A stretch of DNA of 48,410 bases from Anaerolineae bacterium (GCA_046758565.1 JBHIAO010000002.1:1-48410), one strand, 5' to 3'; numbered from the stretch's first letter, positions 1 through 48,410 are shown. Notes: generated by a model not told the origin, from the sequence alone. Numbers and translations: made by a program.

Positions 1-130
1 CGAAATCGCTCACTTCCTTTTCGTTCCCTGTCTCACTGGGGATACTGATCAACTTACGTGAGAGTTCGATGAGATCTTCCTCACGGATGTTGGCCAGGAC
101 TCTATCCCTGACCTCTTTACTAACGGTCAT
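1..130 (-). CDS. M20 family metallopeptidase/deacylase (ArgE/DapE-like), N-terminus only; runs off the window edge
   Basis: Not in the ORF track. Manual translation from ATG at 130 gives MTVSKEVRDRVLANIREEDLIELSRKLISIPSETGNEKEVSDF, and LISIPS-x-x-G-x-E is the typical M20 N-terminal motif. GGAGG RBS lies just upstream. Confidence 0.75.
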   Translation of the reverse strand, partial: MTVSKEVRDRVLANIREEDLIELSRKLISIPSETGNEKEVSDF

Positions 131-383
131 AACGGTTCCTCCCTATGATGATGTTGGTAACGTTCTCCGGGTTGCCAAACTGGCGTGCACACCACACATC
201 GGACGAGACTGACTCTAGATCGCGGCATTTCTGGCGCTGGACAGTCCCGATGACACCGCTGTGGACACTGAGATCGGGCAACTCCTTTTCCTGTTCTAGA
301 TCGATGACATTGATTTCAGCTTTGTTCAAGCGTAGCATAGGCGCGTTGCCAATGACCTCGAAAACGCTGTTGGCAATTTCCAC
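120..383 (-). pseudogene. Internally deleted cysteine synthase (CysK-like) remnant
   Basis: Starts with IANSVFEVIGNAPMLRLNK (CysK-type IGNTPLVRLN) and contains RQFGNPEN (QFxNPxN), but is only 87 aa and lacks the PLP-lysine SVKDR motif. Confidence 0.6.
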
Positions 384-384
384 G

Positions 385-2124
385 TCATGGCACTCCTATT
401 GACTGATTCCCTCGCCTCGCGTCATCCGGGGCAATGTATGGAAACTCGACGGGCTCCTGGTAATAATGGGGCTCACCGGCCTCCTTACGCACCACGATGT
501 TCCTGAGCCAGTTCTCGTTGTCCACCTCAGGGTAGTCGCTCCGATAGTGAGCTCCACGACTCTCCGTACGAATCAGCGCTGCCTGGGCGTAGATTTTGGC
601 CTGCTCTAGCATGCAGTCCAGTTCGATCGTCCAGATCCACTCCCAGTTGAACACCTTCCCGGCGCCAACGCCTACCCGAGGCATGTCTTCGTGGCACAGC
701 CGCTCGATATTATCGATCCCTTCGCGCAGGCTATCGGCATCGCGAACGATGCCGACGTGCCGATACATGATTTGCTGCAACTCGCGAAGTACATCGACGG
801 GACGCAAGTCGCCTTCCCTACGAGGAACCAGGAGCTTGGTAAGACGCCGCATCTCGTCCTTGACCATGCCGTCGCTGACGATGGGATTGGGCCGTTCCGC
901 GAGCGCCGCGTGTCGTCCAGGGATGGCTCCAAAAGCCAGGCATTCGGGCAGTGCGTTGCCGCCGATCCGGTTGGCGCCGTGAATACCGCCGACAACCTCA
1001 CCGGCAGCGTACAGGCCATCGATGTTGGTCTGGGCGTCGGTGTCAATGCGGATACCGGCCATGGTGAAGTGGTAGGTAGGGGCGATCTCGAAGCGATCGG
1101 TATTCACACCCAACTTGGCCGGCCAGATGTACGAGCGCGCGCGGTCTCGGCGTAGCCGGTCCCAGCCCTCGATATTGGTCGCGTCCAACCAAACCCCTCC
1201 GTGCTCCGTTCCGCGTCCCTCAACGATTTCTCGAAAGATGCACTGGGTGAGCACATCGCGCGGCACGTTCTCTTTCTCCACGGGATCGTAGCGCTCCATG
1301 AACCGCTCACCCAGGGCATTGTACATCCGCAAACCGAAGACCCATAAGTTACTAGTCGTGACGATAGTGCCCCGCATGGTTTCCGGCCAGACGAAGGCAG
1401 TAGGGAAAAACTGGTGCATTTCCGGCGCAATCAATTCCGCGCCCGCCCGGTAGGCCATGGCGATGCCATCACCAGTGGAGCCTCGCTCCATGTCATTAAC
1501 CTGGTACATCATGCCAGCACCGCCGGTGGCAAGAATCACGGCCTTCGTTTCGTAGATAACCAACTTGCCCCGATGCAGGTCAATGGCACTGGCGCCCACT
1601 AGCCTGCCGTCATCCACCAACAAGCCCACAACCATCATGTCGCTCTGAGGATGTATCTTAACGTGCTTGTTTACCTCTTTCACGAGCGCATCTTGTACCT
1701 TGCGGCCGGTTCTCTCATCGAAGTGAACGCCGCGATCGTAGCGATGACCTGGGGTTGGGAGCTGGTAGTAATACTTGCCGTCCTCCATACGGTACCAGGG
1801 TACCCCGTACCGCTCCAGATCGTACACGGTCTTGGGCGCCTCATCGGCCAGGATCTTGATCAGGCGCTGATCGCCGAGCCAGTGCCCTTCGACCACCGTG
1901 TCTTCGAAGTGGTACCAGGGCTTGTCGTTGCGGTCGGTGTGGGCCAGGCCGGCGGCGTAGACGACTTCTGCCATGTTGGTCGTCCCGGACCGACCATAGG
2001 CCCCCTTAGAGACCAGCGCCACGTCGGCGCCATATTCCGCCGCCTCGATGGCGGCGCGGCACCCTGCAGCGCCGGTGCCGACGACCAGGACATCTGTCTT
2101 GCGATACCCATCAAGCTCAAGCAT
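385..2124 (-). CDS. FAD-dependent oxidoreductase, SdhA/FrdA/NadB flavoprotein family
   Basis: DVLVVGTGAAG FAD motif, VILATGG, STGDG, PTYHFTMAG, GLYAAGE, HGANRIGGNAL and C-terminal RTESRGAHYRSDYP. Confidence 0.9.
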   Translation of the reverse strand: MLELDGYRKTDVLVVGTGAAGCRAAIEAAEYGADVALVSKGAYGRSGTTNMAEVVYAAGLAHTDRNDKPWYHFEDTVVEGHWLGDQRLIKILADEAPKTVYDLERYGVPWYRMEDGKYYYQLPTPGHRYDRGVHFDERTGRKVQDALVKEVNKHVKIHPQSDMMVVGLLVDDGRLVGASAIDLHRGKLVIYETKAVILATGGAGMMYQVNDMERGSTGDGIAMAYRAGAELIAPEMHQFFPTAFVWPETMRGTIVTTSNLWVFGLRMYNALGERFMERYDPVEKENVPRDVLTQCIFREIVEGRGTEHGGVWLDATNIEGWDRLRRDRARSYIWPAKLGVNTDRFEIAPTYHFTMAGIRIDTDAQTNIDGLYAAGEVVGGIHGANRIGGNALPECLAFGAIPGRHAALAERPNPIVSDGMVKDEMRRLTKLLVPRREGDLRPVDVLRELQQIMYRHVGIVRDADSLREGIDNIERLCHEDMPRVGVGAGKVFNWEWIWTIELDCMLEQAKIYAQAALIRTESRGAHYRSDYPEVDNENWLRNIVVRKEAGEPHYYQEPVEFPYIAPDDARRGNQSIGVP

Positions 2125-2184
2125 ACCACGCTTCCCGGCTTCCCATGATTTGCACTACCTCGTCTTCCAGCCAATCGATGTACA

Positions 2185-2559
2185 TCATGCCTTTTGCTTT
2201 GGTCGATCGAAATCTACGATGAGATCCCGGATGTGCTCGTAGTCCCGCCAGGGCTCGATGACAATTTCGTCGGTTTCAGGCCTGACGGTGTAGAGACACG
2301 TCTTGCTGGCGCGACCATCAATCTGGGCGAAGCAACTATCGCAGACCAGGTCCCGACAGATATGGCGGCGGTAGCCTAACTCCGGGTCTAGCTCATCCTG
2401 GATGTATTCCAGGACATCGAGCACCCGCGTCGCCCGGTGACGCGGCACCGTGTAGATTTGCCAGTACGGCTCGTCGTCTCGCGTTGGGTCGAAGCGAAAG
2501 ACCTTGACCCGTAGTGGTCCCCCAGCGCTAGCCCTTTTCTCCTGGCATTGATTCGCCAT
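2185..2559 (-). CDS. Stand-alone 2Fe-2S protein resembling the SdhB/FrdB N-terminal domain
   Basis: VKVFRFDP...VLDVLEYIQ...C-x4-C-x2-C...C (CRDLVCDSC...KTC)...IRDLIVD. The protein ends before the 4Fe-4S/3Fe-4S domain. Confidence 0.85.
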   Translation of the reverse strand: MANQCQEKRASAGGPLRVKVFRFDPTRDDEPYWQIYTVPRHRATRVLDVLEYIQDELDPELGYRRHICRDLVCDSCFAQIDGRASKTCLYTVRPETDEIVIEPWRDYEHIRDLIVDFDRPKQKA

Positions 2560-2592
2560 GTTTTACTTCTCGTCCGTGAACATATAAATGGA

Positions 2593-3996
2593 TCACGAGG
2601 AGCGACAGAGGTGTGACAACTCTACGGGAATTGTCGAGAAATTGTCGTCACCTTGCTCCGTTCTGACGACGATGTTGCTCAGCCACTCGTTGTCATCCGT
2701 GTCAGGATAATCAGGCCGTACGTGGGCACCGCGGGTTTCTGTGCGCATTTGTGCCGCTTGCACGATAAGCCTGGCGATCTGCAGCATGTTCTCGGTTTCG
2801 ATAAGTTCGATGAGAGCCGCGATTTTGGCCACTGACGCATCTGAGTCAGATATTTGGACGTGAAGTAACGACTCCTCACTTAGTTCGCGGAGGATCCCGG
2901 CAGCCTGTGTCAGACTAGCAGCCGTGCGGACGGGGCCGGCGAATTCACGCACAGCGGAGATAAGCCTCGAATGAATTTGCGCGAGGGACACCCTCTCGCC
3001 TTTGTACCCCTTCTTGCCACGCAACAGTTTGCGCAAACGGAGCAGTTCGTCTTTGACGCCTTCTTCTTTGATACGCGGCACACGTCGTCGAGCCAGTGCC
3101 GCGGAACGGCCGGCCACAGCGCCGAACACCATGGCATCGGTTAGCTCATTCCCAGGCAGCACGCAGGCACCGTGCGTCCCACCCGCCGCCTCTCCAGCGG
3201 CGTAGAGGCCAGGCATATTCGTCTCGCAATGCTCGTTGATGCGAAGGCCCCCCAGGGTGTAGCGATAGGTTTTGCCCCTCTCTGCTGCCGGGTCGAACTG
3301 ATGCAGCTCGGGTGCCACCAGCGCTGCGCCAATGCGGTACCCCAGAGCCATGCCCATCCCCCCGCCTGCTTCGAGTCCGTACAAGGTTCCCACTCCCCCG
3401 GTAGCCAGGATAACGCTGCCGGCCGTGAAAACCAGGACATCTCCCGTCTCCTTCTCGATACCAACAGCCCCTACTACCTCTCCCCGATGCTGAAGCAGCG
3501 TGGAAATGAAGGTATTGTCAACGATGCGGATGCCAACATGCCGGCGGGCTTCTGACACCAGCGCATTGCTCAGCGTCTCGTGAGTGCCGCCGTTGACATG
3601 GAGTCTCCGAGGATAGCGGTGTCCGGGAGCTCCCTGCTGGTCGAAGTACCCGTTCTTTGCTCTGGACCACCGGAGACCGTATCGCTCCAGCTCATGAGCG
3701 TTCCGCAGGGCCTCCCGAGCGAGAATACGAGCCAGGCGTTGATCCCCAATGTACTCCCCGGCACGGACCGTGTCTTCGAAATGGCCTCGCCATGTATCGG
3801 GCCAGTCATCGCGAGGGATCGCCGCAGCGTACGTCACGTCGTCGGCCGGCTGGTGCCCAGCGCCCCCTATCACCCCTTGGTCAACAATGATCACATCTGC
3901 CACGTATTCGACAGCTTCCACAGCGGCGCGACAACCCGCCGGCCCACCGCCGATGACCAGGACATCAGAGAGTAAATACTCGGTAACGTCTAACAC
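2593..3996 (-). CDS. SdhA/FrdA-like flavoprotein lacking the capping domain
   Basis: DVLVIGGGPAG, ILATGG, GLYAAGE and RTETRGAHVRPDYP are present. HQFDP is joined almost directly to TYRYTLGG. GTG start with GGAGG RBS. Confidence 0.85.
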   Translation of the reverse strand: MLDVTEYLLSDVLVIGGGPAGCRAAVEAVEYVADVIIVDQGVIGGAGHQPADDVTYAAAIPRDDWPDTWRGHFEDTVRAGEYIGDQRLARILAREALRNAHELERYGLRWSRAKNGYFDQQGAPGHRYPRRLHVNGGTHETLSNALVSEARRHVGIRIVDNTFISTLLQHRGEVVGAVGIEKETGDVLVFTAGSVILATGGVGTLYGLEAGGGMGMALGYRIGAALVAPELHQFDPAAERGKTYRYTLGGLRINEHCETNMPGLYAAGEAAGGTHGACVLPGNELTDAMVFGAVAGRSAALARRRVPRIKEEGVKDELLRLRKLLRGKKGYKGERVSLAQIHSRLISAVREFAGPVRTAASLTQAAGILRELSEESLLHVQISDSDASVAKIAALIELIETENMLQIARLIVQAAQMRTETRGAHVRPDYPDTDDNEWLSNIVVRTEQGDDNFSTIPVELSHLCRSS

Positions 3997-4026
3997 AGTT
4001 CACAGCCTCCAACGGGCGCTGGTGAG

Positions 4027-4728
4027 TCAGCGGCTGAGATACGCGAGATAGGCCAGGCGGGCGTTGTCAATGTGGGTCTCCATCAAACGACGTGCCTTAT
4101 CCCCGTCGCCTGCCCGTATGGCCTGCATGACTTCAACGTGCTCTTCTACAGCCATGCGAGCACGATCACTAACCACAATGAAGAGATCATCGGGTATTGC
4201 TGCCCGCGCCCACAGGTTCTCCACAATCTCAGGAATGACCGTCATTCGAGAGGCGCCACAAAGCACCTTGTGGAACTCGTAGTTGGCCTTGCGCATATCA
4301 ACGAAGTTTTGGGTATGCATGCCCTGCTCCATCAGGCGCGGCATCACCTCAAAAGCGAGTTTGTCCAGTCGTTCTAACTCGTTTTCTGTGATATTGTTTA
4401 CTGCCTCTTGGACGGCGAGGCCTTCCAGAACTGACCGAACGCGGTAGATTTCCTCCGCCGTCTGACGATCACATACTGACACTCGTGACCCACGATGAGG
4501 AGCATAGGTCACGATTCCCAAAGCTTCTAGCTTGCGCAGCGCCTCGCGCACAGGAGTAGCACTGACGCCAAGCCGCTCAGCCAACTCTTGCTGACCGATG
4601 TGCTCACCTGGGCTTAACCGTCCAGAAATAATGGCTTCCCGCAAGGTTGCACAAACGAGGTCCGGCTTTGTGAGCTGCAGTGCGCTCGCTGTAGGCATCA
4701 TCAGGTCTGGTTCTAAGAAGTTATCCAT
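4027..4728 (-). CDS. GntR family (FadR/FCD-type) transcriptional regulator
   Basis: N-terminal wHTH LREAIISGRLSPG...LAERLGVSATPVREAL. FCD motifs NYEFH and EEHVEV. Confidence 0.92.
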   Translation of the reverse strand: MDNFLEPDLMMPTASALQLTKPDLVCATLREAIISGRLSPGEHIGQQELAERLGVSATPVREALRKLEALGIVTYAPHRGSRVSVCDRQTAEEIYRVRSVLEGLAVQEAVNNITENELERLDKLAFEVMPRLMEQGMHTQNFVDMRKANYEFHKVLCGASRMTVIPEIVENLWARAAIPDDLFIVVSDRARMAVEEHVEVMQAIRAGDGDKARRLMETHIDNARLAYLAYLSR

Positions 4729-4800
4729 TAACGTAACACTCCTTCGAAGAGATCAGGCGGATCGCAACTCTCTCACGAAACAATCCGTTTAGTGCACAGT

Positions 4801-4943
4801 CAATGTCAGTAAGTTAAGCGATCGCTTAGACCTCCGAGGTCTTTGTGATCCCTTGCGCAACAGAAAGTCACTGCAAATACGCCATATTTTGCAGGACGAG
4901 ACACCTGTCCGAAGACCTCGGAGGTCTTAACTTACTGGCATTG
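4801..4943. mobile_element. 143-bp MITE with IS4-like terminal inverted repeats and a 10-bp target-site duplication
   Basis: TIRs CAATGTCAGTAAGTTAAG (4801-4818) and CTTAACTTACTGGCATTG (4926-4943) match at 17/18. The direct repeat AGTGCACAGT flanks it at 4791-4800 and 4944-4953. An internal AGACCTCCGAGGTCT/AGACCTCGGAGGTCT palindrome pair is present. Confidence 0.85.
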
Positions 4944-4953
4944 AGTGCACAGT

Positions 4954-6126
4954 TTACGTCGCTCTGTACAGTGCCGCCTCTATACACTTCAGGGCCTTCT
5001 CGATGTTCTCCACCGAGTTGGCGTATGAGAAGCGCAGGTAACCGTCCCCGTAACGTCCGAAGGACGTGCCACTAAGCACTGCGACGCCGGCGTCTTCCAG
5101 GAGAAATCCTTCCAGCCTCCGCGAGCTCATCCCTGTCCCCTCGATGTTAGGGAAGACGTAGAAGGCTCCTTGTGGCCGCAAGCAGCGGATTCCCGGGATA
5201 GCGTTGAGACCGTTTACGATGACATCTCGGCGCTCCCGAAAGGCAGCCACCATCGCCTCAACCTCATTGGTCGGCCCCTTCAGGGCAGCTACGCCGGCTA
5301 CCTGGGTGAAGGCTGCCGTGCAGGAATTGGAGTTGACCATCAGCGTCGTGATCTGCTCCGCCAAAGGTGTTGGCATGACGCCATACCCCAACCGCCAACC
5401 GGTCATGGCATAGGTCTTGGAGAACCCATCGAGGAGGATGGTCCGCTCCTGCATTCCGGGAAGACTGACTATGCTGCTGTGTTCCCCTTCGTACAAGATC
5501 TGTGAGTACACCTCATCGGAGAGAATCCAGGCATCGTAGGTCTCAGCCATCTCAGCGACGACTTCCAGGTCCTGTCTGTTTAGCATTCCGCCTGTCGGAT
5601 TTTGCGGCGAGTTGAGGATGATCAGCTTCGTTCTGTCTGTCACCAGGCTTCGAAACTCATCCTGATCGAAACGGAACTCCCGCTCCTCCCGCAACGGGAC
5701 GGGAACCGGTGTGGCACCCACGAAGTTGATCATCGACTCGTAGATGGGGAAGCCAGGGTTGGGGTAGATCACCTCGTCGCCCGGCTCGCACATGGCCAGG
5801 ATGGTGAAGAACATGATGGGCTTGGCCCCCGGGGTGACGACTACGTGCTCCGGCCGGGCTGCAACATTGCGGCTGGCCGAGACGTGTGCGGCTATGGCCT
5901 CCCGGAGTTGGGGGATGCCGGCGGCTGGAACGTAGTGGGTATGACCACTCTGCAGCGCCTCGATCGCTGCCCGGATGATGTGACCAGGCGTATCGAAATC
6001 AGGCTCGCCGATTTCCAGATGGATGATCTCCCTTCCCTGAGCTTCCAGAGCCTTGGCTTTCGCCAGTACCTCAAAGGCCGTCTCCGTACCAATGCGACTC
6101 ATTGCCCTAGCAAGTTTCAGGGCCAC
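4954..6126 (-). CDS. PLP-dependent aminotransferase class I/II (aspartate aminotransferase-like)
   Basis: LEIGEPDFDTP, NSPQNPTG, SDEVY, GFSKTYAMTGWRLGY (PLP lysine) and YLRFSYA. Confidence 0.93.
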   Translation of the reverse strand: MALKLARAMSRIGTETAFEVLAKAKALEAQGREIIHLEIGEPDFDTPGHIIRAAIEALQSGHTHYVPAAGIPQLREAIAAHVSASRNVAARPEHVVVTPGAKPIMFFTILAMCEPGDEVIYPNPGFPIYESMINFVGATPVPVPLREEREFRFDQDEFRSLVTDRTKLIILNSPQNPTGGMLNRQDLEVVAEMAETYDAWILSDEVYSQILYEGEHSSIVSLPGMQERTILLDGFSKTYAMTGWRLGYGVMPTPLAEQITTLMVNSNSCTAAFTQVAGVAALKGPTNEVEAMVAAFRERRDVIVNGLNAIPGIRCLRPQGAFYVFPNIEGTGMSSRRLEGFLLEDAGVAVLSGTSFGRYGDGYLRFSYANSVENIEKALKCIEAALYRAT

Positions 6127-6192
6127 AGTCTCTCTCCTCCTTAGTGTCCGTTCAATCGATTATCGAAGCTCCAGCCTTGTTTTTTCGCACCT

Positions 6193-7599
6193 TCACTGTC
6201 TCGCCACTGGCCCGAACAGCTCAGTTGCTTCGTGGATGTTGGGCACGGTCTCCAGCTCCATCAGCGTGCCTAGCAGCCGCCGGCTCCGTTCCGCGCCGAT
6301 CACCGGCTCCGCCAAACCCATAAACTTCTCGGCAAACTCTTCGTCGCTCATGGGGTTGTCTGGTTCACCCCTAGGCACCGCAACATAGTGCGAGTAAGTG
6401 TCGCCGTCGCGCGTGGTGATCTCCACCGTGCAGATCAATCGACCTTCTTCGAAGCACAACGTATCGGCCCGTGGGTCTGTTTCAACCTCTACCAGGTCTT
6501 CTAACCGCTGAACCAACGGATCTTGGAAATGGCGGGGCTGGTACCACCTCGGCCCGGCCGGCGTCTCCAGAAGGGCCATCGCAATTGCGTAAGGCAGGCT
6601 GAACTCGGCCTCCAGCATGGACATTGGTCGCCTGATTCGCCCCAACCCTTCCAGAACCTTGTAGGCCGAGACCCGCACCCGCTCTATGTTCTCTGTTTCC
6701 AGTGAATGTTCTTGCAGGACAGCCCGCACTGCGTCCACGGGAGGGTTCAACCAACGGCAGGAAGGGTAGGGTTTGAAGCCTACTTCACGCAGCCGATACT
6801 CGCTGCCCAGCCCGTTGACAATCTCGTCGTAGACGCAGCGATCACTGCCCAGCGCTGTCCAGAAGCTGGAATCAAGGATCGCGCGCGGCGACGGATAGCC
6901 TTTCGCCGCACGCAGCACAGAGAGTACGCCCAACAACGAACTGAGGGCGAACCCGATCTTGTAACGACCTGTCTTCGGATCGTTTTCGCCCAGGCCATCA
7001 GCCCCCTGAGGCGACCGGGCGCGGCCAGTCAGGCCACGACCGGCAATTCCCAGCACACGGCGGGCAGTGTCAGCGTCGAAGCCTAGCATGTTGGCGCCCG
7101 CCGCGGCCGGGCCGAAAACCAACCAACCCGTGATAGGTCCCTGCCTCAACCGTTCCGCCGACGGACGCACGGCAAGGCCGATGCGCAACGCCACCTCGTA
7201 GCCGGTGACCACGGCGGCTATGAGTGCCTTGCCCGAAGCACCGCTCTTCTCGGCCAGCGCCAACGCCGACTGAATGATGGGCGCACCGGGATGGCTCGAG
7301 GCCCGCAGATACGTGTCGTCGTAGTCCATCACGTTTGCCAGTACGGTGTTGACGAAGGCGGCATGCATCGCGGGCACACGCGTCCCGTCGCCGATAATCG
7401 TCGCTTCCGGCGTTCCTGCCATCTCTTTCACGATCTCCAGATCGTACTGACCGAACTCAGCGGTGACTCCGCCGAAGGCACAGCCGATGCTGTCTAGGAT
7501 AGCGGTTTTCGCCAGGTGTACAACGTCACGCGGCAGACCGTCAAACGCGGTCGTCGAGATATAATCCGCCACGATATCGGTCTTGTAGGGTCCCATCAC
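6193..7599 (-). CDS. MmgE/PrpD family protein
   Basis: AILDSIGC, MDYDDT...HPGA, GYEV, FKPYPSC, FSLPY and RGEPDNPMS. Confidence 0.9.
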   Translation of the reverse strand: MMGPYKTDIVADYISTTAFDGLPRDVVHLAKTAILDSIGCAFGGVTAEFGQYDLEIVKEMAGTPEATIIGDGTRVPAMHAAFVNTVLANVMDYDDTYLRASSHPGAPIIQSALALAEKSGASGKALIAAVVTGYEVALRIGLAVRPSAERLRQGPITGWLVFGPAAAGANMLGFDADTARRVLGIAGRGLTGRARSPQGADGLGENDPKTGRYKIGFALSSLLGVLSVLRAAKGYPSPRAILDSSFWTALGSDRCVYDEIVNGLGSEYRLREVGFKPYPSCRWLNPPVDAVRAVLQEHSLETENIERVRVSAYKVLEGLGRIRRPMSMLEAEFSLPYAIAMALLETPAGPRWYQPRHFQDPLVQRLEDLVEVETDPRADTLCFEEGRLICTVEITTRDGDTYSHYVAVPRGEPDNPMSDEEFAEKFMGLAEPVIGAERSRRLLGTLMELETVPNIHEATELFGPVARQ

Positions 7600-7736
7600 T
7601 TCTCTCCTTCGCCTTATGCCAGCAGGATGCCGGCAACGGTCAGTGCTTTGGCTTGGTCCTGGACAGCCGCTGCAGCAGGGCAGCGCGACTGGCTACTTTG
7701 TGTCCTCTTTCAACTCCCTGCCATGCGGTCACCAGT

Positions 7737-10052
7737 CTAGACCTCGCGGTCCCTGATCACGGCTTCGATAATGCTGTTTTCGCCTTCCTTGAGTGCACGC
7801 AGTACCGTCTCCGGTGAAGCCGGTACCCGCTTGATCTGTACCCCTGTGGCATCGTAAATAGCGTTAAGCACAGCCCCTGCGACAACCGTGGTCGTCAGTT
7901 CACCAATGCCTTTAGCGCCCCACGGTCCTCGCGTGGAGGGCTTCTCCACAATGACAGGCTGCATCTGCCTCGGCATATCCATCGCGGTAAGCAGCAAGTA
8001 GTCGTGGAAGCCGGTCGTCTTGAAGTCGAAAGCCGGATAGCCAGGGTATATGTTCTCCGTCAAGGCGAAGCCCAGATCGATGCTGGCGCCACCTTCAATC
8101 TGTCCTTCGACCAACAGCGGATTGATGGCTTTACCCACGTCGCATGCCGTGTACAGTTTCTCCACGGTCACCTCGCCGGTCTCGGTATCCACCGCGACTT
8201 CAGCGATGCTCGCGCCGTATCCGTACGCCTCGTACGGCACGCACATGCCGGTCTCGTAGTTGAAGGGGGTAGTGGTGGTAATGACGTAGTTGCCCTTGCC
8301 CATCAGGAAACGCCCTTGCTCCTTGACCGCTTTGTAGGCCACTTCGGCAAAAGTGAGATTGCGCTCGGGAAAACCCTCGACAAAGATCAGGCCGTCCTTT
8401 ATGTCCAGGTCTTCTGGCGCAATTTCCATCTCTTCTGTAGCCACCTCCAGCAACTGCCGGCGCGCGTCCTCAGCAGCGTTCTTCACCGCGTTGCCCGTCA
8501 CGTAGGTGACCTGGCTGGCGCCCGTGCCGGCGTCTATGGGAGTGGTCTCCGTGTCGGCATTGGTCACGGTGATCGTCTCCAGCGGAATACCTAATACCTC
8601 TGCAGTCATCTGAGCCAGGACCGTCTTCGCACCTTGGCCCACGTCTACTGTACCGATGAGCAGATTGACAGTGCCATCGGCGTTGATGCGTACCTGGGCC
8701 ATGCTGGACTCGCCACCCCGGGTGGCCCCTGTATTCATGTGGCTCACGCAGACACCACGCCCCCGCTTGATCACCCCGTCGCTCTCCAGCGGCTTTCGTG
8801 CTTCCCAGCGGTAGGCCTCAGCCACTGCCTTCAACACTTCTTCTGCGGAGACGACATCGTGAGGATGGCCGGTGGCACTGATGTCTCCATCACGCAGGGT
8901 GTTTTTCAACCTAATCTCGATAGAATCCATCCCGAGTTCTCTGGCAATCCTATCCATCTGCTGCTCGAAGGCCATGGTGTCTACAGCTACGCCGTAGCTG
9001 CGTAGCGCCCCGGCGGGGGTCTTGTTGGTGAAAGCCAGGTAACCATCGTAGTGGTAGTCGGGAATGTTGTAAGGGCCGCGACCGAAAATAGCATTCTTTT
9101 TGATCCCTGTACCACCGTCCATGAAGTAGGCACCGCTGTCCTTGATGGACTTTACCTGGCGCGCCACGATGGTGCCGTCTTTCTTGACCCCCGTTTTCAT
9201 TTTCAAGATGTATGAGCTGCGGCTTGTAGAGAGGGTGAACTCTTCCTCCCGCGTCCAGACCCACTTGGCGGGGCGACCGGTCTCTAACGCCACCAACGCG
9301 GCAACGGCTTCGCAAGCCAGCTCGCCCTTTCCGCCAAAGCTACCACCAACAGTGCCACCTACCACGCGCACCTTCGTAAGCGGCATCTGCAGCACCTCAG
9401 CCAGGTGTTCCTGAAAGGAGAAGACCCTGTGACCCACGGTGTGTACCGTCACCTTGCCCCGTGGGTCCACCTCGGCGAAGGCCGCGTGAGTCTCGATAGG
9501 GGCCTGTTCTTGCCACTGGCTGATAAAAACATCTTCGAAAACGTAGTCTGCCTCGCTGAAACCCTGTTCCACGTCGCCCAGCCGGATGCGCAGACGATCG
9601 TAAGTGCCGAAGTTCCATACATTTCCACCCTCGTGTATCACCGGGGCATCCGGCCCCATCGCCTCCAACGGATCAAAGACGGGCTCCAACACTTCGTACT
9701 CGATATCGATCAGCTTGACCGCTTCTTCAGCTATAGTCACATCTTCAGCAGCGACGGCCACGATCGGCTGGTGCACGTAGCGCGTGTACTCTTCCGCCAG
9801 CACCAACTGGTCGTTGGAGTAACCGAACCGGTTCTGTGGGACGTCTCGATACGTCAGAACGCAGACAACGCCGGACAACGCCTCGGCCTTGCTGGTATCT
9901 ACGCTTAAGATCCGCGCGTTGTGGTGATCACTCCCCCTGACCTTGACGTGAACCATGCCTGGCAGTTGGATGTCTGCGATATACTTCGTGGCACCGGTGG
10001 CATGGGCGATACCGTCATATTTCGGGATGCGTTGTCCGACAGCCATCACCAA
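7737..10052 (-). CDS. Xanthine dehydrogenase family molybdopterin-binding large subunit
   Basis: TGATKYIAD, QAPIETH, VGGSFGGKG, GALRSYG, DVGQG, GQIEGG and GAKGIGE. The start may be 10049 or 10046. Confidence 0.92.
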   Translation of the reverse strand: MVMAVGQRIPKYDGIAHATGATKYIADIQLPGMVHVKVRGSDHHNARILSVDTSKAEALSGVVCVLTYRDVPQNRFGYSNDQLVLAEEYTRYVHQPIVAVAAEDVTIAEEAVKLIDIEYEVLEPVFDPLEAMGPDAPVIHEGGNVWNFGTYDRLRIRLGDVEQGFSEADYVFEDVFISQWQEQAPIETHAAFAEVDPRGKVTVHTVGHRVFSFQEHLAEVLQMPLTKVRVVGGTVGGSFGGKGELACEAVAALVALETGRPAKWVWTREEEFTLSTSRSSYILKMKTGVKKDGTIVARQVKSIKDSGAYFMDGGTGIKKNAIFGRGPYNIPDYHYDGYLAFTNKTPAGALRSYGVAVDTMAFEQQMDRIARELGMDSIEIRLKNTLRDGDISATGHPHDVVSAEEVLKAVAEAYRWEARKPLESDGVIKRGRGVCVSHMNTGATRGGESSMAQVRINADGTVNLLIGTVDVGQGAKTVLAQMTAEVLGIPLETITVTNADTETTPIDAGTGASQVTYVTGNAVKNAAEDARRQLLEVATEEMEIAPEDLDIKDGLIFVEGFPERNLTFAEVAYKAVKEQGRFLMGKGNYVITTTTPFNYETGMCVPYEAYGYGASIAEVAVDTETGEVTVEKLYTACDVGKAINPLLVEGQIEGGASIDLGFALTENIYPGYPAFDFKTTGFHDYLLLTAMDMPRQMQPVIVEKPSTRGPWGAKGIGELTTTVVAGAVLNAIYDATGVQIKRVPASPETVLRALKEGENSIIEAVIRDREV

Positions 10053-10095
10053 TTCCCCTCAAGATTCATGCAAACGACGAGTTATTCAGGATGCT

Positions 10096-11040
10096 TCACT
10101 CGTATCGAATTCGCGGGTCTAGATACGCGTACGCCAGGTCCACAATGAGATTACTGATGATCACAGCCAAAGCCATCACCAAGATCACACCCTGCACCAT
10201 CGGATAATCCCGAGTAAACACCGAGCTGGCGACCAGGCGCCCGATGCCGGGGAGCGCGAAGATCATTTCGATGATAATGGTCCCCCCAATGATGGTTCTG
10301 ACTTGCAGGCCGAGAATGGTTACCACCGGGATGAGCGCATTCTTGAGTGCGTGTGAACGAATAACTGTCTGTTCGTGGAGGCCCTTGGCTCGCGCCGTGA
10401 TGATATACTGTTCTCCCAGGACCGCCAGCAGGTTGGCACGGAGTTGACGCATGATAACCGCGGACATTGCCGCACCCAAGGTTAATGCCGGCATGAGCAG
10501 CGATCTGATGCCCCCTACCGGATCCTCTAGCGGATTCACATAACCCGTCGCCGGTAGCCAACGCAAAATGAGTGCGAAGAGAAAGATAAGCAATATGCCC
10601 AGCCAAAAATTGGGCATGGCTACCCCCACCAGCGCGAATCCGGTTCCGACTATGTCGAGTAGGGAATTGCGTTTCAGCGCCGATAAGATACCAATAGGGA
10701 CAGCGATTGTCAAAGCAATGAGAATCGCCAATGCGCCCAATTGAATACTTACGGGCAGCCGCTGGCCGATGGCCTCCAAAACGGGTTGGCGTGTGCGCAG
10801 AGATGAGCCAAGATCACCGCGCAGGGCGCTTCCGGCCCAGCGCAGGTACTGGATGTAAATGGGCTGGTCGAGTCCCAGCTTAGCGCGCACCTGGGCGGCC
10901 AACTCCTCGCTATATTCCTCCCCCAGCATTATCACAGCCGGGTCGCCGGGTGCCAGGTGTAGAACGGAAAAGACCATCAGTGTAACGATTAGCAGAACAG
11001 GAACGGTCGAGATCAGACGCCTCACCAGATACTTCGTCAC
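10096..11040 (-). CDS. Peptide/nickel-type ABC transporter permease (DppB/OppB-like)
   Basis: PGDPA, GLDQPIYIQY, GDLGSS, YIITARAKGL (EAA loop), RDYPMVQG and DPRIR. Start re-assigned to the GTG at 11040 (VTKYLVRRL). Confidence 0.9.
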   Translation of the reverse strand: MTKYLVRRLISTVPVLLIVTLMVFSVLHLAPGDPAVIMLGEEYSEELAAQVRAKLGLDQPIYIQYLRWAGSALRGDLGSSLRTRQPVLEAIGQRLPVSIQLGALAILIALTIAVPIGILSALKRNSLLDIVGTGFALVGVAMPNFWLGILLIFLFALILRWLPATGYVNPLEDPVGGIRSLLMPALTLGAAMSAVIMRQLRANLLAVLGEQYIITARAKGLHEQTVIRSHALKNALIPVVTILGLQVRTIIGGTIIIEMIFALPGIGRLVASSVFTRDYPMVQGVILVMALAVIISNLIVDLAYAYLDPRIRYE

Positions 11041-11079
11041 GATGTGAGCTCTCTTTGCTTGATCTTTCACTCGAGCAGC

Positions 11080-11118
11080 GTTGCTTGGGGGGAGAGGAAC
11101 TCCCTCCCCCCAAGCAAC
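11080..11118. terminator. Strong intercistronic stem-loop between the binding-protein and permease genes
   Basis: Perfect 15-bp inverted repeat GTTGCTTGGGGGGAG (11080-11094) / CTCCCCCCAAGCAAC (11104-11118). No U-tract, so it is more likely an mRNA-stabilising or attenuating hairpin than an intrinsic terminator. Confidence 0.55.
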
Positions 11119-11128
11119 AGGAACACCG

Positions 11129-12772
11129 CTATTGGCTGCCCGCCCCAGCAATCCACACCGTCTCGAAGCGCATCATCCCATCGGGCTGTTGGACGTAGTC
11201 CTGCATGCGTTGGCTGTGCGCCCGCACAATAGGGATGAAGTGATAGAAAACCATGGGCACCTGGTCGATGATCATCTGCTCGGCCTCGGCGATGATCTTC
11301 TTGCGCTCCTCTGGATTCGCCACCTCGCGTTGGGCCTCGAGGAGTTCATCGATCTCGTCGTGACTGAAGTTCATGAAGTTGTTGCCACCCTCGATGGCCG
11401 AGCTGTGAAAGTGGCGGTAGAGATTACCATCGGGGTCCACCCGACCACTCCACCAGGACTGCCCCGCCTGAAAGTCATCGGCACGGATGCGGGCGAAGCC
11501 AGCCGCAACCTCCATGGTGGTCAGCTTAACGTTGATACCGAAATCGCCGGCCATGGCTTGTACGGCCTGGCCCAAAGTCTGGTCTAGCGGGCGCTGCCAG
11601 ATGATCATCTCAAAGTCGTAACCATCAGGCTTACCGCACTCCTCCAGCTTCTGTCGCACCATATCTGGGTCATAGTCAATGCCCTTGACTCCTTCGCTCC
11701 AGGCCCAACTAGTGGGTGGGACAGAACCGCGTCCCTCGGCACCGGTGCTGAAGAAGACAGATTGCAGCAGGGCCTCGCGGTCGATGGCGTAGGCCAGCGC
11801 CTGCCGGCAGGCCACATTGTCGAACGGTGGCGCCGTGGTGTTGATGCGGATCATCTCGAAGCCGAGCCCCGGCACTTCTCTATAGACCAGATTCTGATCT
11901 CGCTTTAGGGTGGCTATGTCTTTGGGGGCCACCTCATCCAGGATGTCAATATCCCCAGTTCTGAGGGCCGTGAGACGAGCTGTGCTGTCAGGAATGACCC
12001 TGAAAACCACCCGATCTAGATAGGGGAGCCCTTCACGCCAATAGTTCTCGTTGCGCTCCACAGTGAGGTGGTCATCCTTTACCCACTCGCCAAGCTTGAA
12101 GGGGCCGGTACCCACCGGATTGCGCGTGTAGTCCTCCCCGAATTTCTGCACGGCGGCAGGAGAGCGTATCATCCCCGCCCGATCCGTGAGAACGCTCAGG
12201 AAAGGCGCGAAGGGGTGTTTCAGCGTGATGGCAATTGTGTGTTCATCAATGGCCTCCATCGACTCGATGACAGACATGTCAGCCCGCTGGGTTGACTGCA
12301 CATCGGGATCGAGGATGTTCTCGAAGTTAAACTTCACAGCCTCAGCGTTAAAATCTGTGCCGTCGTGGAACTTGACGCCCTCTTGCAGGTGGAATGTGTA
12401 TGTTCGACCATCGTCCGAGATTTCCCACGACTTGGCCAGCATGGGCACGATGTTGAGGTTCTCGTCCAGGTCAACCAACGGATCATAGATCGCATGAGCT
12501 GCCACCCGATCTGACCATGCGGAAGAGACCATGGGGTCGAGATTCTCAAAACCAGTAGCTAACCCAACCCGGACAGTCCCACCACGGCGCTGATCTATCT
12601 CAACGACGACGGTTTCCTTGACCTTCACCTCCTTCTCGACCACCTTGGTGACCTCGACCTCCACCCTTTCCGGCGTAGGTGTGGCGCATGCGCTCAGGAC
12701 CAAACCGACGATCACCATGCCGACTCCTAGGACGAACCACGTTCGTCCCGACTTCCTACTCGAGAAGCTCAT
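11129..12772 (-). CDS. ABC transporter substrate-binding lipoprotein, family 5 (DppA/OppA-like)
   Basis: Lipobox LSAC, LAKSWEISDDG..YTFHL..GVKFHDGTDFNAEAVK family-5 signature, PVGTGPF and an AAGGAGG RBS. Confidence 0.92.
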   Translation of the reverse strand: MSFSSRKSGRTWFVLGVGMVIVGLVLSACATPTPERVEVEVTKVVEKEVKVKETVVVEIDQRRGGTVRVGLATGFENLDPMVSSAWSDRVAAHAIYDPLVDLDENLNIVPMLAKSWEISDDGRTYTFHLQEGVKFHDGTDFNAEAVKFNFENILDPDVQSTQRADMSVIESMEAIDEHTIAITLKHPFAPFLSVLTDRAGMIRSPAAVQKFGEDYTRNPVGTGPFKLGEWVKDDHLTVERNENYWREGLPYLDRVVFRVIPDSTARLTALRTGDIDILDEVAPKDIATLKRDQNLVYREVPGLGFEMIRINTTAPPFDNVACRQALAYAIDREALLQSVFFSTGAEGRGSVPPTSWAWSEGVKGIDYDPDMVRQKLEECGKPDGYDFEMIIWQRPLDQTLGQAVQAMAGDFGINVKLTTMEVAAGFARIRADDFQAGQSWWSGRVDPDGNLYRHFHSSAIEGGNNFMNFSHDEIDELLEAQREVANPEERKKIIAEAEQMIIDQVPMVFYHFIPIVRAHSQRMQDYVQQPDGMMRFETVWIAGAGSQ

Positions 12773-12852
12773 CTTCTAAACCTCCTTCAGTGTTTTGGCA
12801 ACTAGCGATGACCCAGATCCCTCCATGCATACAAAATCCTTCGCCGATATCG

Positions 12853-14544
12853 TTACGCGAGCACCACCTCCCCTCTTGCATTGTCACCTCGATGGACAGT
12901 CATGAGCATTGAAAAACGCCCCCGAACGTTGTCCTCCGCAAGGCTTATGATGATGTTGCCAAGCCAATGCTCGTCATCTTGCCGAGGATAGTCTTCGCGG
13001 AAATGGGCACCGCGGCTCTCTGTGCGTATCAGCGCAGCCTCAGCAATAGCTTCCGCCGTGAGGCACATGTTCTCCAGCTCGAAATAGCACGCCATGTCAC
13101 GAGGGCCATGCAGTGCTACGTCGGCGAGCCCAGTCCGTGTCTCGGCAATGGCCTCCTTCGTGCGTTCCAAAGATCGTCTGGAGCGGACAATCGAGCCTTC
13201 GGACCACATGGTCCGTCTCAGGATTACCTTCAGACTGGATAACGACACGTTGCCATTTGGCGGATGCATCCGTTCAGGCCACGCACGAGCAGCAAGTGCC
13301 GGCAGCCCAGGCTCCGTTAGAGCGATTCCTGCAGCCGCCTGCCCTGATCGAGCACCAAACACCAGGGTTTCAGGCAGCGCGTTGCCGGGCAGTCGGTTGG
13401 CTCCGTGCACACCGCCGGCTGCTTCTCCCGCGGCGAAGAGTCGAGGAATGCCCGTCCAACCCCACTCGTCAATGGACACGCCACCGTTGAAGAAATGAGC
13501 CTGAGGTGAGACGACGACGTACTCGCTCGCAAGATCAATCTGATGCTCGCCGAAGGCCTGAACCAGGTCGTCATACCGGGTGGCTAAGGCGTCGGGCTTG
13601 ATGCGCGAACAATCAAGATAGACGCCTCCGTCGACACCCCGGCCGGCCTTGACTTCGGCAAAGATCGCCCTGGAGACCACATCTCGCGTGCCCGTCTCCA
13701 ACGTCTCCGGCGCGTAGCGGCGAATAAAGCGTTCGTGCCGGCTGTTGCGCAACACAGCACCGTCATGAAAGATGGAATCCAAAAGCGTCAGTTTGAAAGG
13801 ATGTGTGACACCTAGCGGATGGTACTGTACAAACTCCATGTCCCGAAGAGTGGCACCCGCCCGCAGCGCCAGCGCGTAGGATTCACCTACCACATCGCTG
13901 GTGTTGGTGGTCCTGGCAAAGAGGCTTCCTCCACCACCGGCGGCCAGAATCGTGGCGCCCGCGTGAATCTCCAGAAACTGACCGTCGTTGTGACTGATAG
14001 CCAAGGCACCGATGGCTTCGCCATCACAAAGCAAAATATCGACAACCCCCGTTCGCTCGATGCAGCGTACACCCAATGCCTCGATGCGATCGCGCATGGG
14101 CAGTGTGATGGCCAAGGCCTGCAAGGGCGGCCGATGCTCCGCAGTGCGGACGCGTACGTTGCGCGGCCGAGAATGGCCCGGAGAGTGGCGGCGAAGCAGG
14201 TCAGCGTCCTGCGTGTAGAAAGGGATCCCCCAGGCCTGCAATTCCTGAATGCGTTGGCCGGCCTCAGTCACCAACACACGCACCAGATCTTCGTCGTTGA
14301 GAAACTGGCCGCCTCGCAGCGTATCTTGCACGTGGGCCTCGCGCTCTGCGTCGCTACCATTGACAACCGCGGCGAGTGAAGCACCAGAGATCACGGTATT
14401 GCCGCTACGCGCGATAGGACCTTTGGAGACAATGGTCACGTCGTCACATCGTTCCCGTGCTGCCAGGGCAGCTCGCAGGGCGGTGGCGCCTCCGCCGATG
14501 ACGAGAACATCGGTAGACAGTTGAGCGGGTTCAGGCCAGACCAT
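12853..14544 (-). CDS. FAD-dependent oxidoreductase, SdhA/FrdA/NadB flavoprotein family
   Basis: DVLVIGGG, DMEFVQYHP, TRDVVSRAI, AHFFNGG, HGANRLPGNAL and RTESRGAHFREDYP. Confidence 0.9.
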   Translation of the reverse strand: MVWPEPAQLSTDVLVIGGGATALRAALAARERCDDVTIVSKGPIARSGNTVISGASLAAVVNGSDAEREAHVQDTLRGGQFLNDEDLVRVLVTEAGQRIQELQAWGIPFYTQDADLLRRHSPGHSRPRNVRVRTAEHRPPLQALAITLPMRDRIEALGVRCIERTGVVDILLCDGEAIGALAISHNDGQFLEIHAGATILAAGGGGSLFARTTNTSDVVGESYALALRAGATLRDMEFVQYHPLGVTHPFKLTLLDSIFHDGAVLRNSRHERFIRRYAPETLETGTRDVVSRAIFAEVKAGRGVDGGVYLDCSRIKPDALATRYDDLVQAFGEHQIDLASEYVVVSPQAHFFNGGVSIDEWGWTGIPRLFAAGEAAGGVHGANRLPGNALPETLVFGARSGQAAAGIALTEPGLPALAARAWPERMHPPNGNVSLSSLKVILRRTMWSEGSIVRSRRSLERTKEAIAETRTGLADVALHGPRDMACYFELENMCLTAEAIAEAALIRTESRGAHFREDYPRQDDEHWLGNIIISLAEDNVRGRFSMLMTVHRGDNARGEVVLA

Positions 14545-14553
14545 ACAGGTTCC

Positions 14554-15030
14554 TCACTGCGCCGTGGCCATACGCCTGGCCGCTTCCATCGCGGTCTCAA
14601 TGATCTTCATGTATCCCGTGCAGCGACATAGATTCCCGGAGATGGCAAAGCGAATGTCGTCCTCCGTGGGATCGGGGTTTTCATCCAGTAGCCCCTTCAG
14701 CGCGATGAGTATTCCCGGCGTGCAAATACCACACTGGGTCCCCCCCAGCTCGACGATGGCTGCTTGGAGCGGATGGGGGTTGGCCGGCGTGCCCAGCCCT
14801 TCAACGGTAATGATTGTTCTGCCCTGGGCTGCGAGGGCCGGGACCAGACAACTATTCACTGGTAGGCCGTCCAGCAACACGAGGCAAGTGCCGCAATCGC
14901 CGGTGCCACACCCCTTCTTCGGTCCGGTAACGCCAAGCTTCTCGCGCAAAGCGTCGAGCAGCGACATCGTAGGATGTACGGTCAGCGATCGACAGCGTCC
15001 GTTGACTTTCAACGTGCCTGTATATTCCAT
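14554..15030 (-). CDS. Xanthine dehydrogenase family 2Fe-2S small subunit
   Basis: GCGTGDCGTC...NSCL, TVEGL, QCGICTPG and GNLCRCTGY. Start taken at MEYTG (15030). Confidence 0.93.
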   Translation of the reverse strand: MEYTGTLKVNGRCRSLTVHPTMSLLDALREKLGVTGPKKGCGTGDCGTCLVLLDGLPVNSCLVPALAAQGRTIITVEGLGTPANPHPLQAAIVELGGTQCGICTPGILIALKGLLDENPDPTEDDIRFAISGNLCRCTGYMKIIETAMEAARRMATAQ

Positions 15031-15059
15031 AGTGGAGCCATCCTCCGCGGGGGATTTCT

Positions 15060-15932
15060 CTAGTCCTCGATGCGCTCGCGCGCACCCCGGAGGGCCCGGC
15101 GCACAAGTACATCGGTGATCTGGCGTCTGTACCAAGCTGAGGCGCGCCCGTCGTCAATCGGCCGGCTTTCAGCCACCGCCGTCTGCGCCACAGCTTTAAT
15201 CACGCCGGGGTCGAATGGCTGGCCGATCAATCGCTTTTCTGCTTCGCGTGCTCTGATGGGTGTTGGTGCGACGGCACCCAACGCGATTCTGGCATCTTCA
15301 CAGATACCATCGCCAGGGACCAGGGTCAGACAGACCGAAGCGCTTGCCACGGATAGGTAGAGGGCCTTGCGCTTTCCCTGACGGATGAACATGCTCACCG
15401 TACGCTCTCCGGGAACGGGAAAGCTGATCTCAGTTAGTAGCTCGTCTTCGGCCCGCACCGTTTGACCGGGGCCAGTAAAGAACTGATCCAGGGGCACCTG
15501 CCGGGAGCCGCCGGGACCAACCAATGTTACAGTGGCCTCCAGGACAAGTAGTGGGGGGATTGAGTCGCCGGCGGGCGAGGCACGGACGATGTTTCCACCC
15601 AGGGTTGCCAGATTCTGAATGGGCGGTGCAGCGATGTCGACAGCAATCTCGGCCAACGCAGTGGCCTTGTCCCACAGAAGCCGGGACCTGCCCAGTGTAC
15701 GATAGGTAGTGAGCGCACCAATGCGTATGGTTCCTGAGTCTTCTCGGACGTAATCCATCTCACGAATATTCCCGATGTACATCAGGTAGGTGGGTGGCTG
15801 CACACGACCAAGGGTGAGATCCACCATCGCGTCGGTTCCGCCGGCTACTATCATCGTGTCTTGGCCATACTCGCCCAGCAGTTGCACGGCCTCTGGAATC
15901 GTAGCCGGAGCGAGATAGCGGACATCCTTCAT
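15060..15932 (-). CDS. Xanthine dehydrogenase family FAD-binding medium subunit
   Basis: AGGTD, IGALTT, IQNLATLGGN, ASPAGD, GAVAPTP and PIDDGRASAWYR. GGAGG RBS before the ATG at 15932. Confidence 0.92.
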   Translation of the reverse strand: MKDVRYLAPATIPEAVQLLGEYGQDTMIVAGGTDAMVDLTLGRVQPPTYLMYIGNIREMDYVREDSGTIRIGALTTYRTLGRSRLLWDKATALAEIAVDIAAPPIQNLATLGGNIVRASPAGDSIPPLLVLEATVTLVGPGGSRQVPLDQFFTGPGQTVRAEDELLTEISFPVPGERTVSMFIRQGKRKALYLSVASASVCLTLVPGDGICEDARIALGAVAPTPIRAREAEKRLIGQPFDPGVIKAVAQTAVAESRPIDDGRASAWYRRQITDVLVRRALRGARERIED

Positions 15933-15943
15933 GTAAGCCTCCA

Positions 15944-17368
15944 TCAGTGAGACTGCTGCGGGCCAGTCGCGCCGTCTTCCACGGATAATAGAGTAGGAAT
16001 CCAGTCGCTGTTGTGAGCATTTTCCAATGCATTAATTTGGGCTCGCAACGCCTGCGACTTCTCGTGCCCGAGAATAGGCGAAGTAAGTACCTCAAACTTC
16101 GTCGCAAGGGCATCATCTGAGAGCGGTGCCTCTGGATCGCCCGACGGCACATCGACGGATACCACGTGCTGCTGCCCGCCGGCTGTCGTCAAGGCAACCC
16201 GTACGCGGCGACCCACACCATCACTCGAGCGAAATTCAGTGCCGCTGACACCTCGCACGCGAGAGGCGACGGAGAGTACCTCATCGTCGGTTAGATTGGC
16301 AGTGTTCAGCCAGTCGTAGCCGGGCGTCTTGCCGAGGACAGCCATAGCGGCGACGTAGGGCACACTGAATTGGGCGTCTATAATGTCATCCGGGACGTCC
16401 ACCATGAAGTCTTGTATGAGCTGTGAATCGGATTCGACGGTTATCTCCCGCACGGTGGAAGGTGTAAGTCTCTCCTGGGTCATGAGCTCAGTAATGGCGT
16501 CAATGGTGGAGTGTGTGTGGCGGCAAGCTGGGTACGGTTTGAAGGCAACCTCCTCGATCACGTAGCGACTACCCAATCCGTCCGTGAAAGCGGCCCAGTC
16601 ACATTGGTCGGAGCCGGCCATACGCCAGAAACCGTTGTCGCCATCCAGGATGGTCAGATTGCCACGAAAGCCCTGTGCGGCGAGCTGCGCAGCGACAAGC
16701 CCGCCCATGGACGCCCATCCGTAGTTATTCTTGACCCAAGCATAGGGCCGCTCTTTACGCCCCGATTTGCGCACGAACGGGACCGACGCGTTGGTTGCTG
16801 CAATGGCCAGGGCATGCGCAAATTGATTGGTGTTTAGCCCTAGCAGTTTGGCAGCAACCGTGGCCGCGCCAAAGATCTGCCAGGTGCTGAACCCTATGAC
16901 CAGCGCGCCTTGTTCCGGCGAGGGCTTTGTCGCCATACCGATCCGCACGGAAATCTCGTAGCCAGCAACGACGGCTGTCAAGAGATCGCGCCCGGAGGCG
17001 TTCAGGTCTTCAGCCAAGGAGATGGCTGGTGGGACAATTGTGGCCCCAGGGTGGCCGATGAGTTCATGGGTGTCGTCGAAGTCCAAAGCGTTGCTGAAGT
17101 ACGCATTGGCATATACGGCCCATGGCAACGGGGCACGCCACGGCGTACCAACCACAGTACACTCGCCGATGGCTGTAGTCAACCCCCCTAGTGTCTTGAG
17201 CACGACCTGACTAGGCGTCATGCGACTGCCGCCGACCATACAGCCAACGGAATCGAGAATGGATTGCATAGCCTGCCGTACGATGCGAGGAGGCAAATCC
17301 TGAAAGTGCAAGCCCACGGCATAGCTGGCGAGCTTATCTATGGTGCCAGACATGATAGGAGATGTCAA
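15944..17368 (-). CDS. MmgE/PrpD family protein
   Basis: ILDSVGC, LDFDDTH...HPGA, GYEI, FKPYPACRHTH, AQFSVPY and GDPEAPLS. The start is uncertain (TTG at 17368 or ATG at 17353). Confidence 0.9.
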   Translation of the reverse strand: MTSPIMSGTIDKLASYAVGLHFQDLPPRIVRQAMQSILDSVGCMVGGSRMTPSQVVLKTLGGLTTAIGECTVVGTPWRAPLPWAVYANAYFSNALDFDDTHELIGHPGATIVPPAISLAEDLNASGRDLLTAVVAGYEISVRIGMATKPSPEQGALVIGFSTWQIFGAATVAAKLLGLNTNQFAHALAIAATNASVPFVRKSGRKERPYAWVKNNYGWASMGGLVAAQLAAQGFRGNLTILDGDNGFWRMAGSDQCDWAAFTDGLGSRYVIEEVAFKPYPACRHTHSTIDAITELMTQERLTPSTVREITVESDSQLIQDFMVDVPDDIIDAQFSVPYVAAMAVLGKTPGYDWLNTANLTDDEVLSVASRVRGVSGTEFRSSDGVGRRVRVALTTAGGQQHVVSVDVPSGDPEAPLSDDALATKFEVLTSPILGHEKSQALRAQINALENAHNSDWIPTLLSVEDGATGPQQSH

Positions 17369-17460
17369 CAGTTGTGAATTGAAGTTGTGGGGAGAGCAAC
17401 CTGAACTCCGAAGGCGGCTAGATTGTGCCCTCTATCCCAAGCCCGCACTCACAAATAGAC

Positions 17461-17509
17461 TATGGATTATAACCTATATAATAATACCAGCCTTTTTCGC
17501 ATTTGTCAA
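17461..17509 (-). promoter_or_regulatory. Sigma70-type promoter of the catabolic operon, with a candidate operator just downstream
   Basis: On the minus strand, TTGACA (17509-17504), a 17-bp spacer and TG-n-TATTAT (17486-17481). An imperfect palindrome TATGGATTATAACCTATA (17461-17478, 14/18) covers the predicted start site. Confidence 0.7.
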
Positions 17510-17749
17510 AGTGACGATTCTTAGTGATTGCTCGGAATGCTGTCAGAGGCGACTAGCGAGCACCGTTTGTTCTGGAACACGGGGCGCTCGAAGGAGGTCA
17601 GGGCGATTCGTCCTCCGCAATCGGAACCGGAGCCAAGGATCCTGAGCCGATCAGAAGGTGCTCACGAAGGCCCCTTCGACTCGCTCGAGACGTTCTGTCT
17701 CCTTCGGACTTTGAGAACTGAAAAAACCCAGGACGGAGGAGCAAGAACT

Positions 17750-17778
17750 TTGCGATTGGGATCGCTGTGTGCTATAGT
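17750..17778 (+). promoter_or_regulatory. Sigma70-type promoter, divergent from the catabolic operon
   Basis: TTGCGA, a 17-bp spacer ending in TG-C, then TATAGT. Confidence 0.55.
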
Positions 17779-17838
17779 TGGATTGGCATTAAGGCAAGCC
17801 AGGCACCTACTCCAACGTCAAAGGCACTTGCAGAACCG

Positions 17839-18831
17839 ATGCTACATTTCTTTCCTCCGGGGTTGGCTGAACGGTATCTGCTCTTTACGTTCGTCGCCAC
17901 TCTAGGGGTCCTTCAACTTATGGCGGCCCATTACCACTGGGCCGGCCTCTCATTGGTCGGCCGGCAACGATGGCGTTGGGGTTACGTACTTGGCGCCAGC
18001 CTGCTCGGCGGCGCCTACCTCTGGTTTTTCTGGGCAGTCCAACCTCTCATCTTCCAACCAGGTCTGGCCGGCGCGGAGCTTTCCACCCTTTTCGCGATTT
18101 CGACCCTTCTGGCTGTGGCCGCTACCCTTGCCCTCGCAAGCGTACTGCATCGGAAGACGGTGGGGGTTGAGTCCAAGGGCGAGCCGATGAACTTGCATCC
18201 CGGCCAATGTACACTACGTCGGCAGGCAGACGCCGGACCGTGGCCGGCCGCCATTGTCGTTTCTGACCTGCCCGACGGCGATTTTTCGGTGTCGCGATTG
18301 GTTGATCATCTGGTAGATCAGGGTTTCTTGACGTTAAGCATTGACCTTGCCAACGATGGCCCAGTCGAGTATCCCGAGGTGTTGGCCCGGCTGCCAGCCG
18401 CCTGTGCGTATCTCCGGGGCCGATCCGATGCCGATGGTCGAGGAATCGTGGTGATCGCTACCGGCATTGGCGGTGATCTCGCGCTACGGGCTGCAGCCAT
18501 AGATTTAACAATTCAGGGCGTCGCCGCCATTGATCCGCTTCTAGATCCCGAGGCGACAGGCCTTGATCTACTGCGCCGCTCGACCTTCTGGGAGGTGTTT
18601 CGCTGGGGCGGCGTTCGGCGCCGCCTGGTAGAAGCCCTGACCGCAGCAAATCGCCTGCCCCAGTTGGAGAATCGGCCAGCTTTACTGGTCTACCGCACCA
18701 ACCCGACACCTCTGGGTGAAGTCACGACCGGTGATGTGCAAGTCGCGGTTGTGCATACGGATGACGAAGCCGTCCAGCGAGTCGTGGGCTGGGCAGCCGA
18801 AGTGATTGGTAGACGTGAACATGTCGCTTGA
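17839..18831 (+). CDS. Membrane protein with N-terminal TM helices and a degenerate alpha/beta-hydrolase-like C-terminal domain
   Basis: About three hydrophobic segments, then LVDQGFLTLSID, AACAYLR and GIVVIATGIGGDLAL (nucleophile-elbow position without Ser). Start inferred at MLHFF. Confidence 0.55.
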   Translation: MLHFFPPGLAERYLLFTFVATLGVLQLMAAHYHWAGLSLVGRQRWRWGYVLGASLLGGAYLWFFWAVQPLIFQPGLAGAELSTLFAISTLLAVAATLALASVLHRKTVGVESKGEPMNLHPGQCTLRRQADAGPWPAAIVVSDLPDGDFSVSRLVDHLVDQGFLTLSIDLANDGPVEYPEVLARLPAACAYLRGRSDADGRGIVVIATGIGGDLALRAAAIDLTIQGVAAIDPLLDPEATGLDLLRRSTFWEVFRWGGVRRRLVEALTAANRLPQLENRPALLVYRTNPTPLGEVTTGDVQVAVVHTDDEAVQRVVGWAAEVIGRREHVA

Positions 18832-19399
18832 TGTCACCCTGTTCTACCTGATAAATGGCCTAGCCGGTCGTAGTAAGATCCTGGACGCCGTGGCTCGGTT
18901 GTTTGTCAACGAATACTTTGTGCCAACGACGATGGCCCTGATCGTGCTGGTTCTCTGGTTCGCCCCAAATGAGCCGGCTCGGCGGGCACTGCATCAACGG
19001 ATGTTCTTCCAGACAGCTCTCGCGGTTTTGTTGAGCAACACCGCACTCAAAGGGGTGAATCTACTCTACTTTCGGCCGCGTCCTTTCGCCACGTTGGATG
19101 TCACGCGCTGTTTCTACGAGCCGTGGGACTCGTCATTTCCCAGCAATCCGGCGACGGTGGGGTTTGCTGTGGCCACGGCTGTGTACCTGCACCATCGGCA
19201 GGCCGGCCTTGTGATGTACGGGCTGGCAGCAGCATTTGCACTCAGCCGGGTGTACTGTGGCGTTCACTACCCACTGGACATCGTGGCCGGCGCCCTGCTT
19301 GGGTCAGTGTCGGCTGTCATTGTCGTGCGCCAGACTGGATTTCTGGACCCATTCTGGGATTGGCTCATTGGGGTGGGCCGGCGGCTCCATCTGGCATGA
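18821..19399 (+). CDS. PAP2 family phosphatase (undecaprenyl-diphosphatase BcrC-like)
   Basis: K-x6-RPRP, SFPSN (C2 motif, His replaced by Asn) and SRVYCGVHYPLDIVAG (C3 motif). Confidence 0.88.
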   Translation: MSLDVTLFYLINGLAGRSKILDAVARLFVNEYFVPTTMALIVLVLWFAPNEPARRALHQRMFFQTALAVLLSNTALKGVNLLYFRPRPFATLDVTRCFYEPWDSSFPSNPATVGFAVATAVYLHHRQAGLVMYGLAAAFALSRVYCGVHYPLDIVAGALLGSVSAVIVVRQTGFLDPFWDWLIGVGRRLHLA

Positions 19400-19447
19400 G
19401 GGTTATCTGTTCGTTCGGAGTTATGGAACGCCGTGGTACAGCGGGCT

Positions 19448-20323
19448 ATGAAATCCTTGATCTGCAATCAGTGCGGGAGTGCGTGGGTTGCTCATTGGTT
19501 GACGAGCGTGGACCGCGTCACCGGCCAGTCTTTTGACATCCTTCGGTGTTGCCAGTGTGGGCTGCGGTACACCAGTCCCCGACCGCCAGCCGATGAACTG
19601 GCAGTGTATTATCCCCAACCGCTCGACCCACCCTGGCTTGCCCAGATCGTGAGGCGTTGGCTGCGCCGGCGTCGAGCGCAGTGGAGTGCTGCCGGTCAGC
19701 CACCGGGTCGGGCGCTGGAAATCGGCTGTGGCGATGGGTGGATGCTGAATGCGTTGCGGCAGGCTGGGTGGGAGGTCGTTGGGACCGAACGCTCCGAAGA
19801 AAGCGCCGCCCGGCCCCGAAACCTGGGTCTGGATGTTCGTGTCGGGAATGTGGACCGGTGCGGTTTCCCGGCCGCGTCGTTCGATCTGGTGATCTTGTGG
19901 CACGCGTTGGAGCACCTGGATGACCCGCTGGCCACTCTGATTGAGGCGCGACGCATAATGTGTCCTACAGGCCGGCTGGTCGTCGCGGTGCCGAATGCCG
20001 ATAGCTGGCAGGCGAGAGTGGCCGGCCGGCGTTGGGTCCACCTGGACGTGCCGCGGCATCTCTATCACTTCGGTCCAGAGACGCTTGCTGCCACGCTCGA
20101 ACGAGCTGGCTTCTCGTTAGAAACCTGGTCCTTCTCGAGTCTCACCTACGAGTGTCGGGGATGGTGGGATTCGCCTGCAGCATGTGTGGGGTCCAGTATG
20201 CTGACCTACGCGCTGGCGGGTTTGTTGTTGCCGTTTGCAGTTACCTTGTCAACGATCGCAGCATATCGCAAGGCAAGTGCGGCGATGACAGTCCGGGCGC
20301 GACCCACTGTAGGCAATGCCTGA
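19448..20323 (+). CDS. Class I SAM-dependent methyltransferase with N-terminal Zn ribbon
   Basis: CNQC...CCQC, ALEIGCGDG, FDLVILWHALEH, VAVPN and DVPRHLYHF. Confidence 0.88.
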   Translation: MKSLICNQCGSAWVAHWLTSVDRVTGQSFDILRCCQCGLRYTSPRPPADELAVYYPQPLDPPWLAQIVRRWLRRRRAQWSAAGQPPGRALEIGCGDGWMLNALRQAGWEVVGTERSEESAARPRNLGLDVRVGNVDRCGFPAASFDLVILWHALEHLDDPLATLIEARRIMCPTGRLVVAVPNADSWQARVAGRRWVHLDVPRHLYHFGPETLAATLERAGFSLETWSFSSLTYECRGWWDSPAACVGSSMLTYALAGLLLPFAVTLSTIAAYRKASAAMTVRARPTVGNA

Positions 20324-20431
20324 CTTCGCGCGTCTTCAGTTGTATGTCCCGATGTGTGGCGCGGATGTGCCAAACCACTTTGCCGTGCCACAGACTGCGT
20401 CTTCGGCGGCATGGAAGTTCCGCCCCGATCT

Positions 20432-20461
20432 TTGACAGCCCAGTCGCAACAAGACTATAAT
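20432..20461 (+). promoter_or_regulatory. Consensus sigma70 promoter
   Basis: TTGACA (20432-20437), an 18-bp spacer and TATAAT (20456-20461). Confidence 0.65.
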
Positions 20462-20533
20462 AGCGGGGGCTTACAGCGCTGCTGTGCTGTAGGCGTAAGC
20501 AACCCTTGTGGGGACTTCTGGACAAGGAGACGT

Positions 20534-20557
20534 ATGGATGCCGGCGATTGGGAATGA
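20534..20557 (+). CDS. Candidate 7-aa micro-ORF MDAGDWE
   Basis: AAGGAG RBS just before the ATG, downstream of a consensus promoter. It could be a truncated gene remnant. Confidence 0.25.
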   Translation: MDAGDWE

Positions 20558-20602
20558 ATTTCCCGTCGAACCTCTGAGTGAGCTGGCACGGTTAGAAAGT
20601 TA

Positions 20603-20763
20603 GAGACCCTTTCGCAATTCGCCAGAGGGTCAACCTCCCGCAGGCTGTGACGGCACCCCGGTGCGAGGAGGCTCCCCCAAGACGTTTCTCGGCGGCCGAG
20701 CAACGCGAATCGCGAGCCTGCGGGAGGTTTGTTGCTTCCAACACGGACTTATGAAAGGGTCTC
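20603..20763. mobile_element. MITE-like element of ~160 bp
   Basis: Terminal IR GAGACCCTTTCGCAA / TTATGAAAGGGTCTC (13/15) encloses a perfect 15-bp IR AACCTCCCGCAGGCT (20632-20646) / AGCCTGCGGGAGGTT (20715-20729). No clear target duplication. Confidence 0.55.
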
Positions 20764-20789
20764 ATGCCCACAAATGGTGGGCGCGTCGC

Positions 20790-20817
20790 TTGACTCAGAT
20801 CGTGATGTTCCTATAAT
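20790..20817 (+). promoter_or_regulatory. Sigma70-type promoter of the radical SAM cluster
   Basis: TTGACT, a 16-bp spacer and TATAAT. An additional TGCTATACT extended -10 follows at 20818-20826. Confidence 0.55.
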
Positions 20818-20874
20818 TGCTATACTCTTTCGTTGGACAAGTCCTCGATCGGATCTTATGATAAAGGGGGACAC

Positions 20875-21807
20875 GTGGTTTTCGACCGCAGCCATCAACC
20901 GGAGGTCACGCAGATCCGGCGGGCCATTCTCAAAACGCTCATCTATGGCGACCTCTTCGACTATCCCCTGTTGTCAGAGGAGATCGTTCGCTATCTCTCC
21001 GTGCCTGCATCGTCGGAGACGATCCGTCGACTGCTTGACGACGGCGCAGTTGACGGCGTCTTCGACCGTTCCGACGGTTTCTTCACTTTGCCTGGACGTA
21101 CCAGGCTGATTCCAGTGCGCGAACGCCGCGGGAGTGTCGCTCGCAGGAAATGGGCGGCGGCTCAGAGATATTCCCGCTGGATCGCACGCATGCCATTTGT
21201 TCGTATGGTCGCCGTCACCGGGACGCTGGCTGTCGAAAATGTTGAGCCAACCGACGACATCGATCTTTTCATCGTGACAGCAGCCGGCCGGCTGTGGCTG
21301 AGTCGTGCGTTTGTGATTCTGGTTGTTCGTGCGGCTGCGGTGGCCGGCGACGAACTTTGCCCCAACTACTTCCTTTCTGACCGGAAACTCCCGTTCGAGG
21401 ATCGGAACTTCTTCAATGCCCGTGAACTGGCGCAGATGGTCCCGCTCTACGGCGCCGATACGTACTGTCGAATGCGGGAGCTCAACGACTGGGTCGAGGA
21501 TTACTTGCCTCATGCCGAGGGGACGCCCAATGGCATGCCAATCATGCGATTGGGACCAGTCGAACGGGCTGCAAAGCAGACGGTCGAGCGACTCCTGAGC
21601 GGTCGACTGGGCGCATTCCTCGAAAGCTGGGAGATGCACCGGAAGATCCAGAAGTTCAGCCGGCGTGCTCAGACCGAAGGTGGCAGCGTCGCATTTACAC
21701 CGGATTGCTGCAAAGGTCATTTCGACCACCACGACGAGATCATCTTGCAGCTGTATGAGAAGCGGTTGGCACAATATGGGCTTTCCATGGAGAGGACCGA
21801 TGGCTGA
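20875..21807 (+). CDS. Pol-beta superfamily nucleotidyltransferase-domain protein of unknown function
   Basis: VAVTGTLA...DDIDLFIV matches hG[S/T]-x9-DxD. Also Y.DLFDYPL, CPNYF and CKGHF motifs. Start at GTG 20875 after a G-rich RBS. Confidence 0.75.
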   Translation: MVFDRSHQPEVTQIRRAILKTLIYGDLFDYPLLSEEIVRYLSVPASSETIRRLLDDGAVDGVFDRSDGFFTLPGRTRLIPVRERRGSVARRKWAAAQRYSRWIARMPFVRMVAVTGTLAVENVEPTDDIDLFIVTAAGRLWLSRAFVILVVRAAAVAGDELCPNYFLSDRKLPFEDRNFFNARELAQMVPLYGADTYCRMRELNDWVEDYLPHAEGTPNGMPIMRLGPVERAAKQTVERLLSGRLGAFLESWEMHRKIQKFSRRAQTEGGSVAFTPDCCKGHFDHHDEIILQLYEKRLAQYGLSMERTDG

Positions 21808-23383
21808 GGTTCTGTTTGGTCAATCGTACTATCTGCGCTTCGATCCGAAGCTGTGGGAGGCCATGCAGCCCTACCCGCCTCTGGGCACCCTGTACGCGGC
21901 TAGCTATCTGCGGGAGCGAGGCTACGATGTAGCCCTATTCGATGCCATGCTGGCTGACTCCGAACGGCGCTGGGCGGAAGCGCTAGAGCGGCATCAACCT
22001 CGTTACGCAGTCATCTTCGAGGACAGTTTTAACTACCTCAGCAAGATGTGTCTGCTGCGCATGCGCCAGGCAGCCTTCACAATGTCCGAGATGGCCAAGG
22101 AACGGGACTGCACAGTCATCGTGTGTGGCTCAGATGCTACCGATCATGCTCCCAAGTATTTCGCCCACGGAGTGGACTACGTCCTCATTGGTGAGGGGGA
22201 GGTCACTCTGGGAGAACTGATGGATCATCTCTCTGGGCGAACCGACGTGCCACTTGAGTCCATCGAAGGATTGGCCTTCCCAGAGAACGCTCAACGTCCA
22301 GCACCCAATACCCAATACCCAATACCCAATATCCAACCCGTCTACACTCCGCCGCGCCCCATCATCACCGACTTGGACAGCCTGCCCTTCCCGGCTTGGG
22401 ATCTCGTCGATATTCCTCGCTACCAGGAAATCTGGTACCAGCGGCATGGTTATTACTCGATGAACATGGTGACCACCCGGGGCTGCCCGTACCACTGTAA
22501 CTGGTGTGCCAAGCCAATCTGGGGTCAGCGCTACAACATCCGCAGTCCCGAGAACGTCGTTGCTGAGCTGAACTGGCTCAAAGAAACGTACCGTCCCGAC
22601 CACATCTGGTTCGCCGATGACATCATGGGCCTGAAGCCAGGCTGGCTATCGCGCTTCGCTGATCTCGTCGAGGAGCAGGAGGCTCGCGTACCTTTCAAGA
22701 GCCTCAACCGGGTGGATCTTCTGCTGCGCGACGGCGATATCGATGCCTTGAGGCGGGCCGGTTGCCAAATCGTGTGGGTGGGAGCCGAATCAGGCTCACA
22801 GAAAATCTTGGATGCTATGGAGAAGGGTACTCGGGTGGAGCAGATCTACGAAGCCACGCAGCGTCTGAAGGAGGCCGACATCCAGGTCGGGTTCTTCCTG
22901 CAGTTTGGCTACCCCGGCGAGACCCGGGAGGACGTCGAGAAAACGCTCCAGATGGTACGGGACTGCCGGCCAGATGACATCGGCATGTCGGTCTCCTACC
23001 CGCTGCCCGGCACAAAGTTTTTTGAGCGGGTGCAGGACCAACTAGGCGTCAAACAGAACTGGGTGGACTCCAACGACCTGGCGATGCTCTACCGGGGACC
23101 CTTTACGACGGACTTCTACCGCCAACTCCATACCGCGCTACACAAGGAGTTCCGAGCGCGAAAATACTGGGCTGAGGCGAAGCATCTGGCACGTAGGCCG
23201 ATGGACTTCAGAGCGAAGCACCTGCGCCGCATGGCAGCGATGGTTTACCATACGGTAACTCTGCCAGTGGAGCGCCATCGTCTGAACCGGCTGGAGAAGC
23301 TACCCCACGCCGGCCTGGAACCGCTGCCCCCCGGCTTGGATCAAGCGGCGGCGGCGACGCCCAGCCCGCAGATTGGAGATTAG
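21800..23383 (+). CDS. B12-binding radical SAM protein
   Basis: YPPLGTLY, GEGEVT, TTRGCPYHCNWC, FADD, GAESGS and GYPGET. Start at MAEVL, overlapping the upstream gene. Confidence 0.92.
   Translation: MAEVLFGQSYYLRFDPKLWEAMQPYPPLGTLYAASYLRERGYDVALFDAMLADSERRWAEALERHQPRYAVIFEDSFNYLSKMCLLRMRQAAFTMSEMAKERDCTVIVCGSDATDHAPKYFAHGVDYVLIGEGEVTLGELMDHLSGRTDVPLESIEGLAFPENAQRPAPNTQYPIPNIQPVYTPPRPIITDLDSLPFPAWDLVDIPRYQEIWYQRHGYYSMNMVTTRGCPYHCNWCAKPIWGQRYNIRSPENVVAELNWLKETYRPDHIWFADDIMGLKPGWLSRFADLVEEQEARVPFKSLNRVDLLLRDGDIDALRRAGCQIVWVGAESGSQKILDAMEKGTRVEQIYEATQRLKEADIQVGFFLQFGYPGETREDVEKTLQMVRDCRPDDIGMSVSYPLPGTKFFERVQDQLGVKQNWVDSNDLAMLYRGPFTTDFYRQLHTALHKEFRARKYWAEAKHLARRPMDFRAKHLRRMAAMVYHTVTLPVERHRLNRLEKLPHAGLEPLPPGLDQAAAATPSPQIGD
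22286..22334 (+). repeat. In-frame heptamer tandem repeat (AATACCC-type, about 7 units) inside a radical SAM gene
   Basis: aacgctc aacgtcc agcaccc aataccc aataccc aataccc aatatcc, encoding NAQRPAPNTQYPIPNIQ. Confidence 0.8.
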
Positions 23384-23406
23384 AGATTAATGCTCAATCT
23401 CCAATC
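23371..23406. repeat. GGAGATT/AATCTCC heptamer inverted repeat that supplies the stop codon of the upstream gene
   Basis: GATTGGAGATTAGAGATTAA...AATCTCCAATC. Confidence 0.6.
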
Positions 23407-23486
23407 GCTGCTCTGAGAATAGGTTGTTAGATGGCTAGATGGCTGGACGGCTTGTTGGATCGCGTAGGCCGGCTGGAGTCAGGTAG

Positions 23487-24878
23487 ATGGACATCCTGCT
23501 AACCCACGGCTATTACCTCCACGAGGACCCGCACGAGCTGCAGGTCATGAAACCGTACCCGCCGCTGGGTCTGCTGTACATTTCGTCGCATCTGAAGGCG
23601 CGGGGCTTCGAGGTGGGCGTGTTCGACACCACGTTTCAGCGCCGGCCGGCCTTCCGCGAGCATATCGCCCAAACACAACCGCTGGTGGTCGGCATCTACT
23701 GCAACATGATGACCAGGCAGAACGTGTTGGAGATGGTCCGCGCGTGCAAAGACCAGGGCGCCACCGTGGTGCTGGGCGGGCCGGAGCCGGCCAATTACGC
23801 CGAGGAATACCTGGCACGCGGCGCCGACGTGGTGGTCATCGGCGAAGGGGAACTCACTCTGGAAGAACTCCTTCCTCATCTGGCGCGCCGCGGCCCGAGC
23901 GACATGGGCGGCATTGCCGGCATCGTCTACCGGGAAGACGACGGCCAGATCGTGCGAACCTCGCCCCGCCCATACATCGCCGACCTGGATACTCAGCCCG
24001 TCCCCGATCGCGCAGCCATCGACATCAATGAATACGTCCGGGTGTGGCGGGAGCACCACCGGATGGGCTCCGTGTCGCTGATCACCGCCCGAGGCTGCCC
24101 CTACACCTGCACCTGGTGCAGCCACTCGGTCTTCGGCTACAGCCACCGCCGGCGCTCCCCCCAGAACGTGGCCGACGAGGTAGAGCTGATTCTGGAAACT
24201 TACCAGCCGGACATGCTGTGGTACGCCGACGACGTTTTCACCATCCACCCCCGCTGGTTCTTCGCCTACACCGAGGAGCTTAAACGGCGCAGTATCCGCA
24301 TCCCGTTCGAGACGATCTCCCGTGAGGACCGGCTCGACGAAGAGATCATCCGCACGCTGGCCGAGATGGGTTGCTTCCGGCTGTGGATTGGCTCGGAGAG
24401 CGGCTCCCAGCGGGTGCTGGATGCGATGCAGCGTCGCACCGACGCCGGGCGGGTTCGGGAGATGACGCATCTTCTGCAGAAGTACGGCATCGAGGCCGGC
24501 ATGTTCATCATGCTGGGCTACGAAGGTGAGCAGATGGCGGACATCGAGGCCACCGTCGAGCACTTGAAGGCGGCCAACCCCGACGTGTTTCTGACGACTT
24601 TGGCATATCCCATCAAAGGGACGCCGTACTACGAGGAAGTCGCAGACCGCGTGATCGCGCTCAAGCCGTGGGACGAGCGCACAGATCGCGATTTGACGGT
24701 GGCCGGCCGGCATTCCCGGCGTTTCTACGAATTCGCCAACCGCTGGATGGTGAGCGAGGTGAACCTGCACCAGCAGCGCAAAGGCACTGAGCGGAACTAC
24801 TGGCAGATGGCCAAAGCTTTGGTCAACGCCAGGGCTGGCCGGCTGGGGATGTGGTGGACGCGGCGTGAGGTGGAGTAA
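23487..24878 (+). CDS. B12-binding radical SAM protein (paralog of 21800-23383)
   Basis: YPPLGLLY, GGPE, GEGE, TARGCPYTCTWC, YADD and GSESGS. Confidence 0.92.
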   Translation: MDILLTHGYYLHEDPHELQVMKPYPPLGLLYISSHLKARGFEVGVFDTTFQRRPAFREHIAQTQPLVVGIYCNMMTRQNVLEMVRACKDQGATVVLGGPEPANYAEEYLARGADVVVIGEGELTLEELLPHLARRGPSDMGGIAGIVYREDDGQIVRTSPRPYIADLDTQPVPDRAAIDINEYVRVWREHHRMGSVSLITARGCPYTCTWCSHSVFGYSHRRRSPQNVADEVELILETYQPDMLWYADDVFTIHPRWFFAYTEELKRRSIRIPFETISREDRLDEEIIRTLAEMGCFRLWIGSESGSQRVLDAMQRRTDAGRVREMTHLLQKYGIEAGMFIMLGYEGEQMADIEATVEHLKAANPDVFLTTLAYPIKGTPYYEEVADRVIALKPWDERTDRDLTVAGRHSRRFYEFANRWMVSEVNLHQQRKGTERNYWQMAKALVNARAGRLGMWWTRREVE

Positions 24879-24914
24879 GAACCCGAGAAGCTCGATACAG
24901 GTATACATGGGCCG

Positions 24915-25364
24915 ATGTCCTACGTCGTTGAAGTCGATCAGAGCGGGAAAATCGGGGACACGAAGATGGCCACTGCGCTGGCTCTTGCAAATGGCATGGA
25001 GTGGGCTATCCTTATTCCAGCAGCCGAGAAGCGAGTGTGTATCCAACGTCTCCGGGGCGAAGGCTATGGAGAACGGATGTACTATCTGCTCTTTGCTACT
25101 GCGCTGTTCTTGTTGCTAAGAGATTGCATTGAAGAGCTCATCTTGGTGATAATTGACGAGGAGTACCGTGGCAAAGAGACCATGATCTTGGGGCACTTGT
25201 TAAACCTCTTTCGCCGATCAGGAAGACGCGTAAAAGCTGAGCAGTTTGCTTTTCGTCGGATTACCAAGAAGTCTCCCGCCCATCGCGTGGCTCTGGAGAC
25301 TCTGCGTGGTGATCGTCGAGCAGATCGAGTGATAACTGCTGAGGAGTTGCTGGAAGAGTTTTGA
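24915..25364 (+). CDS. Small DUF3800-like protein (putative RNase H-like fold)
   Basis: N-terminal strand VEVDQSG (compare DESG), second acidic strand VIIDEEY and C-terminal KKSPAH. Visibly more AT-rich than its neighbours. The family assignment is by motif resemblance only. Confidence 0.6.
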   Translation: MSYVVEVDQSGKIGDTKMATALALANGMEWAILIPAAEKRVCIQRLRGEGYGERMYYLLFATALFLLLRDCIEELILVIIDEEYRGKETMILGHLLNLFRRSGRRVKAEQFAFRRITKKSPAHRVALETLRGDRRADRVITAEELLEEF

Positions 25365-25371
25365 AAGCAAG

Positions 25372-25450
25372 AAATCGGGGCCTCCTTGCGGAGTTACGCT
25401 AGGTGCGGCTCTGGGATTGTCGCCCCAGGGGTTCCCTAGCCACCCGATCC
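25372..25450 (-). ncRNA. Candidate ~79-nt structured non-coding RNA convergent with the DUF3800-like gene
   Basis: Minus-strand fold: closing stem GGAUCGGG/CCCGAUUU, stem GCUAGG/CCUAGC, inner hairpin CUGGG-GCGACAAU-CCCAG and hairpin CUCC-GCAA-GGAG (GNRA). It begins 7 nt after a -10 box. Confidence 0.7.
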
Positions 25451-25456
25451 AGTAAT

Positions 25457-25485
25457 AATATACCACAATGCTTAATCTCTGTCAA
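25457..25485 (-). promoter_or_regulatory. Sigma70-type promoter driving the candidate ncRNA
   Basis: On the minus strand, TTGACA (25485-25480), a 17-bp spacer ending in TG-G and TATATT (25462-25457). Confidence 0.75.
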
Positions 25486-25539
25486 GTTTGGACTTCACTT
25501 TGAGGGAAGTTCGAAGTCAGTCCAGGGAACTACAATAAG

Positions 25540-26391
25540 ATGAGCCATTCCTTCGATGGTGCTGCAGCAGGGTATGATGCCAACTTCTCTCACTCCCGCC
25601 TGGGGCGCTGGCTGCGTGAGAGCGTGTGGGAGCATCTGGCAGCCGCCTTCCATGCCGGCGACCACCTGCTGGAACTTGGCTGCGGCACCGGCGAGGACGC
25701 CATCTGGCTGGCGAAACAGGGCGTGCGCGTCGTGGCGACAGATGCGTCGCCGGCCATGCTGGAGGTGGCCCGGTACAAAGCGGAGAGGGCAGGCGTGACG
25801 GACCAAGTCTCCCTTGCGCGGCTCGATCTCTTGGAGATTAGAGATTGGAGACTAGAGATTGAGGCTGTGGACGACCCAATCTCCAATCTCCATTCTCCAT
25901 TCTCTCATCTCCAATCTCCAATCTCCAGCTTCGACGGCGCTTTCTCGAATTTCGGCGCCCTCAACTGTCTGCCCGACCGCAGGCCCATCGCCGAGGCACT
26001 GGCGCAATGGGTGCGGCCAGGAGGACGGGTTGTGCTGGTGGTAATGGGGCCTCTGTGCCCGTGGGAGGTAGTCTGGCATCTGGCTCATGGTGAAGTGCGG
26101 GCCGCCTTCCGCCGATTTCGATCCGGGGTGGTGGCTCACGTGGGCGGGGGTGCAACGGCGCGCGTGTGGTATCCGTCGCCGCGCCGGCTGCGAGCCGAAT
26201 TCGCGCCGTATTTCCGGCACCTGGAAACCGTCGGTATTGGTGCTCTGCTACCTCCATCGTACCTGAACCATCTGGTGGAGCGGTGGCCGCGCCTGTTCAA
26301 GACACTGGCAACGCTAGAGCGGCGGCTTGGGCACGTATTTCCCTGGCCGTGGCTCAACGACCACTACTTGACCGTCTGCGAACGGAACTAG
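25540..26391 (+). CDS. Class I SAM-dependent methyltransferase
   Basis: LLELGCGTGED, ATDAS and FDGAFSNFGALNC. Confidence 0.9.
   Translation: MSHSFDGAAAGYDANFSHSRLGRWLRESVWEHLAAAFHAGDHLLELGCGTGEDAIWLAKQGVRVVATDASPAMLEVARYKAERAGVTDQVSLARLDLLEIRDWRLEIEAVDDPISNLHSPFSHLQSPISSFDGAFSNFGALNCLPDRRPIAEALAQWVRPGGRVVLVVMGPLCPWEVVWHLAHGEVRAAFRRFRSGVVAHVGGGATARVWYPSPRRLRAEFAPYFRHLETVGIGALLPPSYLNHLVERWPRLFKTLATLERRLGHVFPWPWLNDHYLTVCERN
25831..25927. repeat. In-frame heptamer inverted-repeat array inside the methyltransferase gene
   Basis: (TTGGAGA) about 4-5 units, then (CCAATCT) about 7 units, encoding EIRDWRLEIEAVDDPISNLHSPFSHLQSPIS. Confidence 0.8.
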
Positions 26392-26399
26392 TCTGATCG

Positions 26400-26620
26400 T
26401 CTTATGGTCAATTGGCCTCGTGGTCTAGCTGATCGGCAACCAACGGGCCAAATGACCAACAGGCTCAGCAGATCCACTTTTGCTCGGCTTGGATTGTCAG
26501 ATCCAGGCCGACATCGAGGATTTGGCAATCCCCTCGGAGCAATTTTGGATCTAATGAAGCTAGCTGACCAGGTGGCCAACAGACCAAGTGACCAACAGAC
26601 CAAATGACCAAATGACCAGA
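26400..26620. repeat. Degenerate octamer repeats (GACCAAAT-type) filling the intergenic region
   Basis: For example gccaaatgaccaacag near 26447 and gaccaagt gaccaaca gaccaaat gaccaaat gaccaga at 26582-26620. Confidence 0.6.
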
Positions 26621-27535
26621 TTCGCCTGCCCGGTGTGCCGCACGCTGCTGGAGGCGCCGGCACCGGACGAGCGATGCTGTCCTGTTGATGGGACAGTCTA
26701 TCGGCGCGTGGATGGCATCTGGCGGTTTTTGCTGCCGGAGCGAGCCGCCTTCTTCCAGCAGTTCATCCAGGAATACGAGACCGTGCGCCAGGCCGAGGGC
26801 CGGGGCTCCGACGATCCAGCATACTATCGTGCCCTGCCGTTCCAGGATTTGACGGAGCGCTTCAGCGATGACTGGAGCATCCGGGCGAGGAGCTTTCAGG
26901 CTTTGGTGGAGCAGGTTGTGACGCCTGTCGAAGCGCAGCGTAGCCGGCCACTGACGGTGCTTGACCTGGGCGCCGGCAACGGCTGGCTGTCGTACCGCCT
27001 GGCAGCGCGCGGCCATCAGGTCGCGGCTGTTGATCTGCTGACCAATGCTTTCGACGGCCTGGGCGCCCACATCCACTACGATGTCGCTTTCACACCGGTT
27101 CAGGCCGAGTACGACCGCCTGCCGTTCGAGGCTGATCAGGTGGACCTGGCAGTGTTCAACGGATCGCTCCACTACGCCACGGACTACGAGACGGCACTTA
27201 GTGAGGTGTTGCGGGTCATGCGACGGGATGGCCGGCTGGTCATCATGGATTCGCCGGTGTATCATGACGCGACTAGTGGTGAGCAGATGGTCCGGGAACG
27301 CGAGGCACAGTTCGAGGGGGCACACGGCTTCCCATCCAACGCCATTCCAAGCGAGAACTATCTCACCTACGACCGGCTGGGTGAATTGGCCGGCGCCCTG
27401 GAGCTGAGCTGGGAGGTCATCGAGCCGTTTTACGGCTGGCGCTGGGCCTTGAAGCCGTGGAAAGCGCGCTTGCTGGGCCGCCGCGAGCCGGCCCAGTTCC
27501 TGCTCATAGTGGGACAGCAAGCATCGAAAGGGTGA
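26612..27535 (+). CDS. Class I SAM-dependent methyltransferase with Trm112-like N-terminal Zn ribbon
   Basis: FACPVC...CPVD...DGIW, VLDLGAGNGW, AVD and FNGSLHY. Confidence 0.88.
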   Translation: MTRFACPVCRTLLEAPAPDERCCPVDGTVYRRVDGIWRFLLPERAAFFQQFIQEYETVRQAEGRGSDDPAYYRALPFQDLTERFSDDWSIRARSFQALVEQVVTPVEAQRSRPLTVLDLGAGNGWLSYRLAARGHQVAAVDLLTNAFDGLGAHIHYDVAFTPVQAEYDRLPFEADQVDLAVFNGSLHYATDYETALSEVLRVMRRDGRLVIMDSPVYHDATSGEQMVREREAQFEGAHGFPSNAIPSENYLTYDRLGELAGALELSWEVIEPFYGWRWALKPWKARLLGRREPAQFLLIVGQQASKG

Positions 27536-27537
27536 CG

Positions 27538-28578
27538 ATGATCCCGATTTCAAGTTTGATCGCCAATGCGCTGTGCCGGATGAACGAAGTGACCAATCGC
27601 AACTTCATTCTCCCACTGCTGATCTTCTATCCTACCAGCCGCTGTAACAGCCGCTGCATCTCCTGCGATTGGTGGAAGAGCACGGGCGAGGATGACCTGA
27701 CGCTGGAAGAGATTGCGGAACTGGCGCGCCCTCTGCCGCGGCTGGGCACCCGGGTTGTTCTTCTGTCCGGCGGCGAGCCGCTGCTCCGCCAGGAGATCTT
27801 TGACATCGCCGGGCTGTTTCGCGAGCAGGGGCTCGAGCTGTGGCTTCTGACCAGCGGCCTGTTCCTCAATAAATACGCCCAGCAGGTGGCCCATAATTTC
27901 GCTCGGGTGACCGTCTCCCTCGATGCCGGCACAGCGGCCCTCTATCGCTCCATCCGCGGCGTCGATGCGCTCTCCACGGTCGAGGCCGGCGTACGCCGGC
28001 TGAAAGCACTGGCCCCCGATCTGACCGTTACCGCCCGTGCCACGCTGCATACGGCCAACTACTGTGAACTATCCAGTATTGTGGATAAAGCGAAGGCCAT
28101 GAATCTGGACGGGGTCTCTTTTCTGGCGGCGGATGTGTCCTCGACGGCGTTTGGACGGACGGCACCGCCGGGGGAGAACAGTCACCTCTTGTTGAGTCGC
28201 GAAGAAGTCGCCGAATTCAGGTTGGTCGTCGAGCAGACGGTGGCGGCCTATCAGGATGATTTTGGATCTGGCTTTATCGCTGAGAGTCCGGCCAAACTGC
28301 GCCGGCTGCCCCAGTACTATGCCGCCATGCGCAACGAAGGGGAATTTCCCCCTGTGGCGTGCAACGCGCCCTGGGTCTCGGTGGTGGTCGAGGCCAACGG
28401 GACCGTGCGGCCCTGTTTCTTCCATCAACCCGTGGGAAACGTCCGCGATAAGTCGTTGGCCGAGATCATTCAGGAGGATCTGCCGGCCTTCCGCCGGCGA
28501 CTGGATGTGTCTACCAATCCCGTGTGCCAGCGCTGTGTATGCTCACTCAAGGTCAGCATGCAGAGTGACATGTGGTAG
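27538..28578 (+). CDS. Radical SAM protein with SPASM/Twitch domain
   Basis: CNSRCISC, LSGGEPLL, VSLDA and C-terminal CNAPW...ANGTVRPC...GN...CQRCVC. Confidence 0.9.
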   Translation: MIPISSLIANALCRMNEVTNRNFILPLLIFYPTSRCNSRCISCDWWKSTGEDDLTLEEIAELARPLPRLGTRVVLLSGGEPLLRQEIFDIAGLFREQGLELWLLTSGLFLNKYAQQVAHNFARVTVSLDAGTAALYRSIRGVDALSTVEAGVRRLKALAPDLTVTARATLHTANYCELSSIVDKAKAMNLDGVSFLAADVSSTAFGRTAPPGENSHLLLSREEVAEFRLVVEQTVAAYQDDFGSGFIAESPAKLRRLPQYYAAMRNEGEFPPVACNAPWVSVVVEANGTVRPCFFHQPVGNVRDKSLAEIIQEDLPAFRRRLDVSTNPVCQRCVCSLKVSMQSDMW

Positions 28579-28606
28579 GTATAGACTTTCAAATAATGTT
28601 TCGTGC

Positions 28607-28663
28607 TTGTAGTAACGATTTCAATCGTTTTGGCGGGGCGAACGACTGAAGTCGTTACTACGA
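28607..28663. repeat. GTAG-type REP doublet
   Basis: TTGTAGTAACGATTTCAATCGTT and an inverted copy AACGACTGAAGTCGTTACTACGA (20/23). Each unit is GTAG followed by a short palindrome. Confidence 0.75.
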
Positions 28664-28731
28664 ACCCCGAATGTTTTTCTGAATATCTATAGCCGTTCCC
28701 GTTGTGTGGAAAACAGTTATCGGATGAAGCG

Positions 28732-30621
28732 ATGGCGACAACGAACTCTCTGGCCCGGCGGCGAAGACCAGTCAGTATGTCCCGGTTCCTAAGCAACACC
28801 CGGGTCAATGGATGGCTGGTCGGGTTGCTGCTGATGCACTTTCTTGGTTTTCTGTACTACCTGCCCCCTGCGGTGGTATTTCGAAACCAGCCCATCAACA
28901 ACGTAGACTACGGGACTCACTTCTATCAGGCCGCAGCGGTCGGCGAGTTCTTGCAGGATTACGGCCGGGCCTGGGGTTACGAGCCTTATTTCCTGGCCGG
29001 CTATCCTCTCGGCACGGTGTACGATATCGATAACAAAGCCGTGGAGCTGTGGGTATCGGCGCTGTCGTTCCTGGGTATGCCGCTGGCCTTCAACCTGTTC
29101 ATCGCTGTTGTCTTCCTGAGCCTGCCCTGGGTGCTGCACCAGGCCGCCGGCTACCTGGGCCTGTCGTCTGGCGCGCGGGCGGTCGTAGGCTTCCTGACCC
29201 TGGCGCTGTGGTATCTCGACCCTTCGGTACGCTGGACGTGGCAGGGAGGAATACTGGCCTTCGTGACGGCCAGCGCGCTGGCTGTTCTGGTTGTCGCCGC
29301 TTTCCTGAGATATCTGGAATCAGGGGGCAAGCGCCCGTTCATCACCGCCACCATAGCGGCCGGCCTGGCTTTCCTGGTACATGCCAGCGTGTTCTTCATC
29401 CTGGTCGTGCCGTTGGCCGTCGGCCTCGGGCTGTATTGGAGACAACTGACGTCCCAGCGGTGGCGAACAATCGGTCTGTTCGCGGCCGTCATCCTGCTGC
29501 TCAACGTCTACTGGCTGGTGCCTGCGTTCCAATTTGCGTACATCAAAACCAACTCATCTCAGTTCCTCCAGGGCGGTCTGCCGGCGCTGTGGGATGATCT
29601 TCTGGGCCGGGGGCTCACCCAGGGTACGGTGTACCGCCGCCTGTTCGTTGTCCGGTTCACGGTCCTGGCCCTGGCAATAGGTGGCCTCCGGGTGTGGTGG
29701 AGAGCCCGTCAGCGCCGATGGTTCTGGGTCTTCGTATCTGCCATCGGTGGGCTGTTGAGCCTGGGATATTTGGGTGTCTATCTGCCGGGGGGCGGGAATC
29801 TACAACCATATCGCTTCGTGATCCCGGCCCTGCTGCTGGCAACGCTGCCGGCGGCCCGGGTGGTCCCGCCTCTGAAAAACCAGTGGCGGCGAGCGACGGG
29901 CCGGCGGCGGGTGTGGGGTGGCGCCCTGGCACTTGGTGTGGCTCTGCTTTGGGTGACCGCGGTGGTGTACTTCCGGCCGCGCGCCGGGGACCGGTTGACG
30001 GGACCGGCGGCGGCATACCAGGAGGTGTTCACCTGGATCGCCGATAACACAACGGCGCAGGCGCGAGTCCTGGTGGATGACTGGCGCCTGGGGACCCTGA
30101 TTCCTTACTACACCGGTCGAGAGGTCATCGGTGGACCCTTCTTCTGGATGTGGATCAAGCATGGCTACGCCAACGCCGGTCTGCGAGGGGAGATGTTTGG
30201 CCGGCCGGTGGTCAGCTACACGCCTGAACACCTGCGACGCATGCTGGTGGGCTACAACGTAGGCTGGATCATCACCAATCCGCGCTTCACACCAGGCTGG
30301 TACTCCCTGGACGACTTCTACGCCGAGCGGGCAGCGCCCTTCACCCGGATCGGCGAAGTGGCCGGCTTTAATGTGTACCGGGTAGACGTTGGACCAGGCT
30401 ATTTCTTTCAGGGGCGCGGGCGGGTGACAGCCGGCCGCAACTGGATTCGAGTGGAAGACGCCGCAGCCGGCCCTATCGTTCTGAAATATCACTGGTTGGA
30501 GACCCTGCGGACGGATCCGCCCCTGCGGCTGGAGCGTTTCGATGCCCTCGGTGATCCGGTGGGGTTCGTTAAGGTCTATAACGAGTCGGTTCGCGAATTC
30601 ACTATCTACAATGGGTACTGA
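28732..30621 (+). CDS. Polytopic membrane protein, putative GT-C fold transferase (YfhO/PTPS-related membrane-protein-like)
   Basis: First loop DYGTHFYQ...WGYEPYFLAGYP, many TM segments, PYRF and a soluble C-terminal domain. Start uncertain (28702, 28732 or 28777). Confidence 0.6.
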   Translation: MATTNSLARRRRPVSMSRFLSNTRVNGWLVGLLLMHFLGFLYYLPPAVVFRNQPINNVDYGTHFYQAAAVGEFLQDYGRAWGYEPYFLAGYPLGTVYDIDNKAVELWVSALSFLGMPLAFNLFIAVVFLSLPWVLHQAAGYLGLSSGARAVVGFLTLALWYLDPSVRWTWQGGILAFVTASALAVLVVAAFLRYLESGGKRPFITATIAAGLAFLVHASVFFILVVPLAVGLGLYWRQLTSQRWRTIGLFAAVILLLNVYWLVPAFQFAYIKTNSSQFLQGGLPALWDDLLGRGLTQGTVYRRLFVVRFTVLALAIGGLRVWWRARQRRWFWVFVSAIGGLLSLGYLGVYLPGGGNLQPYRFVIPALLLATLPAARVVPPLKNQWRRATGRRRVWGGALALGVALLWVTAVVYFRPRAGDRLTGPAAAYQEVFTWIADNTTAQARVLVDDWRLGTLIPYYTGREVIGGPFFWMWIKHGYANAGLRGEMFGRPVVSYTPEHLRRMLVGYNVGWIITNPRFTPGWYSLDDFYAERAAPFTRIGEVAGFNVYRVDVGPGYFFQGRGRVTAGRNWIRVEDAAAGPIVLKYHWLETLRTDPPLRLERFDALGDPVGFVKVYNESVREFTIYNGY

Positions 30622-30674
30622 TGATTGCAAACGGAAAAAAGTAACATGCCATGAAGATGCGCAGACGGCCCTTG

Positions 30675-30741
30675 CCCTCCTCTAACTCCCCCCAAAGGGG
30701 GGAGAACAGGCTTCCCCCCCTCTGGGGGGGATTGAAGGGGG
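30675..30741. repeat. C/G-rich palindromic REP-like element
   Basis: CCCTCCTCTAACTCCCCCCAAAGGGGGGAG...CCCCCCCTCTGGGGGGGATTGAAGGGGG, two hairpins. Confidence 0.6.
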
Positions 30742-30749
30742 AGCCAGCG

Positions 30750-32081
30750 GTGTACGACTTTTCCCGTCTGGCGGTAATAGTGCTCGTTCTGGCGGCCGTT
30801 TTCTTCGTCGCCGGCGGCCTCGTGCCTGGCGCGACACGGCTGACATGGGGGTTCTCGGCCTATTACACCGGGGCACGCCTGCTGGCTGAGGGGGCGGATA
30901 TGAGCCGCCTGTATGACCAGGCGTGGTTCCGGGCTCAGGTAGCCGCCTTCGGGATCACCGGCCCCCAGACCAGCGACATCTGGTTCGTCAACCCGCCGAC
31001 CACGACCTTGCTGATGGCCGGTTTGGCAGGCCTGACGCCCCCCCTAGCTCGCCTGGCCTGGACGGGTTTCAACCTGCTGGTTCTGCCGGCAGCCCTGTTG
31101 CTGCTCATACGAACCCTGGGGGTTCGACCAAGCCTGACCGAATGGATGCTCCTGGCGACGATGGTGCTGGTCTTTAATCCGCTGCACGAAAACTTTCGCT
31201 GGGGGCAGACTTATGTGCTGTTGCTTCTGCTGCACGTCACTTTTCTCTACGGGTATCTGGAGAAGCGCGATCTGGTGGCCGGCCTCTCCCTGGCGTTGAT
31301 GCTCACCTTGAAAACGTACGGCGCTTTCCTGATCCTCTTCCTGCTTTTCCGCCGGCGGTGGCGAGCCCTGCTTCATACGTTGGGCGTGGCAGCGCTTGTC
31401 GTACTGGTCAGCCTGCCACGCCTGGCCCTGCCGATCTGGGAAACCTACCTGCTGGACATTGTGCCAAGTGTGAGGGCATATGCGGGGATCGGTGTAACCG
31501 GCTATCAGACGCTCAGCAGTTTCATTGAACACGTATTTAGCTACGACCCGCTGGGCAGCCCCAGGCCGCTGATGGATGTGCCGTGGCTGGCCACTGCTCT
31601 GGTAATCGGGCTAAGCGCATTCATTCTGGTCACCACTCTGCGCACATGCCGGCAGCCAGGGTGCAGGGATCGAGACTTTGAGGCCCTATCCATAGCGGCC
31701 TTCACGGCAATCAGCGTGCCGCTGGCTCCCCTGGCCGAGGAGCACCACTTCACGGTGCTGATTCTCCCGCTGGTGGTGCTGGGAGCCCATCTCCTGCGGC
31801 GCGGTCTGCGGATTCAGGTGCTCACCACCGGGCTGGCGGGCTATGGGCTGTTGGCCGCCCCCCTGCCTTTTATGCATCCCAGGCTCACTCAAGGATGGTG
31901 GGCGTTTCTGGCCTATCCCAAGCTCTACGGGGCGTTGTTACTTTGGTTGGCGCTCCTGTTCCACCTGCGGGCATACCGGCAGGCGTTAGCGGAGCCCAAA
32001 CAACCCCCTGAGATACTGGGGGAAGGAGAAGACCGGGTAGATCACAGTCACTCGCGTTTCTCTTTGTTCCTGGACAAATGA
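30750..32081 (+). CDS. Glycosyltransferase family 87 (DUF2029)-like membrane protein
   Basis: FSAYYTGARL, FVNPPT, ENFRWGQ, LKTY, YQTL and EEHH. Start at GTG 30750 or ATG 30651. Confidence 0.75.
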   Translation: MYDFSRLAVIVLVLAAVFFVAGGLVPGATRLTWGFSAYYTGARLLAEGADMSRLYDQAWFRAQVAAFGITGPQTSDIWFVNPPTTTLLMAGLAGLTPPLARLAWTGFNLLVLPAALLLLIRTLGVRPSLTEWMLLATMVLVFNPLHENFRWGQTYVLLLLLHVTFLYGYLEKRDLVAGLSLALMLTLKTYGAFLILFLLFRRRWRALLHTLGVAALVVLVSLPRLALPIWETYLLDIVPSVRAYAGIGVTGYQTLSSFIEHVFSYDPLGSPRPLMDVPWLATALVIGLSAFILVTTLRTCRQPGCRDRDFEALSIAAFTAISVPLAPLAEEHHFTVLILPLVVLGAHLLRRGLRIQVLTTGLAGYGLLAAPLPFMHPRLTQGWWAFLAYPKLYGALLLWLALLFHLRAYRQALAEPKQPPEILGEGEDRVDHSHSRFSLFLDK

Positions 32082-34369
32082 GGTTCACGATGTTTCCGCG
32101 TCCAGCATCCCAAGGTTTTCAGAAGGCCACCAAAGGGCCCCGGAGCACTGTCGTCCTGGCCCTGTGGCGTCGGGTCAGCACGGGGCTGTTCCTCAACCTG
32201 GCCTGCTTGGCTCTGGCCACGGGTTTCCTGTGGCGCGCTGTCCTGCCGGCCATGACCAGTGTAAACACCGATTTCCCCAACTACTACGTTCCGGCGCGGC
32301 TGGTCCTTAATAGGCGTGACCTGAGCCAGGTCTACGACTGGGCGTGGCTTCAGCGCCAGGCCAACGCTGCGGGCCTAGGGCATCAACTGGTCGGCTTCAT
32401 CCCTTTCCCCCCGCCTAGCGCGCTCATTATGCTACCCCTGGCCGGCCTCGATCCGCTGACGGCCAAACGGGTCTGGGTGGTTTTTACCGTCGTGCTCCTC
32501 CTCGTCGCCGCCTGGCTTCTGGCCCGGATCACCTGGCAGGACACCCGGTTGATGCTGATGCTGCTTTTCCTCTCCGGGTCGGCGCTGCGCAACAACTTTC
32601 TCTACGGGCAATTCTATCTGGTTTTGCTGCTATTGCTCTCGGCGACGCTCTACCTGTACCAAGAGAAGCAGGAGACCTGGGCTGGCCTGACGCTGTCCCT
32701 GGCGATCATCACCAAGCTCATACCTCTGGCCTTGGTGCCCTACTTCATGCTGAAGCGGGCCTGGCGCCTCCTGGGCGCGGCCCTCGTTTTCGGCACTCTG
32801 TGTCTGGGGGTGAGCGTAGCGACCTTAGGAATTGAGGTGCACCGGGTGTACATCCGGGAGATTCTGCCCCGCGCCCTGAACGGGATGTTGCTAAATCCAT
32901 ACTGGGTCGGCTTCAACACCATGAGCAGCCTGGCCCTGAGGCTCTTCGTCTACGAGCCAGATTTGAACCCGCACCCGCTTGCTGATATTCCCGCTTTGGC
33001 GGTTTTCCTAAAGACCCTGTTCAACCTGGGCGTTCTCGTCAGCGCCCTGGTCGTAGTAGAGTTGCGGAGGCGAGCACAAAGTACCATTTCGGTGCAACTG
33101 GAGTACGCTGCTTTTCTGCTGGTTGGCCTACTGATGGCCCCGATTCAGGCAACTTATCACTTCGTGCTGTCGGCCCTGGTCATGGCCGTGCTTATGGCCT
33201 ATTGGCGCAAAGAGGGCCGGTACCTCCCCTTGGCAGCCGCGTTAGCGATTTATCTCTTCATCGGCTCACCATGGCTGGGGTGGTTCTTTCACTTCGCCTC
33301 GGGCACAGCGACGCCTCTAGCCTACGCGCGCCTGTGGGCAACGTTCGCCCTATTCGTCCTGGTCCTGCTGGCCATCAGGAATAGCCGGAAGGGGGTGCCT
33401 CGAGGCCTAGGAGATACCCTGCCAGATGGGCGGACAGGGTGGGTTGCCCTGATGAAGGTGGTCTCACTGGCTGGGCTGGTTCTGGGACTGGCGAGCACCG
33501 CAACGTGGCTGCAGGTGTTGCTGACAGGCAAGGTGGCCGATGGAGCGCGCCACCTGGCGTTGGATCGCCCACCCCTGATGGCCCTCTCACCTAGCCCTTC
33601 CCAGGGCAAGCTGGTCTACAGCGCGATAGAGATAGAGAGGAATAACATTCGTGGCTATGTATTGCGGTCCAGACCTGAGCTCCCGATTCCTCCACTCCCT
33701 TTCTTCGCCCTCGACCCAGAACTGTCGCCTGACGGGAGGGTGATCCTCTTCGAGGCACTGGAGGGCGGCCGCTCGCACATCTACTGGTTGGACGAGGTCG
33801 GAGAGCTTAAGCAGGTGTCGGCCCTGGCCGGCAACGCTTATCACCCTACCTGGGCGCCTGATGGCAGGGTCTTTGCCTATGTCTCCGACGCTGCGGGAAA
33901 CGCCGATCTCTACACCCAATCCTTTGAGCCGGGAGCCGTGGCCCGGAGGGTCACGACTTCTCCTTACGACGAGACGGAGCCCGCCTTCTCGCCCGATGGG
34001 CGACAACTGTTCTTCGTCTCGAACGAAACAGGTTGGCCCAAGATCTTCACCCTTGATCTGAGGAGCAGGCGGCGGCAACAGCTCACGTTCGGCCGCTGGG
34101 ACGACCGGGGATGCCAGGCTTCGCCCGATGGCCGCTGGGTGGCCTTCGCCTCGAACCAGACCGGCAATTGGGACGTCTTGGTGCTCGACCTGGCCGATAG
34201 CAGCCTGCGTCGGATCACCTACGACCGGGCATCGGATACCCAGCCGGCGTGGCTGGATGAGGACACCCTGATCTTCGCCTCCGACCGGCGGCGGGGGATT
34301 GGGTTCAGCGGGCTATACACCATCGACCTGGGAAAGTTGGGCTACAAGCCCGACTACACAGGCCGTTGA
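32078..34369 (+). CDS. GT87-like membrane glycosyltransferase fused to a C-terminal TolB-like (PD40) beta-propeller
   Basis: TDFPNYY, PFPPPS, NFLYGQF and TKL in the N-terminal part. Repeats PELSPDGR, PTWAPDGR, PAFSPDGR and ASPDGRWVAFASN in the C-terminal part. Confidence 0.85.
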   Translation: MRFTMFPRPASQGFQKATKGPRSTVVLALWRRVSTGLFLNLACLALATGFLWRAVLPAMTSVNTDFPNYYVPARLVLNRRDLSQVYDWAWLQRQANAAGLGHQLVGFIPFPPPSALIMLPLAGLDPLTAKRVWVVFTVVLLLVAAWLLARITWQDTRLMLMLLFLSGSALRNNFLYGQFYLVLLLLLSATLYLYQEKQETWAGLTLSLAIITKLIPLALVPYFMLKRAWRLLGAALVFGTLCLGVSVATLGIEVHRVYIREILPRALNGMLLNPYWVGFNTMSSLALRLFVYEPDLNPHPLADIPALAVFLKTLFNLGVLVSALVVVELRRRAQSTISVQLEYAAFLLVGLLMAPIQATYHFVLSALVMAVLMAYWRKEGRYLPLAAALAIYLFIGSPWLGWFFHFASGTATPLAYARLWATFALFVLVLLAIRNSRKGVPRGLGDTLPDGRTGWVALMKVVSLAGLVLGLASTATWLQVLLTGKVADGARHLALDRPPLMALSPSPSQGKLVYSAIEIERNNIRGYVLRSRPELPIPPLPFFALDPELSPDGRVILFEALEGGRSHIYWLDEVGELKQVSALAGNAYHPTWAPDGRVFAYVSDAAGNADLYTQSFEPGAVARRVTTSPYDETEPAFSPDGRQLFFVSNETGWPKIFTLDLRSRRRQQLTFGRWDDRGCQASPDGRWVAFASNQTGNWDVLVLDLADSSLRRITYDRASDTQPAWLDEDTLIFASDRRRGIGFSGLYTIDLGKLGYKPDYTGR

Positions 34370-34383
34370 GAAGGAGAACCCTC

Positions 34384-35814
34384 ATGAAGAAACAGACCAT
34401 CTTGCTATATAACCCCCAATCAGAAGCGTACAACTATCCTCTGGGATTGTTGGCCATTGCGTCGCTCCTTGATCGGTCCAGATACGACGTCGAGATTGTA
34501 GACGCTGGGATCGAGGCTGATCCCCTGGCCCGCGTCGAGGCGCATCTGCACGACGCCTTGTGTCTGGGGGTGACGGTGGTGACCGGCCAGCCCATTGAGG
34601 ATGCCTTGCGGGTGTCACGGTTCGCCAAGGAGCGCCGGCCCGATCTCTCCGTCATCTGGGGCGGCTGGCACCCCTCCATTTTCCCCGAGCAGTGTCTTGG
34701 CAGCCCGTACGTGGATGTCGTGGCGATCGGCCAGGGGGAAGAGACCTTCGCAGAGGTGGTCCAACGCCTGGCCGAAGGACGTGATCTGGCCGGCTGCCGG
34801 GGCACGGTCTCCAGGCACAACGGCCGAATCGTCCACAACCCGCCACGGCCCTTCACCGACATCAATGACTTCCCATCTCTGGACTTTTCGCTTCTGGACG
34901 TACCGCGCTACATCGAGAAGCGCGGCGCTTCGGTGCTGGATTTCTGCTCCTCACAGGGCTGTCCCTGGCGCTGCACCTTTTGCTCCGAACCGCTCATCAA
35001 CCAGCGTCGTTGGTCCGGCCTGAAAGGGCCGCGGCTGGTCACCGAACTGACGGCCCTGGCGGAGCGCTACGGCTTTCAAGACGTTCACTTCATGGACGAG
35101 CTGTTCTTCGTCAACCCCAAGCGCGTGCGGTCGTTCGCCGAGGGACTCATCGCGTCCGGCGTGGAGCTACGCTGGCGGGCCACGGCCCGCGCCGACGAGA
35201 TCGCCCGCGCCGACGACGAGTTTCTGGAGCTGATCAGGCGCAGCGGCGGCTACCACATCTTCGTGGGGGCCGAGTCCGGCTCTCAGGTTATCCTGGATCG
35301 CATCAAGAAGGACATTACTGTGGAGCAGATCTGGACGACGGCCGAGAAGCTGCACCGGTTCGGTTTCGAAGCCACCTTCACCTTCATCGTGGGCTTTCCC
35401 CACGAACCGCCAGAGACGGCCTGGGATACCATCCAAATGGCCAAGCGCTTGCGGGATATGGACCCCGGGTTCGACACGCCGCTGCTGTTCTTCACACCCT
35501 ATCCCGGCACCGAAGAATACCTGGCGCTGGTTCGAGAGAACGTCCCGCTGCCTGGCACGTTAGAGGAGTGGGCGAGCCGCGAATTCAAGACTTCGCCGGG
35601 GAGTTGGGTCTCGCCCGAGCTGCGCCGCGTCATCCAGAATCTGAACTTCTACCTGCCCCTGGCCTATCCCACATACCCGGATGGGACCAACCCGCTGCGG
35701 TCGATGGTCCGGCGACTGGCCCGCTGGCGGGTCGAAAACGACATCCACGCCTGGCCGGTGGAGAAATACCTTCACCGCTGGTACCGGCAGATCCGGCCGA
35801 AAGGCTTGTCTTGA
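34384..35814 (+). CDS. B12-binding radical SAM protein
   Basis: YPLGLLAIA, WGGWHPS, GQGEET, SSQGCPWRCTFC, GAESGS, IVGFP and TPYPGT. AAGGAG RBS. Confidence 0.92.
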   Translation: MKKQTILLYNPQSEAYNYPLGLLAIASLLDRSRYDVEIVDAGIEADPLARVEAHLHDALCLGVTVVTGQPIEDALRVSRFAKERRPDLSVIWGGWHPSIFPEQCLGSPYVDVVAIGQGEETFAEVVQRLAEGRDLAGCRGTVSRHNGRIVHNPPRPFTDINDFPSLDFSLLDVPRYIEKRGASVLDFCSSQGCPWRCTFCSEPLINQRRWSGLKGPRLVTELTALAERYGFQDVHFMDELFFVNPKRVRSFAEGLIASGVELRWRATARADEIARADDEFLELIRRSGGYHIFVGAESGSQVILDRIKKDITVEQIWTTAEKLHRFGFEATFTFIVGFPHEPPETAWDTIQMAKRLRDMDPGFDTPLLFFTPYPGTEEYLALVRENVPLPGTLEEWASREFKTSPGSWVSPELRRVIQNLNFYLPLAYPTYPDGTNPLRSMVRRLARWRVENDIHAWPVEKYLHRWYRQIRPKGLS

Positions 35815-36008
35815 GCCTGTCGAAAGGCCTGTCTTGAGCTTGGAGATCTCTCGGAAAGTGTTGCTCACACCTGGCGAGCAACGGAGTACGCAGTACGCAA
35901 TACGAAATATCTGCCTACTGCCTACTGCGTATTGCGTAATTCACCTGATGTCACAGACTTTCCGAGAAAGCTCCTTGCTGAAAGGCCTGTCCTGAGCCTG
36001 CCGAAGGG
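35800..36008. repeat. Cluster of REP-like units (GCCTGTCCTGAGCCTGCCGAAGG family) plus a heptamer hairpin
   Basis: GGCTTGTCTTGAGCCTGTCGAAAGGCCTGTCTTGAGC near 35802, GGCCTGTCCTGAGCCTGCCGAAGGG near 35984, and TACGCAG/CTACTGC heptamers at about 35886-35935. Confidence 0.65.
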
Positions 36009-36017
36009 AGGGCATTG

Positions 36018-37502
36018 GTGAGCACCGAACGGAGGCTCGTCGTCCTGTACCATCCGGAGATCTTCGATGGGTTCTACCGGTTCCCCATCTCGCTGCTGGC
36101 CCTGGCTGCGGTGTTGGAAGAGAGCCCGTACGAGGTTATCATCGTGGACGCCAACATCGAGCCAGAGCCGCTGAAGCGCCTGGAGACGCTGGCGCCGGCC
36201 GCGCTGTGCATCGGGATGACCACCATGCCTGGCCGGCAGACGATGAATGCCTACAGGGACAGCCAGTACCTCAAGGCGCGTTTCCCCGACTTGCCCATCG
36301 TCTGGGGTGGCTACTTCGCCTCGATGTATCCCGACGTGTGCCTGACCAGCCGCGCTGTGGACATCCTGGTCAGAGGCCAGGGCGAGATCACTTTCACCGA
36401 GCTGCTGGGGCGCCTGGCAGGCAGTGCATGTGATCCCGATCTGACTGACCTGGCCGGCATCTCCTATTGCAACGGCGACCGAATTGTCCACAATCCCGAG
36501 CAGCCCATGGTCAAGGCTTACGATTTCCCGCCTTTTCCCTTCTGGAAATTGCCGGTACAGCGATATATCAATCGCATGTGGTTGGGCGATCGCACAACCT
36601 TCTACGTGTCCAGCATCGGTTGTACGTACAACTGCAGCTTCTGCGCCATCCCGGTCACCCTGGGTGAGCGGCGCTGGACCGGCTTTCCGGCCAGGCGGGT
36701 GTTGCAAGACATCGACTATCTGCTGAAGACGTGCCATATCGATGGGCTCTATTTCGGTGACACCAATTTCTTCGTAGACGAGCGGCGGGTGCGAGACATC
36801 ACGCAAGGGCTCATCGAACGCGGCAGTCCCATCAACTGGTGGGCCGAGGGGGTCATCGGGCAGCTCCTGCGTTACGACGACAGCACCTGGGAGATGCTGC
36901 GGGAAAGCAGGTGCACCGGCCTTTTCGTCGGCGTAGAATCCGGCTCGGACGAGGTGCTGGCCATGACCGTGGACAACAAGACCAGCCGTGAACAGGCTCG
37001 GGAGTTCGCCAGGAAGTGTCGCCGGCACGGGCTCTTCCCTGAGTTCTCCTTCGTCCTGGGGTATCCGCCGGAGCCCGAGAAAGATATCACGGCCTCGGTC
37101 GATTTCATGTACGAGCTGAAGGCGATCCATCCTTTCAGTCACCTCATCCCGCATATCTTCACGCCGTTGGCGGGGACCGATGATTACGCGCTGGCACAGC
37201 AGTACGGGTTTGCTCATCCGCGCACGATGGAGGAGTGGATCGAGGGACCGTGGCAGGAGTTCAGCAATATGCATGGCACACGCACCCCCTGGCTCAAGCC
37301 CTGGACCCGGCGCTACTTGCGGCACCTGGACAAGGTGATCTGGTACAAGAACCTGCTGGAGACCCCCAATCGGCCGCTGGTGCCGGTGCGCCCAATAGGG
37401 AAAGAGTTGATCAAGTGCTTCACGCGTCTACGCTGGCGGTTCCGCTTCTTCTGGTTCCCGTATGAACTGGCCGTGTTCCGGCGGGTGGCGAGGTTTGTGT
37501 GA
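36018..37502 (+). CDS. B12-binding radical SAM protein (paralog of 34384-35814)
   Basis: FPISLLALA, WGGYF, GQGEIT, SSIGCTYNCSFC, GVESGS and VLGYP. Confidence 0.92.
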   Translation: MSTERRLVVLYHPEIFDGFYRFPISLLALAAVLEESPYEVIIVDANIEPEPLKRLETLAPAALCIGMTTMPGRQTMNAYRDSQYLKARFPDLPIVWGGYFASMYPDVCLTSRAVDILVRGQGEITFTELLGRLAGSACDPDLTDLAGISYCNGDRIVHNPEQPMVKAYDFPPFPFWKLPVQRYINRMWLGDRTTFYVSSIGCTYNCSFCAIPVTLGERRWTGFPARRVLQDIDYLLKTCHIDGLYFGDTNFFVDERRVRDITQGLIERGSPINWWAEGVIGQLLRYDDSTWEMLRESRCTGLFVGVESGSDEVLAMTVDNKTSREQAREFARKCRRHGLFPEFSFVLGYPPEPEKDITASVDFMYELKAIHPFSHLIPHIFTPLAGTDDYALAQQYGFAHPRTMEEWIEGPWQEFSNMHGTRTPWLKPWTRRYLRHLDKVIWYKNLLETPNRPLVPVRPIGKELIKCFTRLRWRFRFFWFPYELAVFRRVARFV

Positions 37503-37506
37503 AACG

Positions 37507-37558
37507 GGGAATCCAGGGTACTCAAGGAACTCAGGGGAACTGAAGGGAACTGAGGGGA
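37507..37558 (+). repeat. Degenerate 9-10-mer tandem repeat (GGGAACTCA-type)
   Basis: gggaatcca gggtactca aggaactca ggggaactga agggaactga. Confidence 0.6.
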
Positions 37559-37560
37559 TT

Positions 37561-38412
37561 GTGGCAGGGCCGGTACCGGGGCCGGTGAGACGCCTTCTCC
37601 GAGGCTTGAGATCTCGTTTGAGACTTCCGAAGTCTGGCAGACTTCGGAAGTCTGGAATCGTGGACCCACATACCGGGTACAATCTCTGGGCGTCCACCTA
37701 CGATGCCGATGAGACCGGCAATCCCGTTCTGGGTGCCGAGCGGGCGGCCATGAGGGATCTCCTGCCGCCGTTGCGAGGTCGGGCCGTGCTGGACCTCGCC
37801 TGCGGCACTGGGCACTACGCCCTGCAGGCCGCGCAAGCGGGCGCCCGGCGGGTCGTCGGCGCAGATCTGTCGATGGGCATGCTCCACCAGGCTCGGGACA
37901 AGGTCGGCCACTGCTGGCCCCTTGTCCTCCTGGTCCAGGCCGACCAGGCGTGCCTGCCCTTTGGCACCCGTACCTTCGATGTAGTGATCCATGCTGTCGG
38001 CATGGGATACGCCCCCGATCTGCGCCCTGTGACCGCCGAACTGGCCCGTGTCTTGCGGCCAGGCGGCGTAGCCTTCGTGTCCGACCTGCACCCCCAGGGC
38101 GTGCGCCAGGGCTGGCGGCGCACCTTCGTACACCGGGCTGGCGCTGTACGCCGCCAGGTGGACCTGCGAACCTACGCCCACCGGTTGCAGGATTATCACG
38201 CGGCCTTCGAGCAGGCCGGCCTGTCCATCATCCGCATCATCGAGCCGCAGATTGACGAGACGACGCGGCCTTTCTTCGCCGCCGCTGGCGCCCTGGAACG
38301 ATACGAACGCTACTGGGGTCATCCGTTACTGGTCATCTTCGAATTGCGCCGTGTAGGACGAATTGGCAATTCGTCCCACGGGCAGTTCCCCGAGGGGCCC
38401 AATGCTGACTGA
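37561..38412 (+). CDS. Class I SAM-dependent methyltransferase (BioC-like)
   Basis: GYNLWASTYD, VLDLACGTG, GADLS, LPF...FDVV, LRPGG and SDLHP. Start uncertain. Confidence 0.85.
   Translation: MAGPVPGPVRRLLRGLRSRLRLPKSGRLRKSGIVDPHTGYNLWASTYDADETGNPVLGAERAAMRDLLPPLRGRAVLDLACGTGHYALQAAQAGARRVVGADLSMGMLHQARDKVGHCWPLVLLVQADQACLPFGTRTFDVVIHAVGMGYAPDLRPVTAELARVLRPGGVAFVSDLHPQGVRQGWRRTFVHRAGAVRRQVDLRTYAHRLQDYHAAFEQAGLSIIRIIEPQIDETTRPFFAAAGALERYERYWGHPLLVIFELRRVGRIGNSSHGQFPEGPNAD
37621..37655. repeat. AGACTTCCGAAGTCT palindrome pair
   Basis: AGACTTCCGAAGTCTGGC AGACTTCGGAAGTCTGG, related to the palindromes inside the 4801-4943 MITE. Confidence 0.7.
38353..38379. repeat. GTAG-type REP forming part of the 3' end of the methyltransferase gene
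   Basis: GTAGGACGAATT-GGC-AATTCGTCCCAC palindrome. Confidence 0.65.
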
Positions 38413-39829
38413 ACTGCGCTCGCTGTTCAAGCGTATCGCCCTGAATTCCCTGTGGCTGCTCATCGCTCGGGTGTTCAGCCAGGGCTTGATGATCGTCTTT
38501 ACCGTGCTGGTTGCGCGGTATCTGGGCGAGGTGGGACTGGGGCAGTACGCCTTCATCGCGGCCGTCGTCTTCCTGGGGAACGTCCTGACGACCTTCGGGC
38601 TGGATACGCTCCTGATCCGCGAGGTTGCCAGGACGCGGAGCGCCCCTTCGACAACCCTTCCCTTCGACGGGGATCAGGACAGGCGACGGGGCTCAGGCGG
38701 CGTCTTGAGTTTATCGAAGGGACAAGGCTCCGGGCGCCGCGCAGCACCTCTTGTGACTGCCACGTTGTGGATCCAACTGGGCTTCTCGGCCTTGCTCATA
38801 GGCGGCATCGCCGTTGGGGCCGGGTGGTTGCCGAACAAGACGCCTGAAACGGTCCTGGGGCTAAGGCTGTACAGCCTCTCCCTGATACCCCTGGCCTTCA
38901 ACACGGCTTTCAGTGCCAGTCTGCGGGCCTACGAGCGGATGGACCTGATCCTGGTGCTGAATCTGCTGTCGGCCGTCGTGCAGACTGGTGGCGCCCTGGG
39001 GCTGCTGCAGACCGGTCGGGGACTCGTCGCCCTGGTGGTCTTCCTGCTGGCGGTTCAGACTCTGACTGCGGTAGTGGCCGGCGGGATGTGTTTTCGCTGG
39101 CTGCCGGGTTTTGTCCTGACCAGGCGAGTGCCGCGCCGTCTGGTCCGGCGAATGCTCCACCAGAGTTACCCTCTGGCCCTGGTGGCTGTGCTCATGGTGG
39201 CCTATCAACGCCTGGGGGTTCTCATGCTCTCCTCACTGGCCGATGATGCCGCCACCGGCTGGTTTGCGGCCGCGGCGCGGATCACCGACGCTCTCAAGAT
39301 GGTCCACTATGCCTACTTCGGGGCCGTCTTCCCCCTCATGTCCCGCCTCGCCGTTGACTCGCCGCTTCCCGGGGACAGCCAGGACGCCCGGAACATAGAG
39401 CGTGGTCTTTATCGGACCTCTTTCGGCCTCCTCTTGGGCTTCGGTTTGCTGACGGCGTTGGCCGTCACCCCTCTAGCGCAACCGGTGATCAGGTTGCTTT
39501 ACGGATTGAGCTACGCTCCTTCGGTGCCGGCCCTCCAAATACTGGTCTGGACCCTGATCCCCTTCGCTGTGAGCAGCCACGTCTTCTTCTGGTTGATCTC
39601 CAATGGCCGGGAAAAGGCGACTTTGAAAGTCATCGCACTGACCCTGGGGAGCACAGCCGTCCTGAACGTCCTGCTGATCCCGGCCTTTGGTCTTGTCGGT
39701 GCGTGCCTGGCCGCCCTGGCCGGCGAAGTGCTCCAGGCTGTGCTCTACATGCCCTATGCCTGGCGTGGGATTTCAGATTTCAGATTTCAGCTTTCGGATT
39801 TCGAGTTTACGGAGAGGGACGGTCTATGA
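38402..39829 (+). CDS. Wzx/MOP family oligosaccharide flippase
   Basis: NSLWLL, ARYLGEVGLGQY, FGLDTLLIREVA, GWFAAAAR, FPLMSR, LLIPAFGLVGA and 12 or more TM segments. Confidence 0.9.
   Translation: MLTELRSLFKRIALNSLWLLIARVFSQGLMIVFTVLVARYLGEVGLGQYAFIAAVVFLGNVLTTFGLDTLLIREVARTRSAPSTTLPFDGDQDRRRGSGGVLSLSKGQGSGRRAAPLVTATLWIQLGFSALLIGGIAVGAGWLPNKTPETVLGLRLYSLSLIPLAFNTAFSASLRAYERMDLILVLNLLSAVVQTGGALGLLQTGRGLVALVVFLLAVQTLTAVVAGGMCFRWLPGFVLTRRVPRRLVRRMLHQSYPLALVAVLMVAYQRLGVLMLSSLADDAATGWFAAAARITDALKMVHYAYFGAVFPLMSRLAVDSPLPGDSQDARNIERGLYRTSFGLLLGFGLLTALAVTPLAQPVIRLLYGLSYAPSVPALQILVWTLIPFAVSSHVFFWLISNGREKATLKVIALTLGSTAVLNVLLIPAFGLVGACLAALAGEVLQAVLYMPYAWRGISDFRFQLSDFEFTERDGL
38644..38740. repeat. Nested CCCTTCGAC...CTCAGG REP-like insertion, in frame inside the flippase gene
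   Basis: Three CCTTC(GAC) starts. Segment 38655-38721 begins CCCTTC, ends GAAGGG and is flanked by ACAA direct repeats. Confidence 0.7.
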
Positions 39830-41058
39830 GGCCCTGGCAGACGCTGGCGAGCAACGTCTCTCGGCTGGTACAGCGGGTCCGTCAGTCGCCCCGGTTGCGA
39901 CTGAGGGGTGGTCACCTGGTCCTGCCATCCAGCGTGGTTGAGGCCGATCTGGTGATCGACCAGGGACGCATCATCTCCGTGGGTGAGGGGCCGGCGGCCC
40001 GGGCCGACGAGCAGATTGTCGATGTGTCGGGGTTGTTGGTCTTCCCCGGCCTGATCAATGCTCACGATCACCTGGAGTTTAACTGCTTCCCCCGCCTGGG
40101 TGAGCCCCAGGCGTACGCGAATTCCTACGAGTGGGCTGAGGACATCATGCACCGTCGGCGCCAGCCGGTCATGGACCGCGTGCTGCAGATTCCGCTCAGG
40201 GATCGGTTGCTGGCCGGCGGCTACAAGAACCTCCTCTCCGGCGTGACCACCGTCTGTCATCACGACCCTTACCAGCGCCTGTTCGACCGTGGTTTTCCGG
40301 TGCGGGTGGTGAAGCGATACCGTTGGTGTCACTCCCTGGGCTTTGGCGACGACGTGATCGGCTCGTATCGCAACACACCGCCCGATGTGCCGTGGATCAT
40401 TCACCTGGCTGAGGGCGCCGACGAGACGGCCGGCGGCGAGCTCACCCGTCTGGCCGAGCTGGGCTGCGTGGGCTCCAACACCGTCATCGTCCACGGTGTA
40501 GCGCTGGGCGAGTCCGACATCGACTTGATGGCCCGGCGCGGCTCCGGGCTCATCTGGTGCCCCGCTTCCAATCTGTTTCTGTTCGGGCGGACGGCGCCCA
40601 TCGAAAGTCTGAAGAGCCGGGTGACCGTCGCATTGGGCAGCGACTCGCGGCTCAGCGGCAGCCAGGATCTGCTGGCGGAGTTGAAGGTTGCCCGCAGCCT
40701 CGGTGTAGCGGACGATGAGGAGCTTTTCGACATGGTCACCCGGGGTGCGGCGCGGCTGCTGCGCATCGACGATGAGGTGGGGACGGTGGAACCCGGCAAG
40801 CGGGCGGATTTGCTGGTACTGGCCGGCGATGTGGATGCCCCTTATTGCGCCTTGGTCACCGCGCATGCGAAGGCGATTCGGCTGGTCCTGATTGCCGGTC
40901 GGCCGGCCTACGGGACGGCCGAGTTCGCCGAGCTTTTTCAGTCAGATGGGCGACCCTTCACGCAGGTCCTTGTGAGCGACCAACCCTATCTGGTGGTGGG
41001 CGGGCCGGCTGACGTAGAGCGCGGCTTACGGGCAGGTTTTTCAGGATCAGTTGCTTGA
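39826..41058 (+). CDS. Metal-dependent amidohydrolase superfamily protein (deaminase-like)
   Basis: PGLINAHDH, GVTTV, IHLAEG, IVHG, WCPASN, LGSDS and GKRADL. ATGA overlap with the flippase stop. Confidence 0.9.
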   Translation: MRPWQTLASNVSRLVQRVRQSPRLRLRGGHLVLPSSVVEADLVIDQGRIISVGEGPAARADEQIVDVSGLLVFPGLINAHDHLEFNCFPRLGEPQAYANSYEWAEDIMHRRRQPVMDRVLQIPLRDRLLAGGYKNLLSGVTTVCHHDPYQRLFDRGFPVRVVKRYRWCHSLGFGDDVIGSYRNTPPDVPWIIHLAEGADETAGGELTRLAELGCVGSNTVIVHGVALGESDIDLMARRGSGLIWCPASNLFLFGRTAPIESLKSRVTVALGSDSRLSGSQDLLAELKVARSLGVADDEELFDMVTRGAARLLRIDDEVGTVEPGKRADLLVLAGDVDAPYCALVTAHAKAIRLVLIAGRPAYGTAEFAELFQSDGRPFTQVLVSDQPYLVVGGPADVERGLRAGFSGSVA

Positions 41059-41194
41059 GCACGAATTCGTCATCCCGCGCTTCGTCTAACAGGTGATGCA
41101 GCAGGTGCTCCGTGTAATAACCAACCCCGGTCTGGTAAGGACGCAGCGTCGTCCACAGAGTTGCGGGAGCCGCCGTTTGCTTGTACAATAGCAT
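41056..41194 (-). pseudogene. Remnant of a GT4-family glycosyltransferase N-terminus
   Basis: TTLRPYQTGVGYYTEHLLHHLLDEARDDEFVL resembles the GT4 (MtfB-like) N-terminal TG(V/I)GxY motif. AAGGAGG RBS before the ATG at 41194. The frame then runs into the convergent amidohydrolase gene. Confidence 0.55.
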
Positions 41195-41449
41195 GGAAGG
41201 TAGCCTCCTTTCGCTCTCCGGAGCAAATGTCTGCTGCCGCAATTATACACGCAAGGGCTGCCTTCGCCAATCAATTGTCAAGGTCCGTTTACTTCACTCG
41301 TGAACCATGCCAGAAATTCTGTCTGGTCAAGGAGACCTGGAATTCGTCACGCTGCGGGCACGGGGCTACCGCGTCCTGGCCATCAAACCGGCGAATATCG
41401 ATGAGCGGCTCGAAGAGTTGGCCGGCCGGCTGCAACTATAAACGAGGCA

Positions 41450-42247
41450 ATGGCGAACAAGGAGCGTCTGGACGTGCTGTTGGTCGGGCGCGGTCTGGCC
41501 GAGAGCCGAAATCGGGCTCAGCAGTTGATCCGGGCCGGCCAGGTTCTGGTCAATGATCACGTGCATGATAAGCCGGGTATGCAAGTGCCTGCTGATGCTG
41601 ACATCCGCATCCGCGAGCGACTGCCGTACGTGAGCCGGGGCGGGCTGAAGCTGGAAGCGGCCCTGGATGCGTTCCAGATCAACGTCTCGGGGGCTGTCGG
41701 CGCTGACGTGGGAGCATCGACGGGTGGGTTCACCGATTGTTTGCTTCAGCGTGGCGCGGCGCGGATGTTCGCCATCGACGTGGGCTATGGCCAGTTGGCC
41801 TGGTCGCTGCGGCAGGATCAGCGCGTGGTGGTGATGGAGCGTACCAACGTCCGCTATCTCGACCAACTCCCGGAGCCGGTGGACCTGGCGACCATCGACG
41901 TGTCCTTCATCTCGCTCCGGCTCGTCTTGCCCAAGGTCGCTGGCTGGCTGAAGCCGGCCGGCCAGATCATCGCGCTGATCAAGCCCCAGTTCGAGGCCGG
42001 CCCCGAAGATGTTGGCAAAGGTGGCATCGTTCGCGATTCCAAGGTGCATCGACGCGTGCTTCTGGAGATTCTGGGTTTTGCCGAGGAGCAGGGACTGCGC
42101 GTGCGTGGCCTGATCCCGTCCCCGGTCACAGGTGCCCAAGGCAACGTCGAGTTCCTGGCGTGGCTCTCACGCGACGTGAACGAGGCGTCGATTGACCTAT
42201 CGGGTGCCATTGACGAGGTGCTCGCCGACTTGTGGGAGATGGGGTGA
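41450..42247 (+). CDS. tlyA: TlyA family rRNA 2'-O-methyltransferase
   Basis: S4 domain [41 protein letters not shown] and KPQFE. Confidence 0.95.
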
Positions 42248-42304
42248 TACGGTGACATGGGGATCTCTCATTCCGCGCTCGAAACGTGCTATACTTACCT
42301 CGCT

Positions 42305-44107
42305 ATGACCCAGGCCCATATCCGCAACTTTTGCATCATCGCGCACATCGACCACGGCAAGTCGACGTTAGCTGATCGCCTGTTGGAGCAGACGGGGACG
42401 ATCAGTGAGCGGGATATGATGGATCAGGCCCTGGACCAGATGGATCTGGAGCGTGAGAAGGGTGTCACCATCAAGGCGTCCGCTGTGCGGATGGCGTACA
42501 CCGCGGCCGATGGCGAGGAATACGAGTTGAATCTGATCGACACGCCGGGCCACGTCGATTTCAGCTACGAGGTGAGCCGGGCATTGGCGGCATGTGAGGG
42601 CGCGGTGTTGGTCGTTGACGCGGCGCAAGGGATCGAAGCGCAGACGCTGGCCAATCTGTATCTGGCGTTGGAGCATGACCTGGAGATCATCCCAGTTGTT
42701 AACAAGATCGACCTGCCGGCCGCGCGTCCCGACGAGGTGACACAGGAGATCGAGGACTTGCTGGGTGTGCCGGCTGAGCACATGATTCGGGTGTCGGCCA
42801 AGGAGGGCATAAACACCGACCAGGTGCTGGAGGCCGTTGTCCAGCGCGTACCGTCACCGGCCGGCGACCCCGAGGCGCCACTTGGGGCTCTGATCTTCGA
42901 TTCGCACTACGACTCGTACAAGGGCGTGGTGGCCTATGTCCGGGTTGTAGATGGCGCCATCGAGGCACGCCGCCGCCTGATGCTTATGGCTGATCAGATT
43001 CGGTTCGAGCCTCTGGAGCTGGGGATATTCGGACCGGACATGAAACCGGTGAGCCGCCTGGAGGCCGGCGAGGTTGGTTACGTCGCCACCGGACTGAAGA
43101 ACGTGCGCGATGTTGCGGTGGGGGATACGCTCACGACGGCCGAAAAGCCGGCTCAGGAGCCGCTGCCCGGCTATCGGCCGGCCAAGCCCATGGTGTTCGC
43201 CGGCCTCTATCCGGTGGACAATGAGGACTACGACGACTTACGGGACGCGCTGGAGAAGTTGCGGCTCAACGATGCCTCGTTGGTGTATCAGCCCGAGAAC
43301 TCGGTGGCGCTGGGGCATGGCTTCCGATGCGGATTCCTGGGTCTGTTTCACATGGAGATCATCCAGGAACGGCTGGAGCGCGAATATGACCTCAATCTGC
43401 TGGCCACCGCCCCCAGCGTTGAATACCACGCCCTCACCAGGTCGGGTGAGGTGGTCGAGGTGGACAATCCGGCCGATCTCCCCGATCCTGGCGTGATCGA
43501 GGAGATCATGGAGCCGTGGATGCACATCCAGATCTGGACGCCTGATACCTACATCGGCCCGATCATGGAGCTGATGACTGATCGGCGCGGTGAGTTCAAG
43601 AACATGGAGTATCTCGATCAGTCGCGGGTGATGTTGTCGTACGACATGCCCCTGGGTGAGCTGATCATGGATTTCTACGATCAGTTGAAATCCAGGACGC
43701 GCGGATACGCCTCGCTGGATTATCAGTATGCCGACTACCGGTCCGGCGATCTGGTGAAGCTGGACATTCTGGTTAACGAGGAGCCGGTTGACGCACTGTC
43801 CCTCATCGTGCATCGAGATAAGGCCTATCAAAAGGGTGATGCCCTGGTCCGAAAGCTGAAGCAGGTTGTTCCGAGACAGTTGTTCGCCGTGCCCATCCAG
43901 GCGGCCATTGGCAGGCGAGTGATTGCTCGCCAGACGGTGAAGGCGTTGCGCAAGGATGTGTTAGCCAGGGTCTACGGAGGGGATGTGACCCGAAAACGGA
44001 AGTTGTTGGAGAAGCAGAAGGCCGGCAAAAAGCGCATGAAGCGCCTGGGCAATGTGGAGGTCCCGCAAGAGGCGTTTATGGCCGTGCTGAGCCTGAACGA
44101 GGAATGA
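42305..44107 (+). CDS. lepA: Elongation factor 4 (LepA)
   Basis: [40 protein letters not shown] and [16 protein letters not shown]. Confidence 0.97.
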
Positions 44108-44117
44108 GAAGGAGGCT

Positions 44118-44681
44118 ATGATGGCTGTGGAAGTTCTCCGCCGAACCTTTACGGTTGAGGAGTATCACCAGATGATTGAGGCCGGCGTGCTAACCGAGGA
44201 TGATCGCGTTGAGCTTTTGGAGGGGGAGATTGTTAAGATGACGGCACTGGGGAGCCCACATGCGGGTTGTGTGAACCGACTTAACCAGCTCTTTTCGGAC
44301 CAGGTGCGGAGGAGAGCCATTGTCAGCGTCCAAAATCCGGTTCAGTTGAGCGAGCATTCCGAACCGGAGCCTGACCTTGCTTTGCTTCAACCGAGATCTG
44401 ATTTCTACGCGGAGTCTCATCCGAAGCCGGAAGAAGTCCTGTTAGTTGTAGAAGTCGCTGAAACCTCTGTAGGGTACGATCGGGAGACCAAGATACCAGC
44501 CTATGCCCAGGCCGGCATCGTGGAAGCTTGGCTGGTTGATCTGGTTGCCGAGGTGGTAGAAATCTACTCGGATCCTTCCGCACACGGCTACCGGGAGATA
44601 CGCCGGCTGTGGCGTGGCGATTCGCTGGCCCCTCAGGCGCTTCCTGACGTAGAACTGGCAGTGGATGATGTGCTTTGGTAG
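44118..44681 (+). CDS. Uma2 family (DUF820) putative endonuclease
   Basis: FTVEEYHQM, VELLEGEI, SEPEPDL, LVVEVAETS, DRETK..YAQAGI. AAGGAGG RBS. Confidence 0.9.
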   Translation: MMAVEVLRRTFTVEEYHQMIEAGVLTEDDRVELLEGEIVKMTALGSPHAGCVNRLNQLFSDQVRRRAIVSVQNPVQLSEHSEPEPDLALLQPRSDFYAESHPKPEEVLLVVEVAETSVGYDRETKIPAYAQAGIVEAWLVDLVAEVVEIYSDPSAHGYREIRRLWRGDSLAPQALPDVELAVDDVLW

Positions 44682-44753
44682 GGCTTTTTATTCGGTCTCG
44701 CTTGCGGAAGCTGGAAGTCCTGAGCTCTCCGCCCACATAGGAGGTTGCCTGAG

Positions 44754-46097
44754 ATGAGTACAAACACAAAGGACGACTGGTTCGAACGATGGTGGGCCGC
44801 GATGCCCGAACCCAAGCTGGAACTGATTGATGGCAAGCTCATCATCAGCACGTTGGCCGGCAGCCGGCGGATCATGTTTGAACTGCTCAAGGACTATGGC
44901 CCAGGTCTCGTTTTGCCGATGGCCTCGACCGAGCTGTGGTGGAGGGCCCTACGAGAAGCGTATAGCCCGCAACCCAGACCAGAAATGCCGGCCGAGTGGC
45001 TTGAGTGGGTAGACAGCTTCGACTACGAGCCGGATGTGGCGCCAGCCGGCCCGCGTGGTTCGGCCAAACACCGGCGGATGCAGGATGTTCTCCGTTGGGG
45101 ATTGCACCACTTTGCTGAGGCGACCCGTCTGGGCCGGTCGTTTGGGCCTGACTTCGTGATCCGCCTGGGCGAGGACGGTCCCACGCCGGATGTGATATTT
45201 ATCGACCGGGACCGTCTGGCAAATCTGCGCGATCGTTACCTGGAGGGGCCGCCGGCCATTGCGATTGAGATTGTGCTGGAGGGAAGCGAGGACCAGGATC
45301 GCATCCTCAAGCGCCGGCTGTACGAGCAGGGCGGCGTCCCCGAGTATTGGCTGGTTCAGCCGGAGGAGCTCAAGATCACTTTCTACCGCCTGCAGTCCGA
45401 CGGTCGCTACGAGCCGCTGGTCATCGGCCCACAGGAACTACAGCGGATCGTTGACACGAAAGAAGACAGAATCTACGAATCGGTCGCAGTGCCGGGTTTA
45501 TCGCAGTCCCTGTTGCAACTGTGGACGATGGAAGAACACAGTTGGAAAGACCCCTGGCGACCTTTTCTGCCTGTTGGAGGATACCCCGATGAACTGCCGA
45601 GGCTCAGGGATCACGACGAGGGCATCACGTGGGACTCGATCCCCTTCGCACCGCGTGCTGACCTGGAACCGGTGCTGATTCACTTTGCTGAATATATCTC
45701 ATGGTGTGGCCGGGCGAAGTTCGAGCGTTATGGTGGTGGCCTGAAGATCGATGGCACTGAGGGAACGCGCCGCGTAGCCGGCATGTTACTGATGACGCTC
45801 GGGTTAACCGAGGTAGTCAAGCTGGCCCACCCTCGGGAGTGGGTGGTGTTCCTGGATCGGGACAAGCATCAGGCGACTGTACAGCAGCGTGCCGAACCCT
45901 TCATGCGCCACGCGAAGTACGATTCCCACGAGTTTCGCAAGGACGAGATCTTTTATCACGGTGAGATCCCCCAACTGCCCGATGTGTCTGGCTATGGCGA
46001 TACACCTAACGAGTGTGAACAGGACTTGCGAAAGGTGGTTGAGGGCTGGATTCTGCTGAGGATTGCCCGTCGGGAGGAGATTCCCCGCGCGGATTAG
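44754..46097 (+). CDS. Uma2 family protein with C-terminal HicB-like domain
   Basis: PDVIFI...GPPAIAIEIV...DRILKRRLYEQGGVPEYWLV. The C-terminus FYHGEIPQLPDVSGYGDTPNECEQDLRKVVEGWI...EEIP matches the HicB/UPF0150 pattern. Confidence 0.75.
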   Translation: MSTNTKDDWFERWWAAMPEPKLELIDGKLIISTLAGSRRIMFELLKDYGPGLVLPMASTELWWRALREAYSPQPRPEMPAEWLEWVDSFDYEPDVAPAGPRGSAKHRRMQDVLRWGLHHFAEATRLGRSFGPDFVIRLGEDGPTPDVIFIDRDRLANLRDRYLEGPPAIAIEIVLEGSEDQDRILKRRLYEQGGVPEYWLVQPEELKITFYRLQSDGRYEPLVIGPQELQRIVDTKEDRIYESVAVPGLSQSLLQLWTMEEHSWKDPWRPFLPVGGYPDELPRLRDHDEGITWDSIPFAPRADLEPVLIHFAEYISWCGRAKFERYGGGLKIDGTEGTRRVAGMLLMTLGLTEVVKLAHPREWVVFLDRDKHQATVQQRAEPFMRHAKYDSHEFRKDEIFYHGEIPQLPDVSGYGDTPNECEQDLRKVVEGWILLRIARREEIPRAD

Positions 46098-46137
46098 CGG
46101 GCGGGGCGACGATGAGGGGTTTTCGTCGTTGGGGCCC

Positions 46138-46539
46138 TTAGGTCTGATAATCCTCTTGCTGTTCTGCGACCGCAGCCGCGGTAAGGGCCGACTCCTGCGT
46201 GGCATATAGGTGGGCCGTCATGCCCGCGCGGCGCTCGAGGATGAAGCGCTCGTAGGCCCACTCTAAGACCTGGATGAGTGTTACGTCATGCAGGTCGGCA
46301 TCAGGGACGTCAAAACGCTGCTCCGGGTCTGGAACGAGCCCCGGCTCGTGCAAGTGTGGAATTAGGTAAGCAAAGTCCCAGGCTTCAAAGCCAACCAGTT
46401 CACCGGTCTGCTTATCCTGCCGCTCGAAGAAGTGATGTTCCCCCCCTTCCAAAATAGCCCGGCGCTTCGGCAAGATGTTCACCACGAGGACATCTCGCTC
46501 GGGATGGTATCTGACTTCTAAGGTAGGTCTGCGCTCCAT
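46138..46539 (-). CDS. Hypothetical protein, DUF2283-like N-terminus
   Basis: VRYHPERDVLVVNI...TGELVGFEAWD resembles DUF2283 (YD...D.LYI...G.lvGiEi). Confidence 0.5.
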   Translation of the reverse strand: MERRPTLEVRYHPERDVLVVNILPKRRAILEGGEHHFFERQDKQTGELVGFEAWDFAYLIPHLHEPGLVPDPEQRFDVPDADLHDVTLIQVLEWAYERFILERRAGMTAHLYATQESALTAAAVAEQQEDYQT

Positions 46540-46619
46540 AGCAGTTTACCTTACTCCGTTAGCTGCCTTTAACTACCTCAGGTTGTTCAACACTACTGTA
46601 TCATATGCTGCGCTGCCTG

Positions 46620-48347
46620 TCAACTCTTGGCCTGCCGCAGGTGATCGAACAACTCCTCCAGCGGCCGGCTGTTAATGACATGCCGGCCTTCGGCCCAGCC
46701 GCGCCGGGCCATGGCCACGCCTAGGGGCATGACGCCCAGGCCGTCGGTGCTGTGGGCGTCGGTGCCCAGGCTCAGCAGCACGCCGGCCTCGATGGCCGCC
46801 CGCGTGTGCTCGCCGTCCAGGTCCAGCCGGTTCGGTTGGGCGTTGATCTCCAGGATCGTTCCCGTTTCCTGGGCTGCCCGCAGCACGGCGTCGAAGTCCA
46901 GGTTCAGGCGATCGCGCTGGTTGATGAGCCGGCCTGTGGGGTGGGCGATGATGTCCACGTGGGGGTGATGCATCGCCGCCACGACGCGTCTGGTCATCGT
47001 CTCCCGATCCTGGCGCATGCTGGTGTGGACCGATGCCAGCACGATGTCCAGCTCGGCCAGGACGTCGTCGGGTAGGGCCAGGGTGCCATCGACGCGGATC
47101 TCCAGCTCGATGCCGGCCAGCACCCGGAACGGCGCCAGCTCTTCGTTGAGGGCATCGATCAGTTTGCGCTGTTCGCGCACGCGCTCGGGGGATAACCCCT
47201 GCACAATCCCCAGCCCCTGGCTGTGATCGGTGATGGCGATGTACTCGTAGCCCCACATGGCTGCGCGAGCCATGTCTGCCAGGCTGTCGATGCCATCGCT
47301 CCAGTCGGTGTGCATCTGCAAGTCGCCACGGATCTCTGTGACCTCGATGAGCTGGGGAAGTGAGCCTTCCCGGGCTGCAGCGAGTTCCCCCTGCGCCTCA
47401 CGCAGCTCGGGTGGAATCCACGGCAGCCCCAGCGTGCCATACACCTCTGCCTCGGTTGCACAGCGGATCAAGGAACCGTCTTCCCGCTTGAACCCATGTT
47501 CGCTGAAGCTCAGTCCCTGGCTCAGCGCCAGCTCGCGGAGTTCGATGTTGTGTTGTTTTGAACCGGTGAAGTGCTGCAGAAGCGAGCCGTACTGCTCCGG
47601 TGGCAGGACGTACAGGTCGACCTGCAGCCCATTGTGCAAGATGACCGAGGCTTTGGTGTCGCCGTGGGTTTGAACCTGGGCAATCTCCGGCAGTTTTACG
47701 AAGAAGTCGGTCACCGCCTGTGGGTCGTCGGAGGCAGCCAGCAGGTCGATGTCGCCTACGGTGGGCTTGAGCCGACGCAGGCTGCCGGCGGCGTCGGCGC
47801 GTTGCACAGCCGGGCATTCGTCCAGGCCGGCCAGCAAGCGTTCGGCCACGGGCAGGGCGTCGCCCAGCAGGATGCGCGTGGGCTCGGCCTGCCGTGCGCG
47901 GAGCCGCTCAATGCCTTTGAGGATGTTTTGCTCCGTCTTGGGGCCCAGGCCCTTGAGCTGTCGCAGCCGGCCCTCGCGGGCTGCCTCCTCCACCTGATCG
48001 ATGGTCTCAACACCTAGGGACTCCCAGATCAGCTTGGCAGTCTTGGGTCCGACGTCGGGGATGGCCAGGAGTGCCGTGACGCCGACCGGGATTTCCTCCC
48101 GCAGCCGGCGGTGCTGAGTCAGTTGGCCGGTTTCCAGAATTTCCACGATCTTCTGCGCGATGGCCTCGCCGATGCCCGGGATTTCCTGGAGCTTGCCCTC
48201 GGCAGCGACGTCGGCCATGCTGCGCACATGGCCGGCGATCTGATCGGCCGCTTTCCGAAACGCCTGCACGCGAAATCGGTTCTCGCCTTTCACTTCCAGC
48301 ATATCGGCGAGCTCATAGAAAATTTGCGCAATCTCTTGGTTGGTCAT
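46620..48347 (-). CDS. polX: DNA polymerase X family protein with PHP domain
   Basis: ENRFRVQAF, IPGIG HhH motif, AGSLRR...GDIDLL, VDL, HFTGSKQHN, and PHP motifs HTDWSDG, ITDHS, AHPTGR and TDAH. Confidence 0.95.
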   Translation of the reverse strand: MTNQEIAQIFYELADMLEVKGENRFRVQAFRKAADQIAGHVRSMADVAAEGKLQEIPGIGEAIAQKIVEILETGQLTQHRRLREEIPVGVTALLAIPDVGPKTAKLIWESLGVETIDQVEEAAREGRLRQLKGLGPKTEQNILKGIERLRARQAEPTRILLGDALPVAERLLAGLDECPAVQRADAAGSLRRLKPTVGDIDLLAASDDPQAVTDFFVKLPEIAQVQTHGDTKASVILHNGLQVDLYVLPPEQYGSLLQHFTGSKQHNIELRELALSQGLSFSEHGFKREDGSLIRCATEAEVYGTLGLPWIPPELREAQGELAAAREGSLPQLIEVTEIRGDLQMHTDWSDGIDSLADMARAAMWGYEYIAITDHSQGLGIVQGLSPERVREQRKLIDALNEELAPFRVLAGIELEIRVDGTLALPDDVLAELDIVLASVHTSMRQDRETMTRRVVAAMHHPHVDIIAHPTGRLINQRDRLNLDFDAVLRAAQETGTILEINAQPNRLDLDGEHTRAAIEAGVLLSLGTDAHSTDGLGVMPLGVAMARRGWAEGRHVINSRPLEELFDHLRQAKS

Positions 48348-48410
48348 GGAGCTACCTCGTTACGGCGTTACTCCGCAACATTTGCGTCATGTGCGTGAAT
48401 TATCGCCTCG

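Follow-up and report, generated by a model that had tools for sequence, protein, structure and literature searches.

A conserved radical SAM cassette beside a variable GT-C block in an Anaerolineae bacterium: a candidate system for decorating surface sugar polymers

What could be made by a gene run in which five radical SAM enzymes stand beside membrane glycosyltransferases and a flippase, and does such a run constitute a single unit? The question is raised by a stretch of 48,410 nucleotides from an Anaerolineae bacterium (GCA_046758565.1, JBHIAO010000002.1:1-48410), hereafter the window, where ORF calling and Pfam searches delimit, on the plus strand at 20875-41058, a single co-directional and densely packed run that extends from the called start of g4 (20875) to the stop of g18 (41058). 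The gene classes that an earlier note had listed from the sequence are all present, on that strand and where it had placed them, including a PAP2 phosphatase (g2) and a further methyltransferase (g3) upstream of the run, as well as two paralog pairs of B12-binding radical SAM proteins (g5/g6, 34% identity; g14/g15, 35%). We show here that the run is a composite of a conserved cassette based on the g4-g5 pair and of a variable part comprising the GT-C block, the PAP2 phosphatase and the amidohydrolase; the run as a whole most likely serves to decorate a sugar polymer of the cell surface, in a manner so far undescribed. The features are as follows.

17767..18831, plus: g1, protein of 354 aa whose N-terminal segments are hydrophobic (hydropathy; no Pfam family)
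18806..19399, plus: g2, PAP2 phosphatase (PF01569, 60.1 bits)
19433..20323, plus: g3, class-I SAM methyltransferase (Methyltransf_23, 97.2 bits)
20432-20461 (12/12) and 20790-20817 (11/12), plus: candidate sigma-70-like promoters, two matches within the 550 bp that precede g4 (consensus matches only)
20875..21807, plus: g4 (P0001, 310 aa), winged-helix domain and Pol-beta-type nucleotidyltransferase fold (structure matches)
21800..23383, plus: g5, B12-binding radical SAM, clade A, directly after g4 (PF02310 + PF04055, CxxxCxxC)
23487..24878, plus: g6, B12-binding radical SAM, clade B, paralog of g5 (PF02310 + PF04055, CxxxCxxC)
24915..25364, plus: g7, 149 aa, RNase H-like fold, multi-copy (no Pfam; Atlas)
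25540..26391, plus: g8, class-I methyltransferase (split Methyltransf_25 match)
26588..27535, plus: g9, class-I methyltransferase (Pfam; start uncertain, ATG 26612 possible)
27538..28578, plus: g10, radical SAM with C-terminal SPASM/twitch domain (Radical_SAM + SPASM, 42.3 bits)
28732..30621, plus: g11 (P0182, 629 aa), GT-C-fold membrane glycosyltransferase with C-terminal beta-rich domain (AF2 model)
30651..32081, plus: g12, GT87-family GT-C glycosyltransferase (101 bits against a cut-off of 25)
32078..34369, plus: g13, GT-C glycosyltransferase of family GT87 with a fused PD40 (TolB-like) beta-propeller (GT87 98 bits, cut-off 25)
34384..35814, plus: g14, B12-binding radical SAM, clade C, long-branch member (PF02310 + PF04055, CxxxCxxC)
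36015..37502, plus: g15, B12-binding radical SAM, clade D, paralog of g14 (PF02310 + PF04055, CxxxCxxC)
37462..38412, plus: g16, class-I methyltransferase (Pfam; start uncertain)
38402..39829, plus: g17, polytopic Wzx-type (MOP superfamily) flippase (Polysacc_synt, 93.6 bits)
39826..41058, plus: g18, amidohydrolase-superfamily enzyme (Amidohydro_1)
41027..41152, minus: candidate GT4 N-terminal remnant (tblastn, 42 aa, 50% identity, E 6.6e-5)

By tblastn, a B12-binding radical SAM gene directly follows g4 in 75 of 80 Chloroflexota loci; an ORF-based count gives 68/80, with two loci lacking room and ten scored as "none", six of which (L022, L025, L053, L072, L092, L099) are positive by tblastn. 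The minimal cassette reads g4-g5-MT-MT-Wzx, where MT is a methyltransferase (e.g., L050, L057, L071, L094-L096), and the full one g4-g5-g14-g6-g8-(g9)-MT-g15-g10 (L025, L041, L042, L086; G017, G027). From these sequences, the cassette appears to have grown stepwise, from a g4-g5 core to one holding four B12-binding radical SAM clades, a SPASM radical SAM and methyltransferases. The tree of the B12-binding enzymes resolves the four clades (support 99, 78, 92 and 98; clade A, 99), the window contributing one member to each. The most conserved enzyme of the cassette is g5 (56-83% identity in the loci; columns 60% identical on average in an alignment of 22 sequences), while g8 is the best match for 51 ORFs in the loci, g9 homologs at 50-69% identity occur in both minimal and full cassettes, and a lone g14-like gene is found in two genomes (G012 and G014), within about 35-40 kb. 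Since this synteny recurs across Chloroflexota, where the cassette is widespread yet unstudied, the arrangement of the run goes beyond chance.

The proposal that all these genes form one cluster stands in part: other genomes also bring together the nucleotidyltransferase-like, B12-binding radical SAM, SPASM and methyltransferase genes, but the run's GT-C genes, amidohydrolase, PAP2 gene and PD40 domain do not accompany the cassette elsewhere. As one conserved unit, the 20-kb run is contradicted, given that no g11 homolog was found in 40 relatives, that g12 homologs (39-43%) exist in 4/40, on other contigs, and that g12, g13 and g18 are in none of the 80 loci.

Such a distribution invites the view that a self-contained radical SAM cassette of unrelated function has been interrupted by, and merely lies beside, the GT-C/flippase block, the two sharing no product. 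The locus L066 fits this view, as its cassette (g4-g5-g6-g9-g10-g15, 69-80% identity, its g15 copy being sister to ours at 80%) has nothing between g10 and g15; the multi-copy insertion g7 and the GT4 remnant after g18 point the same way, as does the g10/g11 junction, which is unbridged in the listed contig pieces and falls at their ends (28633-28669). Against it, g13 and g14 are separated by 14 bp that include an AAGGAG site, and their junction is spanned by public contigs in four runs from two studies (X1, X2, X3, X4), one of them from a diverged strain. Read depth is even over the gene run in X1 and X2, other glycan genes recur near the cassette, and fusions join the g4 domain to glycosyltransferases of three folds (see below). 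We therefore hold this separation of functions to be quite unlikely. The remaining spacing is also operon-like, with an 8 bp overlap of g4/g5, 2 bp between g9/g10, and an ATGA common to g12/g13 and another to g17/g18 (the g17 ORF opens at 38363 with a likely start at ATG 38402, and that of g18 at 39703, with ATG 39826 overlapping the g17 stop).

The signature gene of the cassette, g4, has no Pfam match (PF01909 is unmatched at E <= 0.1), and its 1981 matches in a sequence search are, every one, hypothetical proteins without Pfam; the family counts 6708 cluster representatives at E <= 0.001, and 25 of the 301 Chloroflexota genomes sampled have it, each in a single copy. Its model (pLDDT 90.8) presents a nucleotidyltransferase fold at residues 86-220, with matches to ANT(4') (Z 7.5, rmsd 3.4, 114 aligned), LinB (Z 5.6) and ANT(3'',9) (Z 5.3), values under 8 that fall in the range the structure tool calls common, and to MNT antitoxins (MntA, Foldseek probability 1.00). 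Residues G116, D128 and D130 are invariant, giving the signature G-x11-D-x-D, and PF01909 is annotated in 11-41% of the members of the corresponding Atlas clusters, so that the nucleotidyltransferase-like nature proposed earlier for g4 is borne out. It differs from the ANT(4'), LinB and MNT proteins by an extra N-terminal winged helix, by a conserved C-terminal part, in which C162 and C279 are invariant, and by the lack of a PF01909 match.

The resemblance to aminoglycoside and lincosamide nucleotidyltransferases, together with the weak similarity of g5 (7.5e-16) and g14 (3.7e-12) to AprD4 and of g10 to BlsE (5.4e-11; MoaA, 1.1e-10), its closest solved relatives, could evoke a secreted aminoglycoside- or nucleoside-like product, with g4 for tailoring or self-resistance and the MOP-family protein as exporter; GenK and GenD1 are B12-dependent radical SAM sugar C-methylases of gentamicin synthesis. 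However, the cassette, in the window and the sampled neighbourhoods, has neither a cyclitol synthase nor an aminotransferase nor any enzyme that would form a scaffold, Wzy-type genes are enriched near g4, and the g4 family, single-copy in each genome, is fused to GT4 and to synthase-type GT2 domains typical of polymers, all of which makes a small molecule very unlikely.

These fusions lead to the question of glycan assembly. Among 61 long proteins with the g4 domain, the partner is a GT4 in 33, a radical SAM in 21 (18 of them with the B12 domain), a GT2 in six and a PF13231 GT-C in one, and both domain orders are seen. Around g4, one or more genes of the GT4, GT2, Wzy, Wzx or GT-C type were found in 40/80 loci and in 25/43 loci of at least 15 kb, against 10/56 controls, with Wzy in 24/80 against 2/56 and Wzx-type genes in 18/80 against 1/56, the controls being 56 20-kb windows of the same single genome and the related loci not being independent. 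In relatives, the cassette adjoins GT4, GT2, Wzy (Wzy_C) and Wzx genes instead of the GT-C block of our run, and GT-C genes also flank it in L025, L092 and L048. The link to glycan assembly advanced in the earlier note is thus sustained by the g4-glycosyltransferase fusions, by the enrichment of Wzx, Wzy and glycosyltransferase genes and by the bridged 14-bp g13/g14 junction.

Some cassettes do lie among housekeeping genes (L029, L035, L042), and 18 of the 43 long loci have no glycan gene by the limited query set. This agrees with another possibility, namely that the cassette methylates or rearranges a lipid, either the polyprenyl-phosphate carrier or the head group of a membrane lipid, and that glycosyltransferases and flippases are neighbours only through the same lipid. 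B12-dependent radical SAM enzymes methylate hopanoids, a PAP2 gene stands upstream of the run, and the NCBIfam similarity to HpnJ (1e-30 to 6e-34), HpnR and TIGR04072, a "lipid biosynthesis B12-binding/radical SAM protein" (1e-34), is as strong as to any other family. Nevertheless, these lipid-family scores are all far under the curated cut-offs, isoprenoid and fatty-acid genes were not seen in the sampled neighbourhoods, and the fusion of g4 to soluble GT4 enzymes (33/61) and GT2 synthases (6/61) suggests a sugar-transfer step over lipid tailoring, which leaves a lipid substrate unlikely.

In g5, g6, g14 and g15, PF02310 and PF04055 score over cut-off, and the SPASM/twitch domain of g10 carries five cysteines (302, 320, 357, 360 and 362 in ORF numbering). 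Curated NCBIfam cut-offs are reached by none of the run's radical SAM enzymes, which by this measure belong to no characterised family, in keeping with the earlier note, which recognised no characterised pathway. A B12-binding domain is no proof of methyl transfer; AprD4, a sequence relative of these enzymes, is named a diol-dehydratase in NCBIfam.

The closest solved relative of g5 is QCMT/MgmA (2.1e-17; PDB 9CCB), the glutamine C-methyltransferase of methyl-coenzyme M reductase, ApyD, a RiPP radical SAM, matches g6 and g14 at 1e-37 to 5e-40, SPASM radical SAM enzymes are frequent peptide maturases, and some GT-C enzymes glycosylate proteins. A peptide or protein could hence be the substrate, either a RiPP or a surface protein later glycosylated by the GT-C enzymes. 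Yet the family cut-offs of ApyD and QCMT are not reached (TIGR04014, 93-97 bits against 360), and no conserved small ORF or candidate RiPP precursor was found in or by the cassette in 80 loci, where the best cluster was CspA-like (6 loci). Leader peptidase, RRE-type and ABC-protease genes were likewise not seen in the window and sampled neighbourhoods, and a peptide substrate seems to us highly improbable. The name QCMT for 9CCB is found in a review (PMC12931638); that enzyme differs from the cassette in its protein substrate and archaeal context.

With regard to the membrane enzymes, g11 scores 25.4 where the PTPS_related family of Pfam requires 26.4, and all 29 PDB matches of its AF2 model (pLDDT 76.6) at E <= 0.001 are GT-C enzymes, among them DPY19, STT3/AglB/PglB, ArnT and AftD, with PimE at E 0.014; the protein is rare (12 at E <= 1e-5). 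Both g12 and g13, 31% identical to each other, pass the GT87 cut-off and, with the GT-C fold of g11 and a flippase in the same run, recall GT87/PimE-type systems. The window lacks an initiating phosphoglycosyltransferase, Wzy, NDP-sugar genes and a polyprenyl-phosphate sugar synthase. As to the assertion that it holds no intact GT-A or GT-B enzyme, a tblastn search that used five GT4 sequences and a single GT2 sequence, a limited set and not a family-wide scan, yielded only the minus-strand 42-aa remnant, which aligns with the glycosyltransferase portion of a g4-GT4 fusion from a relative and lies within a stop-to-stop frame at 40958-41242.

From what is shown, namely which genes are present, their folds and operon-like spacing, the synteny and the fusions, we consider it moderately probable that the run represents a composite locus for surface glycans, in which a sugar unit is altered by radical chemistry in the cytoplasm, flipped, and then transferred by GT-C enzymes. 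The nearest solved relatives of the radical SAM enzymes include AprD4 and BlsE, which act on sugars or nucleosides and so favour this reading, at weak similarity. Weighing against it are the long loci without a glycan gene, the solitary g14-like genes, the unconserved GT-C block, the unbridged g10/g11 junction, the missing initiating transferase, Wzy and sugar genes, and QCMT as the closest solved relative of g5. We infer the substrate, the chemistry of each radical SAM enzyme, the acceptor and the sequence of events as follows. The cassette, here with all four B12-binding clades (g5, g6, g14, g15), g10 and the class-I methyltransferases g8, g9, g16 and perhaps g3, would begin with g4, the partner of g5, which would attach a nucleotide (NMP) to the sugar unit or use a nucleotide-activated sugar. 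The radical enzymes would then change unactivated carbons of this unit, most likely by C-methylation, deoxygenation or rearrangement being possible, and the class-I methyltransferases would add O- or N-methyl groups. The completed polyprenyl-borne unit would be flipped by g17 and moved at the outer face, by g11, g12 and g13, to a wall glycan, a lipid or a protein, and recycling of the carrier by g2 may follow.

A comparable logic operates in fosfomycin synthesis, where a nucleotide handle (Fom1) comes before methylation by a B12-dependent radical SAM enzyme (Fom3). The two functions are consecutive partners there as they would be here, where the pair is adjacent in 75/80 loci and fused in 21 proteins; Fom1 has a cytidylyltransferase fold, unlike the Pol-beta/ANT type of g4, no phosphonate genes were seen with the cassette, and PhpK-type P-methyltransferase models remain under cut-off. 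AprD4 shares with our enzymes the N-terminal B12-binding-type domain, the radical SAM core with CxxxCxxC and, if our proposal is right, a chemistry directed at unactivated carbons of sugars. For g5 and g14 it ranks near the top of the sequence matches with solved structures, and its model gives 80 bits for g15, against a family cut-off of 500 bits that none of the run's radical SAM enzymes attains. Moreover, AprD4-type enzymes (class B sugar radical SAM), with which we take GenK and GenD1 to belong among the sugar-acting members of antibiotic pathways, tailor soluble pseudo-oligosaccharide antibiotics, whereas the cassette lies in a context of Wzx, Wzy, glycosyltransferase and GT-C genes, has four paralogous clades and an obligate partner of nucleotidyltransferase fold.

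TIGR04295 ("B12_rSAM_oligo"), an uncharacterised hypothetical equivalog of B12-binding radical SAM proteins, has a short name that suggests an oligosaccharide context; g5, g6, g14 and g15 reach 36-78 bits against its cut-off of 400 and are therefore not members. Wzx/Wzy-dependent loci are approached by the Wzx-type gene of the window and by the cassettes of relatives within GT4, GT2, Wzy_C and Wzx loci, but the window has no Wzy, no initiating transferase and, by the limited query set, no soluble glycosyltransferase; a B12-dependent radical SAM tailoring module for such loci was not found described in the literature searched. From the three-component GT-C glycosylation systems (PMC11127046), the window differs in that no polyprenyl-phosphate glycosyltransferase or small GtrA-type flippase was seen in it, and in coupling its GT-C genes to radical SAM genes.

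Finally, the accessory genes display varied histories. The protein g7, absent from the gene list of the earlier note, has five paralogs outside its own contig, 41-56% identical to it, and no homolog in 80 loci, and is probably an insertion foreign to the pathway. No homolog of g18 was found in the same loci, and its best NCBIfam score is 93 bits against cut-offs of 390-617. A heptamer-repeat insert (25832-25940) interrupts the methyltransferase domain of g8. The phosphatase g2, which most resembles undecaprenyl-diphosphate phosphatases without reaching the cut-offs of these families (NF008813, 77.8 bits against 229), is a possible recycler of the lipid carrier; it is present in 1/80 loci and therefore not conserved with the cassette. 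Homologs of g3 (62-65% identity) lie immediately upstream of g4 in L021, L022 and L023 only, and the synteny of g1 is limited to the closest relatives, a 69% identical homolog standing upstream of the cassette in one genome of the same family.

The source MAG comprises 6.6 Mb in 932 contigs, is 91.75% complete and contributes the window as one entire contig (C2, 48,410 bp); the names carried by homologs assign it to the class Anaerolineae of the Chloroflexota. Eighteen open reading frames, g1 to g18, follow one another on the plus strand between 17767 and 41058, and the gene run that the earlier note had claimed at 20875-41058 is borne out by these frames, by their Pfam classes and by their tight spacing.

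Plus-strand open reading frames at 17767-41058, with Pfam assignments
g1, g4, g7, plus strand: without Pfam assignment
g2, plus strand: PAP2
g3, g8, g9, g16, plus strand: class-I methyltransferases
g5, g6, g14, g15, plus strand: B12-binding and Radical_SAM domains
g10, plus strand: Radical_SAM and SPASM domains
g11, plus strand: PTPS_related, 1 bit below the Pfam cut-off
g12, plus strand: GT87
g13, plus strand: GT87 and PD40 propeller
g17, plus strand: Polysacc_synt, Wzx-type
g18, plus strand: Amidohydro_1

The run is operon-like, since the likely starts give overlaps and short gaps: g4 and g5 overlap by 8 bp, 2 bp lie between g9 and g10, an ATGA is common to g12/g13 and to g17/g18, and g14 follows g13 after 14 bp, with an AAGGAG site ahead of its start. 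Paralog pairs are recognized by identity (g5/g6, 34%; g14/g15, 35%; g12/g13, 31%). The gap 5′ of g4 contains two strong sigma-70-like sites, which are consensus matches only, and a terminator scan 3′ of g18 returned no clear candidate. Both flanks are unrelated to the run: upstream, the minus strand carries genes of flavoprotein, PrpD and Mo-hydroxylase types, and TlyA, LepA, Uma2 and PolX are found downstream. Four public runs hold the stretch, three of them labelled hydrothermal vent metagenome and the fourth without an organism label; none is listed as RNA, all four being recorded as DNA or unknown kind.

The conservation of the run was approached through the surroundings of g4 homologs in species genomes, with 80 loci taken out of at least 573. 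Almost all bear the label Chloroflexota and span many of its classes, the few other labels being Thermomicrobiales/Thermomicrobiaceae, one ‘Candidatus Sulfomarinibacteraceae’ and two ‘bacterium’. By tblastn, a B12-binding radical SAM gene lies directly 3′ of g4 in 75 of the 80, the exceptions being loci L030, L079, L081 and L085, together with L076, which meets a contig end. An ORF-based count gave 68/80, with two loci without room and ten scored as ‘none’, six of the latter being artefacts of long ORF starts. The identity of g5 across classes ranges from 56 to 83%, with a mean column identity of 60% in the family. Around this pair the cassette is found as a minimal form (g4-g5-MT-MT-Wzx, where MT stands for methyltransferase), a middle form (g4-g5-g6-g8, with g15 present in some) and a full form (g4-g5-g14-g6-g8-(g9)-MTS-type MT-g15-g10). 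When the ORFs of the 80 loci are assigned by their best match in the window, 74 correspond to g5, 51 to g8, 47 to g6, 24 to g15, 20 to g9, 16 to g17, 15 to g14 and 9 to g10, and none to g7, g12, g13 or g18. Furthermore, a maximum-likelihood tree of 89 rows, for which 28 of 64 g5-type and 28 of 43 g6-type rows were kept, separates the B12-binding radical SAMs into four clades (support 99, 78, 92 and 98), with one member of the window in each; the g14 of the window forms a long branch, and its g15 pairs with the copy of locus L066. In an even sample of the phylum, g4 occurs in 25 of 301 genomes, one copy each, and is an accessory trait.

The view of the whole run as one conserved cluster therefore stands only in part: the cassette genes recur together, but the GT-C genes, PD40, PAP2 and the amidohydrolase are not co-conserved with them. 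A homolog of g11 was found in none of 40 relatives, and homologs of g12 (39-43% identical) in four of the 40, on other contigs. In locus L066, g15 comes next after g10, without intervening GT-C genes, and in the relatives' genomes G012 and G014 the fetched 35-40 kb contain a solitary g14-like gene. As cassette partners, PD40 (2/80 loci vs 2/56 controls), PAP2 (1/80) and the amidohydrolase (0/80) were rejected. With recurring and non-recurring genes side by side, the run could also be a mosaic of unrelated units, a reading that we consider rather improbable.

At the center of the cassette are enzymes of a class, the B12-dependent radical SAMs, known from antibiotics, cofactors, hopanoids, RiPPs and methyl-coenzyme M reductase. 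By domain content g5, g6, g14 and g15 are class B (B12-binding) radical SAMs, for which cobalamin binding and methyl transfer are predicted: they score 37.3, 73.5, 65.5 and 48.3 bits, respectively, on PF02310 (cut-off 32.1 bits) and 51.8-76.3 bits on the PF04055 core. One CxxxCxxC motif is present in each of the five radical SAMs, g10 included. The latter reaches 42.3 bits on SPASM (PF13186; cut-off 21.5). A full SPASM motif has seven cysteines and two auxiliary clusters; g10 has only five cysteines after residue 300 (302, 320, 357, 360 and 362), which fits a twitch or partial SPASM.

No radical SAM of the window reaches, by whole-protein score, the curated cut-off of any NCBIfam family, those compared including BchE, HpnJ, HpnR, PhpK, BzaD, the ladderane-type lipid radical SAM TIGR04072, the MCR Gln methylase TIGR04014, ApyD, AprD4, KedN5, TsrM-type TIGR04428 and ArsL. 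The best scores are 93-158 bits for BchE (cut-off 481), 107-118 for HpnJ (578), 75-138 for ApyD (750) and, for TIGR04072, 55-120 (360); alongside these partial resemblances, modification of a lipid by the cassette is a secondary possibility that we judge unlikely. Tetrapyrrole, bacteriochlorophyll and cobamide lower-ligand pathways, suggested by similarity to BchE, BchM, NirJ and BzaD, were rejected because all scores are far below the cut-offs and no tetrapyrrole genes lie near the run. Among solved sequences the nearest are distant: QCMT (PDB 9CCB, 2.1e-17; PMC12931638) and AprD4 for g5, AprD4 and TokK for g14, BlsE and MoaA for g10. AprD4, a sequence relative, is named a diol-dehydratase in NCBIfam, and not a methylase. 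A secreted small molecule as the product would be very improbable. A peptide or protein target is the least probable of the readings weighed: among 860 small ORFs clustered from the 80 loci there is no RiPP precursor gene conserved with the maturases, and the best small-ORF family, present in six loci, is a CspA-like protein; a precursor gene could, however, lie elsewhere. The cold-shock gene, of about 70 aa, lies between the g6 and g8 homologs in L032, L034, L037, L038 and L039; in L047 it is found on the strand opposite to g4 and upstream of it.

The signature protein of the cassette, g4 (P0001, 310 aa), falls in a large family whose members are hypothetical proteins, with 1981 matches among the scored candidates and, at E <= 0.001, 6708 cluster representatives at 50% identity (2644 at E <= 1e-30). 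No Pfam family is found on any of the 120 homologs listed, and g4 itself has no match to PF01909 at E <= 0.1; in its Atlas sister clusters this domain is carried by 11-41% of members. In the AlphaFold model, built with 29 sequences (pLDDT 90.8), residues 1-75 form a winged helix, and a Pol-beta-type nucleotidyltransferase fold occupies about 86-220. MNT antitoxins (MntA) have a Foldseek probability of 1.00, yet no match at E <= 0.001, and VIA-align gives modest Z values for ANT(4′) (7.5), DrrA (6.3), a Sulfolobus nucleotidyltransferase (6.0), LinB (5.6) and GlnE (5.5), so that the fold call is based on Foldseek probabilities, on VIA-align Z of 5-7.5 and on the motif. Indeed, G116, D128 and D130 are invariant among the 29 family sequences, and we take them to be the G...DxD catalytic signature of Pol-beta-type nucleotidyltransferases. 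A profile of g4 against PDB sequences found only an MNT antitoxin (E 0.16), and LicD/fukutin-type phosphotransferases, considered as another possible identity of g4, have no structure among the matches listed. The description ‘nucleotidyltransferase-like’ is thus a fair one, because of the fold matches, the invariant signature and PF01909 in the sister clusters. A predicted complex of g4 with g5 scored 0.37, and one control 0.63.

What ties this pair to glycans is the company kept by the g4 domain. In 61 long proteins it is joined to GT4 (33), to a radical SAM (21, of which 18 have a B12 domain), to synthase-type GT2 (6) and, in the remaining one, to a PF13231 GT-C. The g4 part is found on either side of GT4, at the C-terminal end of the GT2 and GT-C fusions and at the N-terminal end of those with the radical SAM. 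These independent fusions to three glycosyltransferase folds and to the radical SAM neighbor link g4 and g5 to a sugar-transfer step. In the relative's genome G017 the cassette opens with a g4-GT4 fusion, followed by two GT4 genes, Wzx and two Wzy_C; locus L096 reads GT4, Wzy, GT2, g4, g5, MT, MT, Wzx, BcsB-like; and L025 has Wzy and GT-C 5′ of g4 and a PMT-like GT-C 3′ of g10. With a small set of phmmer queries, one or more GT4, GT2, Wzy, Wzx or GT-C genes are detected in 40 of the 80 loci (25/43 of those of at least 15 kb), as compared with 10 of 56 control 20-kb windows of the source genome outside C2, an enrichment to be read with a control from one genome, related loci and queries that came from some of these loci.

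In the window, g12 and g13 score 101 and 98.1 bits on GT87 (Pfam cut-off 25). The g11 protein, a rare one (12 proteins at E <= 1e-5), narrowly misses PTPS_related (25.4 bits; cut-off 26.4); its model (pLDDT 76.6) has only GT-C enzymes among its Foldseek PDB matches at E <= 0.001 (29/29), including DPY19, STT3/AglB/PglB, ArnT, AftD, ALG12 and AftA, and is accordingly predicted to adopt a GT-C fold. The adjacency of GT87 and radical SAM genes at g13|g14 is no assembly artefact, since single public contigs bridge it in four runs from two studies, one of them from a diverged strain. At the g10|g11 junction the listed pieces come to their contig ends (28633-28669); depth is equal on either side, and the junction is not independently bridged. 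As for g17, it reaches 93.6 bits on PF01943 Polysacc_synt (cut-off 28.2), has many hydrophobic segments, being polytopic, and does not reach the Wzx_EPS equivalog of NCBIfam (36.6; cut-off 800). A second Wzx-like gene of the genome, 30% identical to g17, lies on contig C103 (1650-2750) and adjoins a short radical SAM match, 44% identical to g10 over 73 aa. PNP_UDP_1 genes (nucleoside phosphorylase/nucleosidase-type) occur in 8/80 loci against 0/56 control windows, and because of them g18 was considered as a 5′-deoxyadenosine/SAH deaminase for by-product salvage, a model on which it scores 79 bits (cut-off 522). In minimal cassettes such genes stand 3′ of the Wzx gene (L050:15553-16362, L057:15778-16551 and six further loci), and their product could remove 5′-deoxyadenosine or SAH, or else have a nucleoside intermediate as its substrate.

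The window differs from a canonical Wzx/Wzy-dependent locus in that its ORFs include, by Pfam, no initiating phosphoglycosyltransferase, soluble glycosyltransferases or Wzy, although genes of such loci do occur beside the cassette in relatives. A tblastn search of the window with five Wzy, five GT4 and one GT2 queries found only a 42-aa GT4 N-terminal remnant. This stretch (41027-41152, minus strand; 50% identity, E 6.6e-5) lies in a stop-to-stop frame at 40958-41242 that overlaps the end of g18, and is possibly the relic of a GT4 gene like those found 3′ of the cassette in relatives. The variable set of glycosyltransferases, GT-C here and GT4, GT2 or Wzy elsewhere, resembles surface-polysaccharide loci that vary around conserved modules. 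Altogether, we rate it as a glycan locus whose tailoring module belongs to a hitherto undescribed type.

The best reading, and in our view a modestly probable one, is the radical tailoring of a sugar unit that is then flipped and transferred by GT-C enzymes. In the cytoplasm, g4 would nucleotidylate the sugar unit or use a nucleotide-activated one, and g5, joined here by g6, g14, g15 and g10, would carry out radical chemistry on unactivated carbons, most likely C-methylation; the resemblance to AprD4 and BlsE would make deoxygenation or rearrangement possible for some of them. O- or N-methyl groups would be added by g8, g9 and g16, g17 would flip the unit on a polyprenyl carrier, and g11, g12 and g13 would transfer it outside the membrane, where the propeller of g13 may bind the acceptor; g2, in turn, may recycle the carrier. 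More tentatively, g4 might set a nucleotide handle on a free or lipid-linked sugar, to be used by a dedicated and highly conserved B12-binding radical SAM for C-methylating or rebuilding unactivated carbons, and up to four such enzymes plus a twitch radical SAM, acting in series, might produce carbon-branched sugars made by no known pathway, on the surface polymers of Chloroflexota. Under this nucleotide-handle proposal the g4 family would be a general glycan-tailoring adaptor, given its fusions to GT2, GT4 and GT-C.

A literature search, most subscription journals and supplements lying outside it, found no published description of the cassette or of B12-binding radical SAMs in surface-glycan loci, and the words ‘polysaccharide’, ‘glycan’ and ‘sugar’ are absent from the main text of a 2026 review of the enzyme class (PMC12931638). 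If the cassette tailors sugars, it would open a new class of glycan modifications, supply a role for the large hypothetical family to which g4 belongs (6708 representatives) and offer a way into the envelope, so far poorly known, of the Chloroflexota, a major phylum in the environment. The g4-g5 pair, compact and of two proteins, suits in vitro work.

Several minor features accompany the run. The g7 frame (24915-25364, plus strand; 149 aa, without Pfam family) has five paralogs, 41-56% identical, on contigs C46, C88, C446, C143 and C32 of the same genome, and is placed by the Atlas close to DUF2209/DUF3800 clusters, with an RNase H-like fold; as it has homologs in none of the 80 related loci, it is probably an insertion, whether of a selfish or of an accessory gene. 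Within g8 (25832-25940), an in-frame insert and an inverted repeat are made up of heptamers, ATCTCCA and the complementary sequence; heptamers of this type appear again within and at the end of g5 (22315-22335, 23354-23387), and the g8-g9 gap has a repeat with a period of 8 nt (26567-26619). At these sites in g5, g8 and the g8-g9 gap, public contigs show depth spikes, loose ends and false ‘joints’. In the 200-bp gap between g14 and g15 (35799-36000), a 21-nt direct repeat occurs three times, along with an inverted repeat of 26 nt (35834-35859 / 35957-35982).

Elsewhere in the genome, nine strong matches to the B12-binding domain (90-105 bits; contigs C297, C847, C238, C33, C193, C30, C31, C32 and C295) sit in open frames of 141-266 aa, a length that suggests small corrinoid proteins; these would point to extensive corrinoid-dependent methyl transfer and hence to cobalamin availability in the source organism. 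On the minus strand of the window, 385-17368 holds three flavoprotein paralogs of succinate-dehydrogenase/fumarate-reductase type, two MmgE/PrpD genes, a three-subunit Mo-hydroxylase (CoxLMS-like), a GntR regulator, an aminotransferase and parts of a peptide-type ABC transporter, and looks like a catabolic island unrelated to the cassette run. At the other end, two genes for putative endonucleases of the Uma2 family (PF05685; 44118-46097, plus strand, and 46620-48347, minus strand), one of them fused to a UPF0150-like domain, adjoin a PolX-type polymerase with a PHP domain.
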